Source of the DNA: a virus
Length of the DNA: 46,380 nt
Strand: one strand, 5' to 3'
UHGV virus genome: UHGV-0285588
Positions 1 through 46,380 of this stretch are shown piece after piece; positions within the stretch are counted from its first letter, which is position 1, and each line of letters starts with the position of its first letter. The position numbers were made by a program, and so were the translations under genes. The notes beneath the pieces were generated by a model that did no database searches, was not told where the DNA came from, and saw nothing but the letters and a program-made list of their open reading frames with translations.

Positions 1-262
1 AAGCACCTTAGTTACAGGTTTTAGTATCGTACTGATAAGGTCGCCAATGGCGCCGCGAGGCTGACAGTAAATGTTAACAATATCGTTTTGCTTTAACGAT
101 ATCGACAATTCATCATCAGGGCCAAAAATGCGGCCATTCAGTGCAATCCTGATATCAGATGGAAGGCAGGAATTCTCCAGCCATCTCCACAGATTAGTGC
201 CAGCTGGAACATTACCCGTCTCTTTTGGAACTCCTGGTATCTTCTGAATGTGAATAACCGGC
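1..262 (-). CDS. tail assembly protein I-like, N-terminal 87 aa only; C-terminus runs off the left edge of the window
   Basis: Minus-strand ATG at about 260-262 with an open frame to position 1 ([16 protein letters not shown]...IALNGRIF...[10 protein letters not shown]). Ubiquitin-like pattern of lambda gpI N-terminal domains. Lies immediately after the K-like gene. Confidence 0.4.
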
Positions 263-691
263 ATAAGTCAGGAACCTTAATTTTGTTGATAATTTTTCGA
301 GTGTTTTAAGGCGGTCTGTCTTGACTGCCGTTTTCTCTCGCGCATGCAGTATTTTATCACGACCCCACCACAGCGCGACATGTACCGGGTGACTACCACG
401 GTAGGCGACCACCACATCACCAATTTTTGGATGATCGATGTCTTTCCAGAATGAAACTTCTCCATTGAAACAAGTGACAAAATCTCCGCCACTTGAATAT
501 GAATCATCATGATGAACATTGACATTCATGCACAGGCGATAGAACAGCACCACCAAACCCCAGCAGTCCACTGCATCAACGTGACAACACCTGTCGACGT
601 ATGGCTTACCAGTCATCATTCTTTCAAAATCGTCAAACGGTACGCAGTCCGGGGAATTCTGTGATGTCATAAAGTTTTGCCACGTTGCCAT
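212..691 (-). CDS. tail tip assembly protein K-like, NlpC/P60 cysteine peptidase domain
   Basis: Track ORF of 159 aa. A Cys...His...His arrangement ([17 protein letters not shown]) typical of NlpC/P60. Sits where K sits in a lambda-like M-L-K-I order. Confidence 0.55.
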
Positions 692-1103
692 TGATTGGGT
701 TCTTTATGGAGATGGAGACAGTTACATCAGACTGATCAAGCGTCACATCGTTCACATAAAGCGTATATGGTTTTAATGGTGTGTCTTTGTCGGTCTCGTC
801 AAAACGCTGGTATAACGCAGTGATAGGCTCAATGCGTCCAGAACCTGACCATAACTTTAAATATTGCTTAAAGTCATTAGCCAGTCGCGCAAACTTCAGC
901 GTGGCATTGATTACCGGTGTGTTCGATTGCTGGCTTCTGGTTACATCCATGCGCACTGGCTGGTAAGTATGACCGCCAAGTACAATATCAGAAAACTCAT
1001 TGCCAACTAGCCGGACATAACCAAATGAAGAATGATAAAAGGTTATGGTGTCATACAGTTTCCAGTTTGGTCTTTTCGACTGGTATTCACGCAATGTTGG
1101 CAT
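633..1103 (-). CDS. minor tail protein L-like
   Basis: 156 aa. [11 protein letters not shown] resembles the WQGRQYQPYPI motif of lambda gpL. Sits between the M-like and K-like genes. Confidence 0.55.
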
Positions 1104-1573
1104 TATGGATACTCCGGCCAGTCTCTGTTAACAATTTCATCGAGCCACAATCTTTGGCTTGGTGGATATTCAACGATAATATCATCAGAGCCATCATCAC
1201 TATTATTTAACGTTTTTGCTATCACGTTTCCTGTCCATGTTACGACGCCACCATTGATGCTGGTTTGAACGGGATAGTCAGTAAAATGCAATGTCTGGTT
1301 TTGTCTTCCACTACCCCCAAGATCAACATCCATTGTAAACCATTCGTTGCATTTATTGAGATACTTGGGACTCCTTAACCACTGCATGAAAGCCCGGTCT
1401 TGCTCCAGAGTAAAAACCCACGTCAAACTCCATGTTACTGCAACATCGGTAGTTAACTTTTGAAATATTGGCGCCCCAACCGCAGGCTGATCGCTGCGGA
1501 ATGGGGTTTGAGTCGTCATGTTCTTGCTGGCCCGCTGCGCCAGCGGAAGCCATGATGGGTAAGCTATAGCCAT
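1103..1573 (-). CDS. minor tail protein M-like
   Basis: 156 aa ORF immediately downstream of the tape measure gene, translationally coupled to its neighbours. Assignment is by position only. Confidence 0.45.
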
Positions 1574-4500
1574 TATTCTGTCGCCCTTCTGGTTGCAGTG
1601 GTGTGACTGGTAATCGCGTTTGAGATCGGGCCTCCAGCCTCGATATCTGCCACAATCGTCTCAATTGTAACAGACCCGTCACCATTATCTCTCGCTGTTG
1701 ATGATGCTGTTGCTCCGCTGCTGTTATTGATGACATTATTATTAATCACAATACCACCGCCGCTGCCGGTAAGGTCTTTGTTGCTGATAACCCTCCCTGA
1801 ATCTCCAGGAATCATGTATTGATGTCCATTTGAAGCCTGGAATATCTCAGGTAGGTTGTTCTCGCCAACTCTGTACATTGATCCAGCCTGCGCAGGGCCA
1901 CCATTCTTTAATGCCCCGGCAACAGACATTGCTTTAGCCACACCAACCGTAGAAGCAATACCAGCCTGAGCTGGGATTGCGTTAGCTCCAGATGTAGCAA
2001 GCGAGGTCATCGCTGCTGCTGGCGCCATAGCCGCTGCTATTCCTGCCGCCTGAGCGGCGGTTGCGGCAGATGCTGCTGCCATTCCTGCCTGTCCCATGAT
2101 TACTGATTTAAGCCACTCCACGCCCATCTGAACGAATGAGTTAATCACGGCGTTTAACACAGTGCTGCCAATTGACTGTAGCGCCTCGCTAACAGACATT
2201 GAACCAGTCAGGATGCCAGTTAAGGCATTACTTGCAGTTTGTCCAAAAGCATCAAATGCAGCAGCAGCCGCCTGCGTAGCCGCATTCTGCTGACTCCACT
2301 CCTGCCACATGGCATCAAGGCGCTGCTGGCGGTACCGTTCCTCAATAGCTGCTCTGGCCTGCTCAACCTCCGCTATCTTTTGCGGGTAAGCCACCGCGTA
2401 AGCATTGAGCGCTGCTAAATCCTTCTGATAGTTTGTTTCAACGGCAAACATTGGTGATGTCTGCGATTTTAATGCAGCGAATCCTTTTACAGCTTCGACC
2501 CTTTGTTTCTCCGCCTCTGCCTGAGCCTTTATCGCGTTGGCATTATCCCATGCCTTAGCCTTGTACTCTCCAGCGAGCCTTATTTGCTCCTCTGTGGCGC
2601 CTTTTCCTAATGATTGTTGTGCCTGTAGTATTGCTTGCTCTCGACTTAGCTCTCTTGTGCTATCTGCTGTTAGCAATGATTCTTGCCGCAGTTGCTCAAG
2701 TTTGTTGGCGATATTCTCCTGCTCTGTGGCGGCTTTTTGGGCCGCTGATTGAGAATCATTTTGCGCTTTTTCTCTTGCTTTCTCAGCCTCAGTTAAATCA
2801 TATATCTGACCTGCAAGCTCAGCAGCTCTGGCTATCTGATTGGGGTTATCAGTTACCTTAGCTGCCTCCATTCTCGCCTTTGTTACTGCCCTTTGTCTTT
2901 CATCCTGTATTTTTAAAAGTTGGTTTTGCTCCTCAAGATTGAGGATTATCTTGTCAGCTTCTTCTGTTGGGGGCGACACTTGCAAGGATTTTGGGTTGAA
3001 GTTTTGGCCTGCCTGATTTGCTCGGTTTATCTCATCGGCAGTCAGGCCAAATGCTCTTGCTACAGCGCCCTGCACCCTTTCAAGCGTTGATCCCTTCTCA
3101 ATCAGGCTGTCATGCACACCCATAGACGTGAGCATGTTGTTTGTAAGGGTTCTGCGTGCTTCAGATGCGGCTTCCTGAGTTCTTGCTAGTTTTTCCTTGG
3201 CGTTCGCAAGGTCGCGCGATTTTTGATTCAGTTCATCAGTTTTATCTGATGCGATTTTTAGTAACCCGTTTCCTTGCTCTATTGTTGTTCCGAACAGCTT
3301 TCCTCTTGCGGTATAGTCATCAATCTCACCTTTAAGTTTATCAATGCTGTCTTCAAGATCCCGTACATATTCCTCTTGTGCCTGAATAGACTTATTAGCG
3401 TCGGCAATTACCCCCCTTAGCTGGGTGTTATTCATCGCCTTCATTGACTCGTTAACTTGATCCAAGCTATCAGCAAAGCGAATGGATTCTTCTCTGGCCT
3501 GCTGCGCTTTTTGCCAGAAGTAGAAAATTGCCCCCGCTGCTAACGTCGCCGCTCCTGCTGGGCCGCCTATCAATGAAAGAGCCCCTCTGGCAAGGCCAAC
3601 CCCTACCGAAGCTGCTCTGGCCGCAGATGCCGCTCTCGCTGATGCCGCGGCCTGTGCGTTTTCAGCTTGCGCCAAAGACAATGATGCGGCGCTCGCTCTG
3701 GACTTTGCAGCTATAAGAGCATCGAGAGCCAGCGCCTCGGCTGCACTGCCTTTTGCTACGTTATATTCAGCCTGGGCAAGTGCGACAGATGATAGTGCCG
3801 CCTCTTTATCAGCGAAAGCTTTTCTCTGGGTGGCATTGGCGGCAAAGAGTGCAGATTGTGCCTGCTGATTCTCAGCTATTAATTGCTGTCTTGATGCCGC
3901 TATATCTGATATTTTCGCGGCAGTGGACATTGCCAGCGCGCCAACATACCGACTTCCCATTATGCCAGCTACAATGATAAGGGCGCCGCTCAGCGTCTCA
4001 AGGTTCTCACTTATTGTGATGACAGAGTCTCGGAACCCTGCTGCAAATGATTTAACCGTCGAGTTTTCGCCAAAGAACTTCGTTACGTTGTTACCGGCTA
4101 CCTGCAATCCCTTGGCGATTGAGACGGTGGTGTTGGCAAATTCTTTGCCGATTGCATCCCCTTGTGACAGAAGCCCCTTAACTACAACGTCTGTTGTTAG
4201 CTGCCCCTGAGCGGCCATAGCCCTCAACTGACCGATAGAAACACCCATCGAATCAGCCAGAGCTACCATGAGGCGGCTGCCTTGCTCTGACACTGAGTTA
4301 AACTCCTCGCCGCGCAGAACGCCGGAAGCGATACCCTGTGATAGCTGAATGATTGCGTTCTCAGCTTCCTGAGCTGTTGCACCGGATACTGCAAACCCCT
4401 GGTTGATAATAGTGGTCAGGCGGACTAAATCTTCCGCGCTGGTGTTGTACGCCCTGGTTCCTCGCTCAAGTCTGGCGTAAAGAGTCGCCGTGCCGTTAAG

Positions 4501-4854
4501 GGATGACTGGGTTGCTTGTGAAACATCAAAGATCCGCTGCATAACTTCGGTCTGCGTCTCTCCAGTACGAACCGAGTTAGCTACCTTGTTATTTAGTTCA
4601 GTCCAGGCATCGGCGTAACTCGCAACCTGTTGCACAGAAAGCGCCGCGAACAATCCCTTGGCAACGCCAGAAAGGCTGGACATTGTTCGTTCCATCGATC
4701 CAATAGAGCGCTCTGTCCTGTTTACACTGGCCTCAAGTCGCCCCATGTTCCCGCTAAGTCCATTTAGCATTGACTGCAATTCACGACTGCCAGCCACTAG
4801 CTGGGATGTGTCAATGCCAACCTCATAGATAATGCCGCCAACTGTTTCTGCCAT
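1573..4854 (-). CDS. tail tape measure protein
   Basis: 1093 aa. Very Ala/Gln/Glu-rich with coiled-coil composition and long heptad-like stretches. Lies between the chaperone and M-like genes. The internal plus-strand ORFs are spurious. Confidence 0.85.
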   Translation of the reverse strand: MAETVGGIIYEVGIDTSQLVAGSRELQSMLNGLSGNMGRLEASVNRTERSIGSMERTMSSLSGVAKGLFAALSVQQVASYADAWTELNNKVANSVRTGETQTEVMQRIFDVSQATQSSLNGTATLYARLERGTRAYNTSAEDLVRLTTIINQGFAVSGATAQEAENAIIQLSQGIASGVLRGEEFNSVSEQGSRLMVALADSMGVSIGQLRAMAAQGQLTTDVVVKGLLSQGDAIGKEFANTTVSIAKGLQVAGNNVTKFFGENSTVKSFAAGFRDSVITISENLETLSGALIIVAGIMGSRYVGALAMSTAAKISDIAASRQQLIAENQQAQSALFAANATQRKAFADKEAALSSVALAQAEYNVAKGSAAEALALDALIAAKSRASAASLSLAQAENAQAAASARAASAARAASVGVGLARGALSLIGGPAGAATLAAGAIFYFWQKAQQAREESIRFADSLDQVNESMKAMNNTQLRGVIADANKSIQAQEEYVRDLEDSIDKLKGEIDDYTARGKLFGTTIEQGNGLLKIASDKTDELNQKSRDLANAKEKLARTQEAASEARRTLTNNMLTSMGVHDSLIEKGSTLERVQGAVARAFGLTADEINRANQAGQNFNPKSLQVSPPTEEADKIILNLEEQNQLLKIQDERQRAVTKARMEAAKVTDNPNQIARAAELAGQIYDLTEAEKAREKAQNDSQSAAQKAATEQENIANKLEQLRQESLLTADSTRELSREQAILQAQQSLGKGATEEQIRLAGEYKAKAWDNANAIKAQAEAEKQRVEAVKGFAALKSQTSPMFAVETNYQKDLAALNAYAVAYPQKIAEVEQARAAIEERYRQQRLDAMWQEWSQQNAATQAAAAAFDAFGQTASNALTGILTGSMSVSEALQSIGSTVLNAVINSFVQMGVEWLKSVIMGQAGMAAASAATAAQAAGIAAAMAPAAAMTSLATSGANAIPAQAGIASTVGVAKAMSVAGALKNGGPAQAGSMYRVGENNLPEIFQASNGHQYMIPGDSGRVISNKDLTGSGGGIVINNNVINNSSGATASSTARDNGDGSVTIETIVADIEAGGPISNAITSHTTATRRATE

Positions 4855-5561
4855 TATTTTGCTCCTTTGCTTTTAGCGGCCTTTCTGGCGGCTTTCTCTT
4901 TCAGTTTCTGTTTATTCAGCTTAGCCCGCTCATAGGACGCATCATACTGCTCGCGCGTCATGCCTTCCGGTTCCGGGTATTTTGATTTTATCATCTGCTG
5001 ATACTCGGTCATGGTCAGGTCTTCGGCTTCCTCGCGGGTGATTCCGAAATGGGTGCGAGCTGAGATGATGTAATCCGACATTCTCAACTCACTGGTTGTG
5101 CGCTTTTGGTTTTCCGAGCGCTGAGGAACCTTGAGCGGAGACTTTCCGATGATGCCATGCTCCATCAGGTTTCGAGCAATAATAATAATGTCATTTACTG
5201 GCATTCGTCCGGTGACGTACTTAACACCGCGCGGAGTCGGCTTCCATGATCCAATGAGCACCGAGATATCATCATCACAACAGGACTGCATGATGAGGCA
5301 GGCGGCGCTGAGCACCTTCTTACCATAGGCAGGACGTGACAGGATTTTTGCCACCTGAATCTGCGCGCCATATGGCATTGATTGAATGGCGCCGAGTATG
5401 GCCGCGTATTCATAGCCATTAAGCGTAGCGTACAACTCGACAATCTCTTTTGGTGAGCCAAGCTCATTCATCGCTGCAAATGATGGTTTGAAGAAAAAAG
5501 ACTTGTCATCCAGGGAGATGCGCATTTCTCCGATTTCTGTTAGCGGTGTGCGTTGTCTCAT
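4854..5561 (-). CDS. tail assembly chaperone (G/GT-like)
   Basis: 235 aa ORF directly upstream of the tape measure gene with a Lys-rich C-terminal tail. Position is conserved in siphoviruses. No obvious separate frameshifted T ORF was seen. Confidence 0.5.
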   Translation of the reverse strand: MRQRTPLTEIGEMRISLDDKSFFFKPSFAAMNELGSPKEIVELYATLNGYEYAAILGAIQSMPYGAQIQVAKILSRPAYGKKVLSAACLIMQSCCDDDISVLIGSWKPTPRGVKYVTGRMPVNDIIIIARNLMEHGIIGKSPLKVPQRSENQKRTTSELRMSDYIISARTHFGITREEAEDLTMTEYQQMIKSKYPEPEGMTREQYDASYERAKLNKQKLKEKAARKAAKSKGAK

Positions 5562-5658
5562 GTCTAAATCCTGTTTTCATAATGACGTAATTATACCATT
5601 GACAGGGCGTGCAAAGCTGACGTAGATTGAAAGCATAAGGTGATTGAGGGTTTGACAT

Positions 5659-5787
5659 ATGAACGAGACTGATGCTGATTTGAGATTTTACATCGACCTG
5701 TACGTTGATTGCGGGTTTACCTATGATGAGGCCCGCGTAAAGGCGATTTTGTTACTGGCTAAGATTGGCGTAGTGGTTGAGGATTAA
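5659..5787 (+). CDS. hypothetical small protein (42 aa), first gene of a plus-strand moron cassette
   Basis: ATG about 25 nt downstream of a motif promoter. MNETDADLRFYIDLYVDCGFTYDEARVKAILLLAKIGVVVED. Coordinates are accurate to 1-2 nt. Confidence 0.35.
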   Translation: MNETDADLRFYIDLYVDCGFTYDEARVKAILLLAKIGVVVED

Positions 5788-5789
5788 AA

Positions 5790-5942
5790 ATGCCAGTCAA
5801 TAAAGACGACGAAGATGTGATATCTGCATATGCAGGCCAACGCATCGATATAAACTACGCGATAGCAATTCACCTGCGACGCGCTGAGTTTATCGCCAAT
5901 CTGATTTTGTGTGGTATAAAGAATAAAACCAGGAGAGCTTGA
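5790..5942 (+). CDS. hypothetical small protein B1 (50 aa), paralogue of 6278..6430
   Basis: MPVNKDDEDVISAYAGQRIDINYAIAIHLRRAEFIANLILCGIKNKTRRA, about 80 percent identical to the ORF at 6278. Its stop overlaps the TTG/ATG start of the next ORF. Confidence 0.45.
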   Translation: MPVNKDDEDVISAYAGQRIDINYAIAIHLRRAEFIANLILCGIKNKTRRA

Positions 5943-6259
5943 TGGATATTGAATATGTAGGTGAAGATGATGGCGATCATTCTGATGGTGAACTTACAGG
6001 CTTGAGGGAGTCAGCGGACGATGAGAACCGCTATGCATGCGAGCAATACCTTGACGCCTTGGTAACAATTGAACTAGCAACTAAGTTTGCCATGATGGAG
6101 TCTCGCCAGGTTAACAAATCAATACGCGCGTGCTGGTCAGCAATCAGGCCGCGAATTGATAATAAATTAAACCGCCAGATATTCGATGGCATGGCTAATC
6201 AGTTTATGCCGCATGGCGCGCTGTGTATGTTGCGCCGTCAGCTTGATGAGTGTGTATGA
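5939..6259 (+). CDS. hypothetical acidic protein (106 aa)
   Basis: Track ORF, translationally coupled to B1. Asp/Glu-rich N-terminus. Confidence 0.45.
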   Translation: MMDIEYVGEDDGDHSDGELTGLRESADDENRYACEQYLDALVTIELATKFAMMESRQVNKSIRACWSAIRPRIDNKLNRQIFDGMANQFMPHGALCMLRRQLDECV

Positions 6260-6277
6260 TGTTGCGGGAGAAAACCA

Positions 6278-6430
6278 ATGGTGGTTGACCAAACAGATGC
6301 TGATGTCATATCCGCCTATGCCGGACAGTGCATTGACATTAATTACGCGATTGCCATTCACTTAAAGCGATCTGAGTTTATGGCTAATCTGATTTTGTGG
6401 GCGATTAAAAATAAGACGAGGAAGGCGTGA
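6278..6430 (+). CDS. hypothetical small protein B2 (50 aa), paralogue of 5790..5942
   Basis: MVVDQTDADVISAYAGQCIDINYAIAIHLKRSEFMANLILWAIKNKTRKA. GTGA overlap with the next ORF. Confidence 0.45.
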   Translation: MVVDQTDADVISAYAGQCIDINYAIAIHLKRSEFMANLILWAIKNKTRKA

Positions 6431-6627
6431 TAATGAGAGCCATTCATAAAATAAAAAAAGAAAGCCATGTGAACGAAATGATTGAATATTACGGCTGGAT
6501 TTATGTCCATAAATTTAAATCTTCGCATGGTAACATGCGGAGGATAGCAAGAAGAATGGAGCGAGATGGCAAATTAAAGATGATATCTCAAGATAAGTTG
6601 TTTTTTAGATATGTCAGAACAGAATAA
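6427..6627 (+). CDS. hypothetical basic small protein (66 aa)
   Basis: Track ORF coupled to B2. Lys/Arg-rich. Followed by a strong bidirectional terminator. Confidence 0.4.
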   Translation: MIMRAIHKIKKESHVNEMIEYYGWIYVHKFKSSHGNMRRIARRMERDGKLKMISQDKLFFRYVRTE

Positions 6628-6655
6628 ACCCCCTTTCGGGGGTTTTTTTATTGCG
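6628..6655. terminator. bidirectional intrinsic terminator (aaaccccctttcgggggttttttt)
   Basis: GC hairpin flanked by A and T runs, between the convergent 6427..6627 (+) and major tail (-) genes. Confidence 0.7.
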
Positions 6656-7403
6656 TAACGGTAACAACACACTTGGTGGAGTCAACGTAATCAGGACTGG
6701 TTGCCGAATCCATCACGCGGCAGAAGTACGTACCAGCATCACCTGCGGCAGCATCGTCCTTGGTGAACGTGTCGGTAGTAGCACTGCTGATCGGCGAAGT
6801 GCCTTTATACCATTGGTAGGTATAAGGCTTGACACCGCCAGCCGCAACTACCGGACCGAGCGTCAGAGTGTCGTTAGTGGCAACGCTTTTGTCTTCACTG
6901 ATATCAGTAGTCAGCGTCAAATCTTCGATGCTGGACACGTCAACAGTAGAGCCATCATAAGGCTTGAATTCAACTGAGCCGGTGATAATGTCGTTGGTGC
7001 CGCCATCGTAGCTCAGAGCGGTAATGTTGCAGTAGGCAACAACAACGGTATTACCGGTGGTCTGACGCACCCACAGCGAAGGCTGACGACGAGCTTTTAC
7101 TTCGGTGACAAAGTATTTGATGAGGTTATGTACGCCATACTCATCAGCCTTATCAGCCTTGCGAACCTCAAAATCACCAGAAATGGTGAGGTCTGCGGTA
7201 GTGACCAGCGTCGCAACAAAGCCATCGCCATCATCAGCCTCTGAGGTAGTGGTGCTTGGGCTGAAGTCGACGCCTTTTGAGGTCATTGGAGCAAAAAACT
7301 TCCAATCTTCCTCTGCTGGTACAGCATCCCAGCAGCCATCAGCCAGCTCGATGAGCGACTGGCGACCTGTGATGATGCCGTTATCATTTGCACAAATAGC
7401 CAT
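6648..7403 (-). CDS. major tail protein (gpV-like) with C-terminal Ig-like domain
   Basis: 251 aa. The C-terminal roughly 80 aa have a Big_2-like pattern (TLTLGPVVAAGGVKPYTYQWYKG...GTYFCRV). Position matches V in a lambda-like order. Confidence 0.7.
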   Translation of the reverse strand: MAICANDNGIITGRQSLIELADGCWDAVPAEEDWKFFAPMTSKGVDFSPSTTTSEADDGDGFVATLVTTADLTISGDFEVRKADKADEYGVHNLIKYFVTEVKARRQPSLWVRQTTGNTVVVAYCNITALSYDGGTNDIITGSVEFKPYDGSTVDVSSIEDLTLTTDISEDKSVATNDTLTLGPVVAAGGVKPYTYQWYKGTSPISSATTDTFTKDDAAAGDAGTYFCRVMDSATSPDYVDSTKCVVTVTQ

Positions 7404-7448
7404 GTTTAGAATCCTCTCTGTTTAGCTAAACAATCGCATTATATCATG

Positions 7449-7477
7449 TTGACAGCTTTTGATTGGTGGCGTAGATT
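7449..7477 (+). promoter_or_regulatory. sigma70-type promoter TTGACA-17 nt-TAGATT, preceded by TGGCG (motif family)
   Basis: TTGACA at 7449-7454 and TAGATT at 7472-7477. Faces a coding-free, structured region. A same-strand terminator lies at 8281. Confidence 0.55.
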
Positions 7478-7650
7478 TAATGGCAGATAGTTTTCGGTGC
7501 GACTTTGCGGGTTTTTAGAAACTGACCACAAAGATAAATGCAAACGAAGAAATGTATCTGGCAGTAGCCTAACGGCTAAACACCAGCAAGGTCTTCCGAC
7601 TCCTTGTCAATGAATTCGGCGCACTGGCCCGGTGTGATTAATGATGGGCA

Positions 7651-7759
7651 CACAACAGGTAAGAGCATTGTCAGGTAGCTTCAGGGGACACGCCCGCACT
7701 GGTGACGACCTATGCGCAAAAGTACGTGTGGTAAGTCCTGGAGTGCTCTTTCCGTTGTG
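7651..7759 (+). repeat. structured element 1
   Basis: 5' arm cacaacaggtaagagcattg and 3' arm gtgctctttccgttgtg. The arms can pair over about 17 bp and flank about 72 nt. Confidence 0.6.
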
Positions 7760-7865
7760 ACCAGCAAGACCATACAACACGCGCAATAATCTTAACCGTA
7801 GCGTGTGTTGCTGGGCCGGGAATGGGTTAACATTCAAGAGTGAGATGGTGCGTCACTCCACAACA

Positions 7866-7947
7866 CACAACAGGTAAGAGCATTGGGCATTTGAGGGCTG
7901 TTCCACCCTATCTGATGTCGAGCCAAGCCAGTGCTCTTTCCGTTGTG
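7866..7947 (+). repeat. structured element 2
   Basis: Same arms as element 1, flanking about 45 nt of different internal sequence. Confidence 0.6.
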
Positions 7948-8092
7948 GTAATGCGGCTATGCGCACGTGGCAAGGTAGAAATATGCTCCTTTTGTGGGTA
8001 TGCCTGCTGGATTTACCGACCAGCAACCTGGAGGCACCAGGGCCACAACAATAATTCGAATCCTGTCGCGGGAACCATATTCGGTGAGCGCA

Positions 8093-8278
8093 ATGATACA
8101 AATCCAAAAAATCCACTATGATTACTGGCGCATAGCTGACCAAAATAATAGCAGGGTTGCTGGTATATCAAAGGTCGGGAAGTGGTATGTTGTCGCAAAT
8201 GCTAATGGGCGATATGATGCCCGATTCGAATATCTTGGCGATGCCATTGATTATTTATTATGTAGTAATGACTACTAA
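8093..8278 (+). CDS. hypothetical small protein (61 aa) co-transcribed with the structured RNA
   Basis: ATG 8093 preceded by GGTGAG. MIQIQKIHYDYWRIADQNNSRVAGISKVGKWYVVANANGRYDARFEYLGDAIDYLLCSNDY. Its stop is 2 nt before the terminator. Confidence 0.4.
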   Translation: MIQIQKIHYDYWRIADQNNSRVAGISKVGKWYVVANANGRYDARFEYLGDAIDYLLCSNDY

Positions 8279-8280
8279 AA

Positions 8281-8305
8281 GCCGCTCATCAGCGGCCTTT
8301 TTTTA
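8281..8305 (+). terminator. intrinsic terminator gccgctcatcagcggc + T7
   Basis: Perfect 6-bp GC stem followed by a T-run on the plus strand. Abuts the stop of the minus gene 8303..8686. Confidence 0.7.
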
Positions 8306-8686
8306 TTCACCAAAAACAACCCTCAGCAACAATTCATAAACAGGCCTTTTCTCTGTCGTAAGCGTAGGGCGGCCAAGCGGCGCCTGCAACTGAATCATTC
8401 CAATACAACTATCAACTGGATGCTCTTTGATGTATGCGATGACATCAAGCGCTTTTGCCTTTGTTTCTTCGATGTTGTACTGGCCCTGCTGGCCGACAAC
8501 ATAGAGCGAAAAATAATAATCATTGCTGAGGTCTTTGCTTACGTTCGTGCCGCCATTGGATTGCAGCACCATAAACCGATCTGTGCCAACTTCGGTATCG
8601 TTCCAGAACTCAAGCTGAGAAGTCCACCCATCATAAAGACCGGCATCGCTAAGGTACTGGTCAACAAGCTCAAGCATATCTCTCAT
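8303..8686 (-). CDS. tail terminator-like protein (gpU position)
   Basis: 127 aa. Assignment rests on its position immediately upstream of the major tail gene. Confidence 0.4.
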   Translation of the reverse strand: MRDMLELVDQYLSDAGLYDGWTSQLEFWNDTEVGTDRFMVLQSNGGTNVSKDLSNDYYFSLYVVGQQGQYNIEETKAKALDVIAYIKEHPVDSCIGMIQLQAPLGRPTLTTEKRPVYELLLRVVFGE

Positions 8687-9099
8687 TTTAGCGTCATCTC
8701 TTTTTTAATTACCTGATCGACAAGTTCGCGTGTGTTTTCGCCAGCCTTGAGAAGGAATTTAGGCTCGCCGCTTTTATCCCACACGTTACCCTTTCCTTTG
8801 AGCCGTCCTGTGCGCGGCGTATTCGTGCCAAGCAATTTACCTGGTGCATTATGGACATACAGGGCGTAATTAGCGGAATACCCAATCTTGCCAGTTATGC
8901 GAGTGCCATTAACCTCAACGGTGTCATACTGGCTGTTTATCAGCGTTGACGTGGCTACTGGCGTCATGGAGGCCGATTCAGTCCTGATGATGTAGTTGGC
9001 GGCTTTTATTGCTGATACCGCCTTCTCGCCAGTAATCTCGCCGACTATCTGCTGGGTGCGCTTAATCGCCTGCTGGATACCTCGCATTTTGGCGGCCAT
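8683..9099 (-). CDS. tail completion protein, HK97 gp10-like
   Basis: 138 aa. Composition and position fit the gp10/gpZ class. The call comes from a remembered family pattern, not a search. Confidence 0.45.
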   Translation of the reverse strand: MAAKMRGIQQAIKRTQQIVGEITGEKAVSAIKAANYIIRTESASMTPVATSTLINSQYDTVEVNGTRITGKIGYSANYALYVHNAPGKLLGTNTPRTGRLKGKGNVWDKSGEPKFLLKAGENTRELVDQVIKKEMTLK

Positions 9100-9102
9100 A
9101 CA

Positions 9103-9447
9103 TTACCCCGTTACCAGCGCAAAATCAGGTAGGTCATTGCGGTCTAGCGTATTGCCGTAATTCACGATGCTTCTAATCTGGTCAGCTCCGGCGGCCAGCG
9201 GGTCAGCACTGGTAATGGTGCCAAGCATGATGAAGTCGCCAACAGACGCATCCTGGTATTCCGTCCAGAATGTGTTTTTCTGTGCAATCTCATTGCCAGC
9301 TGTGCCGGTGGTCAGATTCTTATCGAAGCCATAATCACACATGATGGGCTCTGGCGCGGCGAATGTTGGCTTGCCATACTTATCCTTGCCAGTAAGCCGC
9401 CAGATTGTGCATGGCTGCGTATAGCTCCATCTCGCTATCGCTGACAT
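9103..9447 (-). CDS. head-tail adaptor / head closure protein
   Basis: 114 aa, lying between the connector-like and gp10-like genes. Confidence 0.35.
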   Translation of the reverse strand: MSAIARWSYTQPCTIWRLTGKDKYGKPTFAAPEPIMCDYGFDKNLTTGTAGNEIAQKNTFWTEYQDASVGDFIMLGTITSADPLAAGADQIRSIVNYGNTLDRNDLPDFALVTG

Positions 9448-9569
9448 GGTGCGGCCTCAAGAGTATAAATCCAGCGCGGAACAGGAAGGCGCAGCAATAC
9501 CAGAATAACCAGCAGCGGCATGCACCATTTACGGATTGCGATATTTACAGTTAATGTTGACGTTTTCAT
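9445..9569 (-). CDS. small hydrophobic peptide (about 41 aa)
   Basis: MKTSTLTVNIAIRKWCMPLLVILVLLRLPVP... overlapping the start of the next gene. Not in the track; could be spurious. Confidence 0.2.
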
Positions 9570-9958
9570 CTGCACTTACTCCCGGTGACAACACGAAACC
9601 ACGGCTTTGCTGCCCCATCAGGCTCTTCCACAAGGTCGCCTGTGCAGTCTGCCGTATCGAGTAGCTTCATCTGATTGTAAAGGGCCATCCACGGCTTACT
9701 GCCATAGCCAAATGACTGCGACGCACCAGATGGCGCCCGGTGGCTGGTTATGTATCTTCCGGCTGTATTTGAGGCGATAAGGATTGAGGCCCATAGCAGA
9801 ATTGCATCCTGCCTACATGTGTCTTCAGGGTAATTAAGCTCAAGACACTCTGTGATGCTCGCCACCAGACACAGGATTCCCGTTGCGTCTGCTGTGGTGA
9901 TAGTCACGCCTCTTGACGCCATGGCGGCGACAAGTTCACTTGCTGTCGGTGCTGCCAT
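9566..9958 (-). CDS. head-tail connector protein (gp6-like); start probably the internal Met (MAAPTASELV...)
   Basis: The track ORF 9566..10027 has an implausible N-terminus that overlaps the upstream gene. The remainder weakly resembles HK97 gp6-like connectors. Confidence 0.35.
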   Translation of the reverse strand: MAAPTASELVAAMASRGVTITTADATGILCLVASITECLELNYPEDTCRQDAILLWASILIASNTAGRYITSHRAPSGASQSFGYGSKPWMALYNQMKLLDTADCTGDLVEEPDGAAKPWFRVVTGSKCR

Positions 9959-10223
9959 TCTTTTTGCTCTCCCGAATCTTCCACCACATCTCAAAAAGGT
10001 TTTTTGCCACCAGTGACAGCGCGCCAAGTATAGAGGCTACCGCTGCCCACTCGGTAATCGAATGGGGGATCATTGAGGCAATGTATGATTGTGCGACCGG
10101 CGTCTGCTCTGCCACCTTCAGGCCAAGACCCGTGCCGATGGAGGTATAACCGGCTTTGTCGATTACCTGGCCGACAGTGCCACTAATTATCTGGTTTGCG
10201 GCGTGCTGAAGCGCGTCTCTCAT
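9936..10223 (-). CDS. small membrane protein (95 aa)
   Basis: One hydrophobic helix (WAAVASILGALSLVA). First gene of the minus operon downstream of a divergent promoter region. Confidence 0.35.
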   Translation of the reverse strand: MRDALQHAANQIISGTVGQVIDKAGYTSIGTGLGLKVAEQTPVAQSYIASMIPHSITEWAAVASILGALSLVAKNLFEMWWKIRESKKNGSTDSK

Positions 10224-10384
10224 TAATTATTCTCCGAATGATGAACTTCCAGCATCTGTACACCTGAACCAGCGAAAGCGCCATGACGATAACGCCGATT
10301 GCTATATCCAATTTCGCCGCCTTACGTTTTTCAGCACGGAACAGCGCGGGTTGAGTGTTGTTGGTTTAATTTTATCATAAAGTG

Positions 10385-10427
10385 TTGACGTAGATTGAGG
10401 GTGTCGCTATAGTGATGACGTAGAAAC
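10385..10427 (+). promoter_or_regulatory. motif pair plus sigma70 promoter. TTGACGTAGATTGA at 10385-10398, TATAGT at 10408-10413, second copy TGACGTAGAAAC at 10416-10427.
   Basis: TTGACG-17 nt-TATAGT is a near-consensus sigma70 promoter. The second motif copy straddles the predicted start. Confidence 0.55.
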
Positions 10428-10435
10428 AACAATAA

Positions 10436-10747
10436 ATGTTAGAGGTGATGAGGATGAATGAATTCAAAGGTACGCCGGGGCCGTGGTTTGGAGATAACAG
10501 CAGGGCAATAGGGCCAAAATCAACAGATGACGACCAGTCTTATGGAGTGATTATTCCTGTCGGCTGGGTTGAGTTTGACCCTGAAGTTGAGGTTCAAGTT
10601 GCCAACCAACGAATGATGGCCGCTGCGCCGGAATTGCTGGAGGCTCTGGAGATGCTTGTAGTCTTCACTACGCCAACAAAAAGGAATGCCACTGCCTTGA
10701 GCAAGGCCTATGCCGCAATCGCAAAAGCACTCGGAGAACCCCAATGA
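10436..10747 (+). CDS. Ead/Ea22-like early protein
   Basis: ANQRMMAAAPELLEALEML matches the conserved AAPELLEAL core of Ead/Ea22-like phage proteins. Confidence 0.4.
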   Translation: MLEVMRMNEFKGTPGPWFGDNSRAIGPKSTDDDQSYGVIIPVGWVEFDPEVEVQVANQRMMAAAPELLEALEMLVVFTTPTKRNATALSKAYAAIAKALGEPQ

Positions 10748-10860
10748 TCCGCCACGAAATACGAAAAGAAGACCTGAAGGCGTGGGATAAGTTCAAAATC
10801 AAGCTGGCGTTAATCGTTATCGGATTCGCCATTGCCAGTGCAATCTGTTTATCAAAGTGA
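10744..10860 (+). CDS. small membrane peptide (about 38 aa)
   Basis: MIRHEIRKEDLKAWDKFKIKLALIVIGFAIASAICLSK. Overlaps the neighbouring ORFs. Not in the track. Confidence 0.25.
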   Translation: MIRHEIRKEDLKAWDKFKIKLALIVIGFAIASAICLSK

Positions 10861-11683
10861 GGGAAAGATGACATCTCTCGGAAAAATTTACTCAGACAAA
10901 GAAACTCGCGGCGGAATCGTGGTCAACAAAGGTTATCAGGTCCCTGTCGACCAGCTTTACCTTGAGCCGGGGTACAACATCCGCGAAGCCGATGAGCAGC
11001 ACGTTGAATACTTCGCGCAGTGTTGGGAATCAGGACAGCCAATCCCGGCATTAACTGTTATTCCTGATGCCGACGGAAAGCGCATCAAGATTCTTGACGG
11101 CCAGCATCGTTACCTTGGAGCACTGCGTGCCATTGAGCGCGGCGTGCCAATTGCGCGAATTGAGTGCAAAGACTTCACCGGCGATGAGGCGGATAAAATC
11201 GCCTTCATGGTGTCTTCAAGTCAGGGCAAGCAACTCGACCCGCTTGAGCGTGCAAAGGCTTATGTGCGCCTCAAAGGGTTCGGGTGGACGAATGAAGAAA
11301 TCGCCAAGAAGGTCGGGCGCTCTGTGTCTGATGTGCAAATGCACCTGTCACTTGGTGATGTACCTGATGCCATCAAGCAGCGTATCAATGCAGGCCAAAT
11401 CAGCTATGCCAACGCCGTTGCGGTCGCACGTGAGCATGGCGATGATGCCGTTAACGTTATTGATGCCGCCGTTGAGGAAGCGAAAGCGCAGGGCAAAGAT
11501 AAGGTGACGGCTAAAACGCTCAAGGCCAAAAAAGTTAAGCCGATTGACCGCCTGATTCAGTTGCTGAAAGAAGCAGACCATATGGTTGTCGCTGAGGGTC
11601 ATGTGGCGCAGGAGACAGAAGAATTTTTGCGCCTTCCTTCTGCGGAGTTGAGTGAAGTTCTGGCGATTCTGGAGAAGCTGTGA
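10832..11683 (+). CDS. ParB-like nuclease domain protein
   Basis: KILDGQHRYLGALRAI matches the ParB/Srx N-terminal signature. 283 aa. Confidence 0.6.
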   Translation: MPVQSVYQSEGKMTSLGKIYSDKETRGGIVVNKGYQVPVDQLYLEPGYNIREADEQHVEYFAQCWESGQPIPALTVIPDADGKRIKILDGQHRYLGALRAIERGVPIARIECKDFTGDEADKIAFMVSSSQGKQLDPLERAKAYVRLKGFGWTNEEIAKKVGRSVSDVQMHLSLGDVPDAIKQRINAGQISYANAVAVAREHGDDAVNVIDAAVEEAKAQGKDKVTAKTLKAKKVKPIDRLIQLLKEADHMVVAEGHVAQETEEFLRLPSAELSEVLAILEKL

Positions 11684-12678
11684 TGACAGCCAGCTACTAC
11701 AACGAATGGGACGCAAGTGCAGCGGCGTGGCTGCGAGAGTTAATTAACAATAAACTAATTCCTTACGGATATGTCGATGAACGATCAATCACCGAAGTCA
11801 CCCCTTCAGACCTGGAAGGATTTACACAGTGTCACTTCTTTGCCGGAATCGGAGGGTGGCCCCTTGCACTCCAGTTGGCTGGAATACCAGCAAGCACTCA
11901 GCTCTGGACAGGATCACCACCTTGCCAGCCGTTTAGCGTTGCCGGTAAGTCTCTCGGATTTGACGACGAGCGGCACCTTGCCCCAGCATTTCTCAGGCTC
12001 ATCAGAGAGTGCAAGCCTCAATTGCTGTTTGGAGAGCAGGTTGCGGCAGCAATTGGAAAGCACTGGCTCGATTTTGTATTCCTTAACCTGGAAGACAAAG
12101 GCTACGCCTGCGGGTCGGCAGTATTGCCAGCGTGCAGCGTCGGTGCACCACACAAACGCGACAGACTTTTCTTCGGCGCGATGCAACTGGGCGACACCAA
12201 TAGTGAACGACACAACTGGCAGCACGCATTGCTACAGCGGGAAGGACAGGAAGATATGTCTGAAGTTACCCGGACAGGCGAAGCTGGCAGCGTGGCCGAC
12301 GTCAACGACACGCGACCACAAGGATGGGAAGGAATGCTTGAACGTGCCTACAAGCAGCCTGCTGGGGCGGGAAGTGTGGAAGGTTGGACCAATCCGCATC
12401 ACGGCTTCTGGTCAGATGCTGACTGGATCGGATGCCGGGATGGAAAGTTCAGGCCAGTTGAGGCCTGGACACAGCAGATGGTTGATGGGGTTCCCGGCGG
12501 AATGGGACATAGCGGCGATCCGTGCGTTGCAGCAGCCTTTGAAGAAATCGGATTCCCGCTTGGAAGAGACATCCCGGCGCGCGTTGCCCGCCTCAGAGGA
12601 TACGGCAATGCAATCGTACCCCAGTGCGCTGCCGAATTCATCGCCGCTTTCAGAGGGGCTATTGAAGACTTGTTCTGA
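11680..12678 (+). CDS. DNA (cytosine-5) methyltransferase
   Basis: Motif I FFAGIGG, motif IV SPPCQPFS, ENV-like FGEQV, motif VIII RDRLFF and a C-terminal GYGNAIVP motif. 332 aa. Confidence 0.8.
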   Translation: MMTASYYNEWDASAAAWLRELINNKLIPYGYVDERSITEVTPSDLEGFTQCHFFAGIGGWPLALQLAGIPASTQLWTGSPPCQPFSVAGKSLGFDDERHLAPAFLRLIRECKPQLLFGEQVAAAIGKHWLDFVFLNLEDKGYACGSAVLPACSVGAPHKRDRLFFGAMQLGDTNSERHNWQHALLQREGQEDMSEVTRTGEAGSVADVNDTRPQGWEGMLERAYKQPAGAGSVEGWTNPHHGFWSDADWIGCRDGKFRPVEAWTQQMVDGVPGGMGHSGDPCVAAAFEEIGFPLGRDIPARVARLRGYGNAIVPQCAAEFIAAFRGAIEDLF

Positions 12679-13120
12679 GTGCGCCGAAGAAAAACCTATT
12701 TCCGAGTTTACGTTTGATAAGCGCAGGGGAAGTTACACCTCAAAATGTACTAAGTGCAGAACGAAGAAAACAAAGGAATGGCGAGATAAAAATCCGAATT
12801 ACGAAAAGGAGAGGTACGGCGTTAATGAAGATAGAGATAGGTGGAGACACATAAAAAGAAAGTACGGGATTAGCAAAGAAGAATATGTCGAGATGCTGGA
12901 TTCTCAAGGAGGCAGATGCGCCATATGCGGAGATGAACCTGGTGAAAGATATTCTCATCAACTGCACGTTGACCACTGTCACGCTTCAGGTAAGGTCAGG
13001 GGGTTACTGTGTCGGGGATGCAACCATATGCTTGGAGTAATCAAGGACGATGAAGTGTTGCTTTTTAAAGCAGTGGAATATCTACGCAAGTCGCAGCGGA
13101 ATTCATTAAAGCATTCATGA
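12608..13120 (+). CDS. recombination endonuclease VII-like (zinc-binding HNH type)
   Basis: CSECAEEKPISEF...HVDHCHASGKVRGLLCRGCN. The only in-frame ATG with an AGAGGA ribosome-binding site lies inside the methyltransferase 3' end. The first 280 codons of track ORF 11771..13120 are an out-of-frame overlap and are rejected. Confidence 0.55.
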   Translation: MQSYPSALPNSSPLSEGLLKTCSECAEEKPISEFTFDKRRGSYTSKCTKCRTKKTKEWRDKNPNYEKERYGVNEDRDRWRHIKRKYGISKEEYVEMLDSQGGRCAICGDEPGERYSHQLHVDHCHASGKVRGLLCRGCNHMLGVIKDDEVLLFKAVEYLRKSQRNSLKHS

Positions 13121-13130
13121 GGTCAGTTTA

Positions 13131-13305
13131 ATGAACCCCGAGCAATTCATAGAGAAAAACCTGCGCGAAAAACTGCCAGGCATCGACAACGCGGCTATAG
13201 AGGCCGCAATTACCCACTACAGGAGCAACCAGAGTGAAAAGAATGGCAAGATTTTCGATGAATGCCTGAAGGTTGCAAAACAACACATGATAAAGGTGAA
13301 GTGAC
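13131..13305 (+). CDS. hypothetical protein (58 aa)
   Basis: Its stop overlaps the GTG start of the next ORF. Confidence 0.3.
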
Positions 13306-13840
13306 GAAACTAAAAATCAACAAACTATTACTTGAATCAGCATTAATATTTCAGGCGCGCAACGATGTGCGCTACTACCTGAACGGAATCTGCTTCATGC
13401 CTGATGGTCGCATTGCGTCAACTGACGGTCATCGCGCCATGATTGCCAGTAAGCACGAAAACAAGATAAAAAGTAACGTCATCGTATCGGTAAGCAAGTC
13501 GCCAACTAAGCGTTATGCGCATGCGCTACTGGACACCAAAACAGGTATTGTTACTTACCATGACGAGCATGAAATCATGGTAGGCGCAGGTATCTGCTCT
13601 GAGATTAATGGCCGATTCCCTGATATTGATCGCGTCATTCCTAAGCAGACCGCACCAGCGGAACAGATTGGCTTTAATGCCAAATACCTGGAAGATGTTG
13701 AGAAGCTGGCGAAGTTGTTTAACCCGAAATTTGAAGCGGTGCTATTTGAGTTGAATGGCAACACCAGCGCCGCCGTCGCAAACATCAGTGCGCCTACTGG
13801 CGAGACTGCAAAAGTTATCGTTATGCCAATGAGGATTTAG
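13301..13840 (+). CDS. truncated DNA polymerase III beta sliding-clamp homologue (two-domain DnaN-like)
   Basis: DVRYYLNG, ASTDGHRAMIA, GRFPDIDRVIPK and the C-terminal VIVMPMRI align with conserved DnaN blocks (DVRYYLNG, ATDGHRLAV, GRFPDYRRVLPK, VVMPMRL). Only about 180 aa, so one clamp domain is missing. Confidence 0.55.
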   Translation: MTKLKINKLLLESALIFQARNDVRYYLNGICFMPDGRIASTDGHRAMIASKHENKIKSNVIVSVSKSPTKRYAHALLDTKTGIVTYHDEHEIMVGAGICSEINGRFPDIDRVIPKQTAPAEQIGFNAKYLEDVEKLAKLFNPKFEAVLFELNGNTSAAVANISAPTGETAKVIVMPMRI

Positions 13841-14094
13841 TGATGAAAAAGAATGGTGTTTTTACTCAGAAAGATGGCTCAAAAGTTGCCCGTCTTGGCG
13901 ATGGTTACGTTGGCATTAAATTTGGCTATTGCAATGGAGAAAAGTTAATAGCTTTTGCGAATACCATAAATCGCGGCATTCCTGGCGATAAAACTAATGA
14001 TACTGATGAGTCTGAAATTTACATCGCATTTAAAGATAATGCCGCAATCCAGCGGCTGATTGATAATCTCATTCAACTTCGCGACCATAAGTAA
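13840..14094 (+). CDS. hypothetical protein (84 aa)
   Basis: Track ORF coupled to the clamp-like gene. Followed by a terminator. Confidence 0.35.
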   Translation: MMKKNGVFTQKDGSKVARLGDGYVGIKFGYCNGEKLIAFANTINRGIPGDKTNDTDESEIYIAFKDNAAIQRLIDNLIQLRDHK

Positions 14095-14122
14095 ACAAAG
14101 CCCCTGTCGGGGCTTTTCTTTT
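14095..14122. terminator. bidirectional terminator (aagcccctgtcggggctttt)
   Basis: GC hairpin with a T-run, between convergent genes. Confidence 0.65.
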
Positions 14123-14123
14123 G

Positions 14124-14954
14124 TCACGGAAGATAAGCGTCATCCTCAAACCACGAAACGTAAGCATTGATAGTTTGCGCCGCAGTATCCAGGGATGTAA
14201 TGCGTAACAGGTAGGTAGTATTAGGCGCCATGATAACCTGTTCACCGAGTTTTGCCTGTGAATTGCCCTGCCCCTGATTAGATGCGTTCCCTTCACTATA
14301 GGTCGCGGCCACCGTCAGCTGCCCAATGCTTGTAACCGTAGAGCCAGTCAGAAGCTGTGCCGTTGCAGCATGGGGAGCAACATCATTTGGGTTGTTAATC
14401 TCCGCAGCGGTGCCGCCAGTGGCTACAGCCCCACGGTAAATGGATGCTATGACACCCTTACCGGTGTAGCCAATGATGCGCTGATTGAACACGACCTGCT
14501 TTGAGCCGGTAATAAAAATGCTGTCAAGGTTGGCCCCGCCAGCAACATCGGTCACGCGACGCGATGCGGTGAATAGCTTTCCCTGCTTATTGGCAAGCTC
14601 CGAGTAGGACTGCGCGACAACCTGACTTGATGGCACTGAGGTATCAGCTCGCCACACCAGGACTTTCAGGGATGCAACGCCAGCAGGAAGCTGCGACTTG
14701 ATTACTTTCAGTCGCAATGCCACGCCATAATAATTATTATTGTTAACGTCAATCCAGAAATCACCAGACGCGAACGGAGACACCATTACGGAAACAGAGC
14801 CGCTTGTTAATGGTGCATGACCGCCGGAAGAATTTAATGGCACAATCTGCACCTGCAATGCAGTCCAGTCTGCTGACATGGTTTCGCTAAGCAAAACTTC
14901 TCCGTCAGCCGGAGTTGTGTTTATTTCGTACCTGACAGCCATGATAACCCCCAA
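14124..14954 (-). CDS. virion structural protein (possible head decoration or fibre)
   Basis: 276 aa, Ser/Thr/Gly/Val-rich and beta-rich in composition. Last gene of the head block. Confidence 0.35.
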   Translation of the reverse strand: MGVIMAVRYEINTTPADGEVLLSETMSADWTALQVQIVPLNSSGGHAPLTSGSVSVMVSPFASGDFWIDVNNNNYYGVALRLKVIKSQLPAGVASLKVLVWRADTSVPSSQVVAQSYSELANKQGKLFTASRRVTDVAGGANLDSIFITGSKQVVFNQRIIGYTGKGVIASIYRGAVATGGTAAEINNPNDVAPHAATAQLLTGSTVTSIGQLTVAATYSEGNASNQGQGNSQAKLGEQVIMAPNTTYLLRITSLDTAAQTINAYVSWFEDDAYLP

Positions 14955-14960
14955 TAAAAA

Positions 14961-14985
14961 ACCCGCTTGTTTGCGGGTTTATTTT
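14961..14985 (-). terminator. intrinsic terminator (minus strand)
   Basis: aaacccgcaaacaagcgggtttttt on the minus strand. Confidence 0.5.
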
Positions 14986-15178
14986 ACTTGGTTTTCTTCG
15001 TCTTTGGCTGCGATTCTTGCGGAGTTGCAACTTCCAGAATTTTCTCACTAACCGGGCGAAGTTTTGACTCAATGTGCGGAGTCGATTCGTCAATCACGTC
15101 GCCAATGGCAAGCTCGCGCAGACGGCCATCTTTATCCTTGACGAAGATTCCGCTGGCGATTACTTCATATTTAGCCAT
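14984..15178 (-). CDS. small head-associated protein (64 aa)
   Basis: Track ORF between two terminators, directly downstream of the major capsid gene. Confidence 0.35.
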   Translation of the reverse strand: MAKYEVIASGIFVKDKDGRLRELAIGDVIDESTPHIESKLRPVSEKILEVATPQESQPKTKKTK

Positions 15179-15194
15179 GATAACCTCTTATAGT

Positions 15195-15222
15195 TAAAAG
15201 GGGCTTTCGCCCCTTTGTTTTT
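15195..15222 (-). terminator. hairpin terminator after the major capsid gene
   Basis: ggggctttcgcccc flanked by T-runs on both strands. Confidence 0.55.
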
Positions 15223-16309
15223 ACAGCGCGGTTTGCGTGCCGTATGCGTTAAACACCTTGCTTCGGCCAGAGAAATCCCGGCGAATTTGCAAACCCATAG
15301 CAGCCCACGTTAAAAAGTTAAAGTTAGCGTGAGGCGTGGTACGCGGCTCTGCATAGGTAGATACCGGCTGAGCGACGCGAGGGCGGATATACAGCGCATT
15401 CTTCACATAGCCGACAAAATGGTTCCCGGTCAGCTTGAAGTTGGTGCCGATAGACGCGATGCGGCCAACGTTGCCGGTTTTGCCGAATGCGAGGATATAA
15501 TCCTCAATGGTGCCGCCTTTGAAGCCTGCCGCGTTGGAATACGGGCGGCTGAATGAGCGACGCACAGACGGAGAAACCCACAGAGTAACCGGCTCGAACA
15601 CGTTTTGCGCATCGAGAACCGCCTGGAAATCCTGGTTGAAGAACTTAACGATTTCATCAGGGGTTGCCGTTTGCAGGTCGATGCTCAGCGCGCCAGTGCC
15701 AGAGGGGCCTAGGTTGAGCTGCACGGTGTTCGGGTGGTTGGTGATGCCGTAGGCAGTATAAACGCCGTTCACGTTCAGGCTTGCATCGCCGACCAGCAGA
15801 TAATCCGCCATGTCTGCGCGCAGGTTGAAGGTGGTGCTTTCCTGGTCATCAATCAGAGGGTCGAAACCTTCGGACTGCATACCCATCAGCTCGCGCCACT
15901 CTCGGCCATAACCGGTTTTGAAGATCGGAATTACATCGCCACTGTAGGAATAGCGGGTTTTATCCAGGTCTTCAGGCTCCTGACCGGAGATGGTGCGCAC
16001 AACCTTGCCAGCATCGGAGGCCATGCGGCTGATCGCTACGGTCTTACCGATATTGATGTTGGTCGCTAGCGTCATCAGGTCGGCCATCATGTCCATGCCG
16101 GACTCGTTGCGGAATACACGGGTGGTCACGTCGTCCACTTCGCGCCAGTAGTCTTTCGTTACCAGTGCGGTGGCGTTTACGCCGTACTCTTTCGCCAGAG
16201 CGTTTTCACCATTGATGAAAACCTTGCGGTCAACAGTCAGGTGGCGCCATTGCTCTTTAACCACCTGCGAGTTGGTGATTAAGCCTTTCGTAAAGATAAT
16301 CTTTTCCAT
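15221..16309 (-). CDS. major capsid protein (DUF2184-like)
   Basis: 362 aa. Follows a DUF2213-like and a DUF2190-like gene. A strong terminator lies immediately downstream. Confidence 0.6.
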   Translation of the reverse strand: MEKIIFTKGLITNSQVVKEQWRHLTVDRKVFINGENALAKEYGVNATALVTKDYWREVDDVTTRVFRNESGMDMMADLMTLATNINIGKTVAISRMASDAGKVVRTISGQEPEDLDKTRYSYSGDVIPIFKTGYGREWRELMGMQSEGFDPLIDDQESTTFNLRADMADYLLVGDASLNVNGVYTAYGITNHPNTVQLNLGPSGTGALSIDLQTATPDEIVKFFNQDFQAVLDAQNVFEPVTLWVSPSVRRSFSRPYSNAAGFKGGTIEDYILAFGKTGNVGRIASIGTNFKLTGNHFVGYVKNALYIRPRVAQPVSTYAEPRTTPHANFNFLTWAAMGLQIRRDFSGRSKVFNAYGTQTAL

Positions 16310-16320
16310 TGTTCGGCTCC

Positions 16321-16788
16321 TTACGCCGCAGGCATTGCAGCATTGTCAGCGCGACGAACTGCAACGAGTTCATCGCCATCAGATGCTACGGTGTAGGCTT
16401 CATACGCATAAAACAGGATATTTTCACCTGCTTCTGCAACCTTTAACGCGCCGGAGCCATCACTTGCCAGCGGAGTGCCTTTCTTCAGTTCGGAAGATTT
16501 AGCAACCAGTGCGTGATAGGTGACGCCAAATTCACACTGCACAGCCATGCCAGTAGCGCCAGCGGGAACATCTTCAGATACATCACCACCACCGAGGTAG
16601 TTATGCTGGAGCACATAAGGGAAACCCTGACCACCAGCGGTAGCGTGTGCGATGATTTTGTCATCGGCAGTATGGAAGTCAACCAGTGCGCCCGGCTTCA
16701 ACGCTGCCTTCATGATGCCTTCACGAATCTGCGGGTCATTTTTGCGGGCCGGGCCGCCGATGATGGTGCCATAACGGATAGTAGCCAT
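16321..16788 (-). CDS. head protein, DUF2190-like
   Basis: 155 aa, Gly/Ala-rich. Position fits the conserved DUF2213-DUF2190-DUF2184 trio. Confidence 0.45.
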
Positions 16789-18188
16789 TATTCAGGTGCC
16801 TCCATATCAAAATCTTCTTCGGCGCGGTTCGGCTGGAACCCGCCGGAAATCGGAGCCGCTTTACTGGTGAGTGCATAGGTTTCACGCAGTGCTTCGCCAG
16901 TCAGCGCATTAACAGCAGATTCCGGCAACTTCAGCTCAGCCATAATGGCGGTGCGCATTGCGGTCTCTTCTTGCGCAGCATTGGCTTGCAGCTGGTCGCG
17001 TAGGGTTTTGTTTTGCGCCTCCACATCGGCCAGTTTCTGGTTGACTGCGGTCAACGATTCCTGAACCGGTTTGAGGGCATCGGCTAATACAGCCTGTAAT
17101 TCCTCGTTAGTCATTGAGATTTCCCCTTGAGTTGTTTTTACCGGTTCAAGCTCTGTCTTATAAACAGCCTTAACCCGTTCACCGACTAATTCTACCATAT
17201 CCTCACGGACGATGTAGGACTGCATATAAATGGTGCCGTCAATCTCAACGCCGAAGTAATTATCATAAACGGCGACGATATAAGGCCACGAGTCGGCTGG
17301 CATCTCGGCCTTGATGATATTGCGGAGCTGCTCGGTAATATCGGTGAATGACAGTTGATTGCCAGTCAGGCGATTGATGGCGCGCTGCCACCATTTGATT
17401 TTGTTTGCACTTTCGTCTGGAATAGCCGATTCCTCAAGGTTAACCACGACGCGCTCAATGTCTTCGCCATTGGTGGCAAAAATGCCAACACCATCTTCTG
17501 GTGTTCCAGCCCCTGGGACCCCTGGAGGAAGAATGGCGAGGTGGTCCCACTCCATATTTCGGGCAATCCAGGAATATTTTTTACCCTTAGAGGTTCCTGA
17601 TGCCTGCTCGCGGTTGAGTAACAGACCGGTAGACACCTGAACAGGTTCAGCATCGGCGCTGTTAATTTTGAGGCCATCAATACGCGATAGTAACTCCCTG
17701 CCTTTATCAGATCGCTCAGCTACCACCTTGTTAATATAAAGGTCTACCAGCGCCTTGCTGCCGTCATGAGATGAGTTCTCAATCCATGCACCAACACTGA
17801 ACTGATTGGCCGCTCGCGTCATGTTGGCCGACACATATTTACCGTCAATCTTCGGGTGGTCATACGGCGCTGGTTTCCCGTCAAGCCCATGGAATGATTT
17901 TTTAATCTCATCGCCAGGGTACAGACCGCCATTCATGACAATATCATCTACCACCGGCACGACATTCTTGATGACGTAGTGCTGGTCGCCATCAATGATT
18001 TTTTCACTGATGTTGCTGGCCGAATTGATGGTATACAGGATGTTAACCTGTAATTTATTATTCATGTGCTTGAATGCCTCAACCTCAGCAAGGCGCTTTT
18101 TCGCCGCCTCTTCGGTGTCGTACTCGCCAAGCTGGTGCGAGCCATCCTTAGATTTAACGACCCACTTGTCGCCAATTTTGACAATCAT
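16788..18188 (-). CDS. prohead scaffolding / protease-like protein (DUF2213-like N-terminus, coiled-coil C-terminus)
   Basis: 466 aa. The C-terminal 100 aa are Ala/Glu/Gln-rich coiled coil. Confidence 0.45.
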
Positions 18189-18212
18189 GACCTTTCTCCG
18201 CGCTTACTTTAT

Positions 18213-18242
18213 GCCCGGATTATAACACACCATGAATATGCA
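18213..18242 (-). promoter_or_regulatory. extended -10 sigma70 promoter for the head operon (TGtTATAAT)
   Basis: The minus strand reads catGGTGTGTTATAATccgggc, about 25-50 nt upstream of the ATG at 18188. The GGTGT prefix also occurs at other minus-strand motif sites. Confidence 0.45.
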
Positions 18243-18370
18243 CCACGAAACGGACGCGAGAAGGTAAAGCGGAGATGCGGTAAAAGCGAAAAGAGTAGCA
18301 AAGAATGATATCAGTATGATTGGCATGGCTGCTACCTCCTGAATGCAAGGTAGCAGCCAATGATGAAGAT

Positions 18371-18715
18371 TTATTGAGGACTATTCTTATTTAGCATTCC
18401 GCAGTTAATTTTTGCGCGGTTTACGGCATCCATGAACTTGCCGATTGACATCGTTTTCTTCAGTTCCGCAATGATTGCGCCATGTAACATCCTCTCCTCG
18501 CCATAGTACAGTTTATCGAGTCGCTGCTTCACCAGATTGCGGGTGCGCTGCATGTGGTCGCGTGCTTTGATGGCCTTCTCTTTCCATACTCTGCCTGCAT
18601 CATGGTTGCCAGAAAGCTGACGCTCGATAGCCTCAATCTCAAAGGCAAGCGTCATATCAATGTCATCCAGTTCGCTGATTGTTGCTTCCATGATTTCGTT
18701 AAGTTGTAGTTTCAT
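18371..18715 (-). CDS. hypothetical protein (114 aa)
   Basis: Track ORF, last gene of a minus-strand cassette that also holds a putative regulator. Confidence 0.4.
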   Translation of the reverse strand: MKLQLNEIMEATISELDDIDMTLAFEIEAIERQLSGNHDAGRVWKEKAIKARDHMQRTRNLVKQRLDKLYYGEERMLHGAIIAELKKTMSIGKFMDAVNRAKINCGMLNKNSPQ

Positions 18716-18987
18716 TTGTTAATATTCTCCTCCAAAGCTCTAATAACAGCGCGGGTCAGGAGACCCTCACCATTCATGGCTACGTGCGCTTTTATCTCGC
18801 TAAGCGCTGCCTTTAAAACGCCAACACTTACCGTAACAACTCGCTTATTATCTTCATTTATTTTCTTCAATCTCTCTATTGCTGTTAGCTCTTCCACTAT
18901 CCACCCCATCTCTCTACGATTATTGGCCGTGCGTTCACATTTGGTGACAAACAGCACGTTTCCTGATTTATGCTTTACTGCCCACAT
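18712..18987 (-). CDS. hypothetical protein (91 aa)
   Basis: Translationally coupled track ORF. Confidence 0.4.
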   Translation of the reverse strand: MWAVKHKSGNVLFVTKCERTANNRREMGWIVEELTAIERLKKINEDNKRVVTVSVGVLKAALSEIKAHVAMNGEGLLTRAVIRALEENINK

Positions 18988-19499
18988 GACTGGCGCGCCC
19001 CGGCAAGCAACTTTTCAAACATCATCCTGTCACGACTCATTCCAAACGGGATGATTTCCTGCCAGTAATATTTCCATGCGCCGCCGGGAAGCATTTCGCG
19101 GTCAACCTGACCAATGCTTGCCAGATAGCGCATGCGTGCCTTGAGGATGGTGTAATTGACGCCTACAGCCTCTGCTATCTGCTTGCTCTTGCGTCCCGGG
19201 TTCGCCTCAAGATAGGTCTGAATTGCCAGGTCAAGCGCAGTATTATCGGGATTGAGGAAATACTTAAAGCAGCGCCTGCCATAGCTGACGCTTTCCTCTT
19301 TAATAATAAATCCCATACCCTCCAGCTCAATCAGATAACCTGTAACGCTGGCTCGGTTTGTCATGCCAGTCTGCTTGCGTATCATGGCATTGGTTGCGCC
19401 GCCGCAGCGCTCTATCACCGTTAGTATTTGCGTTTTAAAGTCCATTTGCGCGCTCCAGTGCATCCTGTTTGTAGTCGCTAACTGTATATAGGAAGCCAT
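18975..19499 (-). CDS. putative DNA-binding regulator with two winged-helix-like segments
   Basis: Two helix-turn-helix-like stretches (ATNAMIRKQTGMTNRASVTGYL and KSKQIAEAVGVNYTILKARMRYL). 174 aa. Confidence 0.4.
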   Translation of the reverse strand: MASYIQLATTNRMHWSAQMDFKTQILTVIERCGGATNAMIRKQTGMTNRASVTGYLIELEGMGFIIKEESVSYGRRCFKYFLNPDNTALDLAIQTYLEANPGRKSKQIAEAVGVNYTILKARMRYLASIGQVDREMLPGGAWKYYWQEIIPFGMSRDRMMFEKLLAGARQSCGQ

Positions 19500-19671
19500 T
19501 TCTGGTATTCCATGACCTTACAGCAGAGCAAAGGCGGACGTACTTATCACCTTTCTTTCCGCAATCATTGCACTCAATAATCCACTTGGAATCATTTACG
19601 CAAGCAAAAATATTAAGGCTCCCGCAATCATGGCACTCAAGTAATCCACTACTGCTCATCATTGGTTTCAT
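19435..19671 (-). CDS. zinc-ribbon protein, Lar-like restriction-alleviation family
   Basis: CHDCG...CNDCG zinc ribbon with an RSWNTRNG tail that resembles Lar-family members. Family recalled from memory. Confidence 0.4.
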   Translation of the reverse strand: MKPMMSSSGLLECHDCGSLNIFACVNDSKWIIECNDCGKKGDKYVRLCSAVRSWNTRNGFLYTVSDYKQDALERANGL

Positions 19672-19904
19672 TTGGCCACCTTTTCCATCATGTATTTAAC
19701 CTGAATGTTGCATAGCTTTCTCAGCACCCTATCACTGCGATAATCGCGCTTTATGCCAGGTCGCCCGAAACTGGCGCGTAGCATCTGTTTCAATGTTCGG
19801 CGGTCAGGCTGGTTTTTCTGCCACTCATGCCTTGCATTATCCTCCCTGACATCAGCCATTATTAACTGAAGCAACGTGCTGGCCCTGCTCATTTCGCCAC
19901 CCAT
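19668..19904 (-). CDS. hypothetical protein (78 aa)
   Basis: Coupled track ORF. Confidence 0.35.
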   Translation of the reverse strand: MGGEMSRASTLLQLIMADVREDNARHEWQKNQPDRRTLKQMLRASFGRPGIKRDYRSDRVLRKLCNIQVKYMMEKVAK

Positions 19905-20080
19905 TCACCAATATTGCTGAAATGCGGGCGCCCTTCGCGCCATTCGATAATTTCGCGGTTAACCTGCCGCTGCATGCGGTTGCGAACTTCGCGCAATTCG
20001 CTTTCAACCCAGGCGCGAGTACGGTCGAGTTCCTCCAGCTTGTTCAACAACTCTTTTTCGTACACCTGATCAGTATTCAT
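19889..20080 (-). CDS. hypothetical protein (63 aa)
   Basis: Coupled track ORF, coiled-coil composition. Confidence 0.35.
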   Translation of the reverse strand: MNTDQVYEKELLNKLEELDRTRAWVESELREVRNRMQRQVNREIIEWREGRPHFSNIGEWVAK

Positions 20081-20246
20081 TTTTTCTCTCCATCAGCACT
20101 TTGTAGTGAACGCCATAATATTTGAGCACCTGACTATGGTTGTGCAGATACCCGTCATCATCTTCAATCGGTAGTCTTACCACGATGTAAAACGCCCGGT
20201 AGAGTTCTGTCCATCCATGACAACATTTGCGCTTCCTCGGCTTCAT
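20070..20246 (-). CDS. hypothetical protein, probably starting at the internal MKPRKRK
   Basis: Track ORF 20070..20312 overlaps 20164..20379. The region after the internal Met looks protein-like. Confidence 0.3.
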   Translation of the reverse strand: MKPRKRKCCHGWTELYRAFYIVVRLPIEDDDGYLHNHSQVLKYYGVHYKVLMERKNEY

Positions 20247-20379
20247 GGGCGGCCTCCATAGCAGCCAGATCAATGCGCTGCTCGATAGATTTAATGATTG
20301 ACTCTGGCACATTAAGCATTTGCAGAGTCTCCCTGCAATCGCGCTTATGAACTTCTGTCACCTCCTGCCACTTTTTCAT
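20164..20379 (-). CDS. hypothetical protein (71 aa), first gene of the minus cassette
   Basis: Track ORF about 25 nt downstream of a minus-strand motif. Confidence 0.4.
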   Translation of the reverse strand: MKKWQEVTEVHKRDCRETLQMLNVPESIIKSIEQRIDLAAMEAAHEAEEAQMLSWMDRTLPGVLHRGKTTD

Positions 20380-20403
20380 TCCACACCACCTTATCTATTT
20401 ATG

Positions 20404-20447
20404 TTACAATCTACACCAGCAAGTATTGACTAATTGACGTAGATTCG
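20404..20447. promoter_or_regulatory. divergent motif pair. Minus-strand GGTGTAGATTGTAACAT at 20404-20419, plus-strand TTGACGTAGATTCG at 20434-20447.
   Basis: Both copies lie 25-30 nt upstream of the start codons at 20379 (-) and 20476 (+). Confidence 0.55.
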
Positions 20448-20475
20448 TCAAGATGATTTTCACAGGAGAGCGACA

Positions 20476-20676
20476 ATGGCGAGACAACGCAAAGAACCAC
20501 TGGAAGTACTGACTGAGATTATCGCTAAGCGCCAGCCGTTAAGCCTGCGAGATGTCAGATATTACGCGCACTGCTATGTAGCAATGCGTGAATGGAGTGC
20601 TGAAGAAATGTATGCGTTTGTGCGCGAACACTTCAGCGTGGATGAGAAAAACAAAGTTACGTTGAGGGTGGAGTGA
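20476..20676 (+). CDS. hypothetical protein (66 aa)
   Basis: Track ORF with an ACAGGAGAG leader. Confidence 0.4.
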   Translation: MARQRKEPLEVLTEIIAKRQPLSLRDVRYYAHCYVAMREWSAEEMYAFVREHFSVDEKNKVTLRVE

Positions 20677-21146
20677 TGAAATACAAATACCTGAAAGGAA
20701 GCGCTGATTATTTTAATGGTCATGAAGATGCCGTTCTTGCTGTGAAGTCAGCAACCAGTGGCAAAATCCACTACCTCAGCGCGGATTATGCAGGGCGAGA
20801 TAAGGATATCGAAAAGGCTGGCGATATTGTTATCGCCCATCGTGAGCCAGTAACTGATGATGACTTGAATTGGCGCATCATCTCAACAGAAGCCCTCATC
20901 ACCGAGCGCGGCAGCCGTTATGGCAAATTCAAAGACGGCGCAGAAATCATGCGATCTCTGAAACGAGTTATGCATGACGCGGAGGGCTGGAATAACCTGA
21001 CGGCGAGCCAGAAGGAAGCGCTCGACATGATTCAGCATAAAATTGGTCGCATCCTGAATGGCGACCCGACATACGACGATAGCTGGAAAGACATCGCTGG
21101 CTATGCAACATTAATTGTTAATGAACTGAATGGGGAGGTGAAGTGA
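20673..21146 (+). CDS. hypothetical protein (157 aa)
   Basis: Coupled track ORF. Confidence 0.4.
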   Translation: MMKYKYLKGSADYFNGHEDAVLAVKSATSGKIHYLSADYAGRDKDIEKAGDIVIAHREPVTDDDLNWRIISTEALITERGSRYGKFKDGAEIMRSLKRVMHDAEGWNNLTASQKEALDMIQHKIGRILNGDPTYDDSWKDIAGYATLIVNELNGEVK

Positions 21147-21367
21147 TGCCAATACAAGACCCCGTGCCACGCATTGAAATCGACATGGTGGAGTTACACG
21201 AACCTGCCCGGCGCGATTATCATGTCCCGAGGCTTGGAGAACCAGCAGCCTACATCATCACCAGCAACCGTGGTCGCCGCTATCTGGCGTTTGCTGGTAG
21301 TGTTGAGCATCAGAATGCGGTAATGTTTGGCTATGAAATGAAACCACTCTATGAGGATTTAAAATGA
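21143..21367 (+). CDS. hypothetical protein (74 aa)
   Basis: Coupled track ORF. Confidence 0.4.
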   Translation: MMPIQDPVPRIEIDMVELHEPARRDYHVPRLGEPAAYIITSNRGRRYLAFAGSVEHQNAVMFGYEMKPLYEDLK

Positions 21368-21579
21368 CAGTACAAGCAGCGAAAGACCCTGGGAAAATCT
21401 GGCTACATCAGGAGATTATTGACGGGCGCCTGCAAGTGGTAGACCAGGATGGAAGAATTGTTGGCGGCGTGGTGAAAACTGACACCAGCACGCAATCGAG
21501 AGGAAAGATTGCCACCATGATTATTGAGGTTGAAATTGCCGCAAAACTCGACGGCGAAAATATCGGCTTCGTTGTTTAG
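21364..21579 (+). CDS. hypothetical protein (71 aa)
   Basis: Coupled track ORF, followed by a terminator. Confidence 0.4.
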   Translation: MTVQAAKDPGKIWLHQEIIDGRLQVVDQDGRIVGGVVKTDTSTQSRGKIATMIIEVEIAAKLDGENIGFVV

Positions 21580-21582
21580 TCT

Positions 21583-21615
21583 ACCAAGCCAAGCAAAGCC
21601 CCTTACGGGGCTTTT
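21583..21615. terminator. bidirectional terminator (aaagccccttacggggcttttttg)
   Basis: GC hairpin with a T-run, between convergent cassettes. Confidence 0.7.
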
Positions 21616-22097
21616 TTGTTGCGCAGGGAATTGTATTGTGCCTGACAAGTCAATCCTGCTTCTCTTGCTGAGTCAGCATATTCTGCCAGTTGTCGATTTC
21701 TTTCGACAGATTCGCTGAGCAGTTGGGAGAGCAAAACTCCGGTACTGGCGGCTGGATTGCCAATGGACTCAGTTCTGGAATAATCGAGGAGCTGCTTTCT
21801 GATTGTGGCGAGCTGTTGCTGCAACCTGCCAGACTTAACAGCAGCAGCGGAAGCATCAGCACGCGCGGCATCAATGCGGTTTTGCGCTTCCTGCTCGATG
21901 GTCTTTTTGTCTTGCTCATGTTGTTCGCTTGCCTCTTTGTCTTTGACCTTCTGCGCCTCTACGGCGGCCAGATATCCAGAGTGATATTTCTCCTTCCCGT
22001 AATCGACCCACTTTCCGTAGACAATCAGAGCCAGAAGTGCGACGCCAATGATAGCGGCAACAACTTTCCATTTAGCCTTGAGGATTTGCAGAATCAT
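21603..22097 (-). CDS. i-spanin (Rz-like)
   Basis: N-terminal transmembrane helix, then a periplasmic coiled coil. Located downstream of the endolysin and holin. Confidence 0.65.
   Translation of the reverse strand: MILQILKAKWKVVAAIIGVALLALIVYGKWVDYGKEKYHSGYLAAVEAQKVKDKEASEQHEQDKKTIEQEAQNRIDAARADASAAAVKSGRLQQQLATIRKQLLDYSRTESIGNPAASTGVLLSQLLSESVERNRQLAEYADSAREAGLTCQAQYNSLRNKKAP
21650..21919 (-). CDS. o-spanin (Rz1-like lipoprotein), embedded in the i-spanin gene in the +1 frame
   Basis: Signal peptide with a LAGC lipobox, followed by Pro/Ser-rich sequence. Entirely inside the Rz-like gene. Confidence 0.6.
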   Translation of the reverse strand: MSKTKRPSSRKRKTALMPRVLMLPLLLLSLAGCSNSSPQSESSSSIIPELSPLAIQPPVPEFCSPNCSANLSKEIDNWQNMLTQQEKQD

Positions 22098-22317
22098 TTT
22101 TCAGCGCCTTATTCTCTTTCTTCATGCCGCGCATCTTCGCAAGCATGGAGATGACCAGCACGGAGTAGCTGATTGCCTTAACCGTAAATGGTGGCAATGC
22201 GCTCTTGAGGTCGTCAGGCATCATCATCCAGACCTGCATCGCCACATCAGGGAATACCTGGAGGGCAGAGCATATTGCCATCCAGATACCGATAAGCCAG
22301 TTAGTTAGGCGCCTCAT
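22072..22317 (-). CDS. holin (two transmembrane segments)
   Basis: 81 aa with two hydrophobic helices and a charged C-terminus. Lies between the endolysin and spanin genes. Confidence 0.55.
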   Translation of the reverse strand: MRRLTNWLIGIWMAICSALQVFPDVAMQVWMMMPDDLKSALPPFTVKAISYSVLVISMLAKMRGMKKENKALKNDSANPQG

Positions 22318-22748
22318 GACATGTAGACCTGACGTTCAGCTGCGCGGCGCTTTGTGAGTCCGTTCATGACCTTGCCATTGGCGCGATTCCATACCCGGAA
22401 CTGGTCGGCGGCGCAGGTGTAGCAGCGGGCATTATGCTTTTTCAGCAGAGTTGATTTACCAAAGTTACCAAGGCCAATGTTGTAGGCCAGCGACACCATT
22501 GCATCAAACTGCCCCTGAGTGGTTGGGGCAGTGACGAGTGACGAGACGCCGCTTTCAAACTTCGCCACGTCGTCACGCAGCATCTTTTCAGCTTTCTCTG
22601 CGGTGATAACCATGCCTGGCTTAACGCCATTGGTTGTGCCATATCCGATAGTCCACGGCGCTCCGCCAGTTGCCGGGTCTGGATATGCCTTCGAGCTGTA
22701 ACCCTCGAATTGTTTAATTAAATCAATGCCACGCTGCGATAGTTTCAT
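22314..22748 (-). CDS. endolysin, GH24 lysozyme family
   Basis: IKQFEGY...AYPDP...PWTIGYGTT is the GH24 lysozyme signature (catalytic Glu in the FEG motif). Confidence 0.8.
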   Translation of the reverse strand: MKLSQRGIDLIKQFEGYSSKAYPDPATGGAPWTIGYGTTNGVKPGMVITAEKAEKMLRDDVAKFESGVSSLVTAPTTQGQFDAMVSLAYNIGLGNFGKSTLLKKHNARCYTCAADQFRVWNRANGKVMNGLTKRRAAERQVYMS

Positions 22749-22788
22749 TTTTACCTCCGGTGATGCAGATTATTTTATCACAATAGTC

Positions 22789-22826
22789 TTGACGTAGATT
22801 GAATCGTAAGCGATGATGTAGATACA
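22789..22826 (+). promoter_or_regulatory. motif pair. TTGACGTAGATTGA at 22789-22802, TGATGTAGATAC at 22814-22825.
   Basis: Upstream of the ACAGGAGAG leader and the ATG at 22847. Confidence 0.55.
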
Positions 22827-22846
22827 CAAACACAGGAGAGTAAAAA

Positions 22847-23137
22847 ATGAAAAAATTAATCGCAGCAGCAGTATTCGCAATGGCTTCATTTGGTGCGTCG
22901 GCTGGCGAGTTTTGCAATGCAGTTGGTGAGTTCGGTGAAGCGGCAGCAGAAGCCCGTGATGCTGGCGTATCAAAGCAGCTCGCGCTGATTGTTTCTTTTG
23001 GAGGCCAGTATAGCGCTGAATTTAACCAACTCAGCAAGGCCATCGTTGATGGGGCATACAAAATGACAGACAAGACACCGAAAGAAGTGGCCGCTGTCGC
23101 CCGTGAAGTCTGCCTGTCAACGGTGGGCGACAAATAA
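22847..23137 (+). CDS. secreted/periplasmic small protein (signal peptide)
   Basis: MKKLIAAAVFAMASFGASA is a cleavable signal peptide. 96 aa. Confidence 0.5.
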   Translation: MKKLIAAAVFAMASFGASAGEFCNAVGEFGEAAAEARDAGVSKQLALIVSFGGQYSAEFNQLSKAIVDGAYKMTDKTPKEVAAVAREVCLSTVGDK

Positions 23138-23268
23138 TGTGCCCGCTACTGATGTTTAAGGCTCGCAATCGCTACGTTAAGCTGGTGATGCGCGGCATGG
23201 ATGAGCATGCAGCATGGCTGAATGTGATGGGCGAACTGAAAAGCATTTATAACGGAGAGAAGAAATGA
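23137..23268 (+). CDS. hypothetical small protein (43 aa)
   Basis: Coupled by ATGA overlaps on both sides. Not in the track. Confidence 0.25.
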   Translation: MCPLLMFKARNRYVKLVMRGMDEHAAWLNVMGELKSIYNGEKK

Positions 23269-24113
23269 AGCTGATTGATATTTTGGTTGAGGAAACCATT
23301 GAAAACGGATGGTCATGGCCGGAGCGTGCCAATTGCATCACGCAGGACCGCGACAGAGAAATCATGCCGGCAACATGCCAGCCATGCGTTGCTAAATTTG
23401 AGGTTAGTTTTGATCGGTGGTTTCTTAATGGTTCTAGAATTGACTGTTTCATTGCTGATGTTTTGGCGAGTGACTACGAAACCGCCATCATCACCCGCGA
23501 ACAGTACGAAGCCGCGCTGGCTGCGAAGAATGACGGCTGGATTGAGTGGGGTGGTGGCAAACACCCGCCAGTTAGCACAAACACAGCTGTGGATGTCAAA
23601 TTTAAGAATGGAAATGTGCAATCAGGATACCCCGCTGGTGAGTATTCATGGGAGCACGAATGGGCATATTCCAACATCATCGCCTACCGCCTGCACCAGC
23701 CGCAGGAAGCAGAGCAGGCCAAAGCGGATGACGAAGCCGACCTGAATGAGTGCATCGGGCATAGTGTCGCGCCGGTTTGGAATGGCGAAGGCTTGCCGCC
23801 GGTTGGTTATGAGTGTGAAGTGTCAGTGGATGGCGGACGCTCATGGTGTACATACAGAGCGATAAATGAGAAGAATGGCGCGTGGCTAATTGAAATTGGC
23901 AACTTCACGGAAGAATTTCAAAATAATAACTGGATTTTCCGCCCCATCCTCTCAGAAGCAGAGCGGAAGCGCGATGATGCTGTACAGGCGTTATGCGATG
24001 CAGGCGGAGGTAATGGAAAAGTTGACGAGAAGGCAGGTTATGGCTCTTGCTGGTTTGACGTGTACGACGCCATCGCAGCAGGTAAAATTCCTGGCGTGAA
24101 GCTGGAGGTGTAA
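23265..24113 (+). CDS. hypothetical protein (282 aa), Trp-rich
   Basis: Track ORF with no recognisable domain. Confidence 0.45.
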   Translation: MKLIDILVEETIENGWSWPERANCITQDRDREIMPATCQPCVAKFEVSFDRWFLNGSRIDCFIADVLASDYETAIITREQYEAALAAKNDGWIEWGGGKHPPVSTNTAVDVKFKNGNVQSGYPAGEYSWEHEWAYSNIIAYRLHQPQEAEQAKADDEADLNECIGHSVAPVWNGEGLPPVGYECEVSVDGGRSWCTYRAINEKNGAWLIEIGNFTEEFQNNNWIFRPILSEAERKRDDAVQALCDAGGGNGKVDEKAGYGSCWFDVYDAIAAGKIPGVKLEV

Positions 24114-24177
24114 GATGGATGTATGGGTGCTTTTCGGAATGCTGCTTGGCGTTATATTTCTGATTCATTAATCGCCA

Positions 24178-24215
24178 TGAGAATAAAAAGCCGCCATCAG
24201 GTGGCTTTCTTGTGT
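24178..24215. terminator. bidirectional hairpin terminator
   Basis: aaaagccgccatcaggtggctttctt, between convergent genes. Confidence 0.45.
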
Positions 24216-25141
24216 GTATCCTGCCATGCTTCACGCTGCTTATCGAGTCTTTCCTGCGTTTTTTCAAGTATCACAGGCTTGCCATCCATCACCAGTGCTG
24301 GGGTTTGCGCACAGTGGCAGTTACGGCGGTTTGCGCCTTCGCTGTAGAACTCATCAATCTCTTCCGGGGTGTAATATTTCCCATGACGCGCGGCATGAGT
24401 AACGCGAGTTGTCTTCATCAGCGCCGACTGCCAGAGCATAATGGTATCCATCCCCAGCGTGACTTGCGCCTCTTTCACTTCGCGCCTGTTAGCCTCGCGC
24501 AGGGTGTTGGTAATTTCAGTCTGAGCGATTGACCGCGCATAACTCCTTGACACGTCCATGCGGTTAACGATGTTTTGCTCAACCACTCCAGGAGCGTCGC
24601 CATTTGCAATGCCAGCAGTGATGACCTCTGCCACCTGTTGCCGCGTGTAATCTGAAAGGCCACCCCAATCGTTATACGTGCGCGTGTACGCTAACTGAAG
24701 CCTGTCGAGATACGGCTGAGAGTACAGGATTTCAGCAAGCGGCCTGCTGTCTTTATATGCCGACGACAGGTCGCCAAGGTCTGAGTTTGCCTTCTGCGTA
24801 CCGGCATACATGGCATCGCTGACATAAGATGATGCCCACATTCTTCCGTGCGTGAAATCATCACCTTCCAGCAGATGACTATCAAGAATGCGCTGAAGCT
24901 CATCAAAGAATGTCGACGCACGGTAGGCAGAGAAATCATAATAATAATTTCCAGCCTCTGCGTTACCAGTCGCCACAGGAATGGCGCGGAACAGTTCGGC
25001 AACCTGGGATTTTAGCGTCACATACCTGGCGTCAACATCGCGCACCATCTTATTTACACGACCCACTGCGCCGAGTGGGTCTGTCAGGCTCATGCTTAAT
25101 TTTGGCTGCGGAAGCCGGGCATTAATTTTGAGGAGGCGCAT
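24197..25141 (-). CDS. head morphogenesis protein (SPP1 gp7 / Mu F-like)
   Basis: Located immediately downstream of the portal gene. The track start at 25258 overlaps the portal by 137 nt, so an internal Met is preferred. Confidence 0.5.
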
Positions 25142-26570
25142 CGGTTTGGCCCTGCTGTTGGTCCTGCTGCGATTGCTGGTCCTGCTGCTGACCTTCCTGC
25201 AATCCTTCAGGAAGCTGCTCTTCCAGAGGCTCCATACCAACAATGCCACGCATCTCATCAGCGGTCATCAGGGCCATCTGGCCTGCGTCGAATACGGATT
25301 CGTTTGCAGTGGCCAGCTTAACCAGCAGCTCGGCCTTGTTCAGCTCGGAAGGTGCAAGCAGGTCATCCCATTTGCAGTAATAACCGCTCTCTGGCGCCTT
25401 GTCCAGAATGCCAAAGGAAATCATCCGGTCAATGAATACCGAGATGATGTAGTCCAGCCAGTCCTCACGGCGCTGCTTGGCGCTCATGGCGTCGTCGGTT
25501 TTATCCTCATCGGATGCGAGGCGGCCAGTCTGCTGACCAAACAGGATGGTGAATGGTTTCTTGATGGATGCCGCAAACTGGTTTGCTGCAATAGTCCACG
25601 TCGGCCCTGGATCTGCCGGCGTCACTGAGAGCACTTTGACATCGGCTCCAATGCTAAACATAGCGGCGTCTATTGCCTCGTTCAGGCGCACCACATCCTC
25701 ATTGAGCACATCTGCCAGCTCTTCCAGCGGCACGCCCATTTGCTGCGCCAGAGACTGAGCGGAAAATGAATCTTTGTTGTAGTTAACATTTAGCTGGCGA
25801 CTGGCATTCTTCAGGAATCCCTCTGCACTTGAGCCAGTGACTTTCGCCATGTCGATGAGGTGGTTGTACCCGGCACGCAGAAGCGGAACGCCAGAGTAAA
25901 TGGAGCCATCCATCGCACCCTCGGCAAATACGATGATGCGGTCAGGGTGAATACTCAGAGAGCGCGTCGGTTTGCCGTCGCTGTTGCAGGCGCCGACTAC
26001 CGACTCCTGATATTCGTACATCTTCGGCTGACCATAGTCTTCGCTGGCTTCGTCATTTTCCCATTCGCTAACGCGAAGCTGCTCTTCCCACGCCGGAATG
26101 TAACGGACAATGGCAGCATCCTTTATGCGTTTTGTTTTCGTGGTGTCTACCGGCTCATTCCATTGCTTTCCATCACGGATTTGCAGGATAAGGCCGGAAT
26201 AGCGGTTGATGAGGTTGCGGCGGTCTGCATCCTTGATGAATGGCGCAGCGCGCTTAAACAGCTTGTTGGCGGCCTTCTCCCACGGGGTGCTTGCTTTGTC
26301 ATCGGCGCCTTCTTCGAGGATTTTCGGCGGAGTCTGCCAGCACTTATCGAGTACGCGATTGACGCCAGCAGTTGCCGGCGCATAGCGCTCGTAAGCATAG
26401 CGGAACATCTCGGCGGTGATTTCTTCAGGATAGCCACATTCGACCCAAAGACGATCGTGTTTGTGGTCGATGTTCTTACCGCCAAACTCCCGGCGCTGCC
26501 GCTCTATGAGTCTGTTATTGTTCGCCACTCGCTGCTGAATATAGGCGTTTACCGCCTCTAACTTTGCCAT
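25122..26570 (-). CDS. portal protein
   Basis: 482 aa with an acidic, Gln-rich C-terminus. Lies between the terminase and head morphogenesis genes. Confidence 0.65.
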
Positions 26571-26584
26571 TTCGTCACCATAAA

Positions 26585-26611
26585 AAAACCCATCGCATGG
26601 ATGGGATTATA
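26585..26611 (-). terminator. intrinsic terminator (minus) upstream of the portal gene
   Basis: cccatccatgcgatggg followed by a T-run on the minus strand. Confidence 0.5.
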
Positions 26612-26617
26612 GCATGA

Positions 26618-26866
26618 TTACTTGTTGCGATTATGGTATGCGGGGTAGAAGCTACTTAGCGGGAAGACCCAGAATTTAAGCCACATCTCATTATATGATG
26701 GCACGCATTCATGAAATTCGTTCCCGGAATCATACCCATTGGGGTCGCAGTGATAGAAGAACTCGATAAAGTCACGCCTTGCTTTATACACTAATTCATT
26801 TCTGATTAGCATGTAGAAGCAGAATACTACGGCCGTTACCAAAAGAAAAAGAATGATATCCATCAC
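26618..26866 (-). CDS. small membrane protein (82 aa)
   Basis: N-terminal transmembrane helix. Confidence 0.35.
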   Translation of the reverse strand: MMDIILFLLVTAVVFCFYMLIRNELVYKARRDFIEFFYHCDPNGYDSGNEFHECVPSYNEMWLKFWVFPLSSFYPAYHNRNK

Positions 26867-27048
26867 TTCACCTCAACGCATTGCAAATTGTTAACATTTG
26901 GACTTGCATCACGCCACGTCCGTCTTTCCTCAGCTATTTTCATTGCCGTAACGGCTGCCCGGCACTGCTCCATGCTTTGCATTGGCACCACCTGCATATT
27001 GGACGTATTGCTTGTGATTACGAATATCAGGAAGAAATACGACATCAC
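26863..27048 (-). CDS. small membrane protein (61 aa)
   Basis: N-terminal transmembrane helix. Coupled to its neighbour. Confidence 0.35.
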   Translation of the reverse strand: MMSYFFLIFVITSNTSNMQVVPMQSMEQCRAAVTAMKIAEERRTWRDASPNVNNLQCVEVK

Positions 27049-27056
27049 CCCACCTC

Positions 27057-27183
27057 AATCAATTCTACTAAGAAACAACGCGCCAACCATAGACGCAACC
27101 AGCATGAACACTGCAATGCGCAGCGCGCCGCTGTCGCTTAGAAACAACTTAACATCGTGAAAACGTTCACCTTCAATAATCAT
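27057..27183 (-). CDS. small membrane peptide (about 42 aa)
   Basis: MIIEGERFHDVKLFLSDSGALRIAVFMLVASMVGALFLSRID. Overlaps the stop of the HslV-like gene. Not in the track. Confidence 0.25.
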
Positions 27184-27668
27184 TTCATCCCCTCACCGTG
27201 TTTAAATTTATATGTTTTAACGTTCGAGTCAGTGAACGCATCCAGAACTGACGCGGTAATTACCGCCTGCTCAGCGGTCTGCCCCAAATACATTGCGGTC
27301 ATAGCGAAGTCGCGCCCACAACCAGCGGCAAGCGGGGGAGTGACTGCGTAAACCGCCGGATATTTATTGCCAGGAATCTTCTGGATGGCAAAACAGCTTC
27401 CTTTCTCTGTGAATACCCACTGAGTAAAGTCAAGCTCTCCAGGCATTTCCATAATGTCATCAACAGCCCGCCGCATGAACTGCTTCGCATATCGTTCATC
27501 GCCAGCAGCACCACTACCAACAATCAATACAGCCAGCTCACCGCAAATAAAAAACTTATCATTTTCATCAAGTACAAAAGACTTTTGCTGGTTAGCCATA
27601 ATCAGGCTTCCGGCAGTGGACTGACTATCGTGCGCAATCGTAACCCCATCCCATGCAATTGTTGTCAT
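27180..27668 (-). CDS. HslV / proteasome beta-subunit-like Ntn-hydrolase peptidase
   Basis: An N-terminal MTTIAWDG places Thr at position 2, as in HslV (TTIV). GSGAAG and AAGCG blocks resemble the GSGG and GG motifs of HslV. 162 aa. Confidence 0.5.
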   Translation of the reverse strand: MTTIAWDGVTIAHDSQSTAGSLIMANQQKSFVLDENDKFFICGELAVLIVGSGAAGDERYAKQFMRRAVDDIMEMPGELDFTQWVFTEKGSCFAIQKIPGNKYPAVYAVTPPLAAGCGRDFAMTAMYLGQTAEQAVITASVLDAFTDSNVKTYKFKHGEGMK

Positions 27669-27699
27669 TTTATCGCCTCAATCATAAATACGATACCCT

Positions 27700-27939
27700 T
27701 CATAAATCACCACCCTCATCGTTATTTAACTCAACATTCCGAAAGAAATCATTAATCGTCTTCAGCCCGCTGTAACCACGACGCCGCTGCAACTCACACA
27801 GCACTTCATCATACATGCGCAGAAGAATAGCCTCATCAACATCGTACCTTTCGCACAGTGCTTCATCAGACACGCCAGCTCTTGCGAGTGAGTATATTTT
27901 TTCCTTCTGCTCCCACGAAAAAGATGAGTATGCCTTCAT
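27700..27939 (-). CDS. hypothetical protein (79 aa)
   Basis: Track ORF. Confidence 0.35.
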   Translation of the reverse strand: MKAYSSFSWEQKEKIYSLARAGVSDEALCERYDVDEAILLRMYDEVLCELQRRRGYSGLKTINDFFRNVELNNDEGGDL

Positions 27940-27972
27940 GATGCCCCCGGTGATGTAGTTATGTCAATGGCC

Positions 27973-28006
27973 TTGACGTAGATTCTAGCATGGCGTAGAT
28001 TAAAAT
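27973..28006 (+). promoter_or_regulatory. motif pair. TTGACGTAGATTCT at 27973-27986, TGGCGTAGATTAAAAT at 27991-28006.
   Basis: Upstream of the ATG at 28028. Confidence 0.55.
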
Positions 28007-28027
28007 GAAACCTCTCGGAGAAATCTT

Positions 28028-28318
28028 ATGAAATGTGTCATTTTCGAGCTTGATGGCGTGCTGCGCGATGCTGAGGGTAATGCCATTGCTGGCAACGTTG
28101 CGCTGGCTAAGTCGCTCTACTCTGCCGGGCATGACGTGCTTATCATGAGGGCAAAGCATGCGTATGAATGGCTGCATGCTAACGATGTTTTCTATGATGA
28201 CATCATGGCATCGCACCAGCAGATTGACGCAGACAGAGTGGCAATGGCGGTCGTGTCTGATGAGGTGATTTACGCGGCCATGCGCAATGCGGGGATTCAT
28301 TGCTGGCTTTATAAATAG
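28028..28318 (+). CDS. hypothetical protein (96 aa), weak HAD-like motif I
   Basis: VIFELDGVL resembles the hhhDxDGTL motif of HAD hydrolases, but the protein is too short to be a full HAD fold. Confidence 0.35.
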   Translation: MKCVIFELDGVLRDAEGNAIAGNVALAKSLYSAGHDVLIMRAKHAYEWLHANDVFYDDIMASHQQIDADRVAMAVVSDEVIYAAMRNAGIHCWLYK

Positions 28319-28338
28319 ACCCCTGCTGGGGTCTCATC

Positions 28339-30873
28339 TCATCTCCTGCTCCTTCTAATCCATCCAGAGCCACGCTGTACGATGTGATCGTTGCATGCAT
28401 ATCTGATTGCGTCAATGAAGTGGTTCCACGCATCCACAATATTTGTTAGCACGTTACCCGTCAGCTTGTCCACCTTGTAACTGTACATAGTGAACTCTTC
28501 CTGAGTCTGTGTGCAGCGGTCATGAATGATGATGCTGTCGCAACCCCTGAGCCAGGTTACACCATCCTCCACGCTCCCGGGCCACTTATTGCATGGATGG
28601 ATATCAAATCCTGCGCGTTTGATGTGACTGATTGTTTCTGGCCGAGAGCAGTCCCCATACCATCTTGCCTTCCTGGAGAGTGGGAATGATTGCTCCATCG
28701 CTGTAGGTGTGTCGGTAATCTCAAGGCCTACACGGCCGTATTCGCGCGCGACGTAAAGGTTGCGGCGGTCATCAGGAAGTTTCTCAATGTAAACCTCAAC
28801 CATCGCCGTTGCGTCCTGCGAGAATCCAAAGTCGATGCCAAAGTAAGGCCCATGCCATTCCGGCTTAACCTCGAAATCAGCAACGCGCCACTTACCGCCA
28901 AATACCTGCTCATCATTACGCTTATTAAAGCGCCCACCCCACACCCATTGATAGCGGTCGAAGTCGGTTTCTTTCATGCGCTGCATTTGGCTTGGGAGCG
29001 GAGTATCCCAGAACCACGGATTGTCTGAGTAATTACACTCGATAATCAGGTTTTCATCATCCTCATAGATGCCGCCATTTTCGCGCAATTTATTATAAAA
29101 AGGCTCAACCCATATTTTCCACGTCGGGTCATGCTCTTTATTTGGGTTGAAAGTCACCCATATCTCTGACCCTTCAGCGCGGACTGTTGGGGTGAGGATT
29201 TCCCAGCTTGTCTGGCTGACGTTTTCCGCCTCCTCGACCCAAGCTACTGTAATGCCAGCGAAGCCTTTTACGGTCGTCTGGTTGCGATACAGGCCTTTAA
29301 AACGGAACTTTGCTTTCGTTACCTTGTGTGTTATTTCGTTGTTGATGACGCGAAACTCTTTTGTCTCGCCCTTCCTGTCAATCTCGTCTTTCAGCTCCTG
29401 ATATGAACTATCCTCAATAGACTGCTGAATCTCACGAAAACAAGCTATCCTGTCAGGCTTAAAGCGTGCACGCTCCGTAAGTATTGTTGTTACTGTCCTT
29501 GTTTTTCCGCTGTTGTGTGTAACCGTGCCATCAGCAAGCAGGAAAAGATGATCGCCATCAATAGTGAACCCAGCGTATTCACCATGCCCGACATAAGACA
29601 ATGACACCTCAGTCATCTTTCCACGGGTTGACTTGGTTTTCTCTGCTATCTTCCTTTTTACTCGGCATGGGATTGTATGAAGGTCACCACTAACGAACAC
29701 CTCCCACACATCCTTTTCGTATATTCTTTTCTCGCCTTTATACTCAAAGGTGACATCGGTCTTTTTGATTATGCTTGACTTGAAGCCAAGTGATCTTGCC
29801 ACATCCATCAAAGAGAAGGCTATATCTTTATTTATTGATGTAAAACAATAGCTTTTCTTTTCTTTGTGGTAATGCGAATCAGTATCCAATAGCCCAGCCA
29901 GAATCTGAAGTCTTACCTCTCTGCTGTTTTTGATATAGCAGTCAGGTATGTGTTTATTATTAATCACCCCAAGCTGCTGCATTTTAGTTAGTAACGGGTT
30001 GGTGTTCTTCCCCATGCCAGCAGCTCGACCATTAGTTATCGCATAGACAGGGCATCTATCATCGTCGCGAACCTTTACCTGCATCCCGTATTGGCTTGCC
30101 ACGTTGTGAATGTAGTCAACTATCTCTGGATCAGGCGTGCACACTTCAACACCACGAGATGAACCATCACCTAACCATAAACCAAGAAAGTACGGGTCAA
30201 CTGGGACGCTTTGGTCATTAAAATCCCATCCTGTTCGCCACCCTTTAAAGACATGGCGGAACTTTTTGGAAGTTGCGCGCGACAAATATTCTGAAACACC
30301 AATATTCAGTATTTCAGGTTCATTCGGGTAATAACGATAAATTCTTTTACCATCCGGTGTTTTTGTCTCGTCACTGATAGCAGATGGAATCTTTCGTAAT
30401 GACAGTATGTGACTTGAGTTGACGGTGTAGTCATCAGCATATTTTTGATGAACCGTATACATGTCATCAAACCCACGACAGATGTTTAAAACATTTCGTG
30501 GTTTACTGTCTGGACCCATAACCTTATCGCCAACAACGATATCCTCTACGCGTTTTAGGCTACCATCAAACATCCTCACCATCGTGCCGATGGCTAAGCA
30601 TCCGCGCCCGCCAAACACAATCTTATTACGCTTGGGGTAAAGTAGCTTTTCCAGCTTTTCTGGTATCAGGTGATCAACGCCAATATCAGAGTCGCTAACG
30701 TCATCAACTCCGCTTTGCGTCATTTTGAGTTTGCGAACAATCTGCTTATCTGTATTAACAACACCGAACACCGCAGATTCAGGCGCATCAATCACGCCAT
30801 CGCCAATAATCTCTTCAAGTTTTTCAATTGCTGGTGCTGACAGTCTTTTGCGTGCCATATATAGATTCCTCAT
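28339..30873 (-). CDS. terminase large subunit, containing an intein
   Basis: The Walker A motif is split (VFGGRG | intein | SGKTRT). The extein has terminase ATPase and nuclease-like regions. Confidence 0.8.
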   Translation of the reverse strand: MRNLYMARKRLSAPAIEKLEEIIGDGVIDAPESAVFGVVNTDKQIVRKLKMTQSGVDDVSDSDIGVDHLIPEKLEKLLYPKRNKIVFGGRGCLAIGTMVRMFDGSLKRVEDIVVGDKVMGPDSKPRNVLNICRGFDDMYTVHQKYADDYTVNSSHILSLRKIPSAISDETKTPDGKRIYRYYPNEPEILNIGVSEYLSRATSKKFRHVFKGWRTGWDFNDQSVPVDPYFLGLWLGDGSSRGVEVCTPDPEIVDYIHNVASQYGMQVKVRDDDRCPVYAITNGRAAGMGKNTNPLLTKMQQLGVINNKHIPDCYIKNSREVRLQILAGLLDTDSHYHKEKKSYCFTSINKDIAFSLMDVARSLGFKSSIIKKTDVTFEYKGEKRIYEKDVWEVFVSGDLHTIPCRVKRKIAEKTKSTRGKMTEVSLSYVGHGEYAGFTIDGDHLFLLADGTVTHNSGKTRTVTTILTERARFKPDRIACFREIQQSIEDSSYQELKDEIDRKGETKEFRVINNEITHKVTKAKFRFKGLYRNQTTVKGFAGITVAWVEEAENVSQTSWEILTPTVRAEGSEIWVTFNPNKEHDPTWKIWVEPFYNKLRENGGIYEDDENLIIECNYSDNPWFWDTPLPSQMQRMKETDFDRYQWVWGGRFNKRNDEQVFGGKWRVADFEVKPEWHGPYFGIDFGFSQDATAMVEVYIEKLPDDRRNLYVAREYGRVGLEITDTPTAMEQSFPLSRKARWYGDCSRPETISHIKRAGFDIHPCNKWPGSVEDGVTWLRGCDSIIIHDRCTQTQEEFTMYSYKVDKLTGNVLTNIVDAWNHFIDAIRYACNDHIVQRGSGWIRRSRR
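29512..30600 (-). mobile_element. intein with LAGLIDADG homing endonuclease (363 aa) inserted in the terminase P-loop
   Basis: Starts with Cys (CLAIGTMV) and ends with THN followed by Ser at +1. Two LAGLIDADG blocks are present (LGLWLGDGSS and LAGLLDTDSH). Confidence 0.75.
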
Positions 30874-30957
30874 CAGGGCATCATTGAAGTGAATGCAGCA
30901 GGCGGTGATGAGTCGCTTTTCGGGTGCCCCCTAGCCGCATTAATTATTATAAATCAG

Positions 30958-31374
30958 TTACTGTTGCTGCTCCAGTAATTTCTCCAGTCTCTCAAGGCGC
31001 GCGGCGAGCTCTGTTACTTCTTCGATATCAAGCCCAGTCCTGATAACCTCAGCAAATGTCTTGCCAATGTCCACAGGTATAACGCCAGCGGCTATGCCAC
31101 GAATAACGGCGTCAATCTTCTGAACAGGGGTTCCGTCATCAGGGAAGTCCACCTCAAACACTGGGGCGACTGGTTTCGGCAACGGACTGAACCGAACGAT
31201 AAGCTCCTTCATCATTGCAGTGTCACGTTCAATCATCGCCATCTCAACGATGGTGTCATAGAGCTTTTCCTCACTAAATCCCTTTCTCTCAAGAGCTTCA
31301 ACGAGCAACTTACGCTTGTCTTTCCCGCGTTTGTTTTGTGGTTGATTTTCTTTACTGAATAGCTTTTTAGCCAT
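30958..31374 (-). CDS. terminase small subunit
   Basis: 138 aa, basic N-terminus, coiled-coil C-terminus. Immediately upstream of the large terminase gene. Confidence 0.5.
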   Translation of the reverse strand: MAKKLFSKENQPQNKRGKDKRKLLVEALERKGFSEEKLYDTIVEMAMIERDTAMMKELIVRFSPLPKPVAPVFEVDFPDDGTPVQKIDAVIRGIAAGVIPVDIGKTFAEVIRTGLDIEEVTELAARLERLEKLLEQQQ

Positions 31375-31420
31375 AGATAAAACCTATCAATATTCCGCTT
31401 TTTTTCCGTTATTCGATATT

Positions 31421-31445
31421 GTAACAGATTCTACACCATGACGTT
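31421..31445 (-). promoter_or_regulatory. minus-strand motif TGGTGTAGAATCTGTTACAAT upstream of the terminase genes
   Basis: Contains TAGAAT and TACAAT, which are -10-like hexamers. A terminator lies just upstream. Confidence 0.45.
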
Positions 31446-31449
31446 AATG

Positions 31450-31480
31450 GCAAAAAAAGAACCCGCCGAAGCGGGTTAAA
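31450..31480 (-). terminator. intrinsic terminator (minus)
   Basis: aacccgcttcggcgggttcttttttt on the minus strand. Confidence 0.6.
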
Positions 31481-31673
31481 GGGTGGTGGGTGATGATTGA
31501 TGAGATGATTGTACATCAGTTTTCGCATAACACCAAACATTACAGTTATTGCTTTGAACGTGAACCACCTCAATCGCATCAGGAAAGGCTTTTGCGATTG
31601 CTGATATGAATTGGTCAACTTCTTCGAGCTTAGCCTTCTGCCACACCTCCTGCTTTGATTTTTGCGGCATCAC
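31476..31673 (-). CDS. hypothetical protein (65 aa)
   Basis: Track ORF ending at the terminator. The overlapping ORF 31409..31618 is rejected. Confidence 0.4.
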   Translation of the reverse strand: MMPQKSKQEVWQKAKLEEVDQFISAIAKAFPDAIEVVHVQSNNCNVWCYAKTDVQSSHQSSPTTL

Positions 31674-31828
31674 TGATACCTCGTAGTTGAGTACATATGC
31701 CGAAGCATGCCGTTATGCTCAACCACCATCATCATACTGCCAACCTGAATGACGGCATGATGCTTACCAGTCTCCTCATAAAGAAAATCAGCCTCTTCGC
31801 ACGCCGCCTGAATGTCGCTCCACAACAT
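31670..31828 (-). CDS. hypothetical small protein (about 52 aa)
   Basis: MLWSDIQAACEEADFLYEETGKHHAVIQVGSMMMVVEHNGMLRHMYSTTRYQ. GAGGTGA ribosome-binding site and an ATGA overlap with the next gene. Not in the track. Confidence 0.25.
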   Translation of the reverse strand: MLWSDIQAACEEADFLYEETGKHHAVIQVGSMMMVVEHNGMLRHMYSTTRYQ

Positions 31829-31920
31829 GATTCACCTCACGATAAAGTATATAGCCAGTGCAACGGCAATTCAGAATGCCAGCAGTGATACTGCAATTAG
31901 CCTGCGGATGATGTATGGTT

Positions 31921-32973
31921 TCATGGTTTATCCTCCTGCGGAGCTGATGGCAGAGGTTGCCAGTGGGTTATCTTTGCGTATGTATCTACCCAGTAACCCC
32001 AAGGTTGAGGCTGCGAACCAGTTGCGTAGTGAGCAGTGAATACGCGTTCTCCATCAAATACATTCACTTCAATGTCGCTGTATTCGCAATCAGCAGAAGG
32101 GGTCAATGGCATCCGCTCGCTTACCGGAATCCATTTGCCCGGCACGGTGGCCGGCTCGATGACGGGTGACTGCTGGCCAGCTGCTAACGTGGAGTCGATG
32201 ATATACTGGCGCATCCAGTTAGCTCCACGTGCAAACACGTCTACCGGGTCTCCGTGGTAATCACCTATTTCATATGCCTGCTCTGGTGTCATTTCCTCCG
32301 GATATACCGGTGCTGGCTGCGCGTGACGATATAGCTTCGTACCGTATGGCATTTGCTGAATGCCTACAAGCGGTCTAATCTCTCGCTCCCCAAAATCTTC
32401 GGGGTCACCATAAATTGAAACCACTTCTGCCACCGGCTCGCTGTCCATTGCGGACAGCGCCAGTTCAGCAGGCTGCAGGTCAGCCAATATTTCTTCGCGC
32501 GCGCTTTCGAATGCTGTCTGTCGTGATGCCATTTTCAGAGCTTTGGCGATGCTGTGGTTTGCCTTGCTCATTTGGCCCCCCTCGCGCAGCTGCTTGGCGA
32601 ACTTAAGCGCCTCTTCGGTCGTGCCATTCCAGCGGCCGCCCCTACTGGAAACCCACTCCTCCACCCCATCAGCCTTAATACCGGCTACGATGCGATCTGA
32701 GGCCGGGGTCGTTTCTTGCGGAGATACAGCAATACGAATGGTTTCTAGTGCCGGGTCAGTTTCAACTGTTGGCACCTTGATATAACCTAACTGCACCCCG
32801 TTCATGATGAACATGCGGCGATCATCGCTCGTCGCCTTCAGCGCTATATTCTCCGCAGCCAGCTGCACGCACAGCTTTGCCACCTTGAGGTATTTTCCCT
32901 CTTTGATTGAGATTTCACCAACGCTCTCAAGATTTTTAATAATTTCCTGAACTTCGTTAATTTCGATATCCAT
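31921..32973 (-). CDS. DUF551-domain early protein
   Basis: The C-terminal GKWIPVSERMPL...THWQPLPSAP matches the DUF551 pattern common in phage early proteins. Confidence 0.5.
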   Translation of the reverse strand: MDIEINEVQEIIKNLESVGEISIKEGKYLKVAKLCVQLAAENIALKATSDDRRMFIMNGVQLGYIKVPTVETDPALETIRIAVSPQETTPASDRIVAGIKADGVEEWVSSRGGRWNGTTEEALKFAKQLREGGQMSKANHSIAKALKMASRQTAFESAREEILADLQPAELALSAMDSEPVAEVVSIYGDPEDFGEREIRPLVGIQQMPYGTKLYRHAQPAPVYPEEMTPEQAYEIGDYHGDPVDVFARGANWMRQYIIDSTLAAGQQSPVIEPATVPGKWIPVSERMPLTPSADCEYSDIEVNVFDGERVFTAHYATGSQPQPWGYWVDTYAKITHWQPLPSAPQEDKP

Positions 32974-32979
32974 AAATCC

Positions 32980-33258
32980 TCACTTAACCGCCTGCAAACG
33001 CTCAAGCTCACGCATCAGTGCAGATACACGGCGTTGCCGCAAAGTCTCTGCATGCTCTTTTGCCTGCTGCTCATCAAGCCAGTATTCACCACGTTTAAAG
33101 TAAACATCGCCAACTACAGCTACCTGTCCATCAGCAAACAGCTGTGCGCTTTCGTACTTCTGAATGCCACGGGTCAGCGCATACTTCGTAACCCATATTG
33201 TCTCTGCGCTTGCTGCGTTAGCGATAACCAGTAAAACCACTGCCAGTAATTTATTCAT
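32980..33258 (-). CDS. secreted small protein (signal peptide)
   Basis: MNKLLAVVLLVIANAASA is a cleavable signal peptide. 92 aa. Confidence 0.5.
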   Translation of the reverse strand: MNKLLAVVLLVIANAASAETIWVTKYALTRGIQKYESAQLFADGQVAVVGDVYFKRGEYWLDEQQAKEHAETLRQRRVSALMRELERLQAVK

Positions 33259-33273
33259 TGTTGCTAAACCGGT

Positions 33274-33468
33274 TTAGTTTCCACCAGATGACACTATGAC
33301 CTGCTCAAGCACTCTCTTCTTGCCTTCGCCACTAAAAACGCGACAGACTCTCTTACCGTTGCTGTATGCATGCATCGCCTGCGCCATCATAAAGTTTTGC
33401 GCTTTCACTGCGCCCATTTCTGGTTCCAGTTGAGTGCGCGTGTAGATTGCTTTGGTCATTTTCATCAC
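33274..33468 (-). CDS. hypothetical protein (64 aa)
   Basis: Track ORF, first gene of a minus cassette. Confidence 0.4.
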   Translation of the reverse strand: MMKMTKAIYTRTQLEPEMGAVKAQNFMMAQAMHAYSNGKRVCRVFSGEGKKRVLEQVIVSSGGN

Positions 33469-33505
33469 CTCTTTGTTGTTGGTGTGGTAACTATACGATG
33501 GCGCT

Positions 33506-33519
33506 CAATCTACGTCAAT
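33506..33519 (-). promoter_or_regulatory. minus-strand copy of TTGACGTAGATTGA
   Basis: The plus strand reads TCAATCTACGTCAA, about 40 nt upstream of the minus start at 33468. Confidence 0.5.
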
Positions 33520-33534
33520 ATGATGGTGAAAATA

Positions 33535-33930
33535 AATCCGCCTGGGGTAAAATTTACCCCTGTGGGTAAGGTGCTGGGGCAGGTTAATTGCCCCAGATTT
33601 TTCGCGGTAAGTTAATGTTAATATTGTAATTTAACAATTTAGGGGCAGCAGGGTATGTTTTCACTCATATCCCCTTATATATAACCCATATAATTCATTT
33701 GTTAATTTATTGTTAAAATAAAATCTATAATATGAATAATAATATACCCAATTAACCCAACTACTACTACTATTATTATAATACATACACTTACAGTAAA
33801 AAATCTTGGGGAAGATGGCCTTCCCCACAGTTAACCCAGCTAACCCTAAACAAAGTTTGTTTGCGGACGCTTTACGGAGGGTAATTTATGGGGTATCATG
33901 GTTAAAAGTCGTTAGCGAGGGTAAATTATG
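33535..33930. promoter_or_regulatory. candidate replication origin / control region with palindromes, GGTAA(A/T)TT iteron-like repeats and a 160-nt tract that is about 85 percent AT
   Basis: Perfect palindromes ggggtaaaatttacccc, ctggggcaggttaattgccccag and tggggaagatggccttcccca. Repeated GGTAA-type words. AT-rich low-complexity tract (actactactactattattataata). Confidence 0.4.
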
Positions 33931-34185
33931 TCTGCACATGGAAAGCTACTTAAGAAAAAAAGACTTTCATCATCCGGTGGCGGAAGGCCATCATCTACCG
34001 GGTTTAGAGGGGTTGACTTCCATAAGCACTCTGGATATTTCAGGGCTAGGATTGTTGTTAACCGACTAAGGTATGAGCTTGGCAGGTTTGAAACGGCAGA
34101 GGAGGCAAACGCAGCCGTACTTAAAGCTAAGCAGTGGCTATCAGAGAACCCACACGAATCATTTGCAACCGAGTATGAGGTTTAA
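33928..34185 (+). CDS. AP2-domain DNA-binding protein
   Basis: GFRGV...GYFRARI...LGRFETAEEANAAVLKA is the AP2/ERF-type fold signature. Good ribosome-binding site (GAGGGTAAATT-ATG). Confidence 0.6.
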   Translation: MSAHGKLLKKKRLSSSGGGRPSSTGFRGVDFHKHSGYFRARIVVNRLRYELGRFETAEEANAAVLKAKQWLSENPHESFATEYEV

Positions 34186-35739
34186 ATGATTACAGCACAG
34201 GAAATCTTCAATCAGGCAAGAGAGGCGCACACCTCTGCGGCGCGCGTAGCCATTCATCATGGCATGACACCAAGCCATAACATGTGGCCGGAAATCAAGG
34301 AAGGACAGGAGAAGGATGTAACATACTCGGAGATAGAGCTTACCAGCGACAACAGGAAAGACCTGATAACGCGCTACTCAGTTGCGGCGGCGAGGGCTGT
34401 GCAATTCCCTGTTAGCACATCATTCATGCACCTGCTTGGCTGCGTAGCAAGTGCCATGACGCGAAATTTTAGCGTTGAATACTACGGTTCTGAATTGCCT
34501 GTTTCCTTGTATGTGGTGACGTCGCAGCCGCCATCAGCTGGCAAGACAGCCATCAACTCAATGCACATGAACCCGATAAAAATTGAGTATGACAACCTGT
34601 CAAAAAAGATGGAGAAGGAAATTGTAAAGATAAACATTCGCATTGAAGACCTGATGAAGGCTTACAAGGAAGCGACGAATCAGAACGCGAAGGCCATCAT
34701 TGGAGATGACATTGCGAAAGAGAAGGAAAAGCTGGAAAGTCTTTACACCATCACCTACCCGTTAACCGATGCAACGCCAGAAGCTGTGCAGCACCAGGCA
34801 ATTCATGAGGGTGGTTTTTTCAACCTGATAAGTGATGAGGCAAGCGTTTTAAATACCTGTCTTGGCCTTTCGTATGGCAAGGATGGAGGCAAGTCTAACG
34901 CCGAGGTCATCCTGAAGGGTTGGGATGGCGGGTTTGTTGGCTCAGCTCGCGTTGGTCGTGGTGTTTCATCTGGCTATGTGCTTGGTAACATCAGCGTCAT
35001 TGCGCAGGATGAAAGTATTGATGCCATTCTTTCGGCTGGCGACAGGGGTAATGGATTGTCAGAGCGATTCCTGATGCTTCGTGAACAGTCGATGTTGGGT
35101 TATCGTGAGCATTGGGATGTAGAAAATGATTGCCCGGTAAGTAAGCCAATGCCTAAAGAACTAAAGGCAGAATATGCCAGGTTTGTGCATAACCTTGTGG
35201 CTTCTGAGAAGGTTGTTTTCTCCCTCGCTAAAGAATCGCAGCGTATGATTGGACTTTTACGAAACCAGTGGGAAAAGAATTTTCTTCCTGGTGGAAAATG
35301 GGATCATGTTTTGCTTCGTGGCGCCATGGGTAAGGCTGACAAACAGATAATCAGGCTTTCAGCAATATTCCATGCCGCTGAAAACTGGTGCGATGGCGGG
35401 CGTCGCTCAAAAATTATTGGTGAGGAGCATATAAGCCGCGCCATAAGCGTTTATGATGCACTAACAAAAACATTTACCGATGCCGTTGAGTCAAATGGAT
35501 ACGCTGGCGAGAAATCAGAAATTGATGTCGTTGCTGAAAAATTGCGCACAGCTGCGCAAAAAGGAAAGACAAATGTCACGGTGAAATGGCTTTATGATTC
35601 ACTAAAAAACGTTAGGCCATTCAAGGGCATACCGCATATTTACGACAGACTCAAGTCAAACGTTTTGCCGTCTCTTGAAGAAGATGGATATTGCGTATTC
35701 CTCAATAATACTGTTTACCTGAATCCGAGGCTTAAATGA
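34186..35739 (+). CDS. replication-associated protein, DUF3987-like (primase/helicase-associated)
   Basis: 517 aa with a P-loop-like SAGKT. Adjacent to the putative origin and the AP2 protein. Family call is from memory and tentative. Confidence 0.35.
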   Translation: MITAQEIFNQAREAHTSAARVAIHHGMTPSHNMWPEIKEGQEKDVTYSEIELTSDNRKDLITRYSVAAARAVQFPVSTSFMHLLGCVASAMTRNFSVEYYGSELPVSLYVVTSQPPSAGKTAINSMHMNPIKIEYDNLSKKMEKEIVKINIRIEDLMKAYKEATNQNAKAIIGDDIAKEKEKLESLYTITYPLTDATPEAVQHQAIHEGGFFNLISDEASVLNTCLGLSYGKDGGKSNAEVILKGWDGGFVGSARVGRGVSSGYVLGNISVIAQDESIDAILSAGDRGNGLSERFLMLREQSMLGYREHWDVENDCPVSKPMPKELKAEYARFVHNLVASEKVVFSLAKESQRMIGLLRNQWEKNFLPGGKWDHVLLRGAMGKADKQIIRLSAIFHAAENWCDGGRRSKIIGEEHISRAISVYDALTKTFTDAVESNGYAGEKSEIDVVAEKLRTAAQKGKTNVTVKWLYDSLKNVRPFKGIPHIYDRLKSNVLPSLEEDGYCVFLNNTVYLNPRLK

Positions 35740-35927
35740 TGAAGATAAAAGGTTACTTAGTAAGGTCAGAAGGCGCATATCATTTTAGGCCTTATGGTTG
35801 GAGTGTTTGGTTTTTCTGGAGTAAATTTCACGGCTGCTGGTTAATATCAAACTATCATGTTATTGATAGTTACTGGCATCGTCACCTTTATGGAAGTGTG
35901 GATATAAGAAAATTGATGATACGATAA
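35736..35927 (+). CDS. hypothetical Trp-rich small protein (63 aa)
   Basis: Track ORF with odd composition. Confidence 0.25.
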   Translation: MMKIKGYLVRSEGAYHFRPYGWSVWFFWSKFHGCWLISNYHVIDSYWHRHLYGSVDIRKLMIR

Positions 35928-35955
35928 CAAAAACCCTCCATCAGGAGGGTTTGTT
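35922..35955. terminator. bidirectional terminator (aaaaccctccatcaggagggtttgtttttt)
   Basis: Hairpin flanked by A and T runs, between convergent genes. Confidence 0.7.
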
Positions 35956-36834
35956 TTTTAGTGCTTCAAATAGCTCTTCTGGTTTATACAGCCTTTTTCT
36001 GATGGCGCCACTGTAACGAATATCCCGCCCGTCATCAGTAATCAGTATTGGCAGGCCGGCATTCTCGGCTGCGCATACCTCATCGAAATTATTATTAATG
36101 ATACAGCGTAGTTTGGCTCGCTGCTCATCGCCCACATTGCGCACAACTTCCCACATATTTTCCGGCGACCAGCAACACCAGACATGTGCGCCGGTAAGCC
36201 GGTGTGCTCGCCAGGCATCGAAGTAATCCGCAACCAGGTATGTCCATTCTGTCTTATCGCCGATGGGTGTAACAGCACCGCGCGTAAGTCTTCCGCGAGT
36301 GTACTCATGGCTAAAACCCGCGCGAAATGACACGCTTTCATCTTCTGCCAGAAAAGCCACATTGCATGGCGTCATGGTTCCAGCCATATAGAGCGGTATC
36401 GCCACCAGTTCACCGGTTTTGCCGGTTATGGTATCGCCTCCTGCTTTTTCCATGATGGACACCACTTCTGCATCTGTAAGATAGTCAGAAGCATGGTTGA
36501 CCTTCGGCAGTTGCTTTTTAATAGCCTCAAGTTTTTCGCGTGGGTGCATGTTAAGAAATCCGGCCAGTGCCTCCATTGACTCTGGAAACGTCATTCCTGA
36601 CAGCTTCATTAGCCAGGTGATGCCGCTCCCGTTTCCGCACTGGTTGCAGATGGCTCCACCGTCACCTTTGTAGTCAAGATGGTCATCAAATCTGAACCGG
36701 TCATTGCCGCCACAACTCGGGCATGGCTGATGCTTGCCATTGAAAATTCTCATGTCGACATTAACTATCGACATGATGGCAGCCTGCCAGTTTCCTACCA
36801 TTAAAGGCTCTATATCCTTCCAGTCGTATCGCAT
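35941..36834 (-). CDS. DNA primase (zinc-ribbon plus Toprim-like)
   Basis: HQPCPSCGGNDRFRF...GGAICNQCG is a T7 gp4 / P4 alpha-type primase zinc ribbon. An ITDDGRD acidic cluster follows. Confidence 0.55.
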   Translation of the reverse strand: MRYDWKDIEPLMVGNWQAAIMSIVNVDMRIFNGKHQPCPSCGGNDRFRFDDHLDYKGDGGAICNQCGNGSGITWLMKLSGMTFPESMEALAGFLNMHPREKLEAIKKQLPKVNHASDYLTDAEVVSIMEKAGGDTITGKTGELVAIPLYMAGTMTPCNVAFLAEDESVSFRAGFSHEYTRGRLTRGAVTPIGDKTEWTYLVADYFDAWRAHRLTGAHVWCCWSPENMWEVVRNVGDEQRAKLRCIINNNFDEVCAAENAGLPILITDDGRDIRYSGAIRKRLYKPEELFEALKNKPS

Positions 36835-36850
36835 AATTTAACCTTGATTA

Positions 36851-36888
36851 TTGCCGTAGATTCAGTCTACTATTGTGACGTAGATTGA
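36851..36888 (+). promoter_or_regulatory. motif pair. TTGCCGTAGATTCA at 36851-36864, GTGACGTAGATTGA at 36875-36888.
   Basis: Immediately upstream of the helicase start. Confidence 0.55.
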
Positions 36889-38843
36889 GCAACATAAAGG
36901 TGGATGAAGTGCAAAAAATTGATTCGATGATTGCTGAGCTGGATATGGATAAGCTGCGTTCCAGCATCCATACCGGGGAAATTGAACCGCGACCCTATCA
37001 GTGGCTGGTATATGAAAAGACAGCGGAGGTTATCCGCAAGTTTGGTAAGCAGCCAAAGCCAAGTTATGTAACTGCTTCGGTTGGCGCCGGTAAGACCATC
37101 ATGATAGCCATGATTGCCCGTCGTTTCCAGGATATGGGGTGGGAGGGGCTTGTCATCGCGCGACAAGGCGAAATTATTGAGCAGGATGCAGAGGAACTCT
37201 GGAATCTGAGCGTAAAAAACTCTCTGTTTAGCGCGTCCCTTGGGCGCAAGGCATATGCGTATCCGCTTATCGCGGGAACGGAGGGCACAATAATAAATGG
37301 TCTTTTTGATAAGACAGCCGATGATGGCACAGTGACAAAATCTTTGCTTTCGGACTTTACCCCTCGCTACATACTTGTCGACGAATGTCACCAGGTTAAC
37401 TGGCAGGACATAATATCAGAGCATCCAGAGACGCAATACGGTGTCATCATGAATGAACTTAACCGGCGCTGTAAAGCGAAGTATGGGCATGAGGTGATTG
37501 TCATTGGCTACACCGGCAGCCCATTTCGCGGCGTTGAGTCGATCAAGGGGGCTTACTGGAAACACGAAATCGTCAACATCAGCACGAAATACCTTGTCGA
37601 TCTTGGGTTTCTTGTTCCTACCATCTTTGGTGGGCAGGATATCGAGGACTTGCAATACGATCTGCATGATTTTGCCAGTAGTGACGTTGACGGAGTGCAG
37701 GACTTTACTGATAGCCAGCTAAAAGAGATGCAGGAAGAAATTCTCAAGCAGGGTACATTGACGCAAAAAATAATGCTCAAAGTCATGGAGCTTACGCGCG
37801 ACAGACTCGGTGTACTCATTACCTGCGCCGGTAAGAAACATTGCAAGGAGGCTGCAAAATATTTACCAGAAGGCAGTTATTCCATTGTTACCGAGGATAT
37901 GGGGCAGAAAGCCAGACGGAAAGCGCTGAAAGATGCGGCAACCGGGCGCAAAAAATACACGCTGCAAATAGGTTGCCTGACGACTGGCGTCAACATCCCA
38001 TATTGGGACACGTCTGTCATCCTGAGAAAAATCATGTCCCTGACTCTTCTGACGCAGTTGCTTGGCAGACCAATGCGCCTGTTGAAGCCTGACCAGATTG
38101 CCGCAGGTCTGGTGAAAGAAAACCACCTTTGCCTTGACTTCACCGGAACCATGTTTGAGCTTGGCGGTCTGTACGAAGACCCTATTCTTGAGGAAGCAGA
38201 AGCGCAGCGCGCCAAGCGTAGCGGAGAGCAGGTTCCATGCCCTAAATGCCAGACGATGAACAGCCCATATGCACGGCGCTGCATCGGTAAAGACTCAACG
38301 TCTCCAGATGGCCGATGCGAAGAGTTTTTCAGCTTCATTCGCTGTGGTTTCGACAAGCACGGCATCCGTATTTTTGATGATGGTTGCGGCACAAAGAACG
38401 ACCCGACAGCTCGTTATTGCCGTCAGTGCGATCACGTTTTGCGCGACCCTAATGCGGCGCTTAATGAGCGAGCCTACACGGATAAAGAATGGACAGATGT
38501 GCAAGATTTTAAAGTCGAGTTGACTAAAGACGCTGAGGGGGTTCTTTATCGTTATCTGGTGGTAAAAGCTGATGGAAAGATCGGCTGGGCAAATGAGGTG
38601 TTTTATCCGTTCGGAGGAAAGCCAAAGCACCTGCGCGACATGTTTAAAATGAAGGCTCTGCTTCCGCACCTTGAAGACAAGTCCATGCTGAAGAAAATGA
38701 TGGAATGCCATGATGCGAAGACTTTCATGCATTACGCCGGTTTAATCCGCGCACCTAAACGCATCACGCATCGTTTTAACAATAAAGGCCGAGATATCAT
38801 CCACCGCAAGGATTTCATTGGAGAACAAATTGAAGCAGCTTGA
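36885..38843 (+). CDS. SF2 DNA helicase (DEAH-type) with C-terminal zinc ribbons
   Basis: Walker A VGAGKT, DECH box VDECHQV, and C-terminal CPKC...C and CRQC pairs. The true start is probably a GTG or ATG between 36900 and 36927. Confidence 0.7.
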   Translation: MSNIKVDEVQKIDSMIAELDMDKLRSSIHTGEIEPRPYQWLVYEKTAEVIRKFGKQPKPSYVTASVGAGKTIMIAMIARRFQDMGWEGLVIARQGEIIEQDAEELWNLSVKNSLFSASLGRKAYAYPLIAGTEGTIINGLFDKTADDGTVTKSLLSDFTPRYILVDECHQVNWQDIISEHPETQYGVIMNELNRRCKAKYGHEVIVIGYTGSPFRGVESIKGAYWKHEIVNISTKYLVDLGFLVPTIFGGQDIEDLQYDLHDFASSDVDGVQDFTDSQLKEMQEEILKQGTLTQKIMLKVMELTRDRLGVLITCAGKKHCKEAAKYLPEGSYSIVTEDMGQKARRKALKDAATGRKKYTLQIGCLTTGVNIPYWDTSVILRKIMSLTLLTQLLGRPMRLLKPDQIAAGLVKENHLCLDFTGTMFELGGLYEDPILEEAEAQRAKRSGEQVPCPKCQTMNSPYARRCIGKDSTSPDGRCEEFFSFIRCGFDKHGIRIFDDGCGTKNDPTARYCRQCDHVLRDPNAALNERAYTDKEWTDVQDFKVELTKDAEGVLYRYLVVKADGKIGWANEVFYPFGGKPKHLRDMFKMKALLPHLEDKSMLKKMMECHDAKTFMHYAGLIRAPKRITHRFNNKGRDIIHRKDFIGEQIEAA

Positions 38844-39246
38844 TAGCGGGATATGGGTATTCGACAGTGGTTATCGTGGAGAGTGCCCTAAAGAAGAGAC
38901 TGACCAGATGGGATATGGCCTTTGGATGCAACACCGATTTCCTGATGTCCTGTGGTTTCATGTCCCTAATGAGACAGGCACAAAGAGTGGGCCGCAATTC
39001 GTGGAGAAGCGCCGAAAGATGGGCGTCAGGAACGGTGTAAGCGACAATGTGATACTAACTCACGGCATTAATCATAAATGCGGCCTGATTGAGTTGAAGA
39101 GACGTGACAAGACAAAATCAAAAGTATCGCCATCGCAGATTGAGGTTCTTGAGTGCGCCATTGCAGAGGGTCACTTTGGCGCCATTGCTTATGGTCTTGA
39201 AGAGATAAAAAGAGCGACGTTATTCTATTTTGGGCTTGATGAATGA
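38818..39246 (+). CDS. VRR-NUC domain nuclease
   Basis: GVSDNVIL...GLIELKRRDKTKSKVSPSQ matches the VRR-NUC (PD-(D/E)xK) pattern. TTG start with an AAGGA ribosome-binding site. Confidence 0.5.
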   Translation: MENKLKQLDSGIWVFDSGYRGECPKEETDQMGYGLWMQHRFPDVLWFHVPNETGTKSGPQFVEKRRKMGVRNGVSDNVILTHGINHKCGLIELKRRDKTKSKVSPSQIEVLECAIAEGHFGAIAYGLEEIKRATLFYFGLDE

Positions 39247-39252
39247 CGTGGT

Positions 39253-39266
39253 TTGATGTAGATTGA
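39253..39266 (+). promoter_or_regulatory. motif TTGATGTAGATTGA
   Basis: About 25 nt upstream of the ATG at 39291. Confidence 0.5.
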
Positions 39267-39290
39267 TTTAACAATAAAAAGAGGTGATGG

Positions 39291-40247
39291 ATGAAAGTTT
39301 ATTTAAACAACGAACTCAGTAATGACCAATATCATGCTGACACAGAGCACATCAACGGCTCTGGCCTGTGGAACATCTATGATCGCTGCCCGGCAGCGTG
39401 GCGCTACAAAGACGAAGAAGATGAGCAATCAAAGGCTCTGATATTTGGAACTGGTAGCCATACCGCGCTGCTTGAGCCTGAGCGATTCGAATCAGAATAT
39501 GCCCGCATACCAGTTGTCGAAGATTTTCCAAAAGACAAAGATGGCAATCGCACGGTGCTGGTAACTGCTTCTGACATGAACTCATGGGCAAAAGAGCGCG
39601 GCATCAAAGGTATTTCAGGGAAGTCGAAAGCTGATGTGATAAAAATCATTCAGGCCACTGGCGAGCCAGTACAAATTTACGATGTTATCCGTGAAGAGGC
39701 AGAGAAGGCTGCTAATGGTAAATCAATGCTGGAAGGTGATGATTATGACGCCATCATGCAGATGCGCGCCGTAATCCATGCAAACAGCTATTACAGCAGC
39801 CTGCTTTCTGGTGCTTATTCAGAGGTGTCAATTCTCGGTAAGTTGCTTGGCGAGCCATCAAAAGTACGCTTTGACTGCCTTACTCGCGGCGGCGACATCA
39901 TAGACTACAAAACAGCAGTGAGCGCCAAGCCTGATGAGTTTTTCCGCCATGCAGCGCGGCTCGGGTACTTTATGAAGATGGCAATGCAGCACGACATGTT
40001 TGTAGAGGCTTATGGGCATGCGCCTCGCTCGGTAAACCTCCTGGTGCAGGAGAAAAAATCTCCATTCATCCCTGCGTTGATTCGCCTGACGGATGAGCAG
40101 TTACGCATTGGTCGCATTCAGCTGCGCAGCGCGATGGAAATCTATAAGGCATGCAAAAAAGCCAATTCATGGCCCGGTTACTCAATGGGTAATCCGGTCA
40201 TCGAAATGGAAACGCCAGAATGGTTCAAAAAGCAATTTAACCTGTAA
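39291..40247 (+). CDS. recombination exonuclease (PD-(D/E)xK, RecE/YqaJ-like)
   Basis: DCLTRGGDIIDYKT is a D...D/ExK catalytic motif. Sits upstream of the Erf gene. Confidence 0.5.
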   Translation: MKVYLNNELSNDQYHADTEHINGSGLWNIYDRCPAAWRYKDEEDEQSKALIFGTGSHTALLEPERFESEYARIPVVEDFPKDKDGNRTVLVTASDMNSWAKERGIKGISGKSKADVIKIIQATGEPVQIYDVIREEAEKAANGKSMLEGDDYDAIMQMRAVIHANSYYSSLLSGAYSEVSILGKLLGEPSKVRFDCLTRGGDIIDYKTAVSAKPDEFFRHAARLGYFMKMAMQHDMFVEAYGHAPRSVNLLVQEKKSPFIPALIRLTDEQLRIGRIQLRSAMEIYKACKKANSWPGYSMGNPVIEMETPEWFKKQFNL

Positions 40248-40267
40248 TTTATAGTAAATGAGGTGAA

Positions 40268-40474
40268 GTGATGGCAATTCATGCAAAAACAAGCGGCCTG
40301 CTTATTGGCGGCAAGATTATCGAAGAAACAGAGCGCAAATGGATTTTTCAGGCTATGGATAATAAACGACCGACTGTCGTGTCGAAATCTGACGCCAAAA
40401 ATAAAGTATTTGACGGCGAAAACGCTGTAAACGATGCGATTAACTGGATTGAATCTTCAAGGGGCAAAAAATGA
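40268..40474 (+). CDS. hypothetical protein (68 aa)
   Basis: Track ORF. Confidence 0.35.
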   Translation: MMAIHAKTSGLLIGGKIIEETERKWIFQAMDNKRPTVVSKSDAKNKVFDGENAVNDAINWIESSRGKK

Positions 40475-41130
40475 TTTTTTCAGAACAGAAAGCAAACCTG
40501 ATTAAGGCTCTGGTAGAGGCGAGAAAGGTGATGAGCAGCAGCGCTAAAAAGAACGCGCAAAACCCGCACCTTAAAAGCAACTATGCTAACCTTGAGTCAT
40601 TCCTGAATGCCATCAGGCCAGCGCTTGAGGCTAACGGGCTCATCATCATTCAGAACGCCATCGAGAGCGATGCGGTTGATGTTTTGAAGCTGGAAACGAC
40701 AATCATGCATGAGTCTGGTGAATACATGTCTTCAGTCATGCCAATGCCGGTTGCCAAGAAAGATGCGCAAGGTTATGGCTCTGCAATGACGTATGCGCGC
40801 CGCTACTCTATTGCGTCCATGTTCGGTATTGCGCAGGCTGATGACGATGGCAATGCCGCGCGGAAGTCTCCTAAAGATGCATCCGCCCTCATTCGTTCAG
40901 CAGCAAACATGGATGAGCTTACTGCCATTTATGGTGAAGAATACAAATCATTTCGTGGTGATGACGCTGCCACTCGCGTAATCGTCGGCGCATACCAGGA
41001 AATGAAAGCGAAATTCATTGCTGGCGGCAGTGATTTCAACCCGGCAAAACTCCAGAAAGCAGATGCGCCTGCGTCATCTGCAAACGAAGAGAAGCCATCA
41101 ACATCTCAACAGAACATCGAAAACTTTTAA
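40471..41130 (+). CDS. Erf-family single-strand annealing protein
   Basis: HLKSNYANLESFLNAIRPAL resembles the conserved Erf block. Lies between the exonuclease and SSB genes. Confidence 0.6.
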   Translation: MIFSEQKANLIKALVEARKVMSSSAKKNAQNPHLKSNYANLESFLNAIRPALEANGLIIIQNAIESDAVDVLKLETTIMHESGEYMSSVMPMPVAKKDAQGYGSAMTYARRYSIASMFGIAQADDDGNAARKSPKDASALIRSAANMDELTAIYGEEYKSFRGDDAATRVIVGAYQEMKAKFIAGGSDFNPAKLQKADAPASSANEEKPSTSQQNIENF

Positions 41131-41139
41131 GGGTAAATT

Positions 41140-41643
41140 ATGGCATCTCGCGGAATCAACAAAGTAATCATTTTGGGCACACTCGGCCAAGACCCGGAAG
41201 TTAAATATATGCCATCTGGCGGCGCTGTGTGCAATCTGTCTCTGGCAACATCAGAACAGTGGAATGACAAGGCCACAGGTGAAAAGAAAGAGCAAACTGA
41301 ATGGCATCGCGTGGTTATCTTCGGAAAGCTGGCAGAGGTAGCTGGAGAACACCTGCGCAAAGGCTCTCAGGTGTATGTAGAAGGTAAATTACGCACTCGA
41401 AAATGGACAGATCAAAGCGGTGTTGAAAAATACACTACTGAAATCGTCTTGCAGCCTATGAACGGCGTTATGCAAATGATTGGTGGTAAATCAAGTGATA
41501 ATGGAAACCAACAATCACAGCAGCGGCAACAGTCAGGAAGTAATCAGCAATCAGGGTGGGGTAAACCGCAGCAACCATCAAATACACAAAAACCACCGGT
41601 AAACGAGCCGCCGATGGATTTTGATGATGATATTCCGTTTTGA
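41140..41643 (+). CDS. ssb: single-stranded DNA-binding protein
   Basis: OB-fold N-terminus ([23 protein letters not shown]...[12 protein letters not shown]), Gly/Gln-rich linker and acidic tail DFDDDIPF. Confidence 0.85.
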
Positions 41644-41672
41644 TGAAGAAAGGGCCGAATGGCCCTTTTTGT
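41644..41672. terminator. bidirectional terminator (aagggccgaatggccctttttg)
   Basis: Hairpin with a T-run, between convergent genes. Confidence 0.65.
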
Positions 41673-44134
41673 TATCTCATTGTCATTACACGATATATTG
41701 CATCTTTTATTAAATACCCTCCAGTTGCCGGGTTGGGGTGGATACCGTCAGAAGCAAACCAGGGGTGTATCGAACCATAGGCATAATCTGCAGGGTTTTC
41801 GCCGAAGATATATTGCAGGTTTATAAACGCGCAATTCAGATCTGAGGCTACAGTCCTGGCCCTGGCTGCCATTGATGCCATCGTTACCGGGTTGTCAGTC
41901 CGCTCATTCTCGCATGGCATGACAAACAGGATATCAGCGCCGGGCAACGCCTCCCGGATACGAGCAATAAAAGCGCGCAGGTTAGCTTCAAATGCAGTAG
42001 CGCCACCAGTTATCCTCTGGTCATTTGTGCCGGTAATAATAATCACCGTATCAAGAGCTAATTCTGTTAAAGCCTTGCCAAAATCAGTAGCGTCCATAGA
42101 TAACCATGATGCAAGACTTGAGCCAGACGCACCTAGCTTATGAACGCGCACACCAGAGCCAGTGCCAATCGGCTTTATCCCACATAACGATACCGTGCCA
42201 GATACAACCTCAACGTTAATCACATTAGAGGCATTTACAGTAGCCGGTGGGTTAATATCAACAAACAGCAGTCCGCTACCTTGCACGTTGAGCGTCGTCC
42301 ATGCCCCTCCATCCCAGTTATATCGAATAACACCGTCACTTGTACCCACAAAGCCCAGCCTGCAGGTTGACCACCCGCCGTCCGAGGTGCCAGGGACCGT
42401 AGCCTTCAGTGCATCCCCTGGTGTAGAGGACGTAACAACAGCAGTATCTGGACTGGAGTTGGTTGGGTTTTTCTTGCCGCTATAACTAAACAACCATGAT
42501 CCTGTCCATGTGAATTGCGTTGGCAGGTCTCTGCTGACTGAGAAAATGTTGCCGTTAATTATTGATGCGGATGTGCTGTGACGGCCGAATGATACCCAGC
42601 CAACACCAGGGCCGGATCCATATTTAGCACGAATCGCTTTTGCTAAAGGTTTCGCGAATCTTTCGGTTAATGTTCCCCATGAATCGCCAAAAATACCAAC
42701 ATTAAGAATGGCCGATACACCGGCTTCTAGTTGCCCCAATTTCATCCGAGTAACGCGAAGCTGATAGGCTCTCTCTACATAATCGACGACTGGGGCTGCT
42801 GTAGTTGGTATTAAAGACGGGTCCAGCTGTAATGCATATGGCTGGTAACTTGTGGATTCATTACCTTTTTCGAATTGCATCTTATCGAGTGCGGTATTTG
42901 CGACTGACATTCGTACATAAGCTGCCCCAGCAGGAATAGTTAAAGTCCTCGCTGTTGATGGAGATACAAGAGCATCAACGCCAGAAATATAAGTTTTATT
43001 TGCATCGTAGAAGGCTGTTTGATGCGAAAAACTTTGCGTGTAATTCTGACCCGCTGTTACAGGGATATAATCAGATGCAGAATACGAAGCGTTAGTGATT
43101 AAATTACCGGTCTTATAGTTAACATAATACCCCGATGTGACGGCAGCTTTATCAAAAAGGTTAACTCCTGGAATGAAAAATGATGCTTTATCCACTGTGA
43201 CGGCGGCCTTTTGAATTGAAGAAGTAGTCACAACGTTGTTTTGCAGAGGCACTGCATAGGGGGCCACGGGTCTACCAGGCACAGTTGGATGTGCTTCGGA
43301 TGTAGCAGACATCAAAAACACTGCGTCCAGCTCTACCGTACCAGCATTAGCGGTGTTTTCGACCCGCACATCCAGCATAACCGCACCAGATGGGACTGTT
43401 AGAGTGCGCAAATACCGATTGAACCCTGTTCCGGTGGCGTATAATAAATACTGTGTCCCTATAGCAGTACCAGACGCATTACGAAAAACAAAAGCAACGC
43501 GCCCACCAGCATTGGCGTACCATGCGATAACATTTAAAGATATGGTATCCCCGACATCCACGGCACAATCGGCGAGCCATAATCTGCGAGCGGCAATTGC
43601 GCCCGCATCGGGTCCGGCCACAATAGCCGGGAAGCCTAATTTAGCATTGGTCGACAAAGCCGCGGTTAACGTTCCGCTAACAATGTGTGTTTTGCTTCCC
43701 ACGGTAGGATTGGATAGCAATACCTCAAATAGCGGATCAAACAAAACATTCAAACCTGAATCAACGGCTTTTGATGCTTTGTCTACTGATTGTTGTGACG
43801 GCATTGCACGACCAGTTGCTTTTAGAGTACCAGCTACATTTTGATATTCCAGCGCCAGAGATGTACCCGAAGCATCGCGCACGTATGTGTAAGAGTTGAC
43901 CGGTATATTAGCAATATCAGCCTGTGCATCAGAAAGTGTCATATATTGCTTACCAAGAGGAATAAGATTTTTTCTTACCCCATCAATGGTATATCTTTCC
44001 ACGCCGAATCTATCAGTGTACGTCTCACTACCTGAGTTTACAATCTCGTCAACTTTTTCACAGTTGTATCTAAAATCATTCAGGTCGTTAGACGGGACTG
44101 GCTTGTTAGTTGGGGTGGTAGCCATTGGCTGCAA
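41672..44134 (-). CDS. tail fibre / tailspike with C-terminal SGNH (GDSL) esterase domain
   Basis: 820 aa. GIFGDSWGT (catalytic Ser block) and a C-terminal DGIHPN (DxxH block). Upstream is a beta-rich repetitive region. Confidence 0.6.
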   Translation of the reverse strand: MQPMATTPTNKPVPSNDLNDFRYNCEKVDEIVNSGSETYTDRFGVERYTIDGVRKNLIPLGKQYMTLSDAQADIANIPVNSYTYVRDASGTSLALEYQNVAGTLKATGRAMPSQQSVDKASKAVDSGLNVLFDPLFEVLLSNPTVGSKTHIVSGTLTAALSTNAKLGFPAIVAGPDAGAIAARRLWLADCAVDVGDTISLNVIAWYANAGGRVAFVFRNASGTAIGTQYLLYATGTGFNRYLRTLTVPSGAVMLDVRVENTANAGTVELDAVFLMSATSEAHPTVPGRPVAPYAVPLQNNVVTTSSIQKAAVTVDKASFFIPGVNLFDKAAVTSGYYVNYKTGNLITNASYSASDYIPVTAGQNYTQSFSHQTAFYDANKTYISGVDALVSPSTARTLTIPAGAAYVRMSVANTALDKMQFEKGNESTSYQPYALQLDPSLIPTTAAPVVDYVERAYQLRVTRMKLGQLEAGVSAILNVGIFGDSWGTLTERFAKPLAKAIRAKYGSGPGVGWVSFGRHSTSASIINGNIFSVSRDLPTQFTWTGSWLFSYSGKKNPTNSSPDTAVVTSSTPGDALKATVPGTSDGGWSTCRLGFVGTSDGVIRYNWDGGAWTTLNVQGSGLLFVDINPPATVNASNVINVEVVSGTVSLCGIKPIGTGSGVRVHKLGASGSSLASWLSMDATDFGKALTELALDTVIIITGTNDQRITGGATAFEANLRAFIARIREALPGADILFVMPCENERTDNPVTMASMAARARTVASDLNCAFINLQYIFGENPADYAYGSIHPWFASDGIHPNPATGGYLIKDAIYRVMTMR

Positions 44135-44163
44135 TCTCCGTAATCATTGATTGCCCTATTGTA

Positions 44164-46380
44164 TCATGCAACAGGGTTGGTGTAGGCGTACATGGCGTCA
44201 TTGTACTCAGTTACTGTAAGAGACACTGTGCCATCTGTACCTGGAGTTTTCTGGCTGACTGTCCATAAAGTTGAGTCAAGCTCAACCTCTGTTGAGATGG
44301 CATATCTTGATTCTGACTGAACGTTAACACCGTCAAAAATGTTTAACTCGAAGTCAGATGGTAATGCGCACTCGAATGTATTCAATCCAGTAACGGTACA
44401 AGCCAATCGATCTGACACATTTCCATTGGCGCCAGTTATAACTACAAACAGGCCACTTCCTGCCGTGATCTGTTCACTGGTGGTAAATACGTTTCCAGAC
44501 CTTGATCGGATAACGCCCGTCTGCTGCACTGAATCATAAATGTCGACAACAGAAATCATATCGCCAACGTTCACCCACTCACCATCAGCAAGCGCTTTTA
44601 TCTCCATCCCACGGCGTGAGTACATGAGACGGTTGCACTCAAGCATGGCCCGGTCTGTTGCCTGATATAGGTTTCGAACATATAGCATGTCGAATTTTTT
44701 CGGCTTAGTCGGCTCTCCCGGTTCGATACCAGATGTTCCAACTTTATAATAAACGTAAGCCTGTTTGTTGGTGTTTGGGTCGCGGTATTGAACACTTACG
44801 CCATCATATGACCCTGGCAAAGTCATATCATAAGACATTTTATAGCCATCGGCCTGCGTATTTCTGGTATTGAACACGGTTTCAGGAGTTGATTTTTGCT
44901 CATCCCTTGAGAAAGACAAGACGCCATCATCCCAAAACACGGTTACACGCGCTGCATCACATATGGTCTGAATTCGTTCACCGATCGATTTATCCTCATC
45001 GTCAAATGTGTAATCAAAATACCCAAGACGCTCATCAGGCAGTGCGTCAGCTATTTCATAGAGTCTTACCACGTCAATAGTGCTTTCAGGTTGACCAGCA
45101 GTAATAATCCAGTTATGCAGCACTGAATCCGCAAAACTTCTCGATGGTCTTAACGCATAGTCGACTGCCCCCGTTGTTCTGTTATATCCAATAGTCCAGC
45201 GGGTAATCAGCGCATTATATTTGCGCTCAGTGACTGATGTGGGCTGAAGCGTGGCCTTTACCGTCACTTTAACAAGGGTGTCATCAGGATAAACCACATT
45301 CTCGCGGATGTTGATGGCGTGCGCTGCCTGCAACGTTACGCGGTTGCCAGAGTTTGAGTTATTTGTCCTTTCAATGCTGATGGCGTACTTCGCCACCCCA
45401 TAAGCGGGAGTAAACTTATACGTGCGATAGTAGGTTTTTGTTGTCTGAGTAAATGGGTTGTCAATGCTGTCTGCGAGCTGCTCCTCAGTTCCTGGAATGG
45501 CATCCCCATTATCATCAACCGCCCATACCTTGATCAGATAATCTGCCGTGCCACTGGTAGGGCCAAGCTCAGACTGAACGTGAACCCAAACCTGCGTAGA
45601 CTCCACGGCTCCAACATATGGGCCAACAACAAGCGCCTCATTATCCACAATCTGGAAATAAGTATTATTGATGGTTGCGCCGCTCAGGTTTCCAAGATTT
45701 GCGCCAGTCAGGTTATTGAAGGTGAAATTATAAAAATACTGAATATCAGGCGCAGTTCCTGTCTCAGTTTCCTCGGCGGAAATGATGTTGCCGCTAAGCT
45801 CAATGTTTTTGGTTACAGTACCTGACGTTGTGCTGTAAGTTATATTTATTGTTAATGTTACTGAATGAGGAAGAGACAGCCCCATAAAGTAATCGAAATC
45901 GGTGTTTTTTGGTATGACCATCAACAGCTGACCGCCAGCGTAATTTCCGCTGGTAACAGATGTCGTGGTTGCTGTCTCTATCGGGGTGTCTTCCGATTCA
46001 TTAAGCCCTGGAACCTCCTGACCATCAAGTCCGTCGAACTGGTAAGGCTCAATGATTTGTCCGATAACATCGCCTGGATTGTAGATGACGTGACTTGCCC
46101 CCGGCAGGGAGCCAAGATTAGTTTCCGCATAGCGAACCGAAGAAATGGTGTATTTACCAAGGCCAAAGTTCATGAACTCAGTGACATACTTCAGGTCGTC
46201 AATGTATTCGAATAATGACTCCTGAATCAGATCAGGGAATGCCCTTACCTGCCCGAAGTTGTCAGGCCTTGCCTCTCCGTTTCGCGCGATATTGGTCTGC
46301 GATTTCAGGCTGTTATTGGGTGATTCAACGGTTGTACCAGTGCTGGTTGATGGCGTTGATGCTTTAGGCAGCAGGAAAGA
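44164..46380 (-). CDS. host-specificity / central tail fibre protein J-like, partial (N-terminus beyond the right edge)
   Basis: Open frame continues past 46380. The block [30 protein letters not shown] parallels lambda J (KMDAFGCTSRGQAHRAGLWLIKTE). An N-proximal NSLKSQT resembles J's DNLKSTQ. Confidence 0.55.

Follow-up and report, generated by a model that had tools for sequence, protein, structure and literature searches.

A short repeated box as the probable core of non-structural promoters in a clade of Klebsiella siphoviruses and their relatives

The window analysed here, a stretch of 46,380 nucleotides, is the complete genome of a Klebsiella siphovirus of the Roufvirus/Skatevirus group, in which a word of 11–14 bases (the box; consensus TGRYGTAGA(T/A)T, full form TTGACGTAGATTGA) is repeated. 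The box is probably the conserved core of the clade's non-structural promoters, and the host RNA polymerase with sigma-70 is its most likely reader; from sequence alone, we infer both the promoter function of its sites and the identity of this reader. It is enriched, oriented with the genes that follow it, set in promoter geometry, conserved throughout the clade, and confined to the promoters of one gene class. In the proposed arrangement, each box promoter would head a cassette whose genes are small or belong to DNA metabolism, most of these cassettes being closed by hairpin terminators, and the structural and lysis genes would be served by separate extended -10 promoters (TGnTAnAAT) lacking a -35. 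Since the latter often lie back-to-back with or overlap box promoters, RNA polymerase would be able to occupy only one of the pair at a time. The box-driven non-structural genes are presumably early and middle genes, and box units would be expressed early and extended -10 units late.

Clade-specific phage promoters are a known kind of signal; the box itself is previously undescribed. It is unusual that one word serves as -10 or -35 and carries extra conserved bases, which suggests a phage regulator, and the second function of these bases would most likely be as an operator for a phage protein that silences or coordinates the box promoters. The phage group is large, has no published transcription map, and includes many Klebsiella, Salmonella, and E. 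coli phages under development for therapy and biocontrol. The two promoter families would give a ready-made transcription-unit map, explain the unusual small opposite-strand cassettes within structural operons, and provide the engineering of these phages with compact promoters and with sites for insertions; moreover, if the extra conserved bases form an operator, a simple and testable model of a genome-wide timing switch built on overlapping divergent promoters would follow.

Enrichment, geometry and conservation of the box

The word TGRYGTAGA occurs 15 times in the window against 0.98 expected, TGNNGTAGAWT 13 times against 0.59, and GTAGATT 13 times against 4.4, a count reached in none of 100 shuffles, which bears out the original prediction of an excess over composition. 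Fourteen of the 15 box copies are intergenic, in a genome of which intergenic DNA makes up 6.9%; likewise, 12 of the 13 GTAGATT copies are intergenic (0.83 expected), making this the top intergenic-enriched word among 6-, 7-, and 8-mers. A same-strand start codon follows the intergenic boxes by 17–54 nt, the exception being the copy at 7467, which has about 500 nt without a called gene ahead of it, and each of the 14 intergenic boxes overlaps a -10, a -35 plus spacer, or a +1. All the copies listed in the original prediction are present to within 1–5 nt, and its view of a promoter-linked, correctly oriented, phage-clade-specific motif was upheld; the spacing of paired copies, however, is 17, 24, 24, and 30 bp instead of the predicted 18–31 bp. 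The leader said to be common to two cassettes is also real, ACAGGAGAG being present at 20462 and 22832 and followed by 5 and 6 nt, respectively, and then ATG.

TAGATT is usable as a -10 hexamer, having T at positions -12 and -7 and A at -11, and the 5' end of the box, when preceded by a T, reads TTGACG, a 5/6 match to the -35 consensus; hence, the same word can build promoters in both registers. In the first register, TAGATT would act as the -10, 17–18 nt after TTGACA, TTGACG, or TTGATG; in the second, the TTGACG of the box would act as the -35, 17 nt before TATAGT, CATAGT, GATGAT, or a second box, so that two boxes 17 bp apart would form a complete promoter by themselves. Among 51 unique TG-prefixed sites, drawn from seven genomes and not phylogenetically independent, a hexamer matching the -35 at 4/6 positions or better lies exactly 17–18 nt upstream in 24 (a perfect TTGACA in 12), and in about 15 more the box itself brings a TTGACG that is followed, after 17 nt, by a second box or a YATAGT-like hexamer. 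This comparison, together with the geometry, agrees with the earlier proposal that the motif is a -10 at some sites and a -35 at others; the accompanying claim, which excluded a simple -35/-10 pair, was only half right, as 24 of the 51 are plain TTGACR-17/18-TAGATT pairs. Overall, a TTGACA-like -35 at 17 ± 1 nt belongs to 8 of the 11 window units and about 39 of the 51 unique sites, and no recognisable -35 lies upstream of the box in three window units (P4, P5, and P10, located below). Every box of the -10 register contains the TAnnnT feature as TAGATT or TAGAAT and always has T at -7 (TT or AT endings), with AA or TA endings tolerated elsewhere. Within intergenic DNA, the strongest sigma-70-like matches fall on boxes; the genome-wide total of such matches is no higher than in shuffles. 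At the orthologous P9 promoters, four genomes have TATAGT as the -10 and three (YX3973, SeSz-2, and Sa179lw) have a second box instead, indicating that the two are interchangeable as a -10.

The box was also considered as a canonical extended -10 element (TGnTATAAT) and rejected, its TG standing at -17/-16, three bases before TAGATT, and not at -15/-14. With TG in that position and no -35 at P4, P5, and P10, sigma-70 alone may not explain these three promoters.

Six relatives from three genera carry the box at equivalent sites, so that absence of the box from related phages, which would have spoken against the original prediction, is not what is seen; 12–17 copies occur in each of the seven clade genomes versus two in each outgroup, the next-nearest phages. 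The two-box promoter pattern has 66 matches in IMG/VR, nearly all on contigs of 44–50 kb. When promoters were chosen by the pattern TTGACR-N17-TAGATT alone (67 unique sequences), T-17, G-16, and G-13 proved near-invariant and the 6-nt linker hypervariable; when they were chosen by TTGACG-N17-YATAGT alone, TAGATT directly followed the -35 in 18 of 21 and TAGACT in one more, the other 8–9 spacer bases varying. This analysis is biased in part because the IMG/VR loci were fetched with a box-containing pattern. One promoter family carries a degenerate upstream box (TGGATT, TTGATT, or TGGGTT), and a decayed extra copy is also present at P11, indicating that not every copy is under selection.

The two promoter families along the window

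The putative rightward box promoters begin with P1 (5599–5628), TTGACA-18-TAGATT with the box TGACGTAGATT at 5618–5628, ahead of a small-ORF cassette (5659–6627) ending at a terminator (6626–6645). P2 (7449–7477) reads TTGACA-17-TAGATT, its box TGGCGTAGATT lying at 7467–7477, and the gene-free stretch of about 500 nt is followed by an ORF (7994–8278) and a terminator (8281–8296); in relatives, this slot holds tRNA genes. P3 (10385–10426) takes its -35 from a box TTGACGTAGATTGA, with TATAGT 17 nt downstream (10408–10413) and a second box TGACGTAGAAA at about +1 (10416–10426), and precedes the KorB-like/methylase/endonuclease VII/RusA operon (10448–14094). At the centre, the leftward P4 and P4' (20451–20408) comprise the box TGGTGTAGATT (20408–20418) and, upstream of it, a conserved TTGACG (20451–20446)-18-AATACT (20427–20422); they face an operon running from 20379 to 18371 that includes the winged-helix gene. 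The rightward P5 (20434–20451), ahead of 20476–21579, has its box inside the perfect palindrome TTGACG-TAGATT-CGTCAA with no -35 at 17 nt, and the 27 bp from this box to the inverted P4 box are kept in all clade genomes.

Further rightward promoters are P6 (22789–22824), in which the box TTGACGTAGATTGA provides the -35 with GATGAT 17 nt downstream, a second box TGATGTAGATA lies at 22814–22824 (inverted in SeSz-2 and Sa179lw), and the target is 22847–24113; and P7 (27973–28001), in which two boxes 17 bp apart give the -35 (TTGACG) and the -10 (TAGATT) for 28028–28318. Two promoters are leftward: P8 (31447–31418), in which a box variant TGGTGTAGAAT (31428–31438) adjoins TGTTACAAT (31418–31426), sits directly after a terminator (31477–31460) and precedes 31374 to 30958; and P9 (33518–33490), with its -35 from the box TTGACGTAGATTGA and TATAGT 17 nt downstream, precedes 33459 to 31476. 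Finally, the rightward P10 (36851–36888) has boxes TGCCGTAGATT and TGACGTAGATT 24 bp apart, without a good -35, ahead of the helicase operon (36903–39246), and P11 (39236–39266) reads TTGATG-17-TAGATT with the box TGATGTAGATT at 39254–39264 and the decayed copy ATGACGTGGTTTGA 10 nt upstream, ahead of the exonuclease/ERF/SSB operon (39291–41643).

The second family, TGnTAnAAT without a -35, has the canonical TG one base before the hexamer. Its minus-strand members precede the tail-gene block (TGGTATAAT, 5590–5598), the major tail gene (7438–7446), the head-tail genes (10369–10377), the head genes (TGTTATAAT, 18219–18227), the lysis genes (22772–22780), and the portal gene (26606–26614), with another at 27982–27990; one plus-strand member lies at 20402–20410. 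Most are back-to-back with or overlap a box promoter. All four TGnTATAAT sites stand before structural blocks, and TGNTANAAT occurs 15 times against 7.35 expected, with 14 of these copies lying on the structural strand. Among the products of the box-driven units, in turn, Pfam annotation returned no structural proteins. The original prediction had placed its motif in front of nearly every transcription unit, which holds for the non-structural units but not for the structural and lysis units with their TGnTAnAAT promoters, and the GGTGTGTTATAAT at 18213–18242 that it took for a motif variant is instead the extended -10 promoter TGTTATAAT of this second family.

Candidate regulators and alternative explanations

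The bases beyond known sigma-70 contacts (TG at -17/-16, G at -13, and TAGATT within hypervariable spacers) suggest an added operator role, and a regulator-binding role of the box is plausible because bases that known sigma-70 contacts do not explain are held constant. Taken further, the box could, as a tentative alternative, be primarily a dispersed asymmetric operator for a phage DNA-binding protein, the candidates being the tandem winged-helix protein (18975–19445, minus strand) and the protein with ParB-HTH and KorB domains (10868–11683, plus strand). Such a protein, bound at the -10, the -35 plus spacer, or the +1, would shut off all non-structural units together and thereby clear the way for the structural genes, whose extended -10 promoters overlap those of the silenced units; this alternative is compatible with promoter function and differs in which constraint shaped the word. 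Besides the invariant bases themselves, it draws on copies that are unable to act as a -10 (TGACGTAGAAA at the P3 +1 and TGATGTAGATA at P6) and are kept across genera; on the inversion of the second P6 box in two relatives, suggesting function in either orientation; on inverted box pairs that are always 27 bp apart (seven cases); and on the conserved leftward promoter of the central control region, which has boxes both within its spacer and at its start site. However, every box is tied to a promoter, leaving no site that is purely an operator, and the whole 5' UTR around the second P3 box is conserved, not just the box.

With regard to the binder, the winged-helix protein is present in six of six box-bearing relatives and in neither of two outgroups, and its modelled tandem winged helix could let a single molecule recognise an asymmetric site; yet it is only 36–37% identical in genera with an identical box, and about a dozen other small proteins have the same presence/absence pattern. 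The structure model confirms the two-winged-helix fold previously assigned to this protein, though nothing ties it to the box as had been proposed. The KorB-like protein is 81–82% conserved across genera and has a 48% homologue in a box-less outgroup; the usual binding sites of KorB/ParB-type proteins are palindromes, and the box lacks that symmetry. Both proteins remain circumstantial candidates, and the AP2 protein (33928–34185), the other binder originally put forward, is unlikely to be a general one because it is present in only one of the six box-bearing relatives. That the box is dual-purpose, a promoter core and also the dispersed, asymmetric operator at which one phage protein would drive a genome-wide early-to-late switch (the monomeric tandem winged-helix protein being the most plausible binder), is conceivable but rather doubtful; if it were true, box occupancy in any register would silence all non-structural units at once and release the extended -10 promoters that physically overlap them and serve the structural and lysis genes, and a virulent siphovirus without its own polymerase or sigma factor would obtain its switch from mutually exclusive back-to-back promoters.

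It is unlikely that the box promoters are also recombination points, at which identical short sequences on cassette borders allow swaps between relatives. In T4-type phages, promoter-terminator cassettes (PeSLs) have been shown to act in this way (PMC2839356, PMC4122927), and here the cassettes past orthologous boxes differ between relatives, for example at P1, P6, and P7, with the box and one flank kept, strong hairpin terminators end cassettes, and P8 consists of a terminator followed directly by a box promoter. Identity is lost on one side exactly at the box for P1, P7a, P11, P9, and P8, in an ungapped comparison without a control in which indels can mimic breakpoints. Mosaic junctions fall in intergenic DNA anyway, the shared stretch of 11–14 bp is short for homologous recombination, and most boxes do not form a composite unit with a terminator. 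As a PeSL composite, i.e., a stem-loop terminator and then a promoter, the box was rejected, only P8 fitting and the others being paired with divergent promoters.

It is very improbable that the box is a promoter recognised by an RNA polymerase or sigma factor of the phage's own, or that a MotA/AsiA-like pair redirects the host polymerase to it, even though the clade-specific consensus exceeds a sigma-70 hexamer in length, a -35 is missing from three units, and the -35-register box is centred near -30, as is the MotA box of T4 middle promoters. About 40 non-structural proteins were scanned against Pfam and PHROG, a search in which remote homologues could escape notice, and none belonged to a family of RNA polymerases, sigma factors, MotA, or AsiA, the sole related match being a weak Sigma70_r4 inside the KorB-like HTH; the geometry is classically that of sigma-70, with perfect TTGACA at 17 nt, and the -35-register boxes already carry a near-consensus -35. 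An identity as a T4 middle promoter element was rejected on the ground that the box contains a near-consensus -35 (TTGACG) instead of replacing the -35. Chance, composition, or the mere residue of recent local duplications, to which the decay of some extra copies (P11 and the TGGATT family) might point, can be dismissed given counts that no shuffle reached, 14 of 15 copies intergenic and correctly oriented, and a box kept across three genera despite diverging flanks.

Comparison with known systems

The box promoters resemble T4-type early promoters and PeSLs (PMC2839356, PMC4122927) in being strong and sigma-70-like with a consensus longer than the host hexamers, in being repeated many times before small, non-essential, variable cassettes that end in stem-loop terminators, and in being interspersed among conserved structural blocks. 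They differ in sequence, phage group (small siphoviruses), and layout: the box word serves two registers, as -10 or -35, it is usually back-to-back with an extended -10 promoter and not fused to a terminator, and recombination at boxes is only a proposal here. A second parallel is offered by the C1 operators of phage P1, asymmetric 17-bp sites that are dispersed over the genome and overlap promoters. The box is likewise an asymmetric word found genome-wide, with every copy on a promoter and some paired, a layout that lets one protein control many units; unlike C1, however, the binders are only candidates, the phage appears virulent, and the box itself supplies promoter hexamers.

T4 AsiA and gp39 of Thermus phage P23-45 block sigma region 4 and switch transcription from -35-dependent to extended -10 promoters. 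The two families described here are similarly divided into mostly -35-dependent (non-structural) and -35-less extended -10 (structural) promoters, whereas the scans contained no AsiA- or gp39-like protein and three box units have no -35. Lastly, the KorA and KorB operators of IncP plasmids are palindromes; one KorA-like palindrome, GTTTAGCTAAAC (7420–7431), occurs here as a single site. The present phage shares with the IncP regulon a KorB-domain protein and a short site common to many promoters, but its box, in contrast to those operators, is asymmetric.

Occurrence and conservation of the box

GTAGATT, the core of the repeated box TGRYGTAGA(T/A)T, occurs 13 times in the window against 4.4 expected, and the fuller forms TGRYGTAGA and TGNNGTAGAWT occur 15 and 13 times against 0.98 and 0.59 expected, respectively; as no shuffle reaches any of these counts, the motif is indeed above compositional expectation. 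Every copy listed in the original prediction was found within a few bases of its position, and the shared leader ACAGGAGAG is real; the paired copies, however, lie 17, 24, 24 and 30 bp apart rather than at the 18–31 bp first claimed. A curated gene map places 12 of these 13 GTAGATT sites in intergenic DNA, which is 6.9% of the genome, and the word ranks first for intergenic enrichment at k = 6, 7 and 8. The correct orientation ascribed to the boxes holds as well, since each intergenic copy faces a same-strand start codon 17–54 nt away, except for the box at 7467.

The box was said to stand before nearly every transcription unit, which is too broad: it heads eleven units, namely P1 (5599..5628), P2 (7449..7477), P3 (10385..10426), P5 (20434..20451), P6 (22789..22824), P7 (27973..28001), P10 (36851..36888) and P11 (39236..39266) on the plus strand and P4/P4' (20408..20451), P8 (31418..31447) and P9 (33490..33518) on the minus strand, and none of the eleven contains structural genes. 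Their contents are small ORFs, a KorB-like/methylase/endonuclease VII/RusA operon, a winged-helix-protein operon, a helicase operon and an exonuclease/ERF/SSB operon, and most are closed by hairpin terminators.

The window is a complete, circularly permuted Klebsiella siphovirus genome; one tail gene leaves it at the right end and resumes at the left end. Its identity to phages YX3973, ZX4 and BUCT541 is 91–93%, and it is placed in the Roufvirus/Skatevirus/Buchananvirus group, for which the subfamily 'Roufvirinae' has been proposed (PMC11769527). Across the three genera of this clade, whose capsid proteins are about 78% identical, each of seven genomes carries 12–17 boxes; Kp4856-1 and phiA005, the two nearest outgroups, have only two apiece, which is the chance level. 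The motif is thus not absent from relatives, and it survives this attempt at refutation because the box is kept at orthologous sites while the flanks diverge. The replication module of YX3973 (12678–21068) differs from that of the window and includes a Cro-like repressor gene; Sa179lw carries such a module too. The YX3973 module has no GTAGATT and the replication module of the window has P10 and P11, so box usage follows the replication module.

Two registers of the box

The GTAGATT contexts gathered from the window and six relatives comprise 74 unique sequences, of which 51 have TG four bases upstream and resemble promoters, the other 23 being mostly coding. Of the 51, 24 have TAGATT exactly 17–18 nt 3' of a good -35 (TTGACA in 12, TTGACG in seven, TTGATG in four and GTGATA in one); about 15 others take their -35, TTGACG, from the box itself, with TATAGT, CATAGT, GATGAT or a second box exactly 17 nt on. 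The proposal that the box serves as a -10 at some sites and as a -35 at others is thereby borne out. A simple promoter scan returns these same box sites as its best intergenic matches. The last two bases of a box in the -10 register are always TT or AT, so that the essential T at -7 is kept; elsewhere, AA and TA endings are tolerated. At orthologous P9, four genomes have TATAGT as the -10 and three others have a second box in its place. Taken together, the scan, the -35 spacing, the T at -7 and the P9 interchange argue for TAGATT as a working sigma-70 -10 hexamer and for TTGACG as a working -35. On sequence grounds, a pair of boxes at a 17-bp distance is a complete promoter, and this 29-nt pattern occurs 66 times in IMG/VR, nearly always on contigs of 44–50 kb, the size of the genomes in the clade.

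Probably, the box is the core of the promoters that the clade uses for its non-structural genes, and the host sigma-70 polymerase is its reader. At most sites it has the sequence features of a sigma-70 promoter. A canonical extended -10 is ruled out, as the TG lies two bases too far upstream, and the box matches neither the MotA-box promoter definition nor the composite PeSL definition.

Predicted structural-gene promoters and other elements

All structural and lysis genes lie on the minus strand, and their blocks are preceded by a second promoter family, -35-less extended -10 promoters of the form TGnTAnAAT. Each of the four TGnTATAAT sites immediately precedes a structural block (tail, major-tail, head or portal), and the looser TGNTANAAT has 15 matches against 7.35 expected, 14 of them on the minus strand. 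By sequence match, TGnTAnAAT sites were located at 5590–5598, 7438–7446, 10369–10377, 18219–18227, 22772–22780, 26606–26614 and 27982–27990 on the minus strand and at 20402–20410 on the plus strand; GGTGTGTTATAAT (18213–18242), originally taken for a relative of the box, belongs to a different promoter family. These sites usually lie back-to-back with, or overlap, a box promoter: many are 3–11 bp from its -35, some have bases in common with the box, and TAGATTnTAnCA, at 20402–20413 and 27979–27990, encodes two divergent, overlapping -10 hexamers. The spacing alone suggests that RNA polymerase would be unable to hold both promoters of a pair at once. A fixed geometry of the late and early members of back-to-back pairs was rejected, as the gap differs from genus to genus (3 to 14 bp and 5 to 9 bp); across genera, the overlap is kept and the exact spacing is not.

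Several other elements were observed. Immediately after the portal-gene promoter TGCTATAAT (26589–26614, minus strand) and before the gene, there is a hairpin with a seven-T run, a promoter-proximal terminator that may reflect antitermination or attenuation. Downstream of P2, where relatives have tRNA genes, no tRNA or known RNA was found; two structured elements (7645–7763 and 7860–7951, plus strand) share identical long closing stems (CACACAACAGGTAAGAGCATTG ... AGTGCTCTTTCCGTTGTG) around differing interiors and have no Rfam or tRNA match. They may be ncRNAs or packaging-site repeats, because the slot holds tRNA genes in relatives and the ends of the YX3973 record map between them. The minus strand at 30878–30941 matches the Rfam int-alpA RNA at 37.4 bits, against a gathering score of 35.8; this match has a TATAAT near 30950 on one side and the terminase gene on the other. 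The large terminase (28339–30873, minus strand) has 844 aa, compared with about 474 aa in relatives, and contains an intein with Hint and LAGLIDADG homing-endonuclease domains. A very AT-rich stretch at 33630–33900 (plus strand) precedes the AP2/DUF3987 unit, which has no box; the stretch contains TATAAT three times as well as a TTTACG-17-TATCAT promoter, and may be an origin or control region.

A possible second reader, possible cassette exchange and known systems

Several features of the box hint at constraints beyond those of sigma-70. Among 67 unique, phylogenetically related sequences selected solely as TTGACR-N17-TAGATT, part of them fetched with a box-containing pattern, T-17, G-16 and G-13 are near-invariant, the TG lying two bases 5' of its place in a canonical extended -10, and the 6-nt linker is hypervariable. 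In the 21 unique sequences selected solely as TTGACG-N17-YATAGT, subject to the same relatedness and retrieval, TAGATT directly follows the -35 in 18 despite its location in the spacer, and TAGACT does so in one more, while the other 8–9 spacer bases vary freely. Copies unable to serve as a -10, namely TGACGTAGAAA close to +1 of P3 and the P6 copy TGATGTAGATA, persist across genera; the P6 copy has the opposite orientation in SeSz-2 and Sa179lw. Inverted box pairs are always spaced 27 bp apart; TTGACN-18-AATACT, a leftward promoter conserved in the central divergent region, contains one box within the spacer and a second at the start site; and P4, P5 and P10 have a box without a -35. In combination, all of these features suggest that a protein other than sigma-70 may also read the box. 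Not all copies are constrained, as the upstream box is degenerate in one promoter family and P11 of the window has a decayed extra copy.

It is conceivable, albeit as a tentative addition to the sigma-70 reading, that the same word is an operator through which one phage protein shuts the box units off together; such shut-off would also free the structural-gene promoters, because the two promoter families overlap. We know of no host transcription-factor site (FNR, CRP, NarL, PhoB and others) that matches the box, and the proteins scanned for families include no member of a sigma factor, RNA polymerase, MotA or AsiA family. Of the two binders originally put forward, the AP2-like ORF (33928–34185), itself assigned by a weak Pfam match, is unlikely as a general reader because only one of six box-bearing relatives has it. 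The protein at 18975–19445, annotated MarR-like in PHROG, does model as a tandem pair of winged-helix domains (pLDDT 76), as first read, and is a candidate binder. A sequence search against solved structures gave no significant match, and a fold search returned generic tandem winged-helix and MarR-type neighbours alone. Every clade genome encodes it and neither outgroup does, a pattern common to about a dozen other small proteins; it is only 36–37% identical in genera with an identical box. The box does not vary within the clade, and relatives are lacking between 77% and 53% capsid identity, which leaves no box variation to set against the candidate binders. The 'ParB-like' protein (10868–11683) has ParB-HTH and KorB domains above Pfam cut-offs and is 81–82% conserved, with a 48% homologue in a box-less outgroup; KorB/ParB-type proteins usually target palindromes. 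One perfect palindrome, GTTTAGCTAAAC, which we take to resemble IncP KorA/KorB operators, lies in the major-tail gene leader (7420–7431); as a second repeated motif tied to the KorB-like protein it was rejected, being a single site with near matches at chance level.

Identical boxes at cassette borders could also, though with low probability, promote cassette exchange, which would not exclude the promoter role. Content downstream of conserved boxes does vary and identity often falls exactly at the box; the identity comparison is crude and has no control. Such exchange has been shown for T4-type PeSLs (PMC2839356, PMC4122927).

In the literature searched, no published description of promoters or of the box word was found for the clade. 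Long-consensus phage promoters of the sigma-70 type, each specific to a clade, are a familiar class, to which the box would add an example that is unusual in using a single word in two registers. Its closest analogues are T4-type early promoters with their PeSL cassettes, the asymmetric operators dispersed over the phage P1 genome for C1, and the switch from early -35-dependent to late extended -10 promoters by T4 AsiA and P23-45 gp39.

Follow-up and report, generated by a model that had tools for sequence, protein, structure and literature searches.

A modular structured-RNA island in a phage tail operon, with a core resembling the mRNA-like half of tmRNA

A plus-strand transcription unit among the tail genes

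The window analysed here is a 46,380-nt stretch of the virus genome UHGV-0285588, i.e., nearly the whole genome. Positions 7449–8305 of its plus strand form a separate transcription unit of structured RNA within a minus-strand tail operon, flanked by the genes for the major tail protein and the tail terminator (Table 1). An earlier note on this DNA had described a self-contained unit with its own promoter and terminator, and we agree: all of the features that it listed, these two signals included, are present where it had placed them, and none of the minus-strand mechanical ORFs between 7404 and 8302 matches a PHROG family, which bears out its view that this strand holds no credible protein. 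Transcription would start a few nucleotides 5' of TAGTTTTCG (7488), and equally placed consensus-like promoters can be read directly in the sequences of Felixounavirus wV8, Kolesnikvirus phiEa21-4, Kuttervirus and the phage-plasmid pG749_2. The island runs in the order core, cassette 1, module X, cassette 2, cloverleaf module, tRNA-Met stub, 61-aa gene and terminator. Judged by sequence comparison, each of these segments is an independently conserved module; this independence, the tag frame (7540–7572) and the tRNA-Met remnant (8055–8077) went unmentioned in the earlier note.

Table 1. Features of the RNA island and its flanking genes, in window coordinates.
Feature	Position	Strand	Description	Support
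Major tail protein gene	6648–7403	-	Flanks island
Promoter	7449–7477	+	Sigma-70 type, TTGACA-17-TAGATT	10/12 consensus positions
tmRNA-like core	7488–7651	+	5' GUUUUCG motif, A/U-rich leader, tag frame, helix-5-like hairpin, two H-type pseudoknots
Tag frame	7540–7572	+	GCA AAC GAA GAA ATG TAT CTG GCA GTA GCC TAA = ANEEMYLAVA*
Helix-5-like hairpin	7558–7586	+	Outer stem CTGG/CCAG, inner stem TAGCC/GGCTA, stop codon in loop
Pseudoknot a	7587–7619	+	Hairpin CAAGG-TCTTCCGACT-CCTTG; loop CCGA (7596–7599) pairs with TCGG (7616–7619)
Pseudoknot b	7620–7649	+	CGCACT (7620–7625) with GGTGTG (7631–7636); GCCC (7627–7630) with GGGC (7646–7649)
Cassette 1	7649–7759	+	Arms 7649–7670 and 7742–7759, 71-nt structured interior	Stem covariation
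Module X	7760–7863	+	Three hairpins, including a 10-bp hairpin at about 7775–7810
Cassette 2	7864–7947	+	Arms 7864–7885 and 7930–7947, unrelated 44-nt interior	Stem covariation
Terminal cloverleaf-like module	7942–8049	+	Closing helix GTTGTGG/CCACAAC, three hairpins, the last CCTGG-AGGCA-CCAGG	Four-way junction fold
tRNA-Met(CAT) 3' remnant	8055–8077	+	23 nt: T-loop, 3' acceptor strand, ACCA	Alignment A1 with BUCT541
61-aa protein gene	8093–8278	+	GGTGA Shine-Dalgarno-like sequence 5'	phrog_35112 (E = 2.5e-20)
Intrinsic terminator	8281–8305	+	GCCGCTCATCAGCGGC then T run; stem 8281–8296	Also conserved in BUCT541
Tail terminator gene	8303–8686	-	Flanks island	PF23842

What the earlier note called two tandem elements are the two cassettes. 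Their 5' arms are identical copies of CACACAACAGGTAAGAGCATTG and their 3' arms identical copies of AGTGCTCTTTCCGTTGTG (100% in both cases), and each arm pair folds to a long stem that is interrupted by a bulged A and a U.U mismatch, so the identical arms and the stems stand; the word "tandem" does not, since the interiors are unrelated, TRF found no tandem repeats and the arms alone repeat. Folding z-scores are -1.96 for the first element and -3.90 for the second. A lack of covariation in homologues was among the results that the earlier note had named as telling against its reading, but the arms do covary: in an alignment of 72 distinct arm pairs (alignment A3), 12 of 18 pairs in the stem (~19 bp) covary and 95.8% of cells are paired. 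About 96 distinct cassettes were found, and they move about relative to the core, e.g., locus L013 has the interior of cassette 1, altered by compensatory changes, 5' of its core, and in locus L043 cassette 2 comes directly 3' of the core. Both elements are copies of a widespread cassette with a covarying stem, a sequence-conserved distorted base and unrelated interiors, and the cassettes form a second RNA family that is not on record and covaries strongly.

The 61-aa ORF was said to be well initiated, and it does have a Shine-Dalgarno-like sequence, although translation may really begin at a GTG at 8084. It occurs in 28 phage records, with tblastn matches down to 44% identity and eight protein clusters, and its AlphaFold2 model has five strands and one helix (pLDDT 89) with no fold, Pfam, PDB or PADLOC match (ToxN-type toxins being included in Pfam and PADLOC). 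We conclude that it is a real conserved gene which is only locally linked to the RNA island. The coupling of ORF and RNA that the earlier note proposed does not hold generally, because some part of the island is matched by about 770 phage records, against 28 for the ORF.

The same evidence bears on the likeness that the note drew to type III toxin-antitoxin loci (a repeat RNA plus a small toxin) and to retron msr/msd RNAs. The layout does recall them, with a small ORF and a terminator after the promoter and repeated RNA, but the resemblance is superficial: there are no tandem direct repeats, the ORF matches no Pfam or PADLOC family, and many phages have these RNAs but not the ORF. Nor is there an adjacent reverse transcriptase, the 61-aa ORF being the only adjacent plus-strand gene and the flanks being tail genes. 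We regard this explanation as effectively refuted.

A core built like the mRNA-like half of tmRNA

The first segment of the island contains a short reading frame that opens, as in tmRNA, at a "resume" codon, GCA, preceded by U at position -5 and A at position -4. The frame lacks an in-frame start codon and is preceded, eight codons upstream, by an in-frame TAG. It is exactly 10 codons plus a stop in 122 of 127 loci, among which there are 30 distinct nucleotide versions; all of TAA, TAG and TGA are in use as the stop, and the consensus tag is AN[DE]xxx[L]x[AV]A. Most of these loci were gathered by a pattern that fixes TAAATGCAAAYGA and GGTCTTCC, so the invariance of those bases is built into the collection. 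When species-representative genomes were scanned, 28 of 31 pattern matches were chance occurrences inside longer ORFs, without the 10-codon tag.

Substitutions between near-identical pairs of loci indicate what kind of selection acts on the frame. In the tag frame, 34 changes are synonymous and 16 non-synonymous (68% synonymous), while each of the other frames gives 15 synonymous and 35 non-synonymous (30%), so the synonymous excess is confined to one of the three frames compared. This pattern points to selection on the encoded peptide, and we therefore take the frame to be decoded.

The structures around and after the tag are supported by covariation. In alignment A2, 91.5% of the cells in core pairs are paired, compared with 29–47% in slid controls; 16 of 25 pairs have changed on both sides, and none of 500 shuffles reached the observed covariation values. 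Three core helices were also recovered independently by RNAalifold; the helices that it proposes upstream of the tag, where PK1 would lie, are invariant, and no equivalent of PK1 was established there. The outer pair of the helix-5-like hairpin is A-U in 17 sequences of this alignment and G-C in 14. The two helices of pseudoknot a have 99.4% and 100% of their cells paired, and its loop co-varies with the downstream partner (CCGA/UCGG, CCAA/UUGG, CCAG/CUGG). In pseudoknot b the loop GUGUGAUUAAUGAU is conserved, and the 6-bp first stem, one that RNAalifold recovers, uses CG, GC and UA pairs.

Several of these features are those of tmRNA. Two tmRNA hallmarks are present in the core, namely a helix 5 that holds the stop codon and a start-less, GCA-opened tag with a hydrophobic and Ala end (the tag being short, of the AND... 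type and closed by small hydrophobic residues), and pseudoknots lie downstream of the tag. Rfam tmRNA models match the core segment in four divergent loci (21.9, 33.1, 29.2 and 22.0 bits; E 0.001–0.05), although the best scores, 21.9 bits in the window and 33.1 bits in relatives, fall below the Rfam gathering threshold of 47 bits. The nearest consensus to the upstream and tag sequence (AUAAAUGCAAACGA) is that of the permuted (two-piece) tmRNA model. There are also differences: the core has only two pseudoknots 3' of the tag where tmRNA has PK2–4, it lacks the acceptor stem with G3:U70, the T-arm and the CCA end, it continues into unrelated stem-bounded cassettes, and it is carried by phages whose hosts already own a standard tmRNA. 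In its anatomy, then, the core corresponds to the mRNA-like half of tmRNA, and the tRNA-like half is lacking.

The core is undescribed in ARAGORN, Rfam and RefSeq annotation. The earlier note had recognised no known family in the elements; this is wrong for the tmRNA-like core and for the last RNA module, which resembles STnc100 (see below). A phage RNA with only the tag half of tmRNA was not found in the literature that we searched, whose coverage was incomplete, so an earlier description is possible.

Distribution, downstream modules and tRNA genes

The core is not peculiar to this phage. The 10-codon frame is preserved in about 120 related loci, where most changes to it are synonymous, and these loci span Felixounavirus, Kuttervirus, N4-like phages, siphoviruses, prophages and phage-plasmids, with core identities of 72–92% across unrelated phage families. 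Its surroundings vary: in Felixounavirus and Kolesnikvirus it lies inside tRNA clusters, on the same strand as the tRNAs, in SSU5-like phage-plasmids it is followed by tRNAs, and in lambdoid prophages it sits upstream of the holin gene. It is also found in Kuttervirus, Gamaleyavirus and siphoviruses, and 780 of 5,426 complete E. coli genomes match it; in 137 of these the match covers 80% of the core or more. The Klebsiella phage BUCT541 is instructive, as its core is nearly identical to that of the window while all of 7761–8053 is replaced (alignment A1). Near-identity amid replaced neighbours points to purifying selection on the core.

Module X, within which we found the further hairpin that the earlier note had placed at 7775–7812, is separately mobile: 27 phage records, N4-like and Ackermannviridae genomes among them, have it on its own. 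The terminal module is present in 33 phage records. Its closing helix overlaps cassette 2 at 7942–7947, and its last hairpin shows a compensatory change from CCUGG/CCAGG to UCUGG/CCAGA. When judged against the Rfam consensus as aligned in locus L076, its layout is that of STnc100 (RF02076), i.e., a UGGUG...CACCA-type closing helix and an AAU linker, then hairpins at the 5' and penultimate positions, and finally a hairpin, looped by AGGCA, that abuts the 3' closing strand. However, it is an internal part of a longer operon, not a terminator-ended sRNA, and the STnc100 model has no match in 7925–8085 at E ≤ 10. We therefore do not assign it to the family and call it STnc100-like in layout only.

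Seed regions and targets are described for the prophage sRNAs STnc100 and PasD (bioRxiv 10.64898/2026.05.13.724894), which raises the question of whether the whole island is a set of ordinary base-pairing or protein-binding sRNAs of this kind that regulate host or phage mRNAs, the likeness of the core to tmRNA being convergent or vestigial. The layout of the terminal module fits this idea, as do a true STnc100 match in the equivalent Kuttervirus island and the location of lambdoid prophage islands near the holin gene, where Pas sRNAs also lie. It leaves unexplained the coding signature of the tag frame, the resume-codon context and the placement in tRNA clusters on the tRNA strand, and the window's own terminal module lacks the model match, so we consider it unlikely as an account of the whole. 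Limited to the downstream modules, an sRNA role is compatible with our main explanation.

Two further comparisons concern stable RNAs near tRNA genes. GOLLD and ROOL are large, ornate, phage-associated RNAs that are often next to tRNA genes, and the island is likewise long (~600 nt), highly structured, borne by phages and prophages and often near tRNA genes. It differs from them in being a mosaic of independently mobile modules, one of translated type, and in lacking a match to their models; other Rfam families (Y RNA/YrlA, Esr41, AgvB/AsxR and others) likewise gave no match in the window and 17 related loci. Phage tRNA clusters encode stable non-tRNA RNAs as well, e.g., the species 1 and 2 RNAs of T4. 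Like them, the island is a same-strand array of small stable RNAs, probably made as one precursor, and its relatives contain or abut tRNA genes; unlike them, it has no intact tRNA, and what delimits its modules is a conserved stem of their own where tRNA clusters have processing signals.

A trace of such genes does remain in the window. Neither ARAGORN nor Rfam finds a complete tRNA cloverleaf in it, but the stub 3' of the STnc100-like module corresponds to a tRNA-Met(CAT) that is intact in BUCT541 (by annotation and ARAGORN) and shows that this module was once followed by tRNA genes; BUCT541-type relatives keep three of them at the island site. The island could on this basis be the decaying wreck of a tRNA/tmRNA gene cluster, functionless in the phage today, and the variable content 3' of 7760 among close relatives would fit. 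Such decay sits badly with core covariation and coding-type selection across hundreds of genomes, with an intact promoter and terminator, and with the conservation elsewhere of each remaining module; we think it very unlikely.

The missing tRNA-like half and a possible role in trans-translation

If the core is used as tmRNA is, it needs an alanyl tRNA-like domain, and we searched for one. None was found in the window by ARAGORN or at the Rfam gathering threshold, our own scan of both window strands for a T-arm followed by CCA gave none either, the only T-loop with ACCA being that of the tRNA-Met remnant, and ARAGORN called no tmRNA in 128 extended related loci. Cassettes bearing a T-arm adjoin the core in some loci, but they all lack a free CCA end and are not called by ARAGORN. 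Nearby non-canonical tRNA-like RNAs with a CCA end occur in only 27 of 127 loci.

Several candidates for the missing domain were considered and set aside. The T-loop and ACCA at 8055–8077 are identical to the tRNA-Met 3' end of BUCT541 and lack their partner strands for a T-stem and an acceptor stem. A tmRNA fold, whether standard, permuted or "nested", that uses the cassette arms as helix 2 or acceptor stem was unsupported, and the occurrence of the same cassette 5' of the core in some phages and 3' in others argues against it. A long-range acceptor pairing in Kuttervirus (GCUGUUU...AAACGGC) was rejected because its 5' strand sits in a local covarying hairpin. Pairing between the core and E. 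coli tmRNA was also dropped, its duplex energy being no better than that of shuffled sequences.

Other phages carry tmRNA genes in whole or in part. Complete tmRNAs are found in mycobacteriophages (the Bxz1 group) and Bacillus phage G, while mycobacteriophage DS6A has only the tRNA-like domain (PMC4131195, PMC11915505). An exhaustive 2014 search of RefSeq viruses reported ssrA in eight mycobacteriophages only, with Bacillus phage G and DS6A named separately and no enterobacterial phage among the finds. The DS6A fragment is reported to inhibit tmRNA (PMC4131195, PMC11915505), so phage-borne partial tmRNAs can be inhibitors. The core described here is its mirror image, having the tag half where DS6A has the tRNA-like half.

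The core might accordingly be suspected of being a decoy, i.e., an untranslated mimic of the tag and pseudoknot part of tmRNA that titrates host factors such as ribosomal protein S1, RNase R or ribosome-bound SmpB and thereby damps or redirects host trans-translation. The absence of a tRNA-like domain, which makes direct use as a tmRNA problematic, is what one would expect of such a sponge, and so is a strongly conserved structure. A decoy, however, needs no maintained frame, yet the synonymous excess falls in the tag frame only, and the frame stays at 10 codons and keeps its stop while that stop switches among three codons. These properties make a decoy improbable in our view.

On balance we favour, with reservations, reading region 7449–8305 as a plus-strand stable-RNA operon of interchangeable modules, a moron set head-on against the tail genes, whose core is a trans-translation template. 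The core would act on stalled ribosomes as a template specified by the phage, so that a phage C-terminal tag ending in LAVA or LMAA would be added instead of the host's ALAA. Since the window encodes no tRNA-like domain, both that domain and SmpB would have to be supplied in trans, either by host tmRNA-SmpB or by the odd CCA-ending tRNA-like RNAs that lie beside the core in other phages. The long stems probably serve processing and stability, so that the modules are freed from a single precursor; candidate enzymes are RNase III, for cleavage of the stems, and RNase E, for cleavage at the conserved AG/UUUU 5' motif.

A bolder version of this proposal, which we put forward only tentatively and hold to be rather doubtful, is that enterobacterial phages carry a split trans-translation system that has gone unrecognised, with a free-standing tag template, made up of the mRNA-like domain and pseudoknots, and a separately supplied tRNA-like domain meeting on stalled ribosomes. 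The supplier might be host tmRNA-SmpB or the CCA-ending RNAs of Felixounavirus (which have G3:U70 and A73) or Kuttervirus. We know of no precedent for a tRNA-like domain given in trans to an untethered template. If the system is real, a phage could put a degron of its own (...LAVA or ...LMAA) on stalled proteins in place of the host tag, ribosome rescue could continue when host tmRNA is depleted or attacked, and the cassettes could serve phages in general as a "display scaffold" on which functional RNAs are exchanged.

To our knowledge, tmRNA has been thought functional only as a covalent or base-paired unit of tRNA-like and mRNA-like parts. An mRNA-like half that is under coding selection without its partner challenges this view, and it would imply either a new route by which templates reach stalled ribosomes or a new viral strategy against ribosome rescue. 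The core is spread over hundreds of virulent and temperate enterobacterial phages, and many phages used in therapy and biocontrol have it (those like Felix O1, Kuttervirus, and siphoviruses of Klebsiella and Salmonella).

In EPEC prophages, Pas sRNAs adjoin islands of this type near the holin gene. Being Hfq sRNAs that end in a terminator, they could be equated with none of the modules. In ARAGORN, Rfam and PGAP pipelines, the core is either left unannotated or covered by spurious "hypothetical protein" calls.

The tmRNA-like core

The feature at 7449-8305 is best read as a new and widespread tmRNA variant that lacks the tRNA-like domain and forms part of a modular RNA island, a plus-strand stable-RNA operon lying between the minus-strand major tail protein and tail terminator genes. 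All features that an earlier note on this DNA had listed (promoter, arms, stems, hairpin, ORF and terminator) are present in the sequence. Mechanical ORFs in the gap match no phage protein family. That note had recognised a structured-RNA unit but missed its main point, the tmRNA-like tag template. Its two "tandem elements" stand as identical pairs of arms; there are no true tandem repeats in the region, only the arms recurring. Neither a type III toxin-antitoxin reading nor a retron reading is supported.

Features of the plus-strand RNA island
Feature	Coordinates	Strand	Remark
Promoter, TTGACA-17-TAGATT	7449-7477	+	
tmRNA-like core	7488-7651	+	
Tag reading frame	7540-7572		start-less, within core
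Repeated arm, 22 nt	7649-7670 and 7864-7885		two copies identical
Repeated arm, 18 nt	7742-7759 and 7930-7947		two copies identical
Module X	7760-7866		
Further hairpin	~7775-7810	+	from folding
Terminal module	7940-8056		
61-aa ORF	8093-8278	+	
Intrinsic terminator stem	8281-8296	+	T run directly after

The core was aligned across 33 representatives, each less than 95% identical to any other, and four elements were tested: a helix-5-like hairpin whose loop contains the stop codon, another hairpin whose loop reads UCUUCCGAYU, pairing of that loop with a downstream UCGG to give a pseudoknot, and a further pseudoknot made of CGCACU/GGUGUG and GCCC/GGGC. In the proposed structure 91.5% of cells pair, compared with 29-47% when partners are slid, both sides have changed in 16 of the 25 pairs, and none of 500 shuffles attained the observed values. 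Three of the helices were recovered independently by RNAalifold. [quoted passage not shown] Weak tmRNA-model matches in a permissive Rfam scan of the window lie at 7465-7572, and they fall on the equivalent segment in phages IME11 and wV8 and in one Kuttervirus locus.

The tag frame reads GCA AAC GAA GAA ATG TAT CTG GCA GTA GCC TAA (ANEEMYLAVA*), a peptide similar to the E. coli ssrA tag ANDENYALAA. An in-frame start codon is absent and an in-frame TAG lies upstream, while AUAAAU directly 5' of the frame puts U at position -5 and A at position -4. In 122 of 127 loci the frame runs for exactly 10 codons before a stop, with 30 distinct nucleotide versions and all of TAA, TAG and TGA in use as stops; other tags include ANDDVVLMAA, ANDNVFLAVA, ANDEQFLAVA and ANDDLMLMAA. 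Between near-identical sequence pairs, 34 changes in the tag frame were synonymous vs 16 that were not, and this excess is reversed in each other frame (15 vs 35), so the frame is under selection as a coding sequence, a sign that the tag is read by ribosomes.

The missing tRNA-like half

ARAGORN called neither a tRNA nor a tmRNA in the window, and a tmRNA in none of the related loci; Rfam at its gathering threshold returned no tmRNA in the window, and our own scan found no T-arm followed by CCA on either strand. Because these scans were negative and the window is a near-complete genome (the closest relative, ZX4, is 45,424 bp), the phage carries the tag-encoding half of a tmRNA without the tRNA-like half. 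The one T-loop plus ACCA, at 8055-8077, was rejected as the tRNA-like half: it is the last 23 nt of a tRNA-Met whose gene is intact in Klebsiella phage BUCT541. The sole curated RNA family in the window is int-alpA RNA, elsewhere at 30878-30941 (-), which scored 37.4 bits, just over its gathering score of 35.8.

Only 27 of the 127 loci have anything comparable to an odd CCA-ending tRNA-like RNA beside the core. That of the Felixounaviruses is 82 nt long, with C1-G72, G3:U70, A73, CCA, one hairpin and no D-arm; in Escherichia phage wV8 (L003) it lies at ~1665-1746, about 30-60 nt 3' of the core, and is not called by ARAGORN. It is kept in those Felixounavirus-type loci whose sequence covers its position, and the L030 copy has a compensatory hairpin change; as a partner that accepts alanine for the core it is a candidate. 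Kuttervirus loci L004, L060, L076 and L121 have a conserved 126-nt tRNA-like RNA downstream of the core (an 8-bp helix replacing the anticodon arm, then a hairpin as variable arm, a T-arm and UCCA), and some Kuttervirus genomes have extra modules between the two.

The identities of the parts and the selection acting on them are shown, while the function is inferred. tmRNA and SmpB are described as using the U at -5, A at -4 context to set the frame (PMC2481249). This context, together with the evidence that ribosomes read the tag, favours the core as a phage-specified trans-translation template; an alanyl tRNA-like domain and SmpB would be supplied from elsewhere, and proteins would be tagged with LAVA or LMAA at the end, not ALAA. 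RNase III could plausibly cut the long cassette stems, and RNase E the invariant AG/UUUU on the 5' edge of the core; such cuts would free the modules from a single precursor. The template reading is weakest in that we know of no precedent for an untethered tag template; in addition, no complementarity of the core to host tmRNA was found. A non-translated decoy and simple decay remain rivals.

Cassettes and downstream modules

The arms ACAGGTAAGAGCATTG and CAGTGCTCTTTCCGTTGTG were found again in most related loci, where they bound about 96 different cassettes with unrelated interiors, on either side of the core. In the window, both arm pairs form long stems interrupted by a bulged A and a U.U mismatch. 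Across 72 distinct arm pairs, 95.8% of stem cells pair vs 38-61% in slid controls, and both sides have changed in 12 of 18 pairs; gathering the arms by consensus similarity inflates the percentage paired, not the double-sided changes. The inverted repeats do covary across relatives, a point on which the earlier note had staked its reading beforehand. The stem base is conserved in sequence (GGUAA/UUUCC, bulged A, third-pair mismatch), the distal stem covaries freely, and G.U pairs are confined to the plus strand, so the stem is a plus-strand RNA feature.

Many modules that are otherwise unrelated share a short closing helix, CACAAC/GUUGUG, including cassettes, terminal modules and the IME11 tRNA-like RNA hairpin (e.g., L128 1195-1330 and 1345-1375; window 7651-7656/7942-7947 and 8043-8049). 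Since GTTGTG at 7942-7947 is able to pair with either cassette 2 or the terminal module, alternative folds are suggested there.

The window matches BUCT541 as far as 7760 and resumes matching at 8055, with the content swapped between. Module X occurs on its own in 27 phage records and the terminal module in 33, each in unrelated families. The fold of the terminal module is a four-way junction whose last hairpin carries a compensatory change, and its layout is matched by the STnc100 Rfam consensus as seen in a Kuttervirus island; the window itself has no STnc100 match. Ordinary sRNA functions remain a rival for these downstream modules. A true STnc100 match occurs in L076, in the same island as the 126-nt tRNA-like RNA.

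That the 61-aa ORF is a true gene follows from its match to phrog_35112, from homologues as distant as 44% identity and from a confident protein model (five strands and a helix); the protein has no recognisable fold or family. The ORF is not generally coupled to the RNA: it occurs in only 28 phage records, which makes it a neighbour of the RNA, not a partner. A second plus-strand small-ORF cluster in the minus-strand late operon, at 5659-6627 (+) and next to the major tail gene, which it precedes, contains a pair of paralogous 50-aa ORFs (5790-5942 and 6278-6430); counterparts of these small ORFs in ZX4 and BUCT541 are annotated as hypothetical proteins.

Distribution and annotation

BLAST shows positions 7486-7670 to be conserved, with 72-92% identity, among phages that differ widely. 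The core lies within the tRNA cluster, on the tRNA strand, in Felixounavirus wV8 and Kolesnikvirus phiEa21-4, and it also occurs in Kuttervirus, N4-like Gamaleyavirus IME11 and many Klebsiella, Salmonella and Escherichia siphoviruses; an IMG/VR pattern scan gave 120 further loci. Some part of the island is matched by about 770 of 50,697 phage records. Matches to the core occur in 780 of 5,426 complete E. coli genomes, mostly partial and on ~90-115 kb plasmids, and cover at least 80% of its length in 137; among the E. coli matches listed, none has an RNA annotation over the core. Plasmid pG749_2 carries a promoter, a divergent core (ANEEVYLAVA), stem-closed modules, then tRNA-Asn, tRNA-Tyr and tRNA-Thr. 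Among species-representative genomes only three were true members, all Enterobacterales.

An exhaustive 2014 RefSeq virus survey found ssrA in eight mycobacteriophages only, naming Bacillus phage G and DS6A (tRNA-like domain only) from outside that dataset (PMC4131195). The paper on the 2025 tmRNA database names standard, permuted, intron and coding-sequence-less forms, and no tag-template-only form (PMC11915505). Our other literature searches, partial in coverage, found no description of a tag-only phage tmRNA.

Deposited "hypothetical protein" CDSs overlie the core or cassettes (wV8 gp050, L003 1486-1626 (-); BUCT541, L001 2810-2944) and are probably spurious calls over RNA genes. In lambdoid prophages (L007, L016 and similar), the island follows a terminator and precedes the lambda-type holin gene S; in this late-leader region Stx phages carry tRNA genes, and the sRNAs Pas and STnc100 have been reported (bioRxiv 10.64898/2026.05.13.724894).
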